The position numbers and the translations under genes are program-made. A DNA stretch of 61,315 bases, the filler included, from Hausera hauseri (Eukaryota): the NCBI GenBank assembly GCA_046269625.1. It is 10 parts of 10 records of this genome, joined end to end, with 100 filler letters (N's around TTAATTAATTAA, not from the genome) between each part and the next. Parts side by side here need not be neighbours in the genome. Positions count along the whole stretch, not along the records: positions 13,694 to 23,449 come from JBJURY010294390.1; positions 23,550 to 28,019 come from JBJURY010565005.1; positions 28,120 to 33,268 come from JBJURY010321827.1; positions 33,369 to 39,397 come from JBJURY010150533.1; positions 39,498 to 44,682 come from JBJURY010313719.1; 5 more parts are not named here. One strand, written 5' to 3'. The notes beneath the pieces are model-generated. The model saw only the letters and a program-made list of their open reading frames with translations, was not told the origin of the DNA and did no database searches. How positions within the stretch are numbered: position 1 is the stretch's first letter; every line of letters starts with the position of its first letter. Shown here one piece after another: positions 1 through 61,315 of the stretch.

Positions 1-293
1 ATAAAATCATTGAACAATAACACCTACTCAAACACCGTTCCTGACCCGACCATCCTACTCCAAACTCCACTTGATTTCTCATCAACAATTAATCACCATA
101 TACCAAGTACTGCTAGCAACCTCCTTTCATCGCCAGTGACAACATCCCAACAACTACTCGCAAGTTTACAAAAATTCGTCCATACTTTTGTCCTCGTATA
201 CTTTAGAAAGATAGGAATTTCACTCCAGTAAACAGCATTTACCACCATATAATTACAAGACTTCAAAGGCCAATTAGACAAAAGGTCCATCCA

Positions 294-1426
294 TTGTCAC
301 CGCGACGCAGACAAGCAGTAGAAGCTGAATTTATGGAACTCGAACAATCAGGTATCGTCCGCAGATCTAAATCACTATGGTCTTCACCTCTCCATGTTGT
401 ACAAAAAGATGGATCCTTGCGACCATGCGACTATTACTTCCAACTTAATACTTTAACCACAATGGACGCATATCCACTACCATTAATCAAAGACATATTA
501 TATCGGCTTAATACTACTTCAGTTTATTCGACAATCGATTTAGCCAAAGCTTACCACCAAATTACTTTTGCACCGGACGACATCGACAAAACTGCAGTTA
601 CCACACCTTTCGGTCTTTATAAGTACTTGTATATGCTTTTCGGTCTCCGGAATATCGCGCAGACTTTTCAGCGACACATCGACTCAATACTTTCAGATTT
701 CACCTTTGCGCATCCATATATTGACGATATCTTGGTTGCCTCTTCATGAGTTAAACAACACGAGGAACACCTACGATCCATTTTCAAACGATTTAACCAG
801 TTCAACCTACAGATCAATTTCGCAAATGTAACTTCTTTCAAAAGCGCATTAATTTCCTCGGACATATTATCTTTTCAAACAGCCATTCACCTCAGCCTGA
901 TCGAGTCGAGTCTCTTAAAAATGTCCAACTACCTAAGACAACAACAGAAATGCGCAGTTTTCTCGGTACCCTGCATTTCGTCCACAAATATATACCATAT
1001 TGTTCGGAACTCACGGCACCTGTTGCACATTTAAGCGGAGGAAAAGAACACCAGAAAATCGTGTGGACACCACAACGAGTCAATGAATTCGATAGATTAC
1101 GAGAAGGACTAAAGACTGTCAAAATTCTAGCATTTCCTAAATCAGATGTCGAGTTAATTTTAACTACAGATGCATCAAACATCGCAGTAGATGCTGTATT
1201 ACACCAGTTGTACAAAGGAGAAAATCAATTTCTAGAATTTTTTTCCCAAAAATTAACGCCACCAGAAAGTAGATATTCAACTTTCGATCGGGAACTGTTG
1301 GCAATAGTCCTTGCTTCAAGACATTTTTCTCATTTACCTACAGCCCTCCGTTTTGTTATACAGACTGATCACAAGCTTTTGATTAATATAATGGCAATGA
1401 AACACCCTTCAACTCGAAAAGAATAG
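294..1426 (+). pseudogene. Reverse transcriptase and RNase H (Gypsy), disrupted
   Basis: ORF 294-749 carries YIDD. ORF 950-1426 carries TTDAS and RELLAI. Confidence 0.93.
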
Positions 1427-1699
1427 CAAATTTCATATTTGTCCACATTCAACTTTGGCATTAAACATATCAAGGGTGTTGACAATCTAGTTGCCGATTT
1501 TCTATCCAGATCAGTCGCTTCGATCAATTTTTCGCCAATCTTCACTCAAACAAAGCTCCAGGAAAATTAGCCATCGCAAGATATTCTCAAATCGTTCAAA
1601 TCTCATCAGATAATCGACGGCGTGGCCTTAGATTCTTCCAAACCAGGACAATACAAAATGATTCTTGCTCTATCTTTACACAAGCAAGCATTCCATAAT

Positions 1700-2650
1700 G
1701 TACATTCGTCACATCCTCCTGGTGTTAAAGCAACTTTTCGTTTACTTCAATGACAAGTAGTGTGGCCAACCATGCGCTCCGATGTACAAGCATGGGTTAA
1801 AGAGTGCGTGCTTTGCCAAAATATAAAACAATAAAACATCTAAAACCTCCATTATACCACTTTCCATGCACATCACGTTTTGAAACTGTACATATTGATA
1901 TCGTCGGTCCCCTTCCAATAGACAACGGCCACCAATTTATTCTTACCATAATAGACCGTGCCTCACGATGGCCGGAAGCCGTTCCACTGCACAGCAAAAA
2001 CACTGACAATAGCCGATACTTTCATCCCTACGTGGATTAATAGATTCGGATCCCCTCGTTACATTATCTTGGATCAAGGCTCTCAATCCGAATCAAATCT
2101 GTTCAAATCTATAGTCATCCGATTAGGTATAACTCATATTCATACTACACACTATCATCCCAAATAAAATGGCCTGCTCGAACGTTTCCACCTAACCTTG
2201 AAAACATCACTTCGAATCCTTGCGTAGTCAAACACCAATTGGACTACACTTTTACCGTTCATCCTGCTTGGCTGGCGGAACACTCCGTCCACTTCCACAG
2301 GATGTTTACCAACGGAAGCATTATTCGAAACCCCTGTACGGTCATTGTTCGAATTAACCTCTTTAGAGGAGACTCCTACAGATGAGAGGATACGATCAGC
2401 ACAGGATCATTTTGTTACAATCAGCAAAGATTTGTTTTGCAGGCTCTTACACAATGACAAATCTTCCATACCTGAAGACTTATACTCAGAAAAGTTTGTA
2501 TGGCTAAAAATCCAGACATCTTGCGGTTTCCAGTCACAGTACTTAGGACCATAAAAATTAATACAACTACATTCACATAGCTGTTATTCTGAAAGACGGA
2601 AAAGAAGTTGTAGTGCATATTACTAATATAAAACCAGCCTTTTACGTAGA
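1700..2650 (+). pseudogene. Gypsy integrase, disrupted
   Basis: HPPG/WPTM zinc-binding remnant, HIDIVGPLP, IILDQGSQ, HPK*NGLLERFH, YLGP (GPY/F) across shifted frames. Confidence 0.9.
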
Positions 2651-3198
2651 CGATACTTCACCTCATTCCTCACACATATAACCACCTCTACCTCGACTTC
2701 GATTACTCAGTCCACCACACGTCATTCCGCTGATACTGTCCCTGTGCTTACATTGTCACCTACCAATTTCAATCCTGCCTCCATCTCGACATTTCCATCT
2801 ACCCCTACTTTCATCACTATTTCTGATCCGCACTCATCTGTTATACCTTCGCCTTTTCCTACACCAGGTCTCAATTCATCACCTGCTCAAACTACAGCAG
2901 AAAACGGGTATAATCTACCTACAGTCGTTTCTGCTCCACCTTTTGTATTACCTTACCTAGCAACAACATCCAATCACACTGAAACTAAAAATTTTTTTGA
3001 TAAACCCTACCAGCGGCCAAACACTACAGTGAAGGTACGTCTTAAATCCATTACTTTCAGTAACTATGGCACAGAATTAAACAATGAAGGAGTACAACGC
3101 CTCGTACGCACGAAAACTTAATAGGCAAAATTTGTTTGCCCTCAGAACTTTCTTTCAGTCTTTTCTTTTAGTTTCTCAACTCAGCCACNNNNNNNNNN

Positions 3199-3360
3199 TG
3201 TCAATAGATTTTGGTGCATAATATTATTGCATGTGACGGGTTGCTGCATACGTTCCAATTTCATCACTAGCGATGATGGGTAATACATCCCAAGTGGATC
3301 AAACACTTGAATATTATCTGGTGATACATATACTGATACCCAGTCTTCTCCTGGTTGTAG
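3199..3360 (-). pseudogene. Fragment of an adenain-like (Polinton-type) cysteine protease
   Basis: PGEDWVSVYVSPDNIQVFDPLG...CNNIMHQ resembles the PGxHWV..FDSFG..YN...Q pattern. The catalytic His is replaced by Asp, and the fragment is cut by the N gap. Confidence 0.5.
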
Positions 3361-3620
3361 TGTCATCACCTTTTACATACTTTGGAGAGTGTAGTTTTAA
3401 ATCTTGACAAATTTCTCCCTGCTGTTTATCACATTTTAAATGGTTTTCAATTGATTTAACTGTGTCGTCAGACAGCCATTCGTCATTGGTTGTATTCCAT
3501 TTATTATTATCGTATACTCTGATATCATAATCAATGTGCTGATAAGAAATAGCACTTTCGTTATTATACCGGTGATGAATTCTGCCACTAGAAAGATTTT
3601 TCAATTGCATTTTACGGACT

Positions 3621-4114
3621 CTACGGCTTGAAAAAACTTGAATTTTTAAACGAATAAAATTCAACATTTTCGTTCTCTTCTTTGTTCCGATAAACGCGGC
3701 TATTGAAATTGTCGAAATTTTTCATCGGCCTATTACTGCGCCCTCTGATACGTCCACTGCCTCTGAATATTTTTGGTTTCTCGTAAATTCTATTATTATT
3801 ATAACCATTTTCATTCAATTCATTGGTAAGATCATTCGAAGCAACTTCGACGCTAATTGGTTTTCCTTTTGATTTTGGAACATCTTTCCAATCATCGTTC
3901 AGTTTTAACGCTTGTGGATTTATTCAAATATTTTATCTACAGCAACTGTTATTTTATAATTTGAATCAAATAATGCTGTGACTGCTAGATCATTCGAACA
4001 GTCCGTTAATTCACATACCTGTTTTACGACATTTAACAATTCAGTTTCAGAAATCTTAATATTAGAATGAAGAATACCCATTTCTGTCGTTTTAAGTATT
4101 TCAGCTGAGTTCAT
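3621..4114 (-). pseudogene. UBAP2/Lingerer-like N-terminal fragment (UBA domain plus RG-rich segment), frameshifted
   Basis: VKQVCELTDCSNDLAVTALFDSNYKITVAVDKIFE fits the UBAP2-type UBA. In another frame it is followed by DDWKDVPKSKGK and RGSGRIRGR. Confidence 0.6.
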
Positions 4115-4889
4115 CTTTTACTCAATGTTCGTATATATAAATGTGATTTAGACTTTCGTAATAAAAGTAATTTTTGTAACAAAAAGTAAACCAATATAAA
4201 TTATGACATTGAACAGCCGGGATGGGGTTTCATAGGCGGGAGCCTGATTCCGTATTTTGTACTTTCCTTGTACAATGTATTTTAATTACGCGGTAACTAC
4301 GAATTGAAAGTTAATATTTTTTGAGCGTTTAGAATAAAAATTCATCTGTTGGAATTGACTTCTATTCTCAAAATTTAATGAGAAGTAGCAAAGAAAAGTA
4401 CCCCTCATCACTTCAAAAGTATTTCAAAGGGTCCAAATTATCACGATATAATAATATACTGTTGGTACAAAGAAATCTAGAATTTAATATTTCGATGCAC
4501 CAACAAATTTGGGTTAAAGTTTTTGAATATTTTATCCTTTTTAATTACTTCAAAAGCTCAGTAACCGATACAGATATATCTATTCGACAAACTACAAGTG
4601 GTGTCAGTATATGTGCAGCACAGATTCCGTTGAAACAAATAATTGTATTTGTCGGACTTTGGAATACAGATTGTTACCGGTGATTTTGACAGAAATTTGT
4701 ACACTTGGAATTTGGAACGATGTGGTGAGTCGGGTTTTTGTTCGCGGGACACCCTGCGGCTGTTTTTTTGTGTCACAATTTGCTTATTGAGTTAAAATTG
4801 GGGAACTATATCATAATTAAGCTTCAAAAAAATTATCCGCACGAAGCATTCTGGTATGTGACAAAGAGAATGATACTTCTTCAACGGCT

Positions 4890-5139
4890 TTGAAAGAAAA
4901 ACTGATCAATTACTTGAAAAAGAATGAAGTTGTTAAGACTAAAATGGGTGATCTACTAGATGTACCTGAAAATTACTTAACTAGAGACGAACTGTTTTTA
5001 AAGAGTGTTTTAAAATGCAATCTTGGTGAAGCAGTTGTGATAGCTAGTGAAAAATGTTTGTTCCATTTGATGAGAATGAAACTCTTGTAAAGGATGATTT
5101 TAAACTAATTGAAAAAACTGTAGTGATGGAAAAAAGTTT
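4890..5139 (+). mobile_element. Possible MULE/Mutator transposase fragment
   Basis: DVPENYLTRDELFL...AVVIASEKCLFHL resembles the segment before the first catalytic Asp of MULE transposases. Truncated by the contig end. Confidence 0.35.
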
Positions 5140-5239
5140 NNNNNNNNNNNNNNNNNNNNNNNNNNNNNNNNNNNNNNNNNNNNTTAATTAATTAANNNNN
5201 NNNNNNNNNNNNNNNNNNNNNNNNNNNNNNNNNNNNNNN
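5140..5239. other. Artificial contig linker (first of nine; others at 13594-13693, 23450-23549, 28020-28119, 33269-33368, 39398-39497, 44683-44782, 50379-50478, 56706-56805)
   Basis: Identical 100-nt N44-TTAATTAATTAA-N44 block with stops in all six frames. Sequence content changes abruptly at each one. Confidence 0.98.
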
Positions 5240-5271
5240 AAAAATGCCGACTAACCCACAAAGGAAGCACA

Positions 5272-5900
5272 GTGTATGGAGACAAAACTAAATATCAACC
5301 TTTATTCATTGGAAACCGTAGGGAACGTATGCTGATTACTCGTTTCCTACGAGGAAAATTATTATTATTTTCTATGGCGGACGTAATTAATCTCCTCCAA
5401 AGAATTTCCCCGAAACTAATAGCAAATAAACCTCCCAAAAGAATTGCCAAACTGACCAATAGATGTATGGGACTATTTAAGAGTTATGGTGAAGAATTAA
5501 TAAATAACGTCCATTCGGATTCCTTCATGGTCAAATGTTAGATGACGTATACCCTTATTGCAATAAAAGACGAACTTATACAAGAGGAAATAGATGCTTA
5601 TGATAAAAAAGAAACACAAATATTATGAAACAATTATCTGAATAGGGATGTAAATACTTCATTAGCTCCATTAGATTACGAAGATATAGATAAATTTGAC
5701 ATAGTAAATGCAAACGGATTTTCTGGTAGGTTACATGCACTATGATATCGATTAATATTTTGCGAAATAAGTAATAGTGAGGAAATAGATAATCCATTTA
5801 AAAAAGAACGAAAGAGAATAATAAGCAAGTGTCAATTAAGATTAGATAAAGAAAAGGACGAGATAATTGATATGGTGAGGAATATATGACGACTAAATAC
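5272..5900 (+). pseudogene. Unknown protein fragment, paralogous to part of ORF 7458-8648
   Basis: YQPLFIGNRRERMLITRFLRG matches YEALFIGSKAERNVLTGFLRG, and NPFKKERKRIISK matches ENFKLESERIISQ. Confidence 0.55.
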
Positions 5901-6332
5901 GTTTGCGAAAAGAAGTATGCTTATCTACTATAATAAAAAGTCATCCGGAATGGAAGAACGCAAAGACTCATTAAACAGCAACGGTAAGATTGAAGAAAGT
6001 ACCGATAAGAAATCATTAATGATAGCTGAAACATAACACGAGATATATCAGTTTAACGCGAATTACAAACAAACTACGATCAACGACAATGTCAATTTGA
6101 ATGAATCCTCAAAGACAACTGAACAAACGGTACAGAAGGAAATTACAAATTACAAACGGACATCAAATGAAAATCAATTTAGCACAGTTAACAGCGGGTT
6201 TACTTACTCAACATTAATATTACTTGTTATACCATTCATGCTATTTGGAACACCGAAGCTACTCCTACGATAGTAAACACTACTCAAGAAAGTTCATCAA
6301 TTTGGTTAATATTATTAATCTTAGTTAATTTA

Positions 6333-7133
6333 TTGTTTCACATGAAGCCATTCGAGCAATCAAATAGTGATGAAGAGATAACTCCAGCCGAAGGACACAC
6401 TACAACAGAAGAAGTTCCAACCATTAAACCCAAATATATAAAACGCCGAACCTTAGCATGCATGATGGAAATATCAATTAATAAACCTTTGTTATCTAAT
6501 AGCGCCAAGGAAAAAATTGACCTTATAGATGAAGATTGCCGCAGACGAACAGAATCAAATGAATCCCAAAACCCCGTACCGAACCAATATCTATCACTAT
6601 CTCGACAAGTACAACATTATGAGAAAAAGGGACTACAAGAAGATAAACGAGAAAATCAAATTTTTATTAAGAATTATGATCAAATAACAGAACGGTTAAC
6701 ATTGGACGGTACAGTTAAACTAAATTTAGAAATTTATGCAAAAAATCCAAAACATAATCACCATTATGTACAGTTAATAATACAGAATGAAGATATTATC
6801 AACTATATGAAAGAAGAAATTTACTCTCCATTTGACATGCTTTTGGAAGAAACTGAAATAATCATAACACTAATTGCCAGAGGAATAGAATCAATAACAG
6901 ATCACCCCTACTTGACTGTCAATAAAGTAATTACAATACTTCGTGATATAAATATACTTCGCAAAGACCGGCATAATTTATCAACTGAAGAATATGAATT
7001 ATATACTGTAGCCAACCGCTTAGCCCAATTACCACTGGATAATAGAAATCCCGTAACGATACTCGACCAAGCTCCGAACAAACGGATAATAGTTAACAAC
7101 CTCAGACAAACCTATGTAATGCAGCTAGAATGA
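6333..7133 (+). CDS. Hypothetical protein, piece of a long decayed A-rich ORF
   Basis: 266-aa ORF with no recognised motif, co-oriented with its neighbours. Confidence 0.45.
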   Translation: MFHMKPFEQSNSDEEITPAEGHTTTEEVPTIKPKYIKRRTLACMMEISINKPLLSNSAKEKIDLIDEDCRRRTESNESQNPVPNQYLSLSRQVQHYEKKGLQEDKRENQIFIKNYDQITERLTLDGTVKLNLEIYAKNPKHNHHYVQLIIQNEDIINYMKEEIYSPFDMLLEETEIIITLIARGIESITDHPYLTVNKVITILRDINILRKDRHNLSTEEYELYTVANRLAQLPLDNRNPVTILDQAPNKRIIVNNLRQTYVMQLE

Positions 7134-7180
7134 AAAAAGGAAATTAGACAGTTTAATTTGGCCGGAAAAATACATTAATA

Positions 7181-7450
7181 ATGTACCAGGATGAAATACG
7201 ACCTCGTCAAAGGAGCAACTTTGATGTCTACCAAAGCATTCAATACGCAAATTACCTATGGGAAACACCCGACAATATAAAAAAGAAACTTATATCCTTT
7301 TACCTCAACATGTATAAGAAATATTTTGAGCAATACTTAAAAGAATCAAAATATAATCCTAATACTCATTCCATGAAACATAACTTACTACTAATCACCA
7401 GTTTTCAACGCCATCTTTCCAAGGAAGGACACCGAAAGGATAAATTATAG
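7181..7450 (+). pseudogene. Hypothetical fragment of the same decayed ORF
   Basis: 89-aa ORF bridging 6333-7133 and 7458-8648. Confidence 0.35.
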
Positions 7451-7457
7451 CTCAGAG

Positions 7458-9353
7458 TTGAGAATATTTGATGAAATTATGAATGTATCAGGCCTAAAGC
7501 TCTCATGGTATAATCCTATGCATAAACTAGCCAAAGCTTTGAACTATAGGTGTGGAATACAATCTACCCATCTCGAAAACCAGAAACATAAATTAATAAT
7601 TATGTATGAGCTACAACTGTTAATTATACCACAATTGTTAACAAAGATACGATCAGTTGACTTACTGAATGTAAGACATAATTTTAGTGAGAGCGAAACA
7701 CTTGTAATCGGATCCGCCATAGATTACGAAGCTTTATTTATAGGTAGCAAAGCTGAACGAAATGTTTTAACAGGATTTCTTCGAGGAGATAAAGCCTCTC
7801 TCTCGGTCAATCACATCGAAAGAGAAGTCGAAAGTGAATTACTTGGCATAAAAGATTATGTTAATGACGATGAAATGTATAGTGTAATTAATTACCATCA
7901 AACTTTGTATGAATGGTTTGGATTAGAATTTGGACAACAATGTAAAGGCGACATATACACACCATGTATTATAGCCTATTCAACGATGAAATTAAAAGAT
8001 AAACTCGACAATGAAGCGTTACAAACAATAGAAGAAGAGGAAATCAAAATTCTATGGAATAAATATTTGAAACGAAATTCAAATCATGAGCTTACCAAAC
8101 AGGATTACCAAGATATATACTCATTTTGTAATGTGAACGTAGACGGATTATCTAGACGAATAAATGCTATTCGATACCGTTTAATATTTTGTTTACTACC
8201 TATACCAAATCAAAAAGCTGAAAACTTTAAATTAGAGAGTGAAAGAATAATATCACAAATAAGGCCAATTGGCCGAGACAGAATTAATGACTGGATAAAA
8301 TTCGTAACTAAACCCTTTACCCTAGCAGCACCAATGCTTATGCCATCATTTCTAATTAAGAAAGCTAATGCAGAAATGACTACCTACATTACAGTATCAG
8401 CAAATAAGCCAACATTCTCTCCAATATCCATAGTAGAATACACTATTTCTGTAATAATATTAACACTTCTAGTTAGTCTTATAATAGGAACAATACTATT
8501 CTTTAACAAGAAAGTTAACCGAAATAAGCGATTCAATTCTACTAAACAAAATATATTACAAACAATTAGTGGATTTATGATTAGAAGTAGCCTAATACCC
8601 ATGGTTAAAGCCAAAACATGTAATAAAGAGACATATGCCTACAATTGAAAGATGGATATAATAAGACTAATGTTGCTAATATCATTCGTTATTGCATTAA
8701 TTAGTTACATCGCCACATTAATCAAAAGGTCTTATAAAATACGGCGAGAAATGAGAAGAAGAGAACAATTAATGTTGGACGTGGAACCAGCAAATGAGGA
8801 ACCACCTCCAAAGTATGACGATGTCTCGAGCAAGTCACCATGTATTTATAAACGAATAGCAATACCCGTGGCCTTGTCAGCACTCAACGTAACTTCAACT
8901 GAAGCAAGTCAATATGAGTATGCAGTCATCTCTGCCCTACCAGTTGTAGATTATAAATTATTTTTACTACTAATGTTTCTAATTGGTTTAGCCAGTAGCA
9001 CAGTCGCATTAATAGTAGTAGCATTTTATAAATTTTGCCGGGTAGTAAAATATTATCAAAGGATAGCCAAACAGTCGCCTCCTCCTGATTACGAAGCATA
9101 CCATAGAAATTATGGTAGACCAAATCCAATACTTATACCTACCCTAGTAATATGTTGTTTAATTGGAAACTGTGCTGCTCAACCAATCAGTTCACGTGAA
9201 CAAAATTATTCGAAATATGTAAAATTCATATCATACGTATTAGCGATATATGTAGTCGAACAATTAACGGAATTAATTCGATTCGCGAGGCAACAATGGG
9301 AAGAGAAGAAACGAGCTAGCAGAGAAGAGTTTTGGGTAAAGTTTCTGACATAA
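7458..9353 (+). pseudogene. Multi-pass membrane polyprotein with repeated signal-peptide/TM/PPxY modules (one in-frame TGA at 8646-8648)
   Basis: ORFs 7458-8648 and 8652-9353 are in the same frame. There are four hydrophobic TM-like stretches plus PPPKY and PPPDY. Confidence 0.6.
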
Positions 9354-9655
9354 TAGTCCCTATGATAGTCCTAAATTACGTGATACATAAAGTAGAAATG
9401 ACCGAAAACCCGTGGACAAAAGATTCTCATATACAACGGTTACTAAAGAAATAGTCAACTGTTTTAACAAAAGGAATTGTTAAAAGCCATACATGGCCAA
9501 GAGCGGAATTAGACGATATATCCTGGATGGAAGATGAATAAATACAATTAAAACTTAATAGAATAACAATAAACCGACTCATCGTTTCAGAGAATAATAT
9601 ATTTAAATCAATCACCAATACTATTCTAGTAGAATTTGGGAAAACCTATAAAGAA

Positions 9656-10021
9656 ATGTCGACAGAAGATAAATTCTTACTTCTAAAATCATGTGATTCA
9701 ATACGGAATAATGAAATAGCAAAAGGTAACACTTGGAACAGTTCAGCATTAATAAAAAGATTCAAATTTTATAAGATGAATGACGTAGACCGATCAATCG
9801 AAGTACATGGAATAACACATTTGCTACAAATGCTTAATAAACCACGAAAACAAGACCTGGATGTGGAATGTGAAATTATTAAGCTGAAACAACAATATCC
9901 AAAGAAGAGTCTTAATGAAATTATACATTTCCTCCGTCAACAACATTTAAAAACCAGAAAACAGAAAGTATCAAAACAGAGCCAGCCAAAAAAACGGCAA
10001 CAGAATCAGATTCTGAGTTAA
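9656..10021 (+). CDS. Hypothetical basic protein, probable continuation of the decayed ORF
   Basis: 121-aa ORF with no recognised motif. Confidence 0.3.
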   Translation: MSTEDKFLLLKSCDSIRNNEIAKGNTWNSSALIKRFKFYKMNDVDRSIEVHGITHLLQMLNKPRKQDLDVECEIIKLKQQYPKKSLNEIIHFLRQQHLKTRKQKVSKQSQPKKRQQNQILS

Positions 10022-10089
10022 CTTACAAACAAATTTAGATGCGTATATTTTTATGGGAAATTAATAGATCCCCGAATAAACAACAGTCT

Positions 10090-11170
10090 ATTGAATATCC
10101 GGTAACCAGCACATCAGAAGATTCTCCTCGTTTGGTGTTTCATCGCCGAGTATTTTCCGTTCTGCATCGCCCGAAGTGAGACTGAAACGACCCTCGAAAG
10201 ATGTTTTGTGGGTTTGACCTTCGGCAACGCAATATCGTTGGAACGATTTTCGAATTCTGATTTGCGATATTTGAACTCGCGGTCTTTCTGATTGTTTGAT
10301 AAGTTCGACTCGAAATGAATGGTAGTCAAAAAGGAATGAGAATTCTTGTTGGACGTCGAGAAAGCTGGCGAGAAAGTACTACAAGAATTGTTCAGACATT
10401 TGTCATAATATACTGTGATGGTGCTGCCGTCGACCACTTGCATTTCATCATAAATAAAGGGTTTTATATCAAGCGATGATGACGGTGCATCCGAAAAGTG
10501 GCGCATTAGTAAATTGTGTTGTGACTGCAATGTCTCGTTCTAAATGAGAGATGTATTGTCGTTGACAGACTGTCGTGGACGATCAGGTGTATCCGTGAAT
10601 ATATGTTTCAATTCGTACTCCTCATTTGGTGTATCTTCTTTAACAAACGAAATTGTCTCTGTTGGTCGAGTGACAGTGGCTGCCTCTTGTGCAGCGGCAA
10701 TATTCAGACGATGAAGTTCCAAGGATGACAGATTTTCCGGGTTGATCATTGGATCTATTATTTTTAAGAAAAATTTTTGGGCTTCTAAGTATGGTTTATC
10801 TGTGTTAAAGATTTCTGAAGTCCCATTCAACGTTTGTAGGAATTTGCCAGGAAGGAGAGAGAGAGAAAAACGATAAAGCCTTCTCCATGGAACTCATGTA
10901 AAGGCTGGCCGACCATCCAGAATAAATGATGATCCATGTAAGTGACTGTTGTCATGGTCCAAGAGGAAAGACACACATAGAAAGTAACGTGGGTCTCCAA
11001 AAACAACGGTTTCCGGTATCCCACTTCTGACACCAATGTGTATGTCTCTCATATTATTTCTGTTAATTCGATAAAAATTTTTGATAGAAATTGATCTTTA
11101 AGAATTTGAATAAGTTTAGTTACAAAAATGACGCCGGCTAGAAAAACTAAAATCAAAATATAAATGACTG
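10090..11170 (-). mobile_element. 5' fragment of a second LTR retrotransposon (LTR end, PBS, decayed gag-proximal ORFs)
   Basis: PBS at 11018-11035 followed by minus-strand ORF pieces 10540-10830 and 10114-10530. Boundaries are approximate. Confidence 0.55.
11018..11035 (-). promoter_or_regulatory. Primer-binding site (tRNA-Leu) of an LTR retrotransposon
   Basis: The minus strand reads ...CACA T TGGTGTCAGAAGTGGGAT. This is complementary to the tRNA-Leu 3' end and lies 1 nt after a CA LTR terminus at 11037. Confidence 0.85.
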
Positions 11171-13593
11171 TAAAACATTTTAATGTTTTTTTAAATCATA
11201 ATCTTTCTTCTAAAAACATATTAACTTTCTCGGACACATTATTTCGGAAAATGGTCATTATCCTCATTCAGAAAGTGTTGAAGCTCTCAATAGTATACAA
11301 CTACCCCGAACAACAACTAAAATGAGGAGCTTTTTGGAACTTTGCACTTCGTTCACAAGTATGTGACGTACTGTTCTGAATTTACAGCACCATTTGCTCA
11401 CTTAATCAGTGGCAAAAAACATATGCCAATCCAATGGACATTTAACCTAGTTGATAAGTTTGATAAGCTCCGCGAAGGAATTAAGACAGTAAATATTCTC
11501 GTTATCCTCAAGCCTGATGCGGAACTCATCCTTACTACAGACGCTTCAACCACTGCGGTAAGTGGTATGATTTACCAAATACACAAAGGAGAAAATGAAC
11601 CACTAGAATTTTTTTGTGGTAAGCTAACATACCCTGAACCTCGATATTAAACGTTCGATCGAGAATTATTGAGCATAGTTCTCGCTTCAAAGCGTTTCTC
11701 TCACCTACGTGTCGCTCGCCGTTTTACCATACAAATCGATCACAAGTTCTTGCTAAACATCATGACTATAAAATATCTATCCTCACGCCAAGAACGACAG
11801 ATATCATATCTGTTGATATTTAAATTTGACATTAAACATATTAACGGGGGTAATAATTTGGTTGCCGATTTCCTATCTAGGACGGTTGGATCGATTAACT
11901 TTTCACCAATCTTCTCTCAAGTATAACTTCAACAGAACCAGCCACCAAAGGACATGCTTAATTCTTTTACGTCTTACACAATTGTTGACGGCGTGGTTTT
12001 AGACACTTCCAAGCCAGGTCTTTATGTAATAATTTTCGCACCACCTTTACAACGGCAAGCGTTTAACAGTGTACATTCACTGCACCATCCTGGTACTAAG
12101 GCAATTTTTCGCTTATTCCACTGGCAAGTAATATGGCCGACTATGCGTTCTGATGTGCAAGCGTGAGTTAAGGAGTGTGTGGTTGACAGAAATTTAAAAT
12201 CACTAAATATTTGAAATCACCACTATATCATTTCCACTGCACATCACGTTTCGAGTCTGTTCATGTTGATCTCGTTGGCCCTCTTCCTCCTGACAACGGT
12301 CATCAGTTAATTTTGACAATGATGGATCGTTTCTCACGTTGGCCAGAATCTGTTCCACTACGGAGCACAAACATGGACACAATAGCCGACGTTTCTATAC
12401 GTACTTGGATTAACAGATTTGGATCCACTAGATTCATTATTACAGACCAAGGTACTCAGTTTGAATACAATTTGTTTAAATTTCTTGTTAACCGATTAGA
12501 AATCAGCCATATACACACATCACCGTATCACCCCCAATCGAATAATCTTCTAGAGAGATTCCACAGAACACTAAAAACGTCACTGAGAATCCTCAAAGAA
12601 ACCAATAGCAGTTGGACTACTCTTCTTCCGCTGGTTCTTCTGGGTTGGCGCAACACCCCTTCTACTTCCACTGGTTGTTCACCTACGGAAGCCCTCTTCT
12701 GAACACCTATACGTTCATTATTTGAATTAACTGCCTTGGAAGACGCACCTACGGACAAAACTATTCGAACGGCACAGGACCATTTCCTCTCAGTCAGTAA
12801 AGTTTCATTCTGCAGGATAAGAAATAACAATAAAACGTACCTACTGGAAGATTTATACTCGGCAAAGTCCGTCTGGTTAAAAATCTAGACGCTTTGCGAT
12901 TTTCAACCACGGTATTTGGGGCCCTACAAATTCGTTCAATTGCATTCCCACAATGCCATTATTTCAAAAGACGGTAAAAAACTAGCGGTGCATGTCAACA
13001 ACGTAAAGCCTGCATTTTTCGTAGATGATACCCCAAATTGAACCTTTTATCCCCTTTTTGACTCCTCCACATTTTCCTCCTTCAGTTTGTTCACCACCTA
13101 CACCAATTTCCATGCCGATCCCTATTTCTACTTATCTACCAGAACCTCCTCCAATCTCCGATTCTACTACCCTAACAACTTTTACTCCCTCTTCTCCTAC
13201 ATATTATCCTCCATTTCCTTCCCCGTCTTTGTACGACACAACAACTAACACGACCAAATCCGATTTTATTGTATCTGAATCACGTCAACAAGCATGTTCA
13301 TAAACATTGAATATTCACAAATCAGTTACATTTAGTACCTATAGTAAGGCGATTAACACTGCAAAAGTACAACGTCTTACCAGCACAAAGACCACTTAGA
13401 CTGCTTGCACCGTTTCTACCCATTTTCTACTTTCCTACCACCCTAGTCTTTGCTTTGCCACGGGGGGGTCATTGTCTTTTCGTGCCGCAGTGTTTCATCC
13501 AGACCACAACAATTCGAATTTGTGGATCTCTGTTTCAGATTGAGAGATATTCTGATAATGTAACGACAAGCGATAATTGAAACAAAGTTCAAT
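11170..13593 (+). mobile_element. Degenerate Gypsy family A copy 2 (RT end, RNase H, integrase, Pro-rich tail, PPT, start of 3' LTR)
   Basis: LTTDAS, HVDLVGPLP, ITDQGTQFE, LERFHRTLK. PPT GCCACGGGGGGG at 13457-13468, then TGT at 13473. Collinear with copy 1. Confidence 0.95.
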
Positions 13594-13839
13594 NNNNNNN
13601 NNNNNNNNNNNNNNNNNNNNNNNNNNNNNNNNNNNNNTTAATTAATTAANNNNNNNNNNNNNNNNNNNNNNNNNNNNNNNNNNNNNNNNNNNNTCCGACC
13701 ATTGTGCTTTAGTTTTAGGAACATAAGAGGCAATTAATGATAATGCTAAAATTATCTGTACGTAGGATATTGGCCTATTAATTATAGGAGATGTCCTTGT
13801 TTTTCTTTTGTCTTGACTTGGCTTTAAACTATGATCTTT

Positions 13840-14888
13840 AGATCGTAAGTTATAACGTTTTTCCGGTTATTTTTCTGTTTTAACAACTCTTCATATAGGT
13901 AATACCTCTTCTTTGCCATTTTTAATAATGTAGACAGTAGTTGAAGTGGTTCGAATAATTTCATAAGGTCCTCGTCCTGTACGAGCAAGTTTTAACGACG
14001 TACCTTTCCTTGCGACTGGATAGTGTACATAAACCCAATTCCCTTTCTCTAAATCGTGAGGTATGGCTTTCTTATCATATTGCTTTTTAAACTGTTCTTG
14101 ATATTCGAAAATTAGCGTCCTTGTTATATCCCAACACTTTTGTAATCTCATTTGTAAACTTCCGCGAAATTTGGTTCTAAATCTTCTGGATTTGCATGGT
14201 ACGGAGTCATTCCTAAGTCCGTAGATAATATTGCTTCGCGTCCATACATCATAAAAAACGGTGTAAATCCTGTGGCGAGATGTGGAGTAGTATTGATAGC
14301 AAATTGTGTTCCTTCTAAAAATTCGTCCCAATCCTTTTGGTCCTTTGCGACTACGGTCGACAAGACCCGTAGAACTGTTGCGTTCATAGGTTCGACCATT
14401 CCGTTGCACTGAGGGTGATATGCGATAGTGGTCAGTCGTTCGATTTCAAAGATTTTGGAAATTCTATCACTCGTAAAATTTCTTCCTCTATCGGTTAATA
14501 TTTGATCGGGGGGTCCATATCTGCAAATAACTTTTCTCACTACTGCGTCTGCTAAGGTTTCTGCCTTCTGGTCAATTAGTGCTATTAATTCAACAAAATG
14601 TGTTAGTCTATCCACGCATGTCAAAATATATTTGTTATTTTTGTGAGTCGTAGGTAGGGGTCCTACTGTATCCATAGACATAGCTTGCATAGGCTTGTAT
14701 GGTACATTGATTTGTTTTAGTTCTGCTATATAGTTTTTCACCTTTTGTTTCGTCGCGCAGACTTCACAAGCGTCGACCCAGTTTTTCACATCGATATAAA
14801 CGTTCGGCCAGTAATACTTATTCAATATTCTTTCTAGTGTTTTCTTCCATGACGTGTGTCCAGCCAAATGTGATTCATGTTCGGCCAT
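13840..14888 (-). pseudogene. Gypsy integrase
   Basis: HESHLAGH..YYWP..CEVC zinc motif, MDTVGPLP, LTDRGRNF, YHPQCNGMVE, GPYEI and terminal RYNLRS. Confidence 0.95.
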
Positions 14889-15199
14889 TAATACTTACGT
14901 TCGTAATCCCTTTGGAATGACTACTAGTTTCCGTCCCTTTCGTTCGTAATATAAAATATTGTCTTGATTCGAATCATAATATTTATGCCCGTGTCTTTGT
15001 AAATGTTTCTTTAATTGGCGTCCTTTTGGTATTTCATTTAGCTCGGCAAATTATATTATTATTTGTTGAATAACCTTATTCTTGGCTTGTTCCGAAGAAA
15101 TTTTGATTGTTTTATTCAGTGTTAAGGTACGTTGTCGTTCTAGTATTTCTTCGAGTTGAACCTTCTTCATAGTATTAGTCGTACTTAACTTCGTCTTAA

Positions 15200-16444
15200 G
15201 TCTTGATTGTGCATCTGCGTCAATACGTTTACTTCCGCGTTTGTATTGAAATTCGATATTATATCGAGAGATTTCCTCGATCCACCGATTTAGTCTACAC
15301 GTCGGGTTATTGGCCCGCCCTTTAACGTTGTAACAGCCTTGTGATCGGTAACTATAATAATTTTCTACCCGTAGACATAGACATTAAAGTGCCTTAGAGC
15401 TTCTTTTACGGCTAATGTCTCTAGTTCAGTAACTGAATAACTTTTCTCGGCTTTCTTCAGCGATCGTCCTCCATATGCAATCGGATGTTCCAATTCTTCA
15501 TCTCGTTTCTGAGCCAATTCGTAACCAATTCCATCTTTACTTGCGTCTGTTTTAATTATAAATGGTAAATTAAAATAGGGATATCTTAACACTGGTTCAC
15601 TTGTTAGAATTTTCTTCATTTCATCGAACGCTTTTTGTTCGATATCGGTCCATTTCCACTTGCGCCCTTTTTTCAATAGTCGATATAATGGTTCATTTAT
15701 TTTCGAATTGTCTGGCACATAAGTGGCATAGTACCCACATAAGCCTAACCAATGTCTTAATTCTTTCTGATTTTGGGGTTCTATACAATCCGATATTTTG
15801 CTCAGTAGAGATTTATATGGCTTCGACCCTCCTTCTCCGACTATATGTCCAAGGTAAGACACCGCATTTTGCGCCCATTTACATTTCTTAGGGTTCAGTT
15901 TCAATCCTGTCTGTTCCAAACACATAAGAGTATCTTCGATGTCCTTTAGGTGTTCTGTTTTCGATGCTATCATTACATCATCTGAATAGGCGAACGCGTG
16001 ATCGAGTCCCATTAGCATTTTATTCATCATTCTGAATATAGCTGGGCCGGTTGTTATACCGAACGGCATGACATTAAATTCGTAAACTCCGTCATGTGTT
16101 TTAAACGCCGTTTTATAACGATCATCTTCAATTTCCACTTGCCAATATCCGGATTGTAAATCCAGTGTGGTAAACCACTTTGTTCCTGATAATCTGTCTA
16201 ATGCTTCCTGTACTGATGGTAGTGAAAACGAGTCCTTCATGATAAGCGTGTTCAAGGCTCGGTAATCTATACAGAATCGATGTTTAGTGGCACTTTTTTT
16301 CTTGATCATAAGTATTGGTAAGTACCAAGACCGGTAGCTTGGTCGTATTATGTCGGCTTTCAACATACGTTCTACCTCTTTCGTTATCTCGGGCCTTAAC
16401 AAATGAGGCGGTGGGTACCATTTAGACATCTTTTGCTCTTCCAA
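15200..16444 (-). pseudogene. Gypsy reverse transcriptase and RNase H
   Basis: RFCIDYRALN, LDLQSGYWQV, MPFG, AYSDDVMI, KTDASKDGIG, YSVTELETLAV. Confidence 0.96.
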
Positions 16445-17039
16445 ACCAATTTCGTCATTGGAGCCAAGTTTCTTTTTTAATGGAATGGTTAATCTTAAGG
16501 TTTTTGCTCTACCTATATCTTCATTTTAGGCAATAATCGACTTATATTTGCATAGTAATTCGTAAAATTGGCAGTATGCTTCTGGTGAAAATTTCATTTC
16601 AACACGAGGTGGAAACTCAATAAATTTGTACGGTTTTTCTTCGATTGTTATTGCCGATATCTTACAAGTATGGCCCAACGTAGTATTGACATACAACCTT
16701 ACGGGGGTTGGTGCATTATTCACTAACCTAATCGGTACTCGTCCCGTCGTCACTCTTGTTAATACGTTAGTGAATGATATTGAGGTTAACGTCTTCTTGT
16801 GGCTCAAAGTAAACTGGTTGGTCGTCTTCCCGAATTTGAGCATAAATTAACATTTCGGTTCTGGGCGGAATATTTTCGTCGACGGGAATCCATACTTCTA
16901 GTTTCTTTTCTTTCACTGTTTTAATCCCTTTCACTGGCCCCAGTTCCAGTAGTTTCCCTGTATGTAATTTATTGCGATATTGGGTAATTGTTTCAGTATA
17001 TCGCATCCTAACACTACATCATCGGTTAGTTGATCCATT

Positions 17040-17387
17040 ATGGCAAACTGGTGTCGAAGAATTTGACCCATTCATTGAAGTAAGGGACTCCACTTAAATT
17101 TCGGTTTTGATTCCTGCCCGAAGGCTCCTATGCTACTTGGATCTGACGACGATGCTGGCTGCATTTGTTTTCGGTGTAGGCTGTATTGATTCTAACTTAA
17201 TAAACGATTTTTCCGATCCGGTGTCGATTAAGGCATAGATTTCCCAATCCTCAATGGTAACTTTTGTGAAGGGTCTCCTTTCCATAACTGTTCCATAACA
17301 ATTTGACACGTCCTTTGGTCGTTTAATTGAAGAAATCTTGTGTCCGTTTATTGTTATCTCTAGTGATGAAATGATGTTTTCGGTCAA
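17040..17387 (-). pseudogene. Retropepsin-type aspartic protease
   Basis: IYALIDTGSEKSFI. Confidence 0.9.
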
Positions 17388-17899
17388 CTGTTTCAGTTCG
17401 TTAGAGTATAAATCATTAATTGCTATGCTACCTGCATTGTTCTTGTGCTATTGGATTTCGGAGCGATTCCGATCCTTGTGTTCCCCAAAATGTTGATCTT
17501 GACTCTACTACGAGTTATTCTTGGTGAGTACAATATTTTATGGTCATCTTCCGCTCGTCGCTGATTAGTGATTTGCATTTTCTTCAATACTCCGCATTGA
17601 TTTGTTCCTTCATGAGGGTCTTCATAGCTGAAGGGTTTCCGATGGATTTCCGATTTCTATGACATCATATATGTTCTGTAGCAATCTTCGTATATTGGAG
17701 CTGTCGGCGGCATGATGGGTAAAGGTGCCTTAATTACTGTATACATTTTGTGCCTATTCGGTCTGAGGATTGCTTCTCCTTCATTAGGCTCGTCATCATG
17801 GGAGTTCTCTTTGTGTAATAAATTTCTTAGCTTTGCGTTTCTATAGAAATGTAGGTCTCGCTCGTCGTTTGTAATTATGGTAGCCGACATGGCGTTCAA

Positions 17900-19710
17900 C
17901 GTCATTTCTCCACCGATTTTCTTCGTACGCTTTGAGCATTTTGCCGAACGGTGATAACTGCGGTTAAAATCTTGCAGGAAAATCCTGTTAACGTGAATAT
18001 TTCGTATCCATTTATAACCGCCTGAATTACTGCCTTTATTAACTGTATCAAGAAATAAATTACTAAAAATCCGGATGCGGCTTATCCAAAAATTAAAAAT
18101 CTTCCCCATATTTTGTAGAGTATTTCTGTGGTCACCCTTTGGTAATGATTCACACCGAGTAAAGATTCCCATTTAGCCTGATATCGGGTATCATCTACCA
18201 CTGATGCCATGGCTAGGTTTAATTCGTGTGTCCGCTGCCGTGGAAAAGCGAGAAATTGTCGAAAAGCTTCGATCTCTTGGTCTGTAAATGCCCTTTTGTA
18301 ACGTATCTTGGAACTTGTCATCGGTAATCTCTAGCTAAATTAGTTCGCTAAATTAGAACCGTAGTGACACCTCCGTTAGGTAAACTAACCCAATCCGTTT
18401 CGCTACGTCTAAACATTGGTTCTCCCAAACTTGCTGTGTTGTCCAGCAACACCCTAGTAAGGGGCATGGCTAAGCGTGGAGTGTTCCGATAAATCACAGG
18501 GAGCTCTTGTATACATCATTTTTCTTCGACATTAATTGGTACGTCTCTTTTCTCACACTCATGTCAGTAGAACTTCGCCAGTAACTCGACCAAAGATTCC
18601 TTTCCTCATGGGAATAATTGGTGAGGCTAGCTCAGGGTTTATTAAATAAGAGCTATTTTTGTCCTCATAATTTCCGTATCTAATTTGCAATCATTAGTTA
18701 TCATTTTATAGTACAGTTCAGCTATGCCGACTTGTCCTTTATAATAAAAATAATCGTCCCGGTTTTTCAGATAATCCTCAATTCGAATGTCCTGCGTTTC
18801 TAAGTTATGTTTTCGCGTTTATCTCCGTTTCTGCGACGAAAAATGCTTCGTAGTTAGAGGTGAACATTACTACTTCATAATGTGAAATCATTTCTTTTTT
18901 ATGAATTTCAGTTCATGTTGATCAGAGATTAGTATCGTAGGTGTATGATGTTCTGATACGTCTTCGCGTGCTCTTGAACTGACATCGGATTTGTCTATGT
19001 ATCTATTCCCGGTGGTTTCATTAAATTTCAGTTCCTTAATCCTAATAAAATTACAGCCTTTTCCGGAGGGCGGTTCCCATATTACGACAGAACTTCTAAA
19101 GGGACAGGTTCCGTCCTGTATGTGGCATTTCTGGTTCTCGGTGTATAGCTTAGTGACAATATGGAACATCACTTTCTGAACTCGCATTTCTAATTCGTAA
19201 AAGTCTACTACTACGTTTGTTTCCAACCCTTTTCCAGTGTCGTATTCCGTTCCACTACACTGCCCATTATGCATATCTAGTCTTCCGACTACAATCTTAT
19301 ATGCTCTAATTATTTTTCCGGGCTGCATCTCTAGTTCCATATCCCATTTTAGTCTTCCGGTTTCTCGAGCCTGTTTGCAGTGTTGTCTCTCCAAATTCAT
19401 TGGAATTGGAGGGGTCGTCGGTTTGATTATCGAGGAATGTCCATGCATTAATCCACAATGGAAAATGCTACGAGATCTTCTCAGCATACACTCCATGCCG
19501 TCCAAAGATATCAACTCTTGTTGTTAGTACAGGAAGTAACTCTTCTCCTTTGTTTCCAATGTATATGGTCTGGCATCTTCACATGCTTCTAAGTCGATTA
19601 GTGAATATTTTTGTCCAAGCTTGAATCTATCAGTCATAGACAGTAACAACACCCGTCTGTTTTATTAACATCATTATGGTGAATAACCTGATTAACCAAT
19701 TAGATTCATT
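17900..19710 (-). pseudogene. Env-like glycoprotein related to chuvirus-type glycoproteins, disrupted
   Basis: Signal peptide WLIRLFTIMMLIKQTGVVTVYD, then GQKYSLIDLEAC, ECMLRRSRSIFHCGLMHGHSS, CKQARETG, GQCSGTEY, CHIQDGTC..VIWE, FTDQEIEAFRQFLAFP and a C-terminal TM (FG*AASGFLVIYFLIQLIKAVIQAVINGYEIF). Confidence 0.8.
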
Positions 19711-20411
19711 CTTTCGGTTATTATCCGTCATTGTCACGTTCGGCAAGATGTCTTCGAGCCTATTGTTACTATTGGTCCTTTTTCTTCCTTATCATATAAT
19801 CTTGGACAATTTACTTCGCAAGGGAGCTTTCTAGCCTCTTTCCGTACCAAACTTGTAGCTCGGTTAAATTCACTTTCTCTATTTGGGTTTGTCTTGATTG
19901 CCAAGTACAATAATACTTTCCTTAGCTCTTCTGTCGTATTCTCCACCATAATTTTCTCAACTACTGCGTAGTCAGTTAAGGTATTCTTAGATAACTTGAA
20001 ACGTTAACTTCTCATAATCCTAGCTGAATTAATTATTGCTTCTTCTTTATCATCTAATGCATCTCCTCGAAGGCTTGAATAATTTACAATACGTATTAAA
20101 TTCCTCATTAGTTCATTTAATTCTTCATTATCAGTACTGAAAGTGGGAATTGACATTTGTCTCAATTCTATAATCAATTCTCCGTTATAGTCCGCTTCTT
20201 CTCGGGCTTTTCTAGGCTTACCGACTGGGCGTTTTGGTCTTGGGGCATTAGTCATTATTCCACTCAATGACACTAAATTCTTATCGTATTGTTCCTTGTC
20301 TTCATCCATTTGTAAATACTCGAAATTCATCACAGCACCTCTTACTCCTGTGATTTGTCATACGCATTGCTCCGTCTTAGCCTTACGCGTGGCTTCTTTT
20401 GTCTGCTCATT

Positions 20412-20630
20412 ATCTACTACTACAACTATTCGATTTGTTTCACCGGGAATAATTCTGACGTCTATTAACTGTTCTAGATCGTCGAGTATTCTTCCTCTAA
20501 AGTAAAATCTGTAATTTAGCTCATCTGTTCCGCCATTCTTTAATAACCATTCTCTTATGTCCTTTACATAAGTGTAGTTAACTCACATTCCTTCTCTTCC
20601 ATCCAGTCGGATGATATCATCACTTTCATC
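20412..20630 (-). pseudogene. Ubiquitin-like domain within the element polyprotein
   Basis: Manual translation: MKVMISSDWM...TYVKDIREWLLKNGGTDELNYRFYFRGRILDDLEQLIDVRIIPGETNRIVVVV (one frameshift). This fits the ubiquitin RLIFxGKxLxD pattern. Confidence 0.75.
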
Positions 20631-22118
20631 GTTGCCTCAGGTTTAGCCCTCAAGATGTTCGCATACTTCTTTATCAAAAGTTTCGGCACCACGCTGTAAA
20701 TTTTATTCTCACTAGATAATTTAGTCAAAGTCGGAATAAGTCTAAGCTTATTTTCAGAAATGTTTACGTTAATTAGTTCAGTTAATTCCTCTTCAGTTGG
20801 CACTGAGTCCAGCAGCACATCCACGTTAAATTTCCTGTTCTGCAAATACATTTCTATTTCATTCAGCTGTACCAGAGTTAACGGATTTTCGGCCGTTATT
20901 GTTTCTAAATAAGCATCCCATTCGGGTTCATTTCAAATATCTGGGAGTCCATAGTCTACTAAAGCTGTGTTCTTTCTTTGCACATTTTCTCGAATTTCTT
21001 TCAATTTTGGTTGTATTTCTTTCATCTGTGTAGTCCGGAAACCTATTCCGTTTCCACAGTCATATTGAATCAGTTTCAGTAGTTCGCCTAATTCATTAGA
21101 ATTGATGAATCCCTTCAGGTGATAATCGGTTAGTTCAATAATTACGTCTCTTTGCCATAGCTGCACAAATTCTCGCTTATTTTTGATTTCTGATTCCGTA
21201 AAAGCATATTTATTTCGGTAGTTTTCAAACTCTTACTAGTTCATCTAACGTCGTTGCTCTTTGTTTCGTTCAGATGCACGTTTCTTCAACTTGTTGTAAT
21301 TTGGGCATCAATTGTCTCATCTTCTCATCGTTAATCTCCGCCATTTCTACCAATAAGTAGGCTACATCTCATTTATAATTTTTGAGTCGGGGTCCATTGC
21401 ATCCAGCAATTTCTTAACGAACTTAGATTCTTCGAAACTAAGACGTTGGTCGTTTCGTATTTTCGTCAATTCGGTATGACAATTCTGATCTGTACCGGCC
21501 ATCCATTCTTGTGGTTTGTGCAAGAATCTTACTGCTTCTGCTAGAGCTGCTCTATGTTCTGGACAAATATCTAGGATTTCGATATCCTGGATTGAAATCT
21601 CGTCGATAGGTTTATCCGTTAAATGTTGGATTCCGGTTGTCTTAATTCGATTGCTTCATCGAGCTTTCCTTCGCTGCATAATTTTAAGCTTTTATATAGT
21701 TTCTCTGCAAATTGTTGCTCTTTACCAGATATATCTGTTTGTTTACTGATGTTTAAGTTTTTCTAAATTGTGTCGGAGTATTTCTGGATCGTGATATCTA
21801 ATTCTCATTCTCTTTAGTTCGTCGGCCTTCTTCCATGAACGTCAAACTTTCCATTTTCTCTCATCAAAATCATTACTATCTTCCGTTTCTTCCTTAATGG
21901 CGGGAAGCGGACAAATTTCATTGATTTCGTCATTAATGTTTCGTCATCACTTTCAATTTCATCTGTCGTTTTGTCTGGGTTATACTTTTCGGCCTCTGCG
22001 TCTAAATCTACATTCTGAGATACCGTTGGTTTCTCTGAATGGGCTATTCCTTACGGAATAGACTTCTTGTGCGCCATAATTTATTATTTGGTGCGAGTGC
22101 ATATTCTTCGGTTTGCGG

Positions 22119-23449
22119 TTATCTTAGTCCTTGATAGACTTCCATTAGTCGTAATTTCTCTTCATATTCTTTTCTAGCTTTTATGACTTGAGGATTAGTA
22201 GTTTCACCTAGATTCCTTACAGACCTAGGCAGGCCTTGCATTTCAATAATCATGCATATATCACCTCGTTTACCATAGATAGCTTCTAAGTTATTTTTAA
22301 TAATACTTCTTTTGTTCGGTTCATTAAATGCGACACTTCTGGGATTTGGACATGACCTAGCAATATGCCCTTCTTTACCACATGTAAAGCAAATTAAATT
22401 CCAATTTCGACCAATCCGTTGTCTGCCATCTTCATTCACAGGTGATTTTGATCTGTTTATATTCTTATTTTGATTATGTGGTATTTGTCTGTTATCTCCG
22501 TCATACTTGTTTTCATTACTACGATTATCCGTGTATTTATTATTTAGTCGGTAACTACATTGGTTCCTATCGGGATTATAGCCCGGTTTACTATATGAGT
22601 TGAATGTATTCCGATTATTACTAAAATTTCTATTGTCTCTTTGATTCCTGTTCCTATTATCAAAACCTCGGTTTCGGGTATTATCATTAAATCGTCTGTT
22701 GTCTTGGTTCTCGTTTCTATTCCGATTATTACGGTCTGTTCCTTTCGTATTTGTCACCTTGTTTGGCATCTCTCCAATGCCATCACTAGGTCCTGAGCTA
22801 ATTGTAGCGTTTTCTCAAAATTGTCGGGTCTGGCCAAAATTAACTGTTTAACTAGATCTCTTGACCATATTCCACTTATTAACTGAGTTGTCATCATGAC
22901 GTATAAATCTGGCGGGGTCGCCTTTTCCGTAGCATCGCGTTCTGCGTCTGTTTTAGCTTTTGCTACGTTAGCTATTCTCAAGGTACTTACATAGCTATTA
23001 GCGAGTTTCTTCAATGCAAATGCAAACTGGGTTACCAATTCACCCTTCTGTTGCACTCTGTTTTGAAATGCCATAAGTTTCTGTTGTGGCGTTACTGTTG
23101 GCAATAATTTACGGTTCAATGCTCCTACCAAGTAGGACCAAGATTTCTTCTCATCATTAGTGAGCTCGTTATAAGCATCAGCGGCTAAATTCTTTAAATA
23201 TAATGATAAACGTTTTATCGTTACTTCAGGAGTGAGACTAGCACCTTCTGCGTGCAATTTATAAGTTCTCAAAAAGTCGTTTAGTCCATCTGGGTCACCA
23301 TCGTATGCCGGCAGATTCAAGGAATAAAATGTAAAGATGTCAAGCTTCTGTGCTACGGCTGGATTATATGCAGCCGTGTTTGCTTCATTCTTATAAGGTT
23401 TATTGTTTAGCTGAGGAAGTTTAAACTTACCGTTTTGTTCGACGTTAGT
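22119..23449 (-). pseudogene. Gag (capsid-like domain, Asn/Arg-rich linker, CCHC zinc knuckle), frameshifted near 22760
   Basis: LPAYDGDP..FL..Y, YLKNLAADAY, RVQQKGELVTQF..ALKKLA, CFTCGKEGHIARSC. Confidence 0.92.
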
Positions 23450-25081
23450 NNNNNNNNNNNNNNNNNNNNNNNNNNNNNNNNNNNNNNNNNNNNTTAATTA
23501 ATTAANNNNNNNNNNNNNNNNNNNNNNNNNNNNNNNNNNNNNNNNNNNNATCCTTTTTTGAATTTCTTGACTTTATATTGGCTATTTATTGAATTGACTT
23601 TGAATTGAATTTAAACACTAATATTCGTTTAAATTCCTCCTCACGATAATGACTGCTAGCACTAATCATGTTCAATGTGACAGCATTTACAGAATATTTG
23701 GGTAAAAACCTAATATTATTTTGGTACAAACCTATGCCCACTGATGATGTACTTTGAATCAGATTAATGGCAAAAGAAATATCGATCTTGTGAATTCCAC
23801 AAGAAATTAAATGTCGTGTTGTTGTATATTCGTGGATTTAATGACAAAGTAAATATCATGTTTTATATACTTGCAGATTTAAATCTGCTTTAACTATTTT
23901 CGGAGTGGGTAAATATTAACCTGTTTTTGGCAAGTTTAATAGAAAAGGTAATATGAACATCAAATCATTCTCAGTTACTTTTGGATTTTAGATATAAATA
24001 TATACGAACTTCATGACAAGATAAACATTGATTTAATTTAGGGATTTTAGGATTGACTTGATAATAAAGGGACTTTTGGGTTAACCCGATCATCCTGTTG
24101 TAGCAAACTAGTCAACCTGAATTTATTACGTCTAGATATAGTGGGAATACACATATTCAACTCCACTGATATTCCAAAAGGGAAATAAGCTTAGCATGAT
24201 TAATAAGGAATCGTTTTGAATGGTGGTAAGCGGGATGAATAATTAATCACATGAATAAGAGCAAATCACTCATTAATTTAAGGCATTAGTTCTAGCAATC
24301 CCGCCAAGCTGCCTTTAACGGAACTAATTACCGAGCCTGGCGAAGCGAATTGTTACGGGTAAGTAACGGATGCTTATTAAAATGTCTCAACCAGTGAGCT
24401 GAAATCCGTCGACCTAAGAAGTGAATCATGAGTACCAATATGGAGCCTCAATTCCTGATGTACAAGTAGTAATCGAATATGATTAGTTAACTTTGTGAGA
24501 AATAGATGATACGCGCTACCAATACAATTTCCAACAATCCATTATCGAAGTATGAGGGCGCAGATCAACCATGGTTGCTGGACCGCCACATGAACTCACC
24601 ACCTTCCGATATTCGCATCTATCTGTTTCACAATGCCTACTCCTCCGAAGATTCGATCGAGCATTCTTCTTTATATGTTGGTCCAATTAATCGGGAACAC
24701 AATATGGACAACACATAAATTGGTGCCCGAGTGAGTAATTCACTCAATGTAGTAAAAAATTAAATGGATAGAGTTAAACAAAACCCTATAGTTGAAACAA
24801 AGAAGTATATCTAGAGTTCACGAAGGAAATGAAATGTTTTATTGAAGCAGTAGGAAGAACCTAATAAAAAGAATTCTCAAACCAGAAAAAAGAAAAACAA
24901 AGATAATACACCACAAAGCACCAAAATCATCCCATAACAGAATACATAATATTAAAAAATTGGAATCGGTAATGATAGTGGCTGTACGAATATCGTTACT
25001 GTACCCGCAGTTTTGCCTTAGCGTTAAAGAAAATTTAGATTTCGAATACAATGAGTCATGTTATTATAAGTATCCATTATA

Positions 25082-25339
25082 GATTTCCATGCACAATGTC
25101 AGATATGTTTCAATAAACTCGGACTCCGTTACGCATTATTCCGATGTACGCACTACATGTGCACCAGTTTCGCGGATAACTGGTTAGTAAAACATCAAAA
25201 CTGCCCATTCTGCCGCAGAAAAACTACAGGTTATAAATGTTGGGATATCACAGTGGTGGTACCTCCCGATGATGATGACGAAAACAGTAATGGCGTATAC
25301 TCGGTTGGTTCAGACGGAGTTGAATACCATTTACCATGA
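25082..25339 (+). pseudogene. RING-HC finger remnant
   Basis: CQICFNKLGLRYALFRCTHYMCTSFADNWLVKHQNCPFCR, with one ligand Cys changed to Phe. Confidence 0.75.
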
Positions 25340-25878
25340 GTCGGCGAACAATGTTGATTTAAAAATACATTTGTATATAGTTCATTTGATCAACAACGGC
25401 TTTGAGGATACATATTTCTGAGAAATATTGTTCTGAATTTATAAATTCACCTAATACGATCGAAGTCTACGTTCCATACAATGCTGTATGAGGAAGGCGA
25501 AAGAAAGATAAATGTTTGAAATCTCAGATTAAAGGCTATTAAATATAATTACCTATATGATAATGAAATTGAATTGCAGTTATTTGCTCAATATGCCAGA
25601 AATATTCAACACAACCAGAGAAGAAGCAAAGGCTCTGCCCCCTATGCATATTTGTAACCAAATTAAATCAAGAAGAGGATCAGTTCGAATGTTATCGCTG
25701 CGAAGAAAAATTAAAATAGGATACAGCAACCATGGATGAAAACTGTTTTCTACTATGTCCAGTTTGTGCATTAACTTCGGAAAATATAAAAGAATTTAAC
25801 ATATTATTTGAATTAAATGATTTTTGAATATTATTAATAAATGTTTTACTAGTAGTCGAAATTGAAATCCTTAAAATA

Positions 25879-26170
25879 ATGTCTCCAGTCTTTGAATATT
25901 TATATCTTGTAGATGCTTGTCCCATCTGTCTGGAGGATATTCCCACGGACCGACCGACTTTACCTGTGACCATCAGTATTGTTAACCATGTATATTTACA
26001 TGGTTTTCCGAACAAGCCACTTGTCCTTGCTGCCGAAGAGCATGCATACTCTGCTCTATATGTCTTACACTAATAGTGGATATATTAGCAACAATTCCTT
26101 GCTAACATGCCTTTTGTCCAGGTTGTATAGCAGAACATTTTAAAATTTACCGAACATATCCTTTCGTTAC
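25879..26170 (+). pseudogene. Two tandem RING-HC finger remnants
   Basis: CPICLEDI../CDHQYC*PCIFTWFSEQATCPCCR directly followed by CSICLTLIVDILATIPC*HAFCPGCIAEH. Confidence 0.75.
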
Positions 26171-26479
26171 GAGTTTACAGATTTTTATCTTTTGGGACAA
26201 CTAATTGTTTATCTGGATGTCGACAATCGATTGTCAAGAATACTCATAATATATGAGGACGAAGAAGAATGGCCAGACGAATGGAGTAATCCCCGACTAT
26301 TTATGATTACTGACTCATAAGCTAATGTACATAAATTATTATCGTATATGAAGTGTTAATAAAATTAATGAATTAATTTCATTTCGGAAAGGGATTAATA
26401 TCAATTCTATTAAGATTCCCCTTGTCTACTGTGCAGAAAGCACATTTTATGTTATGGATTCCAAGTCCCATGTTTTCAC

Positions 26480-26722
26480 GTGGCACCGATTACTCACTCC
26501 ATCTATAACTCGCAGGGAATATTTGCTCCCATAAGAATGACATGCGCCATCTGCCTAAATCATTATTCCGTAAACCCGGAGGAGCTAGTTACCTGCAAGC
26601 ATGAATGTTGCCGCTTCTACTTAAAGGAATGGTTCCTGATATCAAAGTCCTGTCCATTATGTTGTTCAAACAATAGACTATTTCGAAGAGGAGACAAATA
26701 CCTTACTGTACGAAATTTATAA
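26480..26722 (+). CDS. Small RING finger ORF (degenerate)
   Basis: CAICLNHYSVNPEELVTCKHECCRFYLKEWFLISKSCPLC. Confidence 0.7.
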   Translation: MAPITHSIYNSQGIFAPIRMTCAICLNHYSVNPEELVTCKHECCRFYLKEWFLISKSCPLCCSNNRLFRRGDKYLTVRNL

Positions 26723-28494
26723 CTACATTCTTTTTCTTACGATCCATTTAATTGTGTGGGATGAAATAAAGAAATATAATAATCGCATAACTACTCGAAA
26801 ACTTGCAGTAATAATCTGAATTACCCACAAAAGAGAATAATTGATTAAAACCAATTCCATTTTAGACGAAATGCAAAGAATCAAATATACGGAATACAAA
26901 ACACCAAAACAGTATGTATGGCAGGAATTACCTAAACCCAATATAATAGGATATTTACGATATTATAGAAATAGGCAAAATGGATTATCAAAAGAACAGT
27001 AGATTATACCGGAGATGCCCGAATGTGGACAAAAAGCTGTTCGAAACCGACACAGGATACACTAGTGTTGCTCAACGTGGCGCTCTCGATATAATTTTAT
27101 GGCACCCTCGCACGTGTATTTAATTGCGCCGACAATTTTCTAGGAAACAATTGTGAACACCACATAAACTATACAACCTTTTGCAAGTTTTTATCCACGA
27201 GATGTCCCAGCCATGCACTGTTTTTTTTCCTCACGAGAACTGTCTGATTAGTGTTATTCATTGTCGTCGCCTTTCTATATCACTTTTTACACCAAGGGGA
27301 ACTCCAGCCTTCGAAGTGCTGAAATGTTAGCCTCTAGAAAATAAATAGCATTTCTGTTCCTTCGAAACAGCAACACTTCAATCGAACGATTCATTAGTAT
27401 TGTGAGATGCCGCAAAATTGCCTTCCATGGAATTTTATCTTTTGTTATGACAATGAGAATTGTAGTTATCAGTACATTTTATTTATTCTTATGTTCATCT
27501 TAGACTTCAGACAGTTAAGTTGCTTTTAAAATGTATTATTATCGTTGTTGCTGCTGCAATTCTTTTGTTATTATACTAGTTAAATGATTAAAGACGTATA
27601 CTCAATGATGCAGGTCAGAAAAATATAAATGTAGCGGAGTCTTACTGTGGCAAGATTCTTGAATATTGGAACATGAAAGAAGCTTTTCATTAGAACAACA
27701 TTTGTTTGCATTTGAAATTGTTTGACAAGATGAAAAAAGGTTAATCTGACATTTTCTGTCTCTTGATTTTATTTTTGTTGAATTAATTTACTTTAAAAAA
27801 AGTATTATGTAAAGAAGTAATTGAAAATGACACGGCTTATCAATCCTGTTGGCAGCCAGTACACATGTCAGCCAGCTTGTCGACTGTCCTTCTGTGCCAA
27901 TGTAAGGCCATCGAGTAGTGGCAGGAATACACACGTAGTGGCGCAAACTCTTGAACAAAATGCTCCTGATTTTGGGGGTCGCAATTTCTACAGGGTAATT
28001 ATAATATGTATTTATTGTANNNNNNNNNNNNNNNNNNNNNNNNNNNNNNNNNNNNNNNNNNNNTTAATTAATTAANNNNNNNNNNNNNNNNNNNNNNNNN
28101 NNNNNNNNNNNNNNNNNNNACTGATATCTTTGTTCTGTCCATAATCGTTATCATTAGCGATTTTATCCATGGATGATTTGTTGAAAAATTTGTTATGTGG
28201 CGAACAATTCGTAATCCAATTTAAAGTCCGAACAGTTTTCAACTGATAGATCATTTTCGTGAGCACAATAAGTGAGCACCTAAAAAAAGAAAACATAACG
28301 AGCACCGCGTGCAGTCGACTGAATGGAAATCCGAGGACAGTTACAAATATCAGAATCACGTTAAAAGCATTTACGTCTGTTGTTTCGTGGTCAACGCATC
28401 AAAATGAATAATAAGCATATTACAAAAGTTTATTTTTGAAAATTAAAAAAAAAACTCAATAAATCAGTTATATAACGAACGTATGTAAGTTATT

Positions 28495-29340
28495 TTAAAG
28501 TATAAAAATTTTGTCCAATAGACATCTCTGGCAATCATCAAAACTGATTTCATTCTTCTCCATCCATCGTCGGTAAACCAATTCACCGATTTTCGGATAA
28601 CCGATTGAGGACAACGCATTCACCAGCTGGTCAACATACTCCATTTCGGAAATCCGATTTATTTAAATCATTCTTTTCCATGCAATAAGAACTCGATGCG
28701 TCACACTGTTTATACTATTTACAGAAAGTTGAGACAATGAATCAAAACTAATGCCAGCAACAACATTTTCCGGGAGAGATAAATGTATTCCAAATGTAAG
28801 GCCTTGTCGTATTACTGTGGAAAGAGACGTGAGGCTTTTGCGAGAGAGGATTTTCGGTTCACTTTCGACAACCTTATTGATAACACGTGGCCTGGACAGT
28901 GTGATGATTGTAGTTCAGTAGCCGTGGGTGATTATTTTGAGACAGCGTTTCATTACCTAGAAGCTTTTGTCTTTCAGCTTCCGATCTTTCATTTTCTTCT
29001 TTGATTTGTTCTTGTTCCATGGTATCACGTTCTTCTTTAGTAAACAGATGGAAGTATTGCTTCAAACGGTAAGCAGGAATAAAATTTTAAATAGTTGATT
29101 CGGTATATTGATCAAGAAATGAATAAGATTCAATGGTACAATATTGAGTTCTGCCTCAAAGTAAAAATCTCTGTTAATTTCAGACAAATGAAATTTGAAT
29201 TGTTGTGGTTTTGATGAAACACTCCGACACGACGGAATAAAATAGCAAAAGTGCACCAATTCGTCGGCAATTGTAAAACAAACAACAATAAATGAGAAAA
29301 CGACTATAGTGTATTTACAAAATCCTGTTGGGCACAACAC
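28495..29340 (-). pseudogene. Death-domain protein C-terminus (DTHD1-like), with an in-frame stop
   Basis: Manual translation 28860 to 28495: EPKILSRKSLTSLSTVIRQGLTFGIHLSLPENVVAGISFDSL..VTHRVLIAWKRMI*..VDQLVNALSSIGYPKIGELV..KNEISFDDC. The assignment of the upstream part is less certain. Confidence 0.6.
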
Positions 29341-29349
29341 AGGCCTTGA

Positions 29350-31800
29350 CTTTCCTCATCCATACATTGATGACATATTAGTTGCCTCTACATCTGTTAA
29401 ACAACATCAAGAACATCTTTGTATTTTCTTTCACAGACTACATCTCAGCAATATGCAAGTCAACTTCTCCAAGTGTCATTTCTTTCAAAAACGTGTAAAT
29501 TTCCTGGGTCACGTCATCACTCCTCACGGCCACTCTCCACAACCGGATCGACTACAACAATTGAAAAACATAACGCTACCAACGACTAATACGGATATGA
29601 GGAGTTTCTTAGGCACACTCCACTTCATTCACAAGTACGTACCGCATTGTTCTGATCTTACAGCACCTTTTGCGCATTTATCATCCGGAAAAAAGTGGCA
29701 GTCAATTCACTGGACTCCTGATTTAGTCACCAAATTCGACCACTTACACGAAGGCCTAAAAACCGTCGAAATAATGGCCTATCCAAAGCCCAACGCAGAT
29801 CTTATACTTACCACTGATGCCTCTACCATAACAACTGGTGCAGTACTACACCAGATCTCTAACGGCGTCGATAAACCATTAGAATTTCACTCCCGAAAAG
29901 TAACACAACCCAAAAGCAGTTAGTCTACGTTTGACTGTGAGTTACTCACTATAGTTCTGGCAGTAAAACATTTCAAATACTTACTTCTTTATCGTCCATT
30001 CGTTATTCAAACTAACCACAAGCCTCTCCTGTATATCATGTCGTTAAAACAGCTATCACCGAGGCAAGAACGACATATATCATACTTTTCTACATTCAGT
30101 TTTGTCTTACAATACATTTCAGACACATTCAATTTGGTAGCAGATTTTTTATCGAGGTCGGTTGGCTCCATTACAGTTGAGTTAATTTTCTCATCCGAAG
30201 CCAATCAACCATGTGCTGACTTCCTTAGCTCTTTCAAATCCTTCGAAATCATTGATGGCGTGGATTTTGATACGTCGAATTCCGGTAATAAAAAGATCAT
30301 TCTAACTCCATCTTTTGCCTGCTTCAACACCATGTAGTTTGGCCATCAATGCGCAAAGATTTACTGGGCTGGGTTAAGAAATGCGTAGCCTGTCAAAAAT
30401 ACAAAATCACCAAACATCTGAAACCTCCGCTTTACCATTTCTCCTGTACATTACGTTTTCATACAGTTCATCTTGATCTCGTTGGCCCTTTACCTGCTGA
30501 CAACGGATATTAATATATCTTTACTATGATGGATCGTGCTTCTCTCTGGCCTGAAGCAATTCCTTTGCGTTCAATAAACATTGATTCAGTAGCTGACGCC
30601 TTTATAAAAAGCTGGATCAGCAGTTTTAATTCCCCACGTTACATAATAACGGATCAAGGTCCACAGTTTGAATCGGAACTCTTCAAATCGCTTGCAAAAC
30701 ACTTGGGGATATCCCATTTCCATACAACTCAATCTCATCCTCAAACAAATGGCCTCCTTGAAAGGTTCCATCGAAAAATGAAAGTTTCTTTAAAAATCCT
30801 GGCTGACACTCATCGTAATTGGATGTCCATTCTACCATTTGTTATACTAGGGTGACGCAACACATTCTCTACCACTACCGGTTGTGCTCCATCCGAGGCA
30901 CTCTTTGGGACTCCAATTCGAGATTTATTTGTACTTTCTGATCTCGACGACAACCCCACAGACAAAAACATTTGTGCAGCACAATCTCACTTCATTGAGG
31001 TCAGCTGAGATTCATTCTGTCGTTTCTTTAACAACAATAAATCCTCTATTCCGAAAGATTTATACCCCGCCACGTTTGTGTGACTGAAGGATCAGTCACA
31101 TTCGGGTTTTAGCCTCAATATGTTGGCCCATACAAACTGCTGAATCTTTCATCTTACAGAGCTACCATCTTGCGCCAAGATAAACCTTACAACGTTTATA
31201 TTTCGAATCTGAAACCCGCTTTCTTCATTGACCATAATCTGGATGCCAATTCTACCTCCAATTCAGACTCTACTCCTACTCCTTCCGATTTTCTAAATGA
31301 CTTTGCGCCGTCGCATCAATCACCTTTCTGTCCCTTCCTTTCGTCATCTTCACCATTTTCTTCGCCTTCTTTGCCTACATCGACTGTTTCCTCTCCTCCA
31401 ATTGTATTGCCTACTTTGTTCGACATATTCTGCTCATCATCCCTATCGGTTTCATCAGGAACAACACCGCACACGGAGTTAAGTAATCTCACTAAATTTC
31501 CATCACACAACGTCGCACAACAACCAACCACAAACCAATCATGTAATGGCGTGCCGAGTGACATTTAGAACTTACAGCAAAGAAAAGTTCCTTGATAGCA
31601 CACAACGCATAACACATACCAAAATCGAATAGACACTGAATATTGTTCCTTGTTATTTTATTGTTTTCATCGTCATGATTCTGTCCTTTTTACCTTACAT
31701 AGTTTCTCTTCTGCCACGGGGGGTTGATGTGGTGCCGCGGTCGCGGACGTAACTCTGTACCGTCATATCAATCAGACTCATATCTTAATATCAACATACC
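29350..31800 (+). mobile_element. Degenerate Gypsy family A copy 3 (RT end, RNase H, integrase, Ser/Pro tail, PPT, start of 3' LTR)
   Basis: PYIDDILVAS, LTTDAS, ITDQGPQFES, NGLLERFHR. PPT GCCACGGGGGG at 31713-31723, then TGT at 31728. Confidence 0.95.
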
Positions 31801-33420
31801 GATGGTTGTATCAAAAATTAATAACTTCCTAGATTTTATACGAATGATCTCTTCAGCAAATAGCATTCGTACTCTTGTCCAACCTTGCAACCAATGCAAA
31901 TGATATTTCATAGTGATAGATGTCCTTAATAAAACTTATAAATAATTTAACCTTGCTGTTAATCATTTATAAATAAATACCTTCATGTCTTTGAAGAAGT
32001 ATGGGAAATATTGCGAGTAGTAAGATGGTCATAAATTTGATAAGATGCTTTTATTCACGACCCACCTAGATCTCAACATTGTGGTGTTTCATTGAATGCA
32101 ATTAGATATTTTGTCCTTGAGGACAGCGCATTTGGGAGCGTGAGTTTGTCCGTGGACGGATTCGGATTTCTCATTGACACTTCAATGATTTTTTTCTGTT
32201 GAACTTCTACTGTAATTCTTATATGGTTGTACTTGTTATGATAAACTATTACATCGTTCGAGCGTAAATGATCTATAATATTCACATATTTTATATTGGC
32301 TATGTGCTTTTTGGCTAAATGTTCGACAATTTTCATAACAGTAAATGGATGTTTTACCATAGTCTGTTGAAATTTTAATTTAATACTTTCTTAATCTTGA
32401 AAATTTTATTGGCATGTTCAATAGCTTTTGTACAGTCATTTTATCCGACTTGGTTGTTTTATTTTATTTGGTTGTAAAAAAACAATTGTTTAAATTTGGT
32501 GATGTAAAGAAAACACGGTACCACACAAAAACAGAGTTATTGATTTGATTGATACAATAAACCTGGTTTTACGGTTGTTCTGAATTTCAACAGTTAAAAA
32601 TGGTATCGATAATATGGGGTTTGCTGCAGAAGAAACGCGGATATTTACTAGTGGCATCGGATATCTTGGTCTATACAGATCAAGTCAGACGCCCACAAAC
32701 GTTGGTTTCCTGTTCAGCTAATATTTTCCCTTACATTTTTAAAGTAGAGAATGCCAAGGTGAACCAACACTGGTGTCAGAAGTTTTCACTGGAATATAAC
32801 CTTTCTATTGTGGAGCCTAATGACTATCGATGTATCCCAGACTCGCCTATCCAAAGCTGCGGCCGAGGTTTACATTTATTTCGATTTTATTTACACAATA
32901 AAATTCTCAGTGGTGATCGTCATGCATTTATGTCACAACTTTCTAACCCATTTTTTAGTCTTAAACTTTTTATGTATGCAAATTATCTTTATGCTCGGGT
33001 ACTGCATCGATTGGGGGAAATCGGATTTGTTTGTGGCCGACCCTTGTGCTCCTCGATGCGTTGTCCTTGGGAATGGGGTGTCAACACTACCCAGAAATGT
33101 TAATGCACATTATTTCACTAATGATAATTTGCACTTTATCATATTTTCTTATGAAAACGATAGTACTATATGTACTATATATAGCTATATAAATTATGGA
33201 TCATGCGTACTAAACTTTGATCCTGAAATTAAACATGCATACTTTTCCAATATATTTTACATTCTAATNNNNNNNNNNNNNNNNNNNNNNNNNNNNNNNN
33301 NNNNNNNNNNNNTTAATTAATTAANNNNNNNNNNNNNNNNNNNNNNNNNNNNNNNNNNNNNNNNNNNNAATAATGGTAATAAATTACTTCATGGTACAAA
33401 GAGGAAGAAGAAGGTTTTAT

Positions 33421-34656
33421 TTATACAATGACGGTTCCGTTTTTCATTATTTCAACTTCGGCATCAAACACACCGTAAATGTACATCACGGTAGATTGCT
33501 CCAACGCTTTAGCAAAGTGAACTTCCAATCGTAGGTTTCCCTGCTGATGTAGTTGAGTATGTTCAACGTCATAATCCGCAGCCAGGACAAAGGTGAAGAA
33601 TGGATAGATGGATTTGAACAAATCCATCGATATGCCATTGTTGATGCTTTTGTTGAACAAACCCATGTTGCGCACGACAGATTGCATATATGTGCAAACA
33701 TAATCATCCGTCTCAAAATCTTGCTTATATGTCTCAACGAAATCGGCATTCTTATCCAAACTGATGTAATTCAGATTGGTATGAGTAAACGTTTCCGAAT
33801 CGGTGGTATAACTGCCCATTTGTTAAGCAGTCGTTTGAAATGTAACAAGCGCAAATTTCCGCAATTGCATGTCACCAAACAGTGCATCTTTGTAAAACGT
33901 AGTTGAACCTTTGGGTATGGTGTAAAAGACGAGTTCTGTGCGTTGCAGTGGGTAAGAGGCATTTTGCGTTTCCAAGCCCAATCAATGTCCTATGATCACA
34001 GGTGGTTCTACCTTTACACGACGTACATATAATCGAGCCTCGGTGATTTTCAATTTGGATTTGAGATTTTCAACTAAAGTTTCCAAACAAAAGACATCGT
34101 CGTTTCGTTTCAGCCGAATCATGGCTTTAACACCGGGCAGTAGGTATTTCGGCTGATCAAAAAAGTCAAAGTACAGCGGTCCACACCTTGTAAGCGCTTT
34201 TGATTCTGTCATCCATGCCTGACGGTTTGCTGCAGGGGCGTCATATCCGATGGTTTTTGTCAAATGAGTCGTTTTCATGTCTGTACTGTAATTCAGAGTC
34301 GTTTCAATGAGTGCTTTGATACTGTATAGACTGGTGCTGCCTTCAATTTCGACGCTGTTTAGAGTCAGTGAAGCCTCCTGGAACAGTTTAAGGAAAAAGT
34401 AATTGGCCGGTGTGACAGTGTCTGTTGCATCGAGAACCGTTGATGCGTCCTTTTTAACAATGACTTTGACATAGAGTAGCGTATCGCTCAAATTCAGATA
34501 TTCATTGTCCGATGCCATAATGTTGAATTGAATGTCAATGTTATCGTCCATTGAAACCAAATCAACGGGATAGATTTCTTCAAATGCCGCATTGTCAATA
34601 ACACCTTGTGGCGCGGCTTTGTCAAATATACGCAATTCAGATTTTGCAGATGTCAT
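33421..34656 (-). pseudogene. Polinton major capsid protein (double jelly-roll type), frameshifted and partly deleted
   Basis: KSELRIFDKAAPQ..IDN..FEEIYP, YLNLSDTLLYVK, DFFDQPKYLLPGV..IRLKR, ARLYVRRVKV, GNLRLEVHFAKAL. Confidence 0.9.
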
Positions 34657-34663
34657 TTGTCTA

Positions 34664-35020
34664 TCAATCGAAAATCGTACGTCGACGATGCTTCTTTATA
34701 GTTGATGAGCTTGTTGATGCTCTAAGACCTTTACTCAAGCCACTGCCAGTGAACTGTTTTTTAACTGATTCAATGACTCCCGGTGTAACCCTTTTTATTT
34801 CCGACAAGGCGTGTTCCTTCAGTGATGGTAAAATTGATTTGTTTTCATATAGTACATCCTGTGCTGTTTTTGCTGACACGGCTTCAATACGTTTCAACAC
34901 CGGAAATGCTAAGCGTGGCAATGTACGCAACCATCCAAAACCATACTGCTTATCAACGAAATATGGCAGTTCACTGCCCTGCTGAGATTTACTGTAAATG
35001 GAAACGATTTAAAAATCAAA
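34664..35020 (-). pseudogene. Polinton small core-like protein
   Basis: QQGSELPYFVDKQYGFGWLRTLPRLAFPVLK..TGSG plus a basic tail ending TIFD. Lies between the minor and major capsid genes. Confidence 0.6.
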
Positions 35021-35029
35021 TATGTTGTT

Positions 35030-36089
35030 GGATTCGACGGAAATGAAAAGTTAGAGTAGTTGTGGTACCTTACGGAAATTCAATAAAGTAGCCCGCGTCA
35101 CATCGGATATTGCTTCAATATTGTTTATGGATGTAAATGCCACAAGTAGGTACATTGGAATATCGAGCTTGACAGTGACATTGTTGCCAGCAGTATACTT
35201 GCTGCTTTCCGAATAAATTGCACGGAGTATCAGTACACGTACTCTACCGACCAAAATCGGTTCGGTGACGTTCATGTAAATGTACATTTGACTTAGTCCA
35301 GTTTTCAGTTTGGGTTTAAGTGTTTCAACATATGCTGCCGCCGTCTTCATATCCGATGCCTCAAACCGCTGTTTTCAAAACCCAATACCATGGCCAAAGC
35401 TTTTTTCAATGAAATGTCATAATATTCTTAGAGAGTTCAAATTTAATGTACCCACTTGTATCTGGCTCAAAAACTTTAAATATCGCCTTGTACTTTTGAT
35501 TTGAAAAGTGTTGACAGAGCTGTGTTACAGATTCGCAATATTGTCTCCAATCGATACGTACGACGTTGACACCCTTTCTGTTGTCTAAGTAAATTTCACC
35601 GTTGTCTGGTAATATACGAGACTTAATCTTGGACAAACTACATGTTCACTTATAATATGTTTATCTTTGTACTCTATATTTTTGAATCCAAATTTCTGCG
35701 CCATCTCAAAGGACTCAAAGGTAACAGTAAATTCAAAATCTGCCATGAAATGTAAATTTTAATCTAAAATAAAAACACCGATTTTGCCGTGTGAACCGTA
35801 ATTTGCTTCGGTTGTGCAAATGGTCGATTCTCCAACTGTTATTTTATTGTTATTAAGTGTCAGAGGACAAGAATGTTTTTTGGTTTCAGTAACAGTCTTG
35901 TTGTATGTTATTTTCATACTACCTTTCAATGTCACCGGTGCGTAGGGAAAGTTAAATACCGTCAGTGCAACTTCCCATTTTCCAGATAAATCCAAAGGAT
36001 TGTTCCAATCTACAACCTATTCAATGGTAGAATTGTTCGGACGAGTAGTGGGACAACTGTTGCTCGGCAACACCATGTAAATACTCATT
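35030..36089 (-). pseudogene. Polinton minor capsid (penton-like) protein, copy 2
   Basis: MSIYMVLPSNSCPTTRPNNST..WNNPLDLSGKWEVALT; C-terminal QMYIYMNVTEPILVG..ILR..PMYL..INNIE. Confidence 0.8.
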
Positions 36090-36139
36090 ATCTCGATGAT
36101 GATGATAACGGTGATGATGACGCAGTTTGTTTATTATCG

Positions 36140-37195
36140 ACATTGACGACGTCGAATATGTAACATCAAATGTGTCGTTGAACCAAACAGAAATTTAACG
36201 GGTTCCAAAAATTCATCAAGTATATACACGGGAATACTGTGCACAATATTGTGAGACAATAATAAGTACATTGGTCTGAGCATATTAGCGCGAACAGTTT
36301 CACCCCATGTTTGTACGTGTCAGAATCTAGTTTGATAGAAGCCAGTAGTTGTTTACGTTCTCCATCAACGAGTATAGATTCGGTTAAGTCCGTTAAAATG
36401 TTGATTCTATGATGTGCTCCATAGAGTTTTGGTTTGTATTTGGCAACAATAGATTGTCCAACAATGATTTGATAGAATTCGCGTTTTGAAAAACCCAGAT
36501 TCCGAGCCAATAGTTCATCAAGACAAAATATGTTACACTGTCGTAGTGTAAGCGAAATATGACCATCTACGTTTATTTCACATGTCTTTACGACTAATCT
36601 AGCCATTTTCTTGACGTATTCACGCAATTCCAGTCCCATTTCCATTAATAAATCGTGTAGTATAATATATGAGTGGAATACTGATTCTGACTTAGTCCAC
36701 TTTACTATAATATTGGATTCCGCATTGGATGAAAGGTCCAATTTTTCACCAGTTATAACATGTTCTCCTAGCCGTAGACGTTTTGAGTGTACATTTGCTG
36801 ATTGAAAACCCCATGCCTGAGCATCAGCTATAGATTTACACTGCGTTTCAATGGATTTCGATACATTAGCTTCATACGGTAGTTTGAAAAATAAGCATAA
36901 ACCGAGAAATGTTGTCGCGAATAATTGCAAAGAATATATCGGTTATTGTGTCGGATTGTACGCAAACAACTTTAAATAGGGTATGTTTCTTGTCGGGTAA
37001 AGTAAATATCACTGTTCTGACGTATTGTTATTGGTGATAATGTAAATGTGAATTCCGCCAAATCCAATTCCCAGTCTCCGTGGCGTAAATCGACCGGTTG
37101 GTCCAAGTGTATGGTAAACTGTTTACCGGTATTGTCATTGTCGTCATGTTGTGATAATAATCTGTTACTATCAAGTACCAAGTAAATGCTGCTGC
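36140..37195 (-). pseudogene. Polinton minor capsid (penton-like) protein, copy 1
   Basis: IYLVLDSN..DNTGKQFTIHLDQPVDLRHGDWELDLAEF; LARNLGF; INILTDLTESILVDG..QLLASI. Confidence 0.75.
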
Positions 37196-37339
37196 TTCTG
37201 CTAATTAAATCTGCGATACAAAAATACAACTCGGTGCAATGTATTCGTTCCACTTGACGAGATATTGTTTATTCAAATCTTTGCCATGTTAACGTAGAAT
37301 TTCCTGAATACGATATACATCAGGTTCCTCGGCAGTGCC

Positions 37340-38229
37340 TGCAGATTCTGTTAGTTGAATTTACCGCGTATTTCCTCACCGTTTTCATCTTCCAAAACGT
37401 ACATGATAGGTGTTTGTTTTGTGTTGATTGTCGAAATGCGGAAAACTTCGTAGCTCCAGTTCTGATTGAAATTCTTAATGAATAGCGTCGTACTTATTTT
37501 TAAAATACGTACATAATCACCGATTTTATATTTTGGGCCTTTAATTGCCTGTCATTGTGTTCAGTTTTGATAAAGCCACATGCCCAAATCATCGATTACG
37601 TCAACCGGGCGCATTCCGTTGATTCCGCGATGTGTCGAATGATTGAATGAATTAATAATATCCGGCAGTGCATCTACCCAGCGTTTGTTGCCTTGCTTCG
37701 AAAATAATTTGTTCAGGCGACCGCGCAATGTTCGATTACATCGTTCAACGAGTGCAGCCTTGTATTGGGAAAACACCGAGTAGTGGTATACGCAGAACAG
37801 TTTCAAAATCGCTGCAACGTGGACGTTGTAGAATTCCTTATCCAAATTCGTTTGTAAATACTTCGGCTGTCATTGTTGTACCTGTGTCTGAACAGCGTCG
37901 GCAATCTCTTTACTAGATTTGGATTTCACGGAAATTGCACGTGCAAAACGACTAAACACATCAATACATGTCATCACGTACCGATACCCATCGTAGATGC
38001 TGGCGTACGGAATAATTTCCATAAGATCCATCTGCCATACTTTACTTACACCGGCAGCACAGTATGCACGAGTTGGAAATCGCCTTCTTATCGGTTTGTT
38101 TAGGCTGTATGTTAACTGTTTCCCGAGCCAATGTTGGGTATGTTGCCAAGTCTGTTTGACAGTCTTTGTCAGTTTGTCGACGCCAGTATACCCGACGGGA
38201 TGACGCGGGTCGAACCACACGTCGCCCAT
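37340..38229 (-). pseudogene. Polinton retroviral-like integrase
   Basis: FDPRHPVGYTGVDKL, WQMDLME, TCIDVFSRFA, DKEFYN, KAALVERCNRTLR, WVDALPDII, NWSYEVF. Confidence 0.93.
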
Positions 38230-38372
38230 CTTTGGTGTCGATGGTGCCAGTTTTCCTTCATTACAACAATTTGAACAAAACCTAAATGAAAGATTTGGTA
38301 AACTAAGGCAAAATGATAAAAACCATGCACAAATATCGCCGAATCACCATATACTTACCGTCATTGTTTATA

Positions 38373-38700
38373 CTATGATGCTGCTCTAGAATGAATGTGT
38401 CTACCAAGTAATGACGTGACAATCGGTAGAATTGCATCAAGGAATCCCCGATCTTGCTGGTACATGACTTCTCGTTTCAGTCGTTTACTACGGTCGTTGG
38501 CATGGCCAATGAGTCGTTTTCGATACTTTAGTAAATTCCGCTTTCCACTACCAATGTCAACGTGACCCACAACGATATTGTATTAAATTTCCATCAAATC
38601 ATTTACTACAAATTGCGGGAACGATCGTAGCATGTTTCGCTTATTTCTCGTAGGTACCTTGAGCAAAGCAATAAAGTACAGCTGACTACGTTTGAATCGC
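38373..38700 (-). pseudogene. Polinton conserved small basic ORF
   Basis: LLKYRKRLI..QQDRGFLDAILPIVTSLL, located between ATPase and integrase. Confidence 0.55.
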
Positions 38701-38827
38701 ATTTTTGGACGTATTAATGTTTGGTAGGTTTACGTTTAACAATTGCTTTTAGGAAATTCTTCATTTTATCACTATCGTGTCGTCATCGATTTTTGAATTT
38801 ATTTATTGACACATACACCTTTCTGAT

Positions 38828-39393
38828 TGAAAATGTCTGTTCGGACATGCATGTCATCGGGACACTGTTGTGTAAAGTCGATGAACAAGTATCCGTGTGG
38901 CCCGGTCGTAACATCATGATATGCATCTATCTATGAAATAGGCTTGGTTGTGAGGTAGTGCTTGTCGTGCAACGTAATCAATGATAGTCTGATCACAGGG
39001 ATTTTTGAACAACACCAAATAGTATACGTTTAGGTTTCTTGTTCGATGCTGTCCACCCTGATGGAACATGTTCTGCGTAATGAAAATAACCGTCAAACTA
39101 CGGTGTCGTGCAATCTTCGTAAACAAGTTGCTGAAATCAAATTGTTTCGTTGCCTCTTAAAATAAATCATCAATGAAAATAACATCACCGTTGCGTAATC
39201 GTCTGGACCAATACTCATCAAACCAATCAATTACCATTATCAATTTCAATTGACAAAATTTCCTATGTGTCAAGCCGGACTCACCATCATCACCAACACC
39301 CTGATGCAAATAAATGTGATTGTACCGCGGTGAATGGAACATGTCACGGTAATTCTGCAATAGTTTACACAATGTGTGTTTTGCCACTTCCAC
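38828..39393 (-). pseudogene. Polinton A32-like packaging ATPase, 5' truncated
   Basis: Walker B VIFIDDL, FTKIARHRSLTVIFITQNMF and YLVLFKNPCD. Confidence 0.88.
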
Positions 39394-39669
39394 TGGGNNN
39401 NNNNNNNNNNNNNNNNNNNNNNNNNNNNNNNNNNNNNNNNNTTAATTAATTAANNNNNNNNNNNNNNNNNNNNNNNNNNNNNNNNNNNNNNNNNNNNAGA
39501 ACTAATAATAACAGGTGTTTGTGTCCCTGTAGTCTCCTTGATATTTGTGCTAATAATGATAAAAATAATTGGTTCCATACGACGACGTCGCAGACAATCA
39601 TGGGTAAGAATAGACTTGCGACGTATACCGAATACCTTGGAGATCGATAATCCAAGCTGACGGTGGATA

Positions 39670-41067
39670 ATGAGGATTGTAATCAACGCAATCCACTTAA
39701 GACAGATAGCTGAACGTCATATAGCTACCCTTTTAGTATTTAAAAGTAAAATTACAATGATTACCGAATATAAATTGATAACCATTGTATTATTGTTAAG
39801 ACTCTTAAATATGCTATTGACTAATGTCGTTACAGATATGATGGAAATCCAATCAGTACAAAGGAGCAAAAATTGGTATGAAAATGCCAAGACACACCTC
39901 ATCAATGCCAACTCCACCAATCCTTATCACGTAATCCTCAATGAAACAACGTATAGTCTCAATTACCCAAAATTACAACAAATCCCCAACAATCTCAAGG
40001 GATATACATGCCACAATCGTTCACTTGCTTTGATACAGATGACGAAGGCTACCTCGTTCTTCATATCGGACATCATCACCATGCCAGAAAAGTATTTCTC
40101 CATTACTATATTTGATATTACCGGAAAGTTCCAAATCAAAACAAAAAACATTAAAACATCCCAACAAGGAGATCTAATTAATCTGGATCCCAATCATGGC
40201 ATAGCTATTGATATCAAATTTATTACAAAGAATACGTTGAAGATCCGGTCTTTAACCAACCGAATAATGTTCGGTATCGAAATTCTCCGAAACGAGCCCT
40301 TTTGGACAACGCCTGAGCCCGGTAAATGTTTCAACCTAATAGAGCCGGACTACATCAAATATACTGAAACTTCTTATCGACGCGTAGCGGAAGTAAACAA
40401 CGATGAGATAGTCATAGTAGCAGTAAACTTGGCCTATGACCAAGAGAATCAGTTAACTCCATTGGAATGTTCAGTTCTGGACATATACGGCAACTCACTA
40501 TTCTACACCATTATAACCCCACGAAGGAGAATCAATAATTATGATACTCACATCACCGGCCTAACCGAATCTCAAACTACTAACCAAATGGACGAGAACA
40601 TCTTCTATCAGAAAATATCGATGCTTCTTAATGATAAAATGATAGTTGGGGCCGCAGTATTGGAAATGCTTACAAAGTATCTTAAATGTCCCCTACGTCG
40701 GATCCTAGGTATTCGTGATATTTTATATCACGACGAAGTGGTCCAGAAATATAAAATGGACCGACCCAATTACAAGGAATTGGCTAAACGGTTCTATAAT
40801 ATGAGAGCCATGCCATTACGGAGCACCGCATTGGCACAATGTTATCAGGCCATTTACCGCACACTACGATTTGATGATGAGATCATTACCGACGCTACGG
40901 CTCCCGACAGGGTCCTAAAAAGACCACCCGAGGTGTCATCACGTAAAAGAAAAATTGAAATAGAAGAAGAGGTTCTAATCGACGGAGAAGTATATACCCC
41001 AGATGGCCTACGATACAAATCCCAGTCCGGCAAAACAATATTCCGTGCGTTGCCAGCCCACTTATGA
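39670..41067 (+). CDS. Protein with a C-terminal DEDDh (ISG20/REX4-like) exonuclease fold, probably inactive
   Basis: CSVLDIYGNSLFYTIITPRRRINNYDTHITGLT..KISMLLNDKMIVG..IRDI follows the REX4/ISG20 pattern. The ExoI DxE position reads AVN. Confidence 0.7.
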   Translation: MRIVINAIHLRQIAERHIATLLVFKSKITMITEYKLITIVLLLRLLNMLLTNVVTDMMEIQSVQRSKNWYENAKTHLINANSTNPYHVILNETTYSLNYPKLQQIPNNLKGYTCHNRSLALIQMTKATSFFISDIITMPEKYFSITIFDITGKFQIKTKNIKTSQQGDLINLDPNHGIAIDIKFITKNTLKIRSLTNRIMFGIEILRNEPFWTTPEPGKCFNLIEPDYIKYTETSYRRVAEVNNDEIVIVAVNLAYDQENQLTPLECSVLDIYGNSLFYTIITPRRRINNYDTHITGLTESQTTNQMDENIFYQKISMLLNDKMIVGAAVLEMLTKYLKCPLRRILGIRDILYHDEVVQKYKMDRPNYKELAKRFYNMRAMPLRSTALAQCYQAIYRTLRFDDEIITDATAPDRVLKRPPEVSSRKRKIEIEEEVLIDGEVYTPDGLRYKSQSGKTIFRALPAHL

Positions 41068-41099
41068 AAAGTTCGGGACAACTTTCTTCAGCCCCCCTC

Positions 41100-41871
41100 G
41101 TATCTGATGAACCGACAAATTGACCACTATTACAATATTCGACATCCGTTCGCAAATTATGTGACTAACATTAAATAATGTCAACTTACGTTAAACAATC
41201 TTAGACCGACTCTTTTGATCAAAGTTTTATTGACCTTACCACATTAATGTAGTTCTTTTGATTTCACGGTGATCTTTATAATGCAATAATCATTTATTTG
41301 ACCCGTTTGTATAAATTATATTGCGTATGTTTATTTTATCAACGTTACATGTCAATTATGTGATTTTGAAACTTACTATAAATACGGTAATAATTTTGAT
41401 CATGAACACAACAAGACATTTGACGTAACCTATGCTTAGTTGCTTATGTTTCATCTGACGTGAGTATTGTTCTTTGATATTTCATTATTTGAATTATTTG
41501 CATTTGGTTTTATTTTTATAAATTGAATATACTTTTATAATTCGTATTGTGTGTTCGATTGAAAGTAATCAAAAGTAAATCAGTAAAAAGCTAAGTAATC
41601 TGGATTATCGCCGTCTAGGTCCAACCTACCTAACGGCATCCTGTTTAACGATAATTAAACCAGTGTCAAGTAATACAGTAGAATAAAGTAGCCGCCCCAC
41701 AGGCAGACCGCCCCTTTTACACATTACCGATAGGATAAAGTTAGGTAAGGTGCCCATATAAGAATAACTCTATCACGCCCAGCCATTGTATACGAACTTG
41801 TTCACCCTCTTAATTCTGCAGAAAGTTATAAATAAAGACTCTCCCATAATCGAATTAGCGGGGACTGAACA
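41100..41871 (+). repeat. LTR (3' part) of family B copy 2
   Basis: Non-coding stretch with a TATA-like TATAAATA near 41378 and AATAAA at 41831, ending in CA at 41871 just before a PBS. The 5' boundary is not determined. Confidence 0.6.
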
Positions 41872-41873
41872 AC

Positions 41874-41891
41874 TGGTGCCGTGACCCGGGA
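41874..41891 (+). promoter_or_regulatory. Primer-binding site (tRNA-His)
   Basis: TGGTGCCGTGACCCGGGA matches the complement of the tRNA-His 3' end (TGGTGCCGTGAC...). It lies 2 nt after the LTR end and about 90 nt before gag. Confidence 0.88.
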
Positions 41892-41980
41892 ATTTATCAA
41901 TAAAGTAATTAGCATTCAAGATTACGACCAGGAAAGGGACACCTTACAAGGTAGGAATAGAAGATAACCCACCATTTGGA

Positions 41981-44682
41981 TTGGAATTCATAAACCACCT
42001 GAGTGAAGAAGAAGAAGATAGAATGGCTAGAAATGACCATGTAGTAGAGCAGGTGATACAGTCAAAAGCTGACTTCACCTTGCCAATGAAGAAGTTTTCA
42101 GGAAAGGAGGACGTGCAAGATTTTATTATGGAGTACGAGGTCTATTCAAAAAGTTTCGGATGGACGGACCAGCAGCGAATGGAAAGATTACCTCTCCATT
42201 TAAGAGGAACAGCCTTAACCATTTACTTTCAGATGCCTGAAGACGATAAAAAAGATTGGAAAACCGTCAAAGAAAGATTGCCACAGAAGTTTTTAGTTGA
42301 TCCTTCCGGAAAAGGGAGGATAGAGGAATTTATACGAAGAAGGCAACGAAAAGACGAGACGGTTCAAGATTATGTATGCGCACTGGAGAAATTGGCAGCT
42401 AGGGCATATCCTGATGCAACAATAAGAAATAACGCGTTGTTGGCCCAATTCCAATATGGACTTGAAGGAAAGTTAAGGACGATAATATTACAAGCCGATC
42501 CTCCCACGTTTCAAGATGCCATAAGGAAAGCACGTAAGGCAGAACGAGACGAAGAACTGTATAAGTGGACTAAGCCAAAGAGATACAACGGATACGACGA
42601 TAAACGAAAGAATAATAGTACCCAAAAGTACGAAAGGTATAATAGGAATAGAAGTCCCTCACAAACTTCAGCCACGGAAGCCGAATCTGACGTTGAGAAG
42701 AAAGTGAGGTTTAAATTAAAAAACGATGGAGAAAAATCCAATTACAAGAAGAAAAGCTCAAAGGACGGAAGAGCCTTACCAAATATAGACTCCGAAGGAA
42801 GGCTAAAATGTTTCAATTGTAACAAGTATGGCCACATAGCGAAGGCATGTCGATCACGAAAAAGGGATTCTTCAAAGCCCTATAAACAAAAGAAAAAGGA
42901 ATATACGTCAGCCACATCGGACGAATCATCCGACCAAGAACACGAAGAGGACGAAAGTAGCAATGAGCAAGAAAGAAAGAACAAAAAGAAAGAAGGCGTA
43001 AATTATATTAACGACATACTATCCAAACGTATGAGAACCCAATTGGATATGGAATTAAGAGATTACAAAACCCAACAAAAAAGATTGAAAGAAAATAGTA
43101 TCTATGTACTAGAGGATAAACCTAAAGATAAACAACCCCGAAAAGGAAGAAAGAAAAGTAATAAGGAAATAACAGAGGCGGAGGCTGGATCAAGAGAAAC
43201 ATCAACGGAAAGGGAAGAGGTAGTGAAAGAAAGGAAAAGAGGAGGAAAGAAGGGCAATCTCAGTACACCTTCACCCTCATTTAGCCCCGAAGAAACTCAA
43301 GCTTCACCCTCATTTAGTCCAGAAGAAACTCAAGCCACGCCCATCTTTGATGATACCATATTGAACCAAGTAATAAGGAATCCAGAAGTAGATTTAGATG
43401 CGGAAGATGACCTTATTCAAGCAGTAGTGGCGATAGATCCTGAAAATATCATTAATGTAAATGAAGCAACAAGTACAATATTAAAGTTAATAGACAATAA
43501 AGTATCTCTGAATAAGATAAACGAAATATTATTTCAGTTATTGATGCTGGCCCACGATACGAGCCCAATAAGAGATATTGTACGGACAATACTAGCCAAA
43601 GCAGCTGAAGAAGAGAAAGGAAGAAACGAAGTAATAAGGATAACGTTAAAAGAAGGAAATCAGGATGTAAGAATTATAAGAATGAATGAAACAGACGACG
43701 TATTAGCACTACGCGATAAGATTGGAGAATTAGAACCATTCTACAAAGAAAAGATGTATGGACTAAGCTTTTATGGCAGAACTTTATACAGTTATGATAG
43801 CTTGTTACGAGTAGGATGCAGAAGTGAAAACTATAACCCAATCACGATAACAGACATTCATCCGGGGGCAAGAGCAGAAGAGACGATAGAAAATATAATA
43901 AGAGAAGTAGAACCTAGAGAAGTTGAGGAACAACCATTAGGTGACGCACACGATGTCATAGTGCAAACAGACGCTCGAAGAAGGGGAAGACCGAAAGGAA
44001 CAAAAATAAGTGACATCCGAAATAAAAAGGATCGAAATGAAGAAATAGTACGACGTCTGTTGTTAGCAGGTACAGATACAACACCGGAATCAGTAGACAT
44101 AGATCCATTATTAAGAACGTTGTTAGCTAGATTACATACGTCGTTCGCATCGTTCGATATGCAGACGGTAATTCCTGATGACTTATTCCAGACGCTACGT
44201 AACAGTATGTTAAAAATCAGTAGACAGTTTTATGAAAATATTGGTGAAGAAAGGATCAATGAACTGCATGAGCAGGATATACTAGAAAAGATGTTTGCAA
44301 CAGGAATTACACGAGAAAAAGTACGGACGGCTATTGCTTACTTACTATATAAAATAATCGTAATAAACCACCAAACTCAAAATTTAGAGGAAATTGAAAG
44401 AAATATTAAAGCAGCAATAAAGGTCTTAAAAGATACACTAGAAAATTGGGTACAGTGTAGAGGTGGTTGGTTGGCAAGTCTCACGAAAAATGTAAGAATG
44501 GAAGAAGGACAAACCGGGTTACCAACGCCATCAAACATACATACAACTCGACAAGGCATAACGGGAATGACGATGATGGAGATCCTTCAGTTAATTCTAA
44601 TAACTTCGTTGATAATGCCAAAGGCCATGGGCCTGGTAGCATACGATTGTGCAAATCCCAAGGAAGGACAGAAATATTCGTT
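41981..44682 (+). CDS. Open Gag-accessory-Env polyprotein N-terminus of Gypsy family B copy 2 (truncated by the contig end)
   Basis: About 900 uninterrupted codons: Gag (KFSGKEDVQDF, LHLRGTAL, RRQRKDETVQDY), CFNCNKYGHIAKAC, Ubl (about 43628-43855), RRRGRPKG, Bcl-2-like region ending LENWVQCRGGW, then signal peptide and AYDCANPKEGQKYS. Confidence 0.92.
43269..43334 (+). repeat. 33-bp in-frame tandem duplication (SPSFSPEETQA x2)
   Basis: CTTCACCCTCATTTAGCCCCGAAGAAACTCAAG followed by CTTCACCCTCATTTAGTCCAGAAGAAACTCAAG. Confidence 0.95.
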
Positions 44683-44782
44683 NNNNNNNNNNNNNNNNNN
44701 NNNNNNNNNNNNNNNNNNNNNNNNNNTTAATTAATTAANNNNNNNNNNNNNNNNNNNNNNNNNNNNNNNNNNNNNNNNNNNN

Positions 44783-45946
44783 AAAAACGCGCCATTGTTT
44801 GAATAATTTTTGTGTTGTTCTTCTAGTGTCTTTGGGGGAACATTTGTTAAAGACAGCTAGACAGCAGAAAAAGCAGAGGTTATCAGTGAATGGTTTGTTG
44901 TTTGAGTCTTGTTGTCGTGTGTTTATGGCTTTGTTGTCTGTAATAAATTTGTGAATCTCTTGTAAACAACCGACGGGAAATTCAAGTAAATTATAAATAT
45001 ACAGGGAAGTCGATGGCACTGCTTCTACGTAATAAGAAATATTGGGCCGATTTTTAAGTGCAACATTTAAGGGGTCTGATTGTTCTAATTTACTAATGAA
45101 AGCAAAAAAATCTTGTCTATTACTAACTAGTCTAGGTCTATCAAACACGCAGCTTTTATTCGGGGAAGCGTGAAAAAATTTTAGCTCTCTACTATCTCTT
45201 TTTCTGAGTATAAGATGGTGCGAGATATTCACCTTGAAGCGGGTCTTTTGGGCATCGAATACCTCCAAGAGGAAGGACCAGTTCCGTGTATGATTAGACG
45301 TGGGGGGATGGAAGAAAGTATAAGTGGAGAGATATTTCTGGACATTACTATGGGTTTTTAGGGCGGGCCAATTATCTAGATAAAGTTATAGGAGGTCGGA
45401 AGGGAGATTGCGCAGTTCTTCATCAGGTAGAACTACCCTAGCACTATTATCACTAGGGTTTCACTGACGCACGCCTTATCGATTGAACTCTTGCTTTCAT
45501 CCACCCGCTCACTCACAAGTTCATGCACGTTTGCGCCCACAGCATCGATTGAACTCCCTCGCTCACTCATGTTTGCGCGCTCAACATCGATCACACCAAT
45601 ATCAGACACACGCTCACTATTGATCACGCCAACATCGTTCACACTAGTACCAACACCACTCGTACAGGCATCCTTGGTTTCCTTTCTAATCTTCTTGGCA
45701 ACTGGTTCATGCAGTTCAGCATCCGAGGTCCGCTTGGTATGTTGTTTGAGGTGGGCCTTCAAGTTATCGAGCGCACACAAAATGTACATTTGTGTTTTTG
45801 TTGCACATGCGCAGTTTCCAGATGTCGTTGGAAATTATCAAATCTTCTAAAGACACGTTTACACTCGTCACACTGGTGCTTCTGTGAAATAGAGAAATCA
45901 TCGTATGTCTTTTCACTAACGAGCTAGTATTCATACACATCACCAA
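44783..45946 (-). pseudogene. C2H2 zinc fingers followed by a Polinton-like pPolB N-terminal region, disrupted
   Basis: CDECKRVFRRFDNFQRH..H near 45820-45875; FKVNISHHLILR..FFHASPN..DNLCFFCCLAV as seen upstream of some Polinton polB domains. Confidence 0.5.
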
Positions 45947-46502
45947 AATTTACTAATAATTTTACGATAATATGCAATGTTAGTAAGCAAACAGCTATTA
46001 ACAATCGGTGGAAAGAAACTTAACTAACACACTACTAGTAAGTTCCTAACCTTTCCTATACATAACTAACGCCTGTATCTAACACACATTAACTAACTTA
46101 GAAAGTTTTTTATAACTAGTGTAACTAAACAGTAATGTAACTGCTCTGTGGGAAGAAATATTGTTAACCACTCCCATGATCAATGCTGTAGGGAACACGG
46201 CTGTCCGTGTATTCTTTACAGTAACTACTTTAGTTGGTGACCTGAAAGGTCAGACAGAGTTCAGCAGTCTCAGGTGGGACAGTCTCCTGAAACCGCGGGA
46301 ACGATCAGCTGATATATGATAGAGATTAGTGAAATTTAATCTTATTCTGTTCACATTCCTGAAGTCACTTTTATCAGAAAATTTCTTTAAGACATTTGGC
46401 ATTTAAGTTACTGCAAGCGTGCGCTTTTCCCGTGTTTTTTGAACAAAGGAGTGCTGTGTAATTTGCTTCAGAAGACGGGACCCAAATTTCCTTTTTTTCT
46501 TG

Positions 46503-46819
46503 GTAAGTCACATTACTACTCAAATATTTATTTTTCAAATATCATATCATTAGGAGGTACAAAAGTTATCATTAGGAGTAATTGTGTTAGGGTATATCCT
46601 AAAGATTATTACTATGCAATTTTGATCTTGTTTCCGATGCGCATTCATGTAGTTTATTAAGTCCTAATAAAGGCAAATGTTAAAAGTCTCTATTCTTAAT
46701 GTTTTGAATCAAAGGATCATTTTAATTTTCTTCTTCTGCCCGCATTTGTGCAACTAAACATAATATTTCAGTAATAACTATAGTATTAATTTCAACTCGA
46801 CATTATTTCTTTGTTACAG
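46503..46819 (+). other. Putative 5'-leader intron of the transposase transcript
   Basis: GTAAGT donor at 46503 and a pyrimidine tract plus ACAG acceptor ending at 46819, 40 nt before the ATG. Confidence 0.4.
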
Positions 46820-46858
46820 ATAATATATCTTTAGTGTCTGACAAATACAACGATCGGC

Positions 46859-49429
46859 ATGGAACATTCACTAAAACACCACTTGAATTGTTTGTCTGCA
46901 CTCTGCAGAGCCTGTGGCAATCTTTCATTGACTACCAAAGAAAAGAAAAAACGGCTAAAACCATTAAAATGTGAACATTATAAGGATGACATATTCTCTG
47001 TTTTCGGATTAAATACTTTAACTGACGTTTCATCAATGCACTCGCCGAATCTGTGCCGAAAATGTTATTGTAAAATTCGCAAAATAATACAGAGGCGGGG
47101 TGAGAAGCAGCTGAAAGATGCAAGATGCATTGCGGAAAAATTGGAAAATATTTGGAGAAGCTATGATCCTAATCTTAATGTCAATGAGTGCACAGTTTGT
47201 TTTCATTACTCCCAGTTCTCGTTAGGTGTTGTAAGCAAGTACATCTGTCCTAGCCCAAGCGATATGCTTTCTCCCCCCTCTGCATCACCTCAGTCAGCGA
47301 ATGGTAGTGCGGATAACATTCAGGAGGAGGTTATTGTTCCAGCTAATACACTATTAGCCACTGCTACATTAACACCTACTAAAAGTGTTAATCGTGTAAC
47401 AAGTACTCCAAGTTCGCCTGTATTTAAAACTGATACTACAGTGGAGCACATACTCAACAAACGGCAGTCACAACCACTGACAAGACTGGAAGAAAAACTG
47501 CTCACATCTCTTGTTAAAAGAAAATTAGCCACATCTAAAAACAACATCATAACATGCAAAACACGTGGACAACCAATTACACTACAGAAACTAACTCGGC
47601 ATAGAAAAGAAACATCGGCAGTTAAATCACCAACAAAACGTAAACGATCACAGCTACTAACGACGGCCAGAAAGCAAATTGCTGGAACATCAACTGACTC
47701 GTTAGAAATTCAGCAAGCACATGAATTTACACGTCTCTCAGAAAAATCTCGCAATGGAGTTATTAAGAAAGCAGGAATTGATAATAATGTTAAAATAAGG
47801 AAAGAGTTAGCACTAACCATAAAAGAAACGTTGGGTTTAACACTAAACCAAGAGAGACAATTGAGAACACTACTAAAATCAGCCGGTATTAAAATAGAAC
47901 ATGAGGGTGCAGAAAGAAAGTGGGCACGAGAGATTATGGGTGACTGGGTGCATGTGGGAGTGAATGAATTTATAGGAAATGATGGTCTGAAACTAGAGGT
48001 ACCATTGGCATATATTAAAGATTTGTGTGGTTTTGTTTCTGAGCTTCTCAACAACTATAGAAAAGATGGGTTACTGACGTGGCATGATAACTGTGTTCCT
48101 GATAATGAAATATGGATTAAAATTGGCGGGGATTATGGCAAGGGAAGTATGAAATTAACACTTCAGATAGTCAATTTGGCAAAACCTAATTCTAAAACAA
48201 ATACTTTTCTTATAGCAATGGCTAAAGTTGGAGACAAACGTGATAACCTAGAAATAATAATAAATAGAATGAAAACACAGGTAGAATTAATGAAACATTT
48301 TAAATGGGAAGGAAAACAAATAATTATTTTCCTTTTTGGCGACTATGATTTTCTATTGAAAATGTATGGTTTGTCAGGGGCTCAAGGAACATATCCATGC
48401 CTTTGGTGTCTCCAGTCGAAGAAAGAAATTAAAACAGGTAGCCAGCACTCAACTGCCAAAGCAAGAAGTCTAGCTATGTTAAAAACAGACTATAGAAGAT
48501 TTATTAAATATGGGAAAGCAAATAAAAAGCAAGTGGCTCGTTACCACAACTCATTGCATGCACCAATGTTAGATATTGGATTAGAAAACGTGGCTCCTCC
48601 CTATCTTCACATTTTGTTAGGCATTGTTCTCAAACACCACAGATTGTTAGAAGATGCAGTAGATAAAATAGATCAAGCCATTTTCGATAGCTCACAAGAA
48701 ACATACAACAATACAACTAGCATTACTAGACATTTAAAAAAATTTGGTAGTAACTGGCGGAAAGCAGAGGAAGCGGAAGCTAACATTACATTCTTACAAA
48801 CATGCATCCAGTTTTGTGAAGATGAGGAGGAGAAAGTTAAGTTTAAACTGAAACTTTCCAATGCTCAACATTCACTAGAACAACTGCAGTTTGAAAGTCT
48901 TTGTGCGAGGGCCGGTCCAGTCTGTTCTTTTTTAGACACAGTACTTACAGAACACAAGATTACACCACAGGCATATCACAGCAGATCATTTATAGGAAAT
49001 CATTGCCACAAATATTTAACATCTAAAGTGTATCACCATCTTACACGAACAGTTATTACTCGAACAATGGCGCTTACAAACAACCAACATATTTTAGACA
49101 TGGCATTTATTGTTAGAGACCGGTTCAACGCTCTTAACGAAGCTTATGAACAAATTCATAACAGTATATCACATAGCAAACCTATATCCCAAGCATCTAT
49201 TCCATCAATACAAACATTAATACAACAATACATGCGATTGTTTAGAAAACACTTTCCCAGCAAAACAATTCCCAAACAACACATATTAGAAAACCATTGT
49301 ACAGACTGGATTGAAGCTCGTGGCTTTGGTATGGGTATACATGGTGAGCAAGGAGGAGAATTTGTACATTCAACAGTTCTAAAATTGAAAAACGGGCGTG
49401 TGGCATTAGAAGTGCAACTTTGCAAATGA
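46859..49429 (+). CDS. Chapaev-type DDE transposase with a RAG1-like N-terminal zinc-binding domain
   Basis: HH..L..LCRACG, HSPNLCRKCY, CTVC; WIKIGGDYGKGSMK, FLFGDYDFL..GLSGAQGTYPCLWC, PPYLHILLGI, PKQHILENH, GEQGGEFVH. A frameshift near 49385 probably removes the native C-terminus EKRACGIR..IMETHLLQ. Confidence 0.82.
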   Translation: MEHSLKHHLNCLSALCRACGNLSLTTKEKKKRLKPLKCEHYKDDIFSVFGLNTLTDVSSMHSPNLCRKCYCKIRKIIQRRGEKQLKDARCIAEKLENIWRSYDPNLNVNECTVCFHYSQFSLGVVSKYICPSPSDMLSPPSASPQSANGSADNIQEEVIVPANTLLATATLTPTKSVNRVTSTPSSPVFKTDTTVEHILNKRQSQPLTRLEEKLLTSLVKRKLATSKNNIITCKTRGQPITLQKLTRHRKETSAVKSPTKRKRSQLLTTARKQIAGTSTDSLEIQQAHEFTRLSEKSRNGVIKKAGIDNNVKIRKELALTIKETLGLTLNQERQLRTLLKSAGIKIEHEGAERKWAREIMGDWVHVGVNEFIGNDGLKLEVPLAYIKDLCGFVSELLNNYRKDGLLTWHDNCVPDNEIWIKIGGDYGKGSMKLTLQIVNLAKPNSKTNTFLIAMAKVGDKRDNLEIIINRMKTQVELMKHFKWEGKQIIIFLFGDYDFLLKMYGLSGAQGTYPCLWCLQSKKEIKTGSQHSTAKARSLAMLKTDYRRFIKYGKANKKQVARYHNSLHAPMLDIGLENVAPPYLHILLGIVLKHHRLLEDAVDKIDQAIFDSSQETYNNTTSITRHLKKFGSNWRKAEEAEANITFLQTCIQFCEDEEEKVKFKLKLSNAQHSLEQLQFESLCARAGPVCSFLDTVLTEHKITPQAYHSRSFIGNHCHKYLTSKVYHHLTRTVITRTMALTNNQHILDMAFIVRDRFNALNEAYEQIHNSISHSKPISQASIPSIQTLIQQYMRLFRKHFPSKTIPKQHILENHCTDWIEARGFGMGIHGEQGGEFVHSTVLKLKNGRVALEVQLCK

Positions 49430-50478
49430 AATTCATAATGGAAACTCATTTGTTGCAAGCTCCCTCAAATTTACATCTTTAAATGTTACGATTCCTCTTA
49501 GAAAGAGAAGAAACTAAATGACAAAGTGATGTTTGAGAAGAGGATGAACTCTCACTTATATTATGCGGTGGTGAAAAATCTTGACCAAGGCGGGCTCGTC
49601 TTATGACGATTTGTGGAGAAGGGCTCTCCGCTACAACAAGAAGAGTCAACAGCACTCTTTTCAGTATATAAATGCAGAAAAAAATATTCTGTACATTGTT
49701 GTCATGTCATCAGCACACCGTCCCTTCAGATAAGATGACAGAGGATCAAAATGTGGATCTAATACACAGCCCAGAAAATACTTAAGCTGATCTATCTGAT
49801 GAAGAGCTCAGCTATTTCTTGGATGGAAGAAGAGAGGCCATTAAATTTCCACCAGCTAGCACTACTGGTGTTTGAAAGTTTGAAAAGACCCTGTGTGAGA
49901 ACATAGACAAACATCTTAAAAAAAACCAAACTTGACGAAAAGCTTGAAATGCTCGGACAACGTGAAAAGCTCAGTGAAATAATTTACCTCCACTGTCATA
50001 CAGAGTTCGAACCAGATGAGCCAACTGACACAGAAAAGCAGAAGGCAGAAACGAATTGAAGAAGTTAGGAAGCAGAAGAACATTGCCTGGAACAGTCAGA
50101 AAAAGCAGTTCAACACAAAAATGAAGGGCTGCGGCAAGACATGAGCATTTAAAAAAAAAACAGCAAAATGCTGTTAACCGAGCCGATCGGCTGTAAAGGA
50201 AAAATTGAGAAACCTGGAAAATAGAAAGATTTTTAGGGACCTGTTCCAAGAGAATAATTGGAACTGCCAGTCACGCAACTTATGCATTTAAAAAGTCCCC
50301 CCAAAAAAATAAGGGAGACATATTCAATCAATCACATAAACGTCCCACACAGTCACTTTACAGGGCTCGTATGTTTAANNNNNNNNNNNNNNNNNNNNNN
50401 NNNNNNNNNNNNNNNNNNNNNNTTAATTAATTAANNNNNNNNNNNNNNNNNNNNNNNNNNNNNNNNNNNNNNNNNNNN

Positions 50479-53400
50479 CAAACACCACGTTTGAAAAAGT
50501 CGGTCATAAATTGCACTTGATGAAGATTATCGTCTAGCGCATAGCAATCATCCATTTTTCAATATGTTCAAAAAATCGTACAGAATAAAAATTCCATATT
50601 ACCAGCAACCTGCTTCATATGGCGTAGATAAGGTTCTTGTGTCCTCCAATTCTCCTCAGCACGACGGAGTATTTCTTCGGTAGAACAGTATCGTGCATCA
50701 TGTAAAGGTCTATTAAGATTGTAAAGGTGACTCCGGAGACCGTCGAATGAGTAATATAAACGAATGAATACTGTTAAATGAGACACGTCGTAATATCATA
50801 CCGTAACGAAGCACAAGTATTTACACTGAAATGTAACAAATAAATTATACTGATTCACGAAAACAAACATGGCAAAATAATATATGTGATTAAATATGGT
50901 CATTACACTTTTTCATTACAATACAAAGCGAAAAAGAAAATACAATTCCAATGAGCAAATTAATACGTCGTTGCCGCTTCCGTTTCCACTCATCTTCGAT
51001 ACGTTTTATGAAGAGAGATCGGACTATTAATTCAATATACTCTTGTCTGCTCATTATCTCGATTTCTTTCAGCTCACATAGATACTGAACGTCAAACACG
51101 TGTCCAGTCATTATTTCATTTGTCAATTTCCGAATTTCACTCTCAGTGTACTCTTCCATTTAAGTTGCAATATGTAATGCGACTGATATGTTTATACCTG
51201 GGTTAAAGAAATAAGTTAGTGTATATCAATTTATTATATAATTATATTTAATGTTAACATTTACTTTACTTTGTTTAAATTTAGAAATGTTCACAATATG
51301 CCATATACTGCGTCTCTCTCATACATAAGGAGACAGAACAGTGCTGTCAACAGATGGCGAAATACTACAACGTTGGAATGGACACATATATGTGTCCGAC
51401 ATGTAATATTTCAGCCCAATGTCCGTACCCCGATTTTTATGAGATGTACAAGCATAATCTCAGACCGCTTACACAGTCGAAGAAGATGATGTTAGTGCAT
51501 TGCCCCATGTACCCACGGTACTGTACAAGAACAGTGCACGACGTTGATGGTTGGCATACTGCAATGAAGCAATACTATGGCGCCATAACGGTGCACAGTA
51601 AACGGGCCTATATTTGTCCAGGTTGTTCAATAGTTGATAATAAAATTAACTATGAACAATTTTGCTATGAGCACTAGAACCACTTAAACCAGTTTCAGCG
51701 GTGGTCAAAAAAATTAATGGAATCAACAAAAATCAGCAGCATCACTTCAACAACAACAGCAACAACAGAAAACGTAAGTCATCAACAAGTCTGGACAAAT
51801 ACATCAGAACCAGTACCCAGCTGCAAGAAGAAGAAGAGCAACAGCAGTATTAGTAGTAGCAGCAGCAGCAAGAGGAACAGATACAACGGGAACCCGACGT
51901 TAATGTCAAGTACGATATGAACAAATCATACGTGGATATAAAAGTGAACATATCGGCGAAAACAACAACAACACAAATGAGACAGGTTCCGTCTAGCGTG
52001 CGCAACCGGTTGGAATTGGAAGTAGAAAAACTCCAACACCAACATTGCAAAATACAATATTACGCACTTGCAGAATTTGAAAATGGTGAAGGTGACAGGA
52101 AACAATGGTACCTATCACATCGAGCTGTATCATATTCGGCAGATTTTGTCGCCGATGTAGGCGAAAAGCTGGATGAAAAAGTCGCCAAGTACATGGAAAA
52201 TGGTAGTGGATGGCGAATTATACGAATTATCACTCTCGACTTTATCATAACAAAGTCGAGTGATATGATATATTTGTCTGGACGGTCATTCATATCGACA
52301 CCTGCAGCTCTGAAGCAGTCTCTTTAGGCAGTGAATGTAAAAAATACTAAAGATTAATACTGTTTTCTTTACAGTATTCTGGCGGTATTGAAAAATGACG
52401 AAGTGGACAGATATAATGCATCTCGTCCGAAACAGTATCAGAAATATTTTTCCGAATTGGATTTCGATGAAAGGTGGATGCCGAAGAAACTGAAATCCAT
52501 TTCGAATTTTGAACATCGTAATCCGACGCTGGAAATCAACGTATTCCGGTACAACACAATCGTAGAAATACCAAAGGATGAAAAAATTTACAAAAAATCT
52601 CATGTGGATATAATCTATCGTAGTCGGAACCCAAATGGCTGCTCAGCAAATTTGTTGCTACTGGAAAGAAAAGAAAAGTACCATTAAGTTGCAGTGACAA
52701 GTCTGGAAAGACTACTGAACATGAAGCATGACCATCTCCTCCAAAAACAGATACGGTAGAAATAGCAATAAACCCTTGATGTGGACAGATGAAAATGAAC
52801 GCTTGACGTTTGCAGTCACCGATGAATGTTAACTGTGCCTCAAAATATTACCGTTTGACGCGATGGAACGGTTCATACCAGATCACGATCATTTTACCCG
52901 TCGATACCTCTCAAAAGCCGGTAATTCATGAAATTTTGCAAGACGTGAGCGGCCATTCCTACCGGTGGTATTTCATAACTTTGGGAGTTATGATTGTCAC
53001 CTTATTTTGAAATGGGCAATAAATGGATTTCCGCACTGGGAACTATCCATAATTCCGACTACGATGGAGAAATACCTGTTACTGTCTGCACGTATAAAAC
53101 GGTTCCAGGTACGCTTCCTTGATTCATTGCAATTTCTCAATGAATCTCAGACAAAGCTGGTAAATGCCTTGCCAGATGTGCCGATAGCACTGACGAAGTT
53201 TCCCGCACATATTGCAGGCAGTAAAGGCATATTCCCATATGACTTTTCAACATCGTATGAACGACTCCGGACAGCAGAGGAATTACTGCCGCGATGGACA
53301 GGTATCGCAGAAGATGAATACCGGAAAGCACACAGGTGTTGGACAGAACTCAGCTGTAGAAACATGTTGGATTAAATGCTCCAGTATCTTAAACTGCACG

Positions 53401-56400
53401 TGTACTTATTATCCAATTTGTTCCAAACGTTTCGAGCGAAAGCGTTGGCTGAAGATAGGCTGGAGCCACTCAGCTTTTATTCTATACCGGGAATGAATTG
53501 GGTGTCAGCTCTAATGTCACTGGATTGAGATATTGAGTTGCTGCAAGGCCAGGAAATGTACCAAATGTTTGATGTTGGTATTCGCGGCGGCATGACATTT
53601 GTCAACAAACATCAGGTCAGTGCTACCGATATCACATCAATGCTGTATAATGATATTAATAACCTGTACGGTTGGGCGCTTTCGCAACCGTTGCCGTACG
53701 GTTCATTCGAATAGGTTGTCGACAGGCAAGATCTGGACGACATAAGGGTCAACCTACCACAAGCAGAAATGGCAGGCTCAGTCGGATACGTGATGGAGGT
53801 CGATCTCGTGGTACCAGATGGGCTGCATGATGTTTTGGACGATTTACCGGTTGCACCATTTAACTAATATCCGCCAGGCTCAAAAGTGAAGAAAATGCTC
53901 ATGACGCATGAACCGAAGCTGAATTACGTGGTCCATTGGCGTCTGCTACAGTTCTACATGCAGCTTGGTGTACGCGTCACACAGCTGCATCGAGCAATCT
54001 GATTTGCTCAGGCTCCCATATTTAAGGCGTATATATAGATGGAAATTCGGAAAAACGAGCCGCAGCTTATACAAAGTTCGAAAAGGGCTACTACAAACTG
54101 AAAAACAATTCTCTGTATGGAAAAACAGTGGAGGAACTGAAAAAACGGCTCAGTGTACGCCTATGCAACAGCGAAAAGCGGTTGGTCATGCACACGAGTA
54201 AAGCGCAGTTTCGGCGGTCAGTACACATTGCCGATGGATTGGTTGCCGTGCTGTTAAACAGAGAAGAAGTCGTTCTTGACCGACCAAGTTGCATGAGACA
54301 AGTGGTATTAGATCTGAGCAAGTTGCCGATGTATGAGCTACATTATCGCCATTTGGCACGTTACCGGCAAATATTTGACGGCTGTGACATTAGTATAATT
54401 GCCGGTGACAAAGTGTTTTTCATGTGGCTGAAAAATGTCAATCGCGAACAGCTACTGCAGCAAATGCAGTCATATGTATTACTGGATTCGTCCAATTATC
54501 CACAGGATCATCCGTTGTACAGCCGTGCAATCACCAACAAAATTGTCTGCTTCAAGGATGAAAGTGAAAGTCGGGTTCAGTATCGGTAGGAATGGATATT
54601 CCTACGTCAAAAGTGCTACAGTCTTCTGACGGACTGTGGACCGAAAATGCGTACAAAAGGAGTCCAGATGAGACAGACGGTAATCGGCCACGGTGATTAT
54701 CTCCGTATCTATGAATAAGAAGGAGGACAATCAGTGGCTGTCGTATCTCAAACGATCATCCGATCAATTGAGCACCAGCTGTATACAATAAATAGTGCAA
54801 AAGTCGCTTTGTCATGCAACGATGATAAGCGAAAGTGGGTGGGGCGAAATATAAGTTGGGCGTATGGACATTGGAGGTTGAAATAAAACACGTTCGGTGG
54901 TGTCAGATTAGATACAGGCAATTCGATTTGATCTGGATATTGTGACAATTATTGACAATGATTATCCTTTGTACATTGTTTTATTTCAATGTTAATAGTG
55001 TACTTTGATCAGTGTCTTTTGTGTTTTGTTTTCGGTTACTTACTTAAACTATTATTATTAAGCAAGATAGAAGTAAAAGTAAAACAATAACCTTGTACGA
55101 GAAAACAACATATGTAACACGAATACATTTATTTATTGATAGGAGAAAAACTAAAATCACAATACTCACACAAAGTCAGTTAAATCATACTAAACTTCCT
55201 CAGCTGCCATACTGGTAAATTAACGCCGTGGAGATCCCTGCATCATTTTAACTGCAATGTTAAATGGCCTTTAGCTCCTTCCGGTGGCAAAACTGCTTTT
55301 GCTGCTGCTGCTGCTGTTTCTCCACCATGTGAACTGACAATTTTCCCATATTTCCTTTGAGAAAATCCGACGATGTATCTCGAATGTCGTTACTCAACAT
55401 CAAATCACTGTCAACTTTTCTAATTGTGTCTTTCATGGTATTCAAGTCATCGTCATTGATCTTTTTTACCAATAGGCGCTATTCTACCGGTTTGATTTGA
55501 CCGTTATCGTCAATGGCAACTGAATAGCTTTGCGCAGATAATGTAAGTTGTATCCATTATACAACCGGGAATTTCTGAGCGAATATTCACTGTACCGTAG
55601 CTTTTTTGAGAGACTCGCAGAACTGTCACCTGCTGAATTGTTTCCAAAGACATTGTTTAAAGACAAACGTGAAATGCAATTGCATCCATATGTATATCAA
55701 AGGTTTGTTTTCATTGTTTTCATAGACATTTACTTGTGAGTATGTCTCATATCACAATGATACAAATTACCTCCATGTTACTGAAGTCATTCGCAATAAA
55801 TGTGTACAATTTCCATTATAATACATGATTATTATAACCTACACGTATTTATGGTTTTTGAATTATTCAACTGAACAATACTGCTAAACATGGCATGAAC
55901 ATTATTTACAGAAAGAAGGAAATATGTACATATATTTATTTATTTGAATGAAACATAGTCAATACAAAGCCGTAGACATTTTTTGTAACCACTATTCGGT
56001 CCACGATCACGACACGGACATCTAATATTGTCAGATACCATCGCCAGCGAGCTGTTCGATGTTGTTGAAAACGTCGTCATTTGCAACTCGGGAAAGTGTG
56101 AATGGAGTTGTGTAAACTTTTGTCCGCCAATTTATTCTTTAATGTAAAATATTGTATTTTCAATGTCAAAACGATCAGAAATCTCTTCCATAATACACAC
56201 CTCACAGAAAATTGAATTGCCTTTATACCAGTGAAGTCCATGACGATGTCGAAAGAGAAATCCGTTTGTAAATTTCGCCTTTTCTGTCAGGTCGTTTCAC
56301 ACAATACTGGGCTTAAATATGTACACAAGCGGTTCGAAAATGTCACCGACGTTCATGATGCATAATTCTTTGTTATGTACCGGGCATTATCATCTTGGAA

Positions 56401-56705
56401 AGCTGCAATATCTGTAAATGCTGTGGCCAATACTTATCATGTACAAAATAATTTTTTGTTTATAACACAAGAAAAACAACTAAATAATATTATTATCACA
56501 ATAATTAAAAATAGATGTTTTGCCCATATCCCCAAAGCCAAATTCTTTGCGTTCATTTCGTGTTGTTGTTGTCGATTCATTGACGCAAAACAATCCTCAT
56601 TGTTCCTGTGACATTACACTGAATTCCGCCTCTTCACAGCGAAGAAAAACGATTTGGGCGATTGCACTGCCTTTAGAAAAAGTATACCTAAATTTCACCA
56701 CGAAA
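50479..56705. mobile_element. Polinton-like / endogenous viral segment around pPolB, with small Cys-rich and TM ORFs
   Basis: pPolB flanked by short unrecognised ORFs (50890-51159, 51354-51677, 55260-55666). No terminal inverted repeats seen. Confidence 0.6.
51917..54885 (+). pseudogene. Protein-primed family B DNA polymerase (Polinton/adintovirus type), heavily disrupted
   Basis: ENGSGW, CFLYSILA, DHDH (endonuclease VII-like remnant), VFHNFGSYDCHLI, FLDSLQFL, KGIFPY, GIRGG, DINNLYGWALSQPLP, KLKNNSLYGKT, LDSSNYP..HPLYS, FKDE, KVALSCNDDKR, YGHW. Confidence 0.93.
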
Positions 56706-56807
56706 NNNNNNNNNNNNNNNNNNNNNNNNNNNNNNNNNNNNNNNNNNNNTTAATTAATTAANNNNNNNNNNNNNNNNNNNNNNNNNNNNNNNNNNNNNNN
56801 NNNNNGA

Positions 56808-59800
56808 CAGTGGAGATTCTCCATTTCGTTATTAGCTGTAGCAATCCTTATTGGTGCCATTGCGAGTATTGGAATAGGTCTTGGCACCTACTATTTTGCA
56901 GTTAACAGCGGTATTGAAACAGCAATGGGAAGAGGGGTTGCTATCATTACTCATGTAGGTAGTTTGCTGCAGATCCGTCGCGAGCTTATGTATTCTAATG
57001 TATTTACCATTCGCAATCGGATGGAAGCTATGCCCATTGAGAATTATGAGAGGGGTCGTGCTTTGCAAGTGTTAAATGACACGTTCTTCAACTCGTGGAG
57101 GAGAACGATTGCGGAATACGGCTCATTGGATGGATTTGGAGTTGCACTGCTGTATCCGCGAATCAACACGACGGTGAATGATTCAATGGAGTATGGTGCA
57201 CATTCGTGCCGCATAAAATGTGCTGGACCTGGTGATCTGCAGTTTAACAATGTGCTCTATATTGCTATGGGGCGTGACCTTTTGTTAAACTATAGTTATG
57301 GGTACTCATATGGGATCACTGACAACGTCAACTCATCAGAAGTCACTATTTATCACCTAGATGTAATAACGACGGCAAACAACGGAAACGTGTTTACAAT
57401 CGGAGATGCAGGTAACACTTTTTCAGCCTTGCAGTTGTATGAAAACGGCTCGTATACAGATGGGATTTGGTATGTCAATATCTGGAGAAGCCCTGACAAC
57501 TCATCTTATCTGGTCCTAGTATTTGAGCAGATGTTTGTACGTGATGGATACGCTTACGTCGGTTTTTCTCTCGACATTATGTATGAATGGTGTTCTCTTT
57601 TTGTTTCCGTTCTTATTCGCAACAGCAGTAACGAGATTGTAGTTGCTACAGACGAGTCATATCGTATATTGGTTATATCTGAGAATGAGTGGGGTGACAA
57701 GCGGCTGAGAAACTGTACTAGAGATTACTCAGGCATGGTCGATAAAAGATGTGAGAACTATACTGTCTTCACGTATTCAAATGTCCTCGTGCGTACATTT
57801 TTTAGCAGATATCTTGTCTTTTTCCAATCTGCCACCAGTACGTCACAAGGAATGATATTTTCACTAAATGGTGAGCAGTATTTTGCTTTTGTGCTTCAAG
57901 TTACTCATACAAAAAGAAATAGGATTGTCATAAGCTATATTGTTAGTGATTCGATATTAATGGACGGATTATCTGAGAACATTATAAGTGTAATTGCACC
58001 CAGCGTCACAATTGTGGTGTTGACAACACTCATTTTATCATGTCTAAGTTACTATTTGTTGAGCAAGAGCACGAAACTTGTAAATCTTATATCTGCGCTA
58101 ACGAGATTCATTGCGTGTTATGACGTAGAAGGAGCTGAGCGTGCATTAGCCGCTAACCGCGCAGTGGGACTCGACACCCTGATCGTCGAGTTTGAATTAA
58201 TATTAGAGAACTTGAGGGTTTACCGTATGTTCCTTCCTCGTTCATTAGTTTGCTCCATACAACGTGTTCAAGAATCTGTGTTGCAACCTTCATCTTCCCT
58301 TTCAATAGTCGAACCGAAGGATTCACGTTCTGGAATGGGTAGATCAAACGGCTCTTGCTCTCTTCCTGTGGATGAACAGAGCACAACAGTTTCCACTCCT
58401 CTGTCATTCTCGTTTCCAGATAGTCGTGTGCTTTCAAAGCGGTTGAGAACGATACGTGGGTCATTAATGATCGTCGAGATTGATAACCTGAATGTTTGTG
58501 CATCTGAGGAGGTCTCAGCTGTTATTGCTGATTTTATGTCCTGTGCGATCCCAACTGTTGAGCAACATGGCGGTGTCATTGATGAACTTCAAGCTGATCA
58601 ATTGCCAGTAACGTTCAACTACCATGCACCTGTTGTCAAACACGAAGATTCCGCATGTTGGTGTGGGACAACAATACGCCGAAGTGTCGTGAACCTGAAG
58701 AAATGGATCACTGTGAGTGTTGCAATTACTTCTGGGAATCACCTGGTAGGGACATGTGGGACTGAGGAGCAGAAGTCTCGGATGGTGGTTGGTGAGAGTG
58801 TCGAACTTGTACGGTTGCTTGTTTCATTGCCACGAATGATTGCTAGTGGTGTTATTGCTACAGAGAGTGTTGCCGAGAGAACGAAACTTGTCTGTGTGCC
58901 GATCGACGTTATTGTACCACGATGGATCCAGCTGGAGCATGGGCGTGCTGTGGTTGTATACGAGGTTTTCGATGCTGCTTTGAAGAACGATATGCCCACA
59001 TGGGTCCAGCGGATGAACTATGGCTTTCAGTTATTACGCCAACGAAGGCTCAATGATGCTGCTAATGTGTTTTCATGTGTATCTTTGGATGAACAGGCTG
59101 AAGTGCGTTGGTTTCAAGCGAAGAGGATGGTCCACCTTTGCAACCGACTTGCACAAGATGCTTCATTGGGGAGCTCTGGGGGGCCGAAGACATATCAGAG
59201 GAGGGAGATAGATTGGGAGACGGTTGAAAGTGGTGAATTCATGGTGCAGTTTGCTGGTTCTGTGGAAGCCATCAACAGGAAGGCCCTGGAGCTCGCAAAC
59301 TCTAAATATCCAACTGAATTTGTTGATAATTGCTCGCGAGACATCCAATATGTGTTAGCTGAATTGTCTGAGAAGGTTGCTGCAGCGATTTCAAGCTCCA
59401 CTCATGGGTCTAATCTTATCGCATCCCTCGGTGAGAGTGTCAACAGTATTTATGATGAACTTCCGATGGAGATTGTTGACCCCACTGGTGTAACCTACCA
59501 TAGGTCGAGGACACCCTTATTCATGGAAGGGAACAAGTGTGTGTTCAGTGCGATTGATGACGACGGTGTTGTAGTTGCACTGAAAGCATTCCACCTTCCC
59601 AGTGCACCAGAATTTGAGGATGTTGGTGCACTGATTCACGAGGTGGATGTACTGTCACAACTTCGGCACAACAATATCGTGACTTACATATCATGCGGTG
59701 TTGTGAGCATTTACTTTTGTATAATGACTGAATTTCTGTCAGCTGGTTCACTACGGACATTACTGGGTATGGACGGGTATGGTCAGCTGAGAACATCTGC

Positions 59801-60344
59801 CATAATGAACTATCTTCGCGAGGTGCTGCAGGGGTTAGAGTTTCTGCACAAGCAAAACATTGTGCACTGTGATGTTAGTCCGGATACTATACTGTTGAAA
59901 GGGGATGGCACTTGCAAGCTTGCAGCATTCGGCGCATCGCGATTGACGGGGATGCAACCGTACCGAGAGTCTCAACAGACTGTCGACGACGTAATTTGTT
60001 CCACTGATGATGTTCACACGCAGAAACCACTTGTGTCTGGCACAAGAGTTCCTCGTGGTACGCCACGTTACATGGCCCCTGAGGCAGCACGTGGCGACTT
60101 GACCACGTCTGCAGACATCTATTCATTGGGCATTACTTTGATTGAACTCGCTACTGGAATTCATCCTTGGCATCACGTGGTTGCGAATGACGCCAAGTTT
60201 TTGCATTTATTGCGGACAGATGACACGATGGCACCAATGATACCTCAGGATTTGGCTCGAATGCTTCTGAACATTGCCGAGAAGTGTCTGAAACGGGAAG
60301 CATCGTTGAGAGCGACAGCGAGGGAACTGCTCATGATGTGGTAG
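56808..60344 (+). CDS. Receptor-like protein: TM, extracellular domain, TM, degenerate class III cyclase domain, STE-like pseudokinase (kinetoplastid-style)
   Basis: The frame is open from the contig start (QWRFSISLLAVAILIGAIASIGIGLG). Second TM VIAPSVTIVVLTTLILSCLSYYLL, then NLRVYRMFLP, cyclase-like HGGVIDELQADQL and VVGESVEL, and kinase motifs VALK, LRHNNIV, HCDV, GTPRYMAPE, SADIYSLG. No introns. Confidence 0.85.
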   Translation, partial: QWRFSISLLAVAILIGAIASIGIGLGTYYFAVNSGIETAMGRGVAIITHVGSLLQIRRELMYSNVFTIRNRMEAMPIENYERGRALQVLNDTFFNSWRRTIAEYGSLDGFGVALLYPRINTTVNDSMEYGAHSCRIKCAGPGDLQFNNVLYIAMGRDLLLNYSYGYSYGITDNVNSSEVTIYHLDVITTANNGNVFTIGDAGNTFSALQLYENGSYTDGIWYVNIWRSPDNSSYLVLVFEQMFVRDGYAYVGFSLDIMYEWCSLFVSVLIRNSSNEIVVATDESYRILVISENEWGDKRLRNCTRDYSGMVDKRCENYTVFTYSNVLVRTFFSRYLVFFQSATSTSQGMIFSLNGEQYFAFVLQVTHTKRNRIVISYIVSDSILMDGLSENIISVIAPSVTIVVLTTLILSCLSYYLLSKSTKLVNLISALTRFIACYDVEGAERALAANRAVGLDTLIVEFELILENLRVYRMFLPRSLVCSIQRVQESVLQPSSSLSIVEPKDSRSGMGRSNGSCSLPVDEQSTTVSTPLSFSFPDSRVLSKRLRTIRGSLMIVEIDNLNVCASEEVSAVIADFMSCAIPTVEQHGGVIDELQADQLPVTFNYHAPVVKHEDSACWCGTTIRRSVVNLKKWITVSVAITSGNHLVGTCGTEEQKSRMVVGESVELVRLLVSLPRMIASGVIATESVAERTKLVCVPIDVIVPRWIQLEHGRAVVVYEVFDAALKNDMPTWVQRMNYGFQLLRQRRLNDAANVFSCVSLDEQAEVRWFQAKRMVHLCNRLAQDASLGSSGGPKTYQRREIDWETVESGEFMVQFAGSVEAINRKALELANSKYPTEFVDNCSRDIQYVLAELSEKVAAAISSSTHGSNLIASLGESVNSIYDELPMEIVDPTGVTYHRSRTPLFMEGNKCVFSAIDDDGVVVALKAFHLPSAPEFEDVGALIHEVDVLSQLRHNNIVTYISCGVVSIYFCIMTEFLSAGSLRTLLGMDGYGQLRTSAIMNYLREVLQGLEFLHKQNIVHCDVSPDTILLKGDGTCKLAAFGASRLTGMQPYRESQQTVDDVICSTDDVHTQKPLVSGTRVPRGTPRYMAPEAARGDLTTSADIYSLGITLIELATGIHPWHHVVANDAKFLHLLRTDDTMAPMIPQDLARMLLNIAEKCLKREASLRATARELLMMW

Positions 60345-60649
60345 AATTGTGGTTTGATTTCATATTGCAGCAGACTGTGCAAGATTCGTCGACATTCATA
60401 TAACTGCTCCATTGTAGTTGCATAGCGCAGCGTAATTGAAGTCTAACTTGACGATTTCGAACTGCGGAGTACTCGCCTATTTCTCCAACCACGAAGTGTG
60501 TTTTGTAGGGTTCTGCAAGACGAAAAAGTGTGTCTTTATACCATTGTATCATTTTTATAATTATATTATGTGCCAGGGCAGACAGGTGAGTGCTTGCAGT
60601 GTGTGTCGATGTCTGACAAATGGCTACCCTTTCTCAGTGTCTTATGCTC

Positions 60650-60715
60650 TGTTGATTTTTTGTTTCTCTTTTTTCCCGTCTTGATTTTTCTTCTTTTCTT
60701 TTCCTTCTTTGTTCG
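60650..60715 (+). promoter_or_regulatory. Polypyrimidine tract, possible trans-splicing signal
   Basis: Long T/C run about 120-180 nt upstream of the ATG at 60832. Confidence 0.5.
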
Positions 60716-60831
60716 TTGGTGTTGCACTTCTGACAATTATTGACATGACACTATTTCTGGAAAATTTTCTTCATAATCAATAACTCTTTGATGTAATTAG
60801 GTCGAAACAAAGCTATTTTTATTCATTATCA

Positions 60832-61315
60832 ATGCAGCTGGGAGAGAGTCTGACATTGTTGAAACGAGTGTTATCTCGACCGTCTGCATCCACGTGTTCC
60901 CATGAATGGAGATCCGGAGAGAAAGATGGTGTGGACCTTTCAACTAATCTTTCATGTGGGGTACCAAGATTGACCATTGAGTCTGCGCATGACAATGATA
61001 GCACAAATGACTCCGTTAGCGCCACCAGGTCTGTTGCTGAGAGTTCATTACTAACCATTATGCACGATGCTAATAAGATGATTCGGTCTGCTAATAATGT
61101 AGGCGATCGAGATTCGACTAATAGTGGGGCATCTTTGTCTCCGCTTCATAAAAGCCTTAGCACGTCATCAATCAAACGCGCATCTTTTCCTGGGGGGCAC
61201 AATCACGAATGCGGATAATAGAATCACTTATACTCGTCGACAGTGGAGATTCTCCATTTCGTTATTAGCTGTAGCAATCCTTATTGGTGCCATTGCGAGT
61301 ATTGGAATAGGTCTT
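60832..61315 (+). CDS. N-terminus of the same receptor gene (next tandem copy or circular wrap), 1-nt frameshift at the G6 run 61192-61197
   Basis: Removing one G joins MQLGESL...FPGG to TITNADNRITYTRRQWRFSISLLAVAILIG, which is identical to the translation at the contig start. Confidence 0.75.
61239..61315 (+). repeat. 77-bp terminal direct repeat identical to 56806-56882
   Basis: GACAGTGGAGATTCTCC...GGAATAGGTCTT occurs at both contig ends. Implied unit length is 4433 bp. Confidence 0.97.

Follow-up and report, generated by a model that had tools for sequence, protein, structure and literature searches.

Does this window, a stretch of 61,315 nucleotides, hold one Gypsy lineage with a fixed Gag-Ubl-AT-hook-Bcl-2-like-Env-Pol architecture, present as two diverged members, as an earlier note proposed? 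The stretch consists of ten unrelated contigs with linkers (N44-TTAATTAATTAA-N44) between them, and because the two pieces concerned, 13694-23449 (-) and 39498-44682 (+), hereafter the minus and plus contigs, lie on separate linker-joined contigs, they do not form one locus. We hold it highly probable that they are fragments of two multi-copy Ty3/Gypsy families in which env follows gag and precedes pol. Both are likely to be compact relatives of the planarian Burro elements, with a flatworm as the probable host. Their features are collected in Table 1.

Table 1. Features of the two contigs, each in the order of its element
Feature	Position	Strand	Evidence
End of upstream frame: hydrophobic helix, then basic run	39498..39600	+	sequence
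ORF of 468 codons, predicted C-terminal ISG20/RNase T-like (DEDDh) exonuclease fold	39661..41067	+	PDB phmmer, Atlas
AT-rich non-coding; 3' part, inferred LTR end	41068..41873	+	position preceding PBS; read depth
Primer binding site (PBS), tRNA-His(GUG)	41874..41885	+	12/12 match
First ATG and Gag capsid domain	42023..42538	+	Pfam Ty3_capsid E 6.8e-6; Arc2 capsid 6taq E 9e-8
CCHC zinc knuckle	42806..42853	+	Pfam zf-CCHC
Charged low-complexity spacer	42854..43369	+	sequence
Conserved helical domain, ~80 residues	43394..43615	+	common to P0002, P0125, P0126, minus contig
Internal ubiquitin-fold domain (Ubl) without C-terminal Gly-Gly	43628..43867	+	profile, fold, Foldseek
AT-hook-like basic motif RRRGRPKG	43976..43999	+	kept in P0002
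Bcl-2-like helical domain	44036..44488	+	Pfam Bcl-2 E 2.6e-4 (domain alone); PDB profile
Internal hydrophobic, signal-like stretch, then the initial 14 Env residues	44570..44682	+	P0002 comparison; contig end cuts Env
Gag capsid region, 5' end missing	22763..23449	-	tblastn P0001 E 3e-11, P0002 E 4e-15
CCHC zinc knuckle, after Asn/Arg-rich stretch	22344..22391	-	Pfam zf-CCHC E 1e-5
Long broken spacer, ~500 codons	20816..22343	-	Pfam, two sub-stretches: no meaningful match
Conserved helical domain	20617..20815	-	profile E 2e-4 to 1e-3 (10-sequence search)
Ubiquitin-like domain	20420..20575	-	Pfam ubiquitin E 0.019; profile E 0.03
Basic Pro-rich motif with GKP, not canonical AT-hook	20208..20243	-	sequence
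Helical-looking stretch in place of Bcl-2 domain	19761..20180	-	no Bcl-2 signal
Signal-like stretch, then a broken class III (gB/Monjiviricetes-type) Env carrying a hydrophobic anchor at its C-terminus	17950..19713	-	Pfam, tblastn
Retropepsin N-terminal half with DTG	17169..17282	-	Pfam RVP E 0.003
Reverse transcriptase (RT) and RNase H (RH)	15320..16306	-	Pfam E 2e-28, 2e-31
Integrase (H2C2, core, C-terminal part)	13810..14918	-	Pfam E 1e-16, 1e-11; tblastn
Signal-peptide-like run, in frame behind integrase, cut by contig end	13694..13770	-	sequence

The plus contig holds an open frame of 924 codons that covers 41909-44682 (+) and reaches the end of the contig; counted from its first ATG, at 42023, it has 886. 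A frame of this length has a chance probability of ~4e-30. The primer site matches the last 12 bases of tRNA-His(GUG), a PBS sequence tabulated in the supplement of PMC13524379. The single frame of about 900 codons behind a putative LTR end and a tRNA-His primer site, as first described, is present. It runs through Gag, CCHC, a spacer holding a 33-bp tandem duplication (43269-43335), a helical domain, a ubiquitin-fold domain, an AT-hook-like motif, a weak Bcl-2-like domain and a signal sequence to the Env start at about residue 870 from the first ATG; the contig stops 14 residues into Env, and Env-Pol would lie beyond its end. Read depth climbs from ~110 to 4,700 near 41574 (one run), inside the AT-rich stretch. 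Neither a second LTR copy nor a clear polypurine tract was found within this contig, no repeat pair for two LTRs was found in the stretch, where both contigs are partial, and no tRNA gene was found within it. The upstream frame end resembles the C-terminal anchor of a type I membrane protein; P0125 and P0126, two public relatives, finish with such an anchor downstream of integrase, and we infer that the two are linked.

The minus contig has the order Gag-CCHC-helical-Ubl-Env-PR-RT-RH-IN, but numerous stops and frame changes interrupt it; six aligned stretches alone contain 22 stops. Its Env matches Pfam Monjiviricetes_fusion (E 6e-17) and, by tblastn, P0002 (E 8e-26) and P0125 (E 4e-57). Both motifs of the VYD..GQKYS Env start reported for this contig are present, but in different frames, and the run behind the integrase may begin a second membrane protein. 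The Pol order PR-RT-RH-IN that marks Ty3/Gypsy elements is found here and not on the plus contig, which offers a Ty3-type capsid (under Pfam's cut-off for Ty3_capsid), CCHC and a tRNA primer site preceding gag. The hallmark of gB-type errantiviruses, a class III Env placed after gag and before pol, occurs in the minus contig and in P0125/P0126. Pfam scans and relatives support the earlier reading in that the element is retrovirus-like, of Ty3/Gypsy type, and carries its fusogen ahead of Pol and behind Gag.

In all four runs, both pieces are matched by thousands of contigs that share 80-99% identity with them. Among the listed differences between copies of the plus ORF, 26 of 31 are synonymous versus 27% expected, and the listed differences are mostly synonymous in both families. 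It could be argued that the contigs are mosaics of diverged repeat copies whose domain order is an artefact, since no compared record spans either contig, most mapped contigs are <95% alike, and identical LTRs may have been collapsed in assembly, joining the exonuclease ORF to the LTR and gag. However, P0002, P0125 and P0126, all from other assemblies, keep this order, each within one frame, and of the 15 members listed for the P0126 cluster, 12 share a length of 3,771, which leaves a mosaic very improbable.

Whether the two families form one lineage is a separate matter. P0002 runs from Gag to Env in one frame, continuing in frame into Monjiviricetes_fusion (E 6e-19), and matches the plus ORF at 47% in Gag and 33% from CCHC to Env (E 2e-82). 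P0125 and P0126 extend from Gag through Ubl, Env and Pol to integrase in a single frame of 3,770 residues, without Bcl-2. Judged by sequence comparison, Gag, the helical domain, Ubl and Env are homologous and colinear across these three and both contigs; of the shared order first reported, both contigs show Gag, CCHC, Ubl and Env, but only the plus contig shows Bcl-2. An RT phylogeny did not unite the lineage: in a poorly resolved tree of 123 sequences without Burro RT, the minus-contig RT falls outside the P0125/P0126 group, and its RT-RH shares 44% identity with them, at ranks 48 and 50 among the matches. This hints at two separate Gypsy lineages sharing an exchangeable helical-Ubl-Env cassette, with no single fixed-architecture lineage, and it agrees with the differences in Bcl-2 and AT-hook between members and with the finding that Gag-Env-Pol elements are not monophyletic (available text of PMC13524379). 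Yet the minus RT has decayed and sits on a long branch, RT is absent from the plus contig, and the colinearity across five sequences argues against it; we consider separate lineages rather unlikely. A word-based search with the Ubl-to-Env part gave 0 of 2,659 candidates among longer proteins, and no related loci were confirmed among the viral or metagenome contigs searched.

The internal ubiquitin-like domain held up. In the plus contig its modelled beta-grasp fold is confirmed by fold comparison (Z 10.7, rmsd 2.1 over 76), Foldseek (ISG15, E 8e-4) and profile matches (ubiquilin-3, E 8e-4, and RAD23), and an Atlas search with residues 560-870 (best 0.77) led to ubiquitin clusters only; the minus copy is matched by Pfam. 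The helical domain before it is modelled as helical in the plus contig (pLDDT ~80). It was considered as MIF4G-like or TFIIS N-terminal-like; Pfam gave only scattered weak matches (PAH, Med15, MA3) and a fold search with a poor model only generic bundles (Z up to 8), so neither was retained, and the PDB sequence and fold lists of helical-Ubl queries were filled by Ubl matches. As for the AT-hook-like motif claimed for both members, the plus contig bears it, but the minus contig has GKP rather than GRP, and Pfam AT_hook was returned for neither contig in the scans run.

The Bcl-2-like domain, likewise claimed for both, was recovered in the plus family, weakly. Every Bcl-2 score falls under Pfam's cut-off, at E 0.004 on the plus frame (a scan not confined to the domain) and E 8e-5 to 0.055 in all four relatives having that region. 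Among the PDB profile matches listed for the plus region, all 60 are Bcl-2 family (best E 0.005), led by Bcl-xL, A1 and Bcl-w. Its structural model is of low quality (pLDDT 45) and has no Foldseek match at E 0.001, so that the fold checks confirmed the Ubl but not this domain; of the 47 Foldseek rows for that low-quality model, 16 are Bcl-2 family, as is every row with a probability of at least 0.2, and Bcl-xL ranks 25th by fold comparison (Z 6.6). On the minus contig Pfam found no Bcl-2 match, and a profile from four relatives matched neither it nor P0125/P0126; Bcl-2, Env and Pol occur together in none of the sequences examined. The domain thus appears to be an optional accessory, missing from some members.

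Poxviral Bcl-2-fold proteins block innate signalling. The domain might bind no BH3 proteins and act as such a blocker, or as a mere membrane-proximal, matrix-like tether between Gag and Env. The BH1 motif NWGR is replaced in all four sequences; P0125/P0126 lack the domain, and it went undetected in the minus contig. However, the BH2-type WxxxxGGW is kept, with tryptophan and GG invariant in all four, the best PDB matches are those named above, and Burro elements also carry BIR domains (available text of PMC6431247). We regard a role without BH3 binding as possible, if the less probable reading, and a part of the Bcl-2-like and Ubl domains in apoptosis or ubiquitin signalling as putative.

We propose that one RNA from the LTR would yield one polyprotein, whose Gag-to-Bcl-2 portion would remain cytosolic while Env would be led into the ER by the internal signal sequence, with cleavage before the AYDC-type start. 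Through the Env anchor the chain would re-enter the cytosol, where PR-RT-RH-IN would be made, and the protease would release the parts. Because Gly-Gly is absent, the Ubl would be a docking or turnover module (Rad23/BAG6 type) rather than a conjugated modifier. Once the signal is cleaved, the signal helix would stay on the Bcl-2-like domain as an ER tail anchor, and the domain would there dampen the death or stress signalling of the cell that produces the element.

The 468-codon ORF shows similarity to the DEDDh (ISG20/RNase T) fold: PDB phmmer gave three matches, all exonucleases (ISG20, E 0.0085), and Atlas 29 of 30 in the RNase_T set (best 0.91); a Pfam scan gave no match. In the ISG20 alignment, Ala stands in place of His in the VGH motif, and motifs I and III, which lie outside that alignment, look non-acidic at what we take to be their positions, so the ORF likely lacks the catalytic residues and is catalytically dead. 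It is tempting, though speculative and on balance unlikely in full, to see Burro as the giant end of a wider modular, single-ORF enveloped family beyond dugesiids, with an undescribed helical domain and Ubl before Env as constant core, some members adding a non-canonical Bcl-2 (tail-anchored in the ER by the Env signal) and, on the 3' side, a dead ISG20-like exonuclease that would shield element RNA from host decay or silencing.

How do these elements compare with known systems? A literature search found no retrotransposon combining AT-hook, ubiquitin-like domain, Bcl-2 and Gag, and the available text of PMC8532177 lacks Burro as a whole word. The earlier note had allowed that prior annotation in Burro would remove the novelty of the order, and Arkhipova 2019 (PMC6431247, available text, section 7) gives it: Gag, CCHC, Ubi2/SUMO-like, BCL-2, mononegavirus-like Env and protease in a single ORF of Burro/GYPSM1, the giant Gypsy elements found in dugesiid planarians (Jurka 2007 and Grohme 2018, cited there). 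Since the headline architecture is already published, our find adds members, not a concept. Across our sequences, Gag, CCHC, Ubl/SUMO-like, BCL-2-like, mononegavirus-like Env, PR-RT-RH-IN and high copy number are common with Burro. Ubl then BCL-2-like directly before Env recurs in the plus contig and P0002; the one-frame Gag-Env-Pol is seen in P0125/P0126 and as Gag-Env in P0002, the plus contig being cut and the minus broken. In contrast, the pre-Env part spans ~870 residues (plus) or ~1,250 codons (minus) versus Burro ORFs of 4,873-5,140 residues, with one CCHC versus two or three. Pfam matched none of Burro's BIR, ankyrin, MATH or dUTPase domains in the contigs or P0125/P0126, nor its Smc cargo in the contigs; for the dUTPase-like domain between PR and RT, identified with HHpred in PMC6431247, this covers two stretches of the broken minus region and P0125/P0126. 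Being smaller, with the giant-element cargo undetected, our elements are Burro-like, not Burro proper. The helical domain, AT-hook-like motif and exonuclease-like ORF go without mention for Burro in the available text of PMC6431247. An accessory ORF of the ISG20/exonuclease type was not found in the literature (titles, abstract openings), nor in print the helical domain before Ubl or the optional Bcl-2; Repbase, subscription papers, figures and bioRxiv supplements may cover them.

Bdelloid Juno/Vesta LTR elements likewise carry an exonuclease ORF of the DEDD family, there a DEDDy ORF3 with intact catalytic residues (PMC5408684, available text), here ISG20/RNase T-like and apparently inactive. 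Mosquito BEL/Pao elements with a chuvirus glycoprotein (Dezordi 2020, cited in PMC13524379) have the same Env family (Pfam Monjiviricetes_fusion) on a BEL/Pao backbone, whereas Ty3/Gypsy-type Gag and Pol flank Env here. Closer are the compact Schmidtea elements Smed_errantivirus_1-6 (eLife 2026, PMC13524379; Env class C1a), which share the Gag-Env-Pol order and a class III Env behind a signal sequence. By eye, the Env of P0002/P0126 resembles their six supplement rows, the only ones in which the C1a cysteine pattern was compared, and is unlike the bryozoan, nematode, tardigrade and branchiopod rows (47 of 229 rows compared). No PBS is listed for the six, versus tRNA-His here, and the available main text has no Burro, Bcl, apoptosis or ubiquitin. 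Their regions of 14.5-18 kb including flanks mean that compact forms are known. The compact forms described here separate constant cargo (helical domain and Ubl before Env) from optional (Bcl-2, AT-hook), and their small domains could serve to test the proposal in PMC6431247 that Burro interferes with the pathways of apoptosis and ubiquitin. Should the host prove to be other than a dugesiid, the Ubl-Bcl-2-Env layout would have a wider range.

The finding is restricted to two of the ten contigs in the window, contig A, a decayed Gag-Env-Pol element, and contig B, which carries an open frame from Gag to the start of Env. They are not genomic neighbours, as the contigs are joined by artificial linkers, and blastn found no DNA similarity between them. 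Behind a primer binding site (PBS) matching tRNA-His(GUG) at 12 of 12 positions, the frame of contig B stays open for 924 codons, or 886 counted from its ATG. Its Gag comprises a Ty3/Arc-type capsid and one CCHC motif; a charged spacer leads on to a helical domain (~80 residues) and a ubiquitin-like (Ubl) fold. Then follow an AT-hook-like RGRP motif, a Bcl-2-like domain and a hydrophobic stretch, and the contig breaks off after the first 14 Env residues. The model of the Ubl fold (pLDDT 72) gave a Z of 10.7 and an rmsd of 2.1 across 76 residues. The putative Bcl-2 assignment rests on sequence: the Pfam match (E 2.6e-4) is under the cut-off, a four-sequence profile searched against PDB hit the Bcl-2 family in all 60 matches listed (best E 0.005), and BH2 is retained while NWGR is lost. 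The model of this region is poor (pLDDT 45), and Foldseek returned no significant match, the Bcl-2 family occupying 16 of the 47 rows.

In contig A, numerous stops and frame changes interrupt the order Gag, CCHC, spacer (~500 codons), helical domain (common to both contigs), Ubl, basic motif, helical-looking stretch, signal-like stretch, Monjiviricetes-type Env (E 6e-17), protease, RT, RNase H and integrase, and the frame runs on past integrase, where the contig ends in a signal-peptide-like run. The spacer of contig A possibly holds extra cargo domains. Neither the Pfam scan nor the relatives' profile gave a Bcl-2 signal for the stretch at the Bcl-2 position. The observation of the earlier note is largely real, but its Bcl-2 component, and with it the architecture named in the note, holds for contig B only.

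With the Ubl-to-Env part as query, phmmer found three matches among 1.84 billion representatives. The public protein P0002 (1,130 residues) has the same order as contig B and runs in frame into Env, and P0003 and P0004, both fragments, hold Bcl-2 and then the start of Env. The Env of contig A aligns with that of P0002 (E 8e-26), and searching the P0002 Env among longer proteins yielded two matches from 2,169 candidates, P0125 and P0126 (clusters of 7 and 21 members). Each is a single frame of ~3,770 residues in which Gag, the helical domain and a Ubl-like domain precede Env. Past Env come two retropepsin proteases, then RT, RNase H and integrase, another retropepsin and, C-terminally, a second type I membrane protein. 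The names of all these records are uninformative. A helical-domain profile built from contig B and P0002 alone matched both (E 2e-7 and 7e-7), and the Bcl-2 profile matched neither. Across the five sequences covering the region, the helical domain and Ubl are constant (ahead of Env in 5/5), and Bcl-2 and RGRP are variable (seen in 2/5). In an RT tree of 123 sequences, built without Burro, contig A did not join P0125/P0126.

Both contigs clearly belong to repeat families. Contig B was found in four public sequencing runs, all of which cover contig A as well, with the same depth ranking across runs; in one of them, X1, 6,801 contigs match B and 31,397 match A, the majority less than 95% alike, although summed depth does not equal copy number. 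Among the 40 best-supported differences in B (1,405 further ones exist), 31 lie inside the ORF past the first ATG, and 26 of these are synonymous, against 27% expected. Although this is a selected subset, it suggests that the frame, Ubl and Bcl-2 region included, is under purifying selection.

Domain order, frame, primer site and repetition are thus demonstrated for these elements. We infer both the topology of the polyprotein and its signal cleavage. Ubl might serve for docking without being conjugated, and a tail anchor for the Bcl-2-like domain could be provided by the signal helix, ~35 residues past BH2. The signal sequence belongs to Env, since members without Bcl-2 also carry it.

On the 5' side of the LTR end, contig B has a membrane-anchor-like end followed by a 468-codon ORF. 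Its C-terminal part gave three PDB matches in all, ISG20 (E 0.0085), PolC exonuclease and ISG20L2, and RNase_T clusters made up 29 of 30 Atlas matches; its N-terminal 170 residues had no Pfam match. Because Ala replaces the His of the VGH motif and the other acidic catalytic residues are presumably absent, judging by the usual motif positions, the product is likely a dead nuclease. The ORF might form the 3' end of another such element, with gag brought next to it through the LTR, either by tandem insertion or by collapse of the assembly, because a few X1 contigs connect its end with the LTR region (short sides <30 bases) and because P0125/P0126, like contig A, indicate a second membrane protein past integrase. 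The interior of the LTR or UTR seems to differ from copy to copy.

Elsewhere in the window, three decayed Gypsy pol regions that lack Env and belong to a different family are related to one another at 64-69% DNA identity. Four consecutive ORFs had no good Pfam match. An 864-codon frame resembles, we assume, a RAG1/Chapaev-type transposase. A higher-GC contig with a protist-like membrane protein and a 77-bp exact terminal repeat suggests a mixed sample.

Features of contigs A and B and of the other contigs, in window positions
Feature	Position	Strand	Content or basis
Decayed Gypsy pol regions	1-5139; 5240-13593; 28120-33268		
Four ORFs	6192-10021	+	159-417 codons, hydrophobic segments; 5' of decayed Gypsy pol
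Contig A	13694-23449	-	
A spacer	20816-22343	-	long, broken; helical-looking segments not in B; no Pfam match
Gene fragments, presumably Polinton/adintovirus-like	33369-39397; 50479-56705		capsid-like, integrase, protein-primed polymerase; judged from translations
Contig B	39498-44682	+	
468-codon ORF, ISG20/RNase T-like exonuclease domain	39661-41067	+	PDB and Atlas matches
Region ahead of PBS	41068-41873		depth ~110 at 41228-41573 vs thousands from 41574 onward
Intervals skipped by some contigs ahead of PBS	41055-41610; 41239-41607; 41755-41852		
PBS	41874		
Open frame	41909 to contig end		ATG at 42023
864-codon frame	46835-49429	+	N-terminal Cys/His clusters; DUF1280 E 2e-12
Higher-GC contig	56806-61315		1,178-codon membrane protein with cyclase-like and kinase-like parts

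For such elements, our literature searches found no description of the helical domain, AT-hook-like motif or probably dead ISG20-like ORF. The architecture itself, for which the earlier note knew no exact precedent, is already published: the description of Burro, giant Gypsy elements of dugesiid planarians, gives for ORF1 the order Gag, CCHC, cargo, Ubi2/SUMO-like, BCL-2, Env and protease, reports that Env matches mononegavirus fusion proteins, and proposes interference with apoptosis and ubiquitination (PMC6431247). Gag-Env-Pol elements with gB-type Env, which are not monophyletic, are described in nematodes, bryozoans and flatworms, among them six from Schmidtea with regions of 14.5-18 kb, in another study (PMC13524379). 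By eye, the Env of P0002/P0126 is like the six Schmidtea rows and unlike the other rows compared (47 of 229; PMC13524379), and since the Env of contig A aligns with P0002, this resemblance suggests a flatworm host. The elements of contigs A and B fall short of Burro in size and cargo, and they are therefore best called compact Burro-like Gag-Env-Pol errantiviruses.

What the first reader, a model, noticed from the sequence alone, without database searches (positions are those of the whole stretch)
17900..19710. Chuvirus-type glycoprotein placed between gag and pol
Seen: a full-length but decayed glycoprotein (signal peptide, YD(C), SLID..C, HCGLMHGHSS, several Cys motifs, FTDQEIEAFRQFLAFP, C-terminal TM) about 600 nt upstream of the DTG protease, on the same strand. 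Known: env genes of retroviruses and errantiviruses lie downstream of pol, and AYDC and HCGMHSH-like motifs typify chuvirus-like glycoproteins. Inference: an independent env capture in an unusual position. The in-frame fusion to Gag in the second copy argues against a chance nested viral insertion. If translated as one polyprotein, Gag and Pol would both be cytosolic around a lumenal Env.
Basis: partly seen in the sequence, partly recalled or inferred. Interest (0 to 1): 0.88.

Follow-up and report, generated by a model that had tools for sequence, protein, structure and literature searches.

The report
Decayed Burro-like gag-env-pol retroelement
This is a broken copy of a virus-like jumping gene with a viral-type fusion glycoprotein gene between its capsid and enzyme genes, likely once made as one long membrane-crossing protein; that layout is already published for flatworm elements, so it is a new family member rather than a new kind.

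Summary
On the minus strand of a 9.75-kb contig the order is Gag, ubiquitin-like domain, signal peptide, chuvirus/gB-type glycoprotein (PF24664 in three collinear pieces), TM, protease, RT, RNase H, integrase. Env is broken by stops and at least four frame changes. It is not a nested insertion: database relatives carry Gag-Env or Gag-Env-protease in one frame, and divergent contigs in one run cover all parts. The 'second copy' is a different family (no DNA match) whose contig ends 14 residues into Env. That family adds a Bcl-2-like domain between the ubiquitin-like domain and Env. This copy has only an uncertain remnant of one. The layout is published: Gag-Ubl-BCL2-Env-PR in frame for planarian Burro (PMC6431247), and GAG-ENV-POL gB-type errantiviruses in flatworms, nematodes and bryozoans (PMC13524379). 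The scan also noted this layout before on other DNA (e1-8073080). An independent capture is not supported. What remains of interest is a divergent, compact family, and the untested idea that Env's signal peptide doubles as the Bcl-2 tail anchor.

The parts
22750..23449 (-). Gag capsid region, cut by the contig end
   Evidence: tblastn of P0001, P0005 and the second element's Gag, E 4e-16 to 4e-13 and better
22340..22394 (-). CCHC zinc knuckle (nucleocapsid)
   Evidence: PF00098 E 7.6e-7; motif at 22391
20800..22300 (-). about 500 codons of decayed, unassigned coding sequence
   Evidence: no Pfam family above cut-off in the frame read for 20603-21949; other frames not scanned in full
20660..20794 (-). 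helical domain shared with relatives (weak)
   Evidence: best non-self hit of a local profile, 0.9 bits against at most -1.7 in reversed controls
20421..20576 (-). ubiquitin-like domain
   Evidence: tblastn P0003 E 1e-4; local profile 7.1 bits, controls at most -1.8; 0 of 1000 shuffles reach the score against 3 of 5 relatives, not significant against the other 2
20211..20228 (-). AT-hook-like motif at the place of the RGRP motif of relatives
   Evidence: sequence; position relative to Ubl and Env; the AT-hook label is recalled
19850..20200 (-). possible degenerate Bcl-2-like domain (inconclusive; no BH2 GGW in frame)
   Evidence: collinear with the second element, 2 of 1000 shuffles; P0003 32 of 1000; P0001 723 of 1000; hhalign P 0.11; no hit with the local profile
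19633..19731 (-). Env signal peptide-like leader
   Evidence: hydropathy 2.4 over 11 residues; same place as in P0001, P0071, L001
17968..19622 (-). chuvirus/gB-type Env, full length, broken by stops and frame changes
   Evidence: PF24664; tblastn P0071 E 1e-45 over 19622-17968
18046..18096 (-). Env C-terminal transmembrane segment
   Evidence: Kyte-Doolittle peak 2.25
17184..17303 (-). aspartic protease, DTG motif at 17225-17217
   Evidence: PF00077 E 0.0024, below cut-off; motif
15365..16525 (-). reverse transcriptase (YSDD at 15988) and start of RNase H
   Evidence: PF00078 E 9e-30, PF17919 E 5e-31
13900..14894 (-). integrase (HHCC, core, GPY tail)
   Evidence: PF17921 E 2e-15, PF00665 E 3e-13; GPY motif seen
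41912..44680 (+). second, separate family: open frame Gag-CCHC-helical-Ubl-RGRP-Bcl-2-like-signal peptide-start of Env, cut by the contig end
43628..43861 (+). ubiquitin-like domain of the second element
   Evidence: aligned with P0001, P0003, P0005, P0012; PF00240 E 0.0046 in P0003, below cut-off
43979..44494 (+). Bcl-2-like domain of the second element, with BH2-like GGW
   Evidence: PF00452 E 0.004, below cut-off; 9 of 11 weak PDB hits and 59 of the 60 shown of 108 profile hits (best E 0.005) are Bcl-2 family
44582..44650 (+). signal peptide and AYDC start of Env of the second element
   Evidence: hydropathy peak 1.89; continues into PF24664 in P0001 (E 6e-19)

Best explanation
This is a decayed genomic copy of a Ty3/gypsy LTR retroelement with a chuvirus/gB-type envelope gene between gag and pol, likely inherited from the known GAG-ENV-POL errantivirus/Burro-like lineage and likely once translated as one membrane-spanning polyprotein. 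Shown: the gene order, the identity of Env, the decay, and one-frame Gag-Env and Gag-Env-PR in relatives. Inferred mechanism for intact family members: Gag with its accessory domains is made in the cytosol; the internal signal peptide threads the Env ectodomain into the ER lumen and signal peptidase frees its N-terminus just before the xDC motif; the C-terminal TM returns the chain to the cytosol, where the protease cuts out PR, RT/RNase H and integrase; Env trimers would act as a class III fusogen that lets particles move between cells. The Ubl and Bcl-2-like domains would act on host ubiquitin and cell-death pathways. This copy itself cannot make Env or Pol.
For: PF24664 collinear over profile 37-599. 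P0071 (Gag-SP-Env-TM-PR, one frame) matches 19622-17968 at E 1e-45. P0017 also holds Gag-Env-PR in one frame, and P0001 holds Gag-Ubl-Bcl-2-like-SP-Env. L001 has the same domains in one frame with a single stop before the signal peptide. Cys spacing 11-26-40-44-7-17 here against 11-26-40-45-7-16 in P0001; the same pattern is seen by eye in Smed_errantivirus_1-6. In run X1, 31,391 contigs, mostly 80-95% alike, cover 30 of 30 bins including Env, and none of the 15 joints shown (145 not shown) skips Env alone. Base composition of env (G+C 39%) is like gag (37%) and pol (38.5%). Published layout.
Against: No single record seen here spans Gag to integrase in one frame, and this copy is too broken to show its original frame. 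0 of the 120 listed RT relatives carry a matching Env (that search was limited to proteins of at most 2000 aa, best identity 47%). No tree was built with Burro or Smed_errantivirus sequences, so common descent rests on domain order and Cys pattern. X1 may be the window's own source, gives no copy number, and no listed contig spans the element. The stop before Env in L001 could mean Env-Pol is expressed differently there. The class III fold was not confirmed by prediction. The host is not known.
Confidence: 0.88

Rival explanations
1. Same element, but Env (or Env-Pol) is expressed apart from Gag, by splicing, read-through or an internal start just before the signal peptide, which would avoid a 1:1:1 Gag:Env:Pol ratio.
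For: L001 has a stop between the Bcl-2-like domain and the signal peptide. This copy and the second element each have Met codons just before the hydrophobic leader.
Against: The second element, P0001, P0017 and P0071 run open through the junction. L001 has no Met between its stop and the leader. Burro is described as one ORF. The two modes are not exclusive.
Confidence: 0.2
2. An independent, lineage-specific capture of a chuvirus G gene into a gag-pol element.
For: GAG-ENV-POL elements are not monophyletic in the POL tree. This Env is only 25-29% identical to its nearest relatives found.
Against: Same Cys spacing and the same upstream helical-Ubl-RGRP cassette as relatives. The paper reads the arrangement as old diversification, not recent capture.
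Confidence: 0.08
3. A chuvirus glycoprotein fragment inserted by chance into one copy of an ordinary gypsy element.
For: The copy is decayed, so frame continuity cannot be seen directly. One X1 contig joins 22214 to 17888 (depth 8.7), which could be a form without the middle cassette and Env.
Against: Env bins are covered like the rest of the element. The gene runs cleanly from signal peptide to TM in the element's orientation. Relatives have the same order.
Confidence: 0.02

Closest known systems
Burro/GYPSM1 giant gypsy-like elements of planarians (Arkhipova & Yushenova 2019, PMC6431247, section 7 read whole; Grohme 2018 and Jurka 2007 known only as cited there)
   Same: Gag, then Ubl/SUMO-like, BCL2-like, Env with hits to mononegavirus fusion glycoproteins, then PR-RT-RH-IN; env in frame between gag and pol.
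   Different: More compact: about 3,200 codons visible with the N-terminus cut off, against 4,873-5,140 aa. One CCHC instead of two or three. No MATH, BIR or ankyrin hit in the frames scanned. Bcl-2-like domain uncertain in this copy. No direct sequence comparison made.
HSV/gB-type GAG-ENV-POL errantiviruses, esp. Smed_errantivirus_1-6, Cys configuration C1a (Chary & Hayashi 2026, PMC13524379; abstract, section 14 whole, first parts of sections 5, 6 and 9, word-search passages, Platyhelminthes rows of two supplements)
   Same: Ty3/gypsy Pol, gB/chuvirus-type Env upstream of pol, same domain I-II cysteine pattern by eye, repeated in the genome.
   Different: This copy is not intact; LTRs and PBS are off the contig; its Env is a divergent family. 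The main text does not mention Bcl-2 or ubiquitin (0 hits).
Anakin, BEL/Pao elements with chuvirus glycoprotein in mosquitoes (Dezordi 2020, PMC7642597, passages; Dezordi 2023, PMC10084718, passages)
   Same: LTR retroelement carrying a chuvirus-like glycoprotein.
   Different: BEL/Pao backbone there; here Gag and Pol match Ty3/gypsy families.

Membership tests
Ty3/gypsy errantivirus (env-carrying, sense of PMC13524379) | Gag with capsid and CCHC | tested here: met
Ty3/gypsy errantivirus (env-carrying, sense of PMC13524379) | Pol order PR-RT-RH-IN with gypsy-type RT | tested here: met
Ty3/gypsy errantivirus (env-carrying, sense of PMC13524379) | env-like gene with signal peptide, ectodomain and TM | tested here: met
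Ty3/gypsy errantivirus (env-carrying, sense of PMC13524379) | LTRs and primer-binding site | not testable with these tools
   contig ends inside gag and just after integrase; no genome held
Ty3/gypsy errantivirus (env-carrying, sense of PMC13524379) | intact open frames (the paper's inclusion rule) | tested here: not met
   many stops and frame changes; this makes it a dead copy, not a different kind
HSV/gB-type (chuvirus-like, class III) Env | profile match to mononega/chuvirus fusion glycoprotein | tested here: met
   PF24664
HSV/gB-type (chuvirus-like, class III) Env | conserved cysteine pattern in domains I-II | tested here: met
   spacing matches P0001, P0071, L001; match to published C1a rows is by eye
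HSV/gB-type (chuvirus-like, class III) Env | class III fold and trimer | tested here: inconclusive
   single-sequence model of the relative L001 Env has pLDDT 32; no PDB sequence hit for Env
Burro | env in frame between BCL2-like and PR in one ORF | tested here: inconclusive
   order met; frame unreadable in this copy; in frame in P0001 (upstream side) and P0017/P0071 (downstream side)
Burro | Ubl/SUMO-like domain before BCL2-like | tested here: met
Burro | BCL2-like domain | tested here: inconclusive
   supported in the second element, P0001, P0003; weak in this copy
Burro | giant size with MATH, BIR, ankyrin modules and 2-3 CCHC | tested here: not met
   about 3,200 codons visible, one CCHC, no such Pfam hit in the frames scanned; the 5' end is missing
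Burro | dUTPase-like region between PR and RT | tested here: inconclusive
   no Pfam hit for 16529-16846; the region matches other gypsy proteins
Burro | RT clusters with Burro | not tested
   no Burro sequence was available from the tools
BEL/Pao Anakin | BEL/Pao Gag-Pol backbone | tested here: not met
   Gag and Pol hit Ty3/gypsy-type families and relatives

The most novel reading that the evidence does not exclude
In these compact Burro-like elements the Env signal peptide doubles as the Bcl-2 tail anchor. It lies 49-65 residues after the BH2-like GGW in three of three sequences where both are seen (measured to the xDC motif), so signal-peptidase cleavage would leave Gag-Ubl-Bcl-2 tethered in the ER membrane: one hydrophobic helix would target the capsid to the budding membrane, import Env and anchor a working anti-apoptotic protein in a retrotransposon. 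Word searches and section 7 of PMC6431247 showed no such statement; Grohme 2018 could not be read.
Probability: 0.25. Interest if true: 0.62.

Novelty: new member of a known kind. Interest (0 to 1): 0.3.

Why it matters
It extends a published but little-studied design (capsid, host-like ubiquitin and Bcl-2 modules, class III fusogen and enzymes in one chain) to at least two further divergent families in what appears to be one animal genome, and to several database sequences. It shows the cassette comes in steps: Gag-Env only (P0017, P0071), with Ubl and Bcl-2-like (second element, P0001, L001), up to giant Burro. That makes a compact natural model for how a retroelement sets its topology and ratios from one frame, and for whether a retrotransposon Bcl-2 works. 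The copy itself is dead and the arrangement is not new.

Tried and rejected
No whole genome held. Word-based search with the Env ORF among longer proteins: 0 of 211 candidates. Search with the Ubl/Bcl-2 region of P0001: only itself among 6,307 candidates. Viral-contig scans with Env, P0001 and RT: no relatives. Metagenome scan: 1 locus from 240 pattern matches. No RNA holder listed; no evidence on expression. AlphaFold single-sequence models were too poor to use: Bcl-2-like region pLDDT 44 (the VIA search gave only generic helical bundles, Z at most 7.9, no Bcl-2 among the 50 rows shown) and L001 Env pLDDT 32 (not searched). The protein atlas gave no answer. A GGW-like word in another frame near 19840 was rejected as a BH2 remnant, because it overlaps the bases that align to the preceding helix. 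The local helical and Ubl profiles were built from the second element and four stored proteins, so only P0080 (1 of the other 146 listed) and this copy are independent hits. A resemblance of the helical domain to TFIIS-N is recalled and untested. Grohme 2018 is not held; Sacco 2022 did not come up in the search. Sequence look-up in earlier findings with the RT: nothing.

Full report
Setting. The window is about ten short contigs joined by N spacers; no genome is held. The finding lies on the contig 13694-23449, minus strand. Translation shows, 5' to 3': Gag capsid (cut by the contig end), a CCHC knuckle at 22391, about 2.5 kb of decayed coding sequence, a hydrophobic leader at 19731-19633, a cysteine-rich ectodomain, a TM at 18096-18046, a linker, protease (DTG 17225), RT (YSDD 15988), RNase H and integrase.

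The observation. Pfam PF24664 (Monjiviricetes fusion glycoprotein) matches the stop-free ORF 18891-19523 at E 2e-11 and, reading single frames with X at stops, three collinear pieces covering profile 37-351, 382-422 and 480-599 of 653. The gene is full length but dead: tblastn places it in four successive frame segments, and the leader is in another frame than the first segment.

Is it part of the element? A search of 1.84 billion representatives with the second element's ORF gave 2,915 hits, 150 listed. Of 16 long ones scanned, 3 carry PF24664. P0071 and P0017 hold Gag, signal peptide, Env, TM and protease in one frame. P0001 holds Gag, Ubl, a Bcl-2-like region and Env in one frame. P0071 matches this Env over 19622-17968 at E 1e-45. 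L001, the contig of P0003, has the same domains in one frame with one stop before the signal peptide. In the one run that holds the stretch (X1, possibly the window's own source), 31,391 contigs cover 30 of 30 bins, Env bins at 4,730-21,840 summed depth and gag bins at 1,230-23,490. None of the 15 joints shown removes Env alone; 145 were not shown, and depth is no copy number. One contig joins 22214 to 17888. Base composition is even across gag, env and pol. A chance nested insertion is very unlikely.

The 'second copy'. It is a different family: no blastn match, Gag 27% identical, and only 14 residues after the signal peptide before the contig ends. It is covered in X1 over 30 of 30 bins. Between Gag and Env it has a helical domain, a ubiquitin-like domain, an RGRP motif and a Bcl-2-like domain. 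Bcl-2 evidence is weak per hit but consistent: PF00452 E 0.004, below cut-off; 9 of 11 PDB hits; 59 of the 60 shown profile hits, best E 0.005. The structure model was too poor to test it. In the finding's own element the Ubl is supported, the helical domain is weak, and a Bcl-2-like remnant is inconclusive: collinear with the second element (2 of 1000 shuffles), borderline with P0003 (32), absent with P0001 (723), hhalign P 0.11, no local profile hit. Spacing from the RGRP-like motif to the Env start is 197 codons here and 210-225 in the three relatives.

Mechanism. Shown: order, identity, decay, one-frame relatives. Inferred from signal-peptide and TM positions and general membrane-protein biology: one polyprotein, Gag cytosolic, Env lumenal after signal-peptidase cleavage, Pol cytosolic after the TM and released by the protease; Env a class III fusogen for cell-to-cell spread. 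A spliced, read-through or internally started Env is a live rival (stop in L001; Met before the leader in both window elements). Where a Bcl-2-like domain is present, the signal peptide sits where a Bcl-2 tail anchor would (49-65 residues from GGW to xDC; the tail-anchor position is recalled knowledge). This is untested.

What is known. [quoted passage not shown] Chary and Hayashi 2026 (PMC13524379) report GAG-ENV-POL with HSV/gB-type Env in Nematoda, Bryozoa and Platyhelminthes, link that Env type to Chuviridae glycoproteins, and list nine flatworm elements. The domain I-II rows of Smed_errantivirus_1-6 show by eye the same cysteine pattern as this Env, whose spacing also matches P0001, P0071 and L001. 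A flatworm-like host is therefore likely but not shown. Anakin (PMC7642597, passages; PMC10084718, passages) is a BEL/Pao case. PMC8532177 (passages) shows BURRO1 is transcribed and piRNA-controlled. Grohme 2018 and Sacco 2022 were not read and may hold more detail, as may supplementary figures that are not held as text.

Verdict. A real, correctly spotted chuvirus/gB-type env between gag and pol, in a dead copy of a divergent, compact Burro-like family. It meets the errantivirus features that could be tested apart from intact frames, and works like Burro, but lacks Burro's size and extra modules in the part seen, and no tree was run. New member of a known kind; interest 0.3.

Noticed in passing
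window 39664-41064 (+): 467-aa ORF upstream of the second element's gag; its C-terminal half weakly resembles ISG20/DEDDh exonucleases (PDB 1wlj E 0.011; no Pfam hit). It may be an accessory ORF of the element; X1 cover is lower there than over gag.
   Followed up: partly
L001 3058-3060: A single stop separates Gag-Ubl-Bcl-2-like from the in-frame signal peptide and Env: decay or regulated read-through.
   Followed up: partly
window 17888 / 22214: One X1 contig (depth 8.7) joins these places, the end of Env and the end of Gag (table 5c); direction ambiguous; possibly an internally deleted copy lacking the accessory cassette and Env.
   Followed up: no
window 46835-49429 (+): 864-aa open frame, DUF1280 E 2e-12, no PDB hit at E 0.01; looks like a RAG1-like/Transib-type transposase (label recalled).
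   Followed up: partly
window 33369-39397 (-): Decayed cluster with an integrase core (rve E 2.5e-6) and ORFs that look like Polinton capsid and packaging ATPase genes (labels recalled).
   Followed up: partly
window 56754-60344 (+): 1,196-aa intronless membrane protein with C-terminal kinase (Pkinase E 2e-36) on a higher-GC contig whose ends repeat 77 nt; may come from another organism.
   Followed up: partly
window 207-2550, 11321-12700, 29246-31565 (+): Three further decayed gypsy pol regions of another type.
   Followed up: no
window 5240-9350 (+): Several long ORFs (313, 417, 234 aa) with hydrophobic segments and no Pfam family above cut-off in the two scanned; unexplained.
   Followed up: partly
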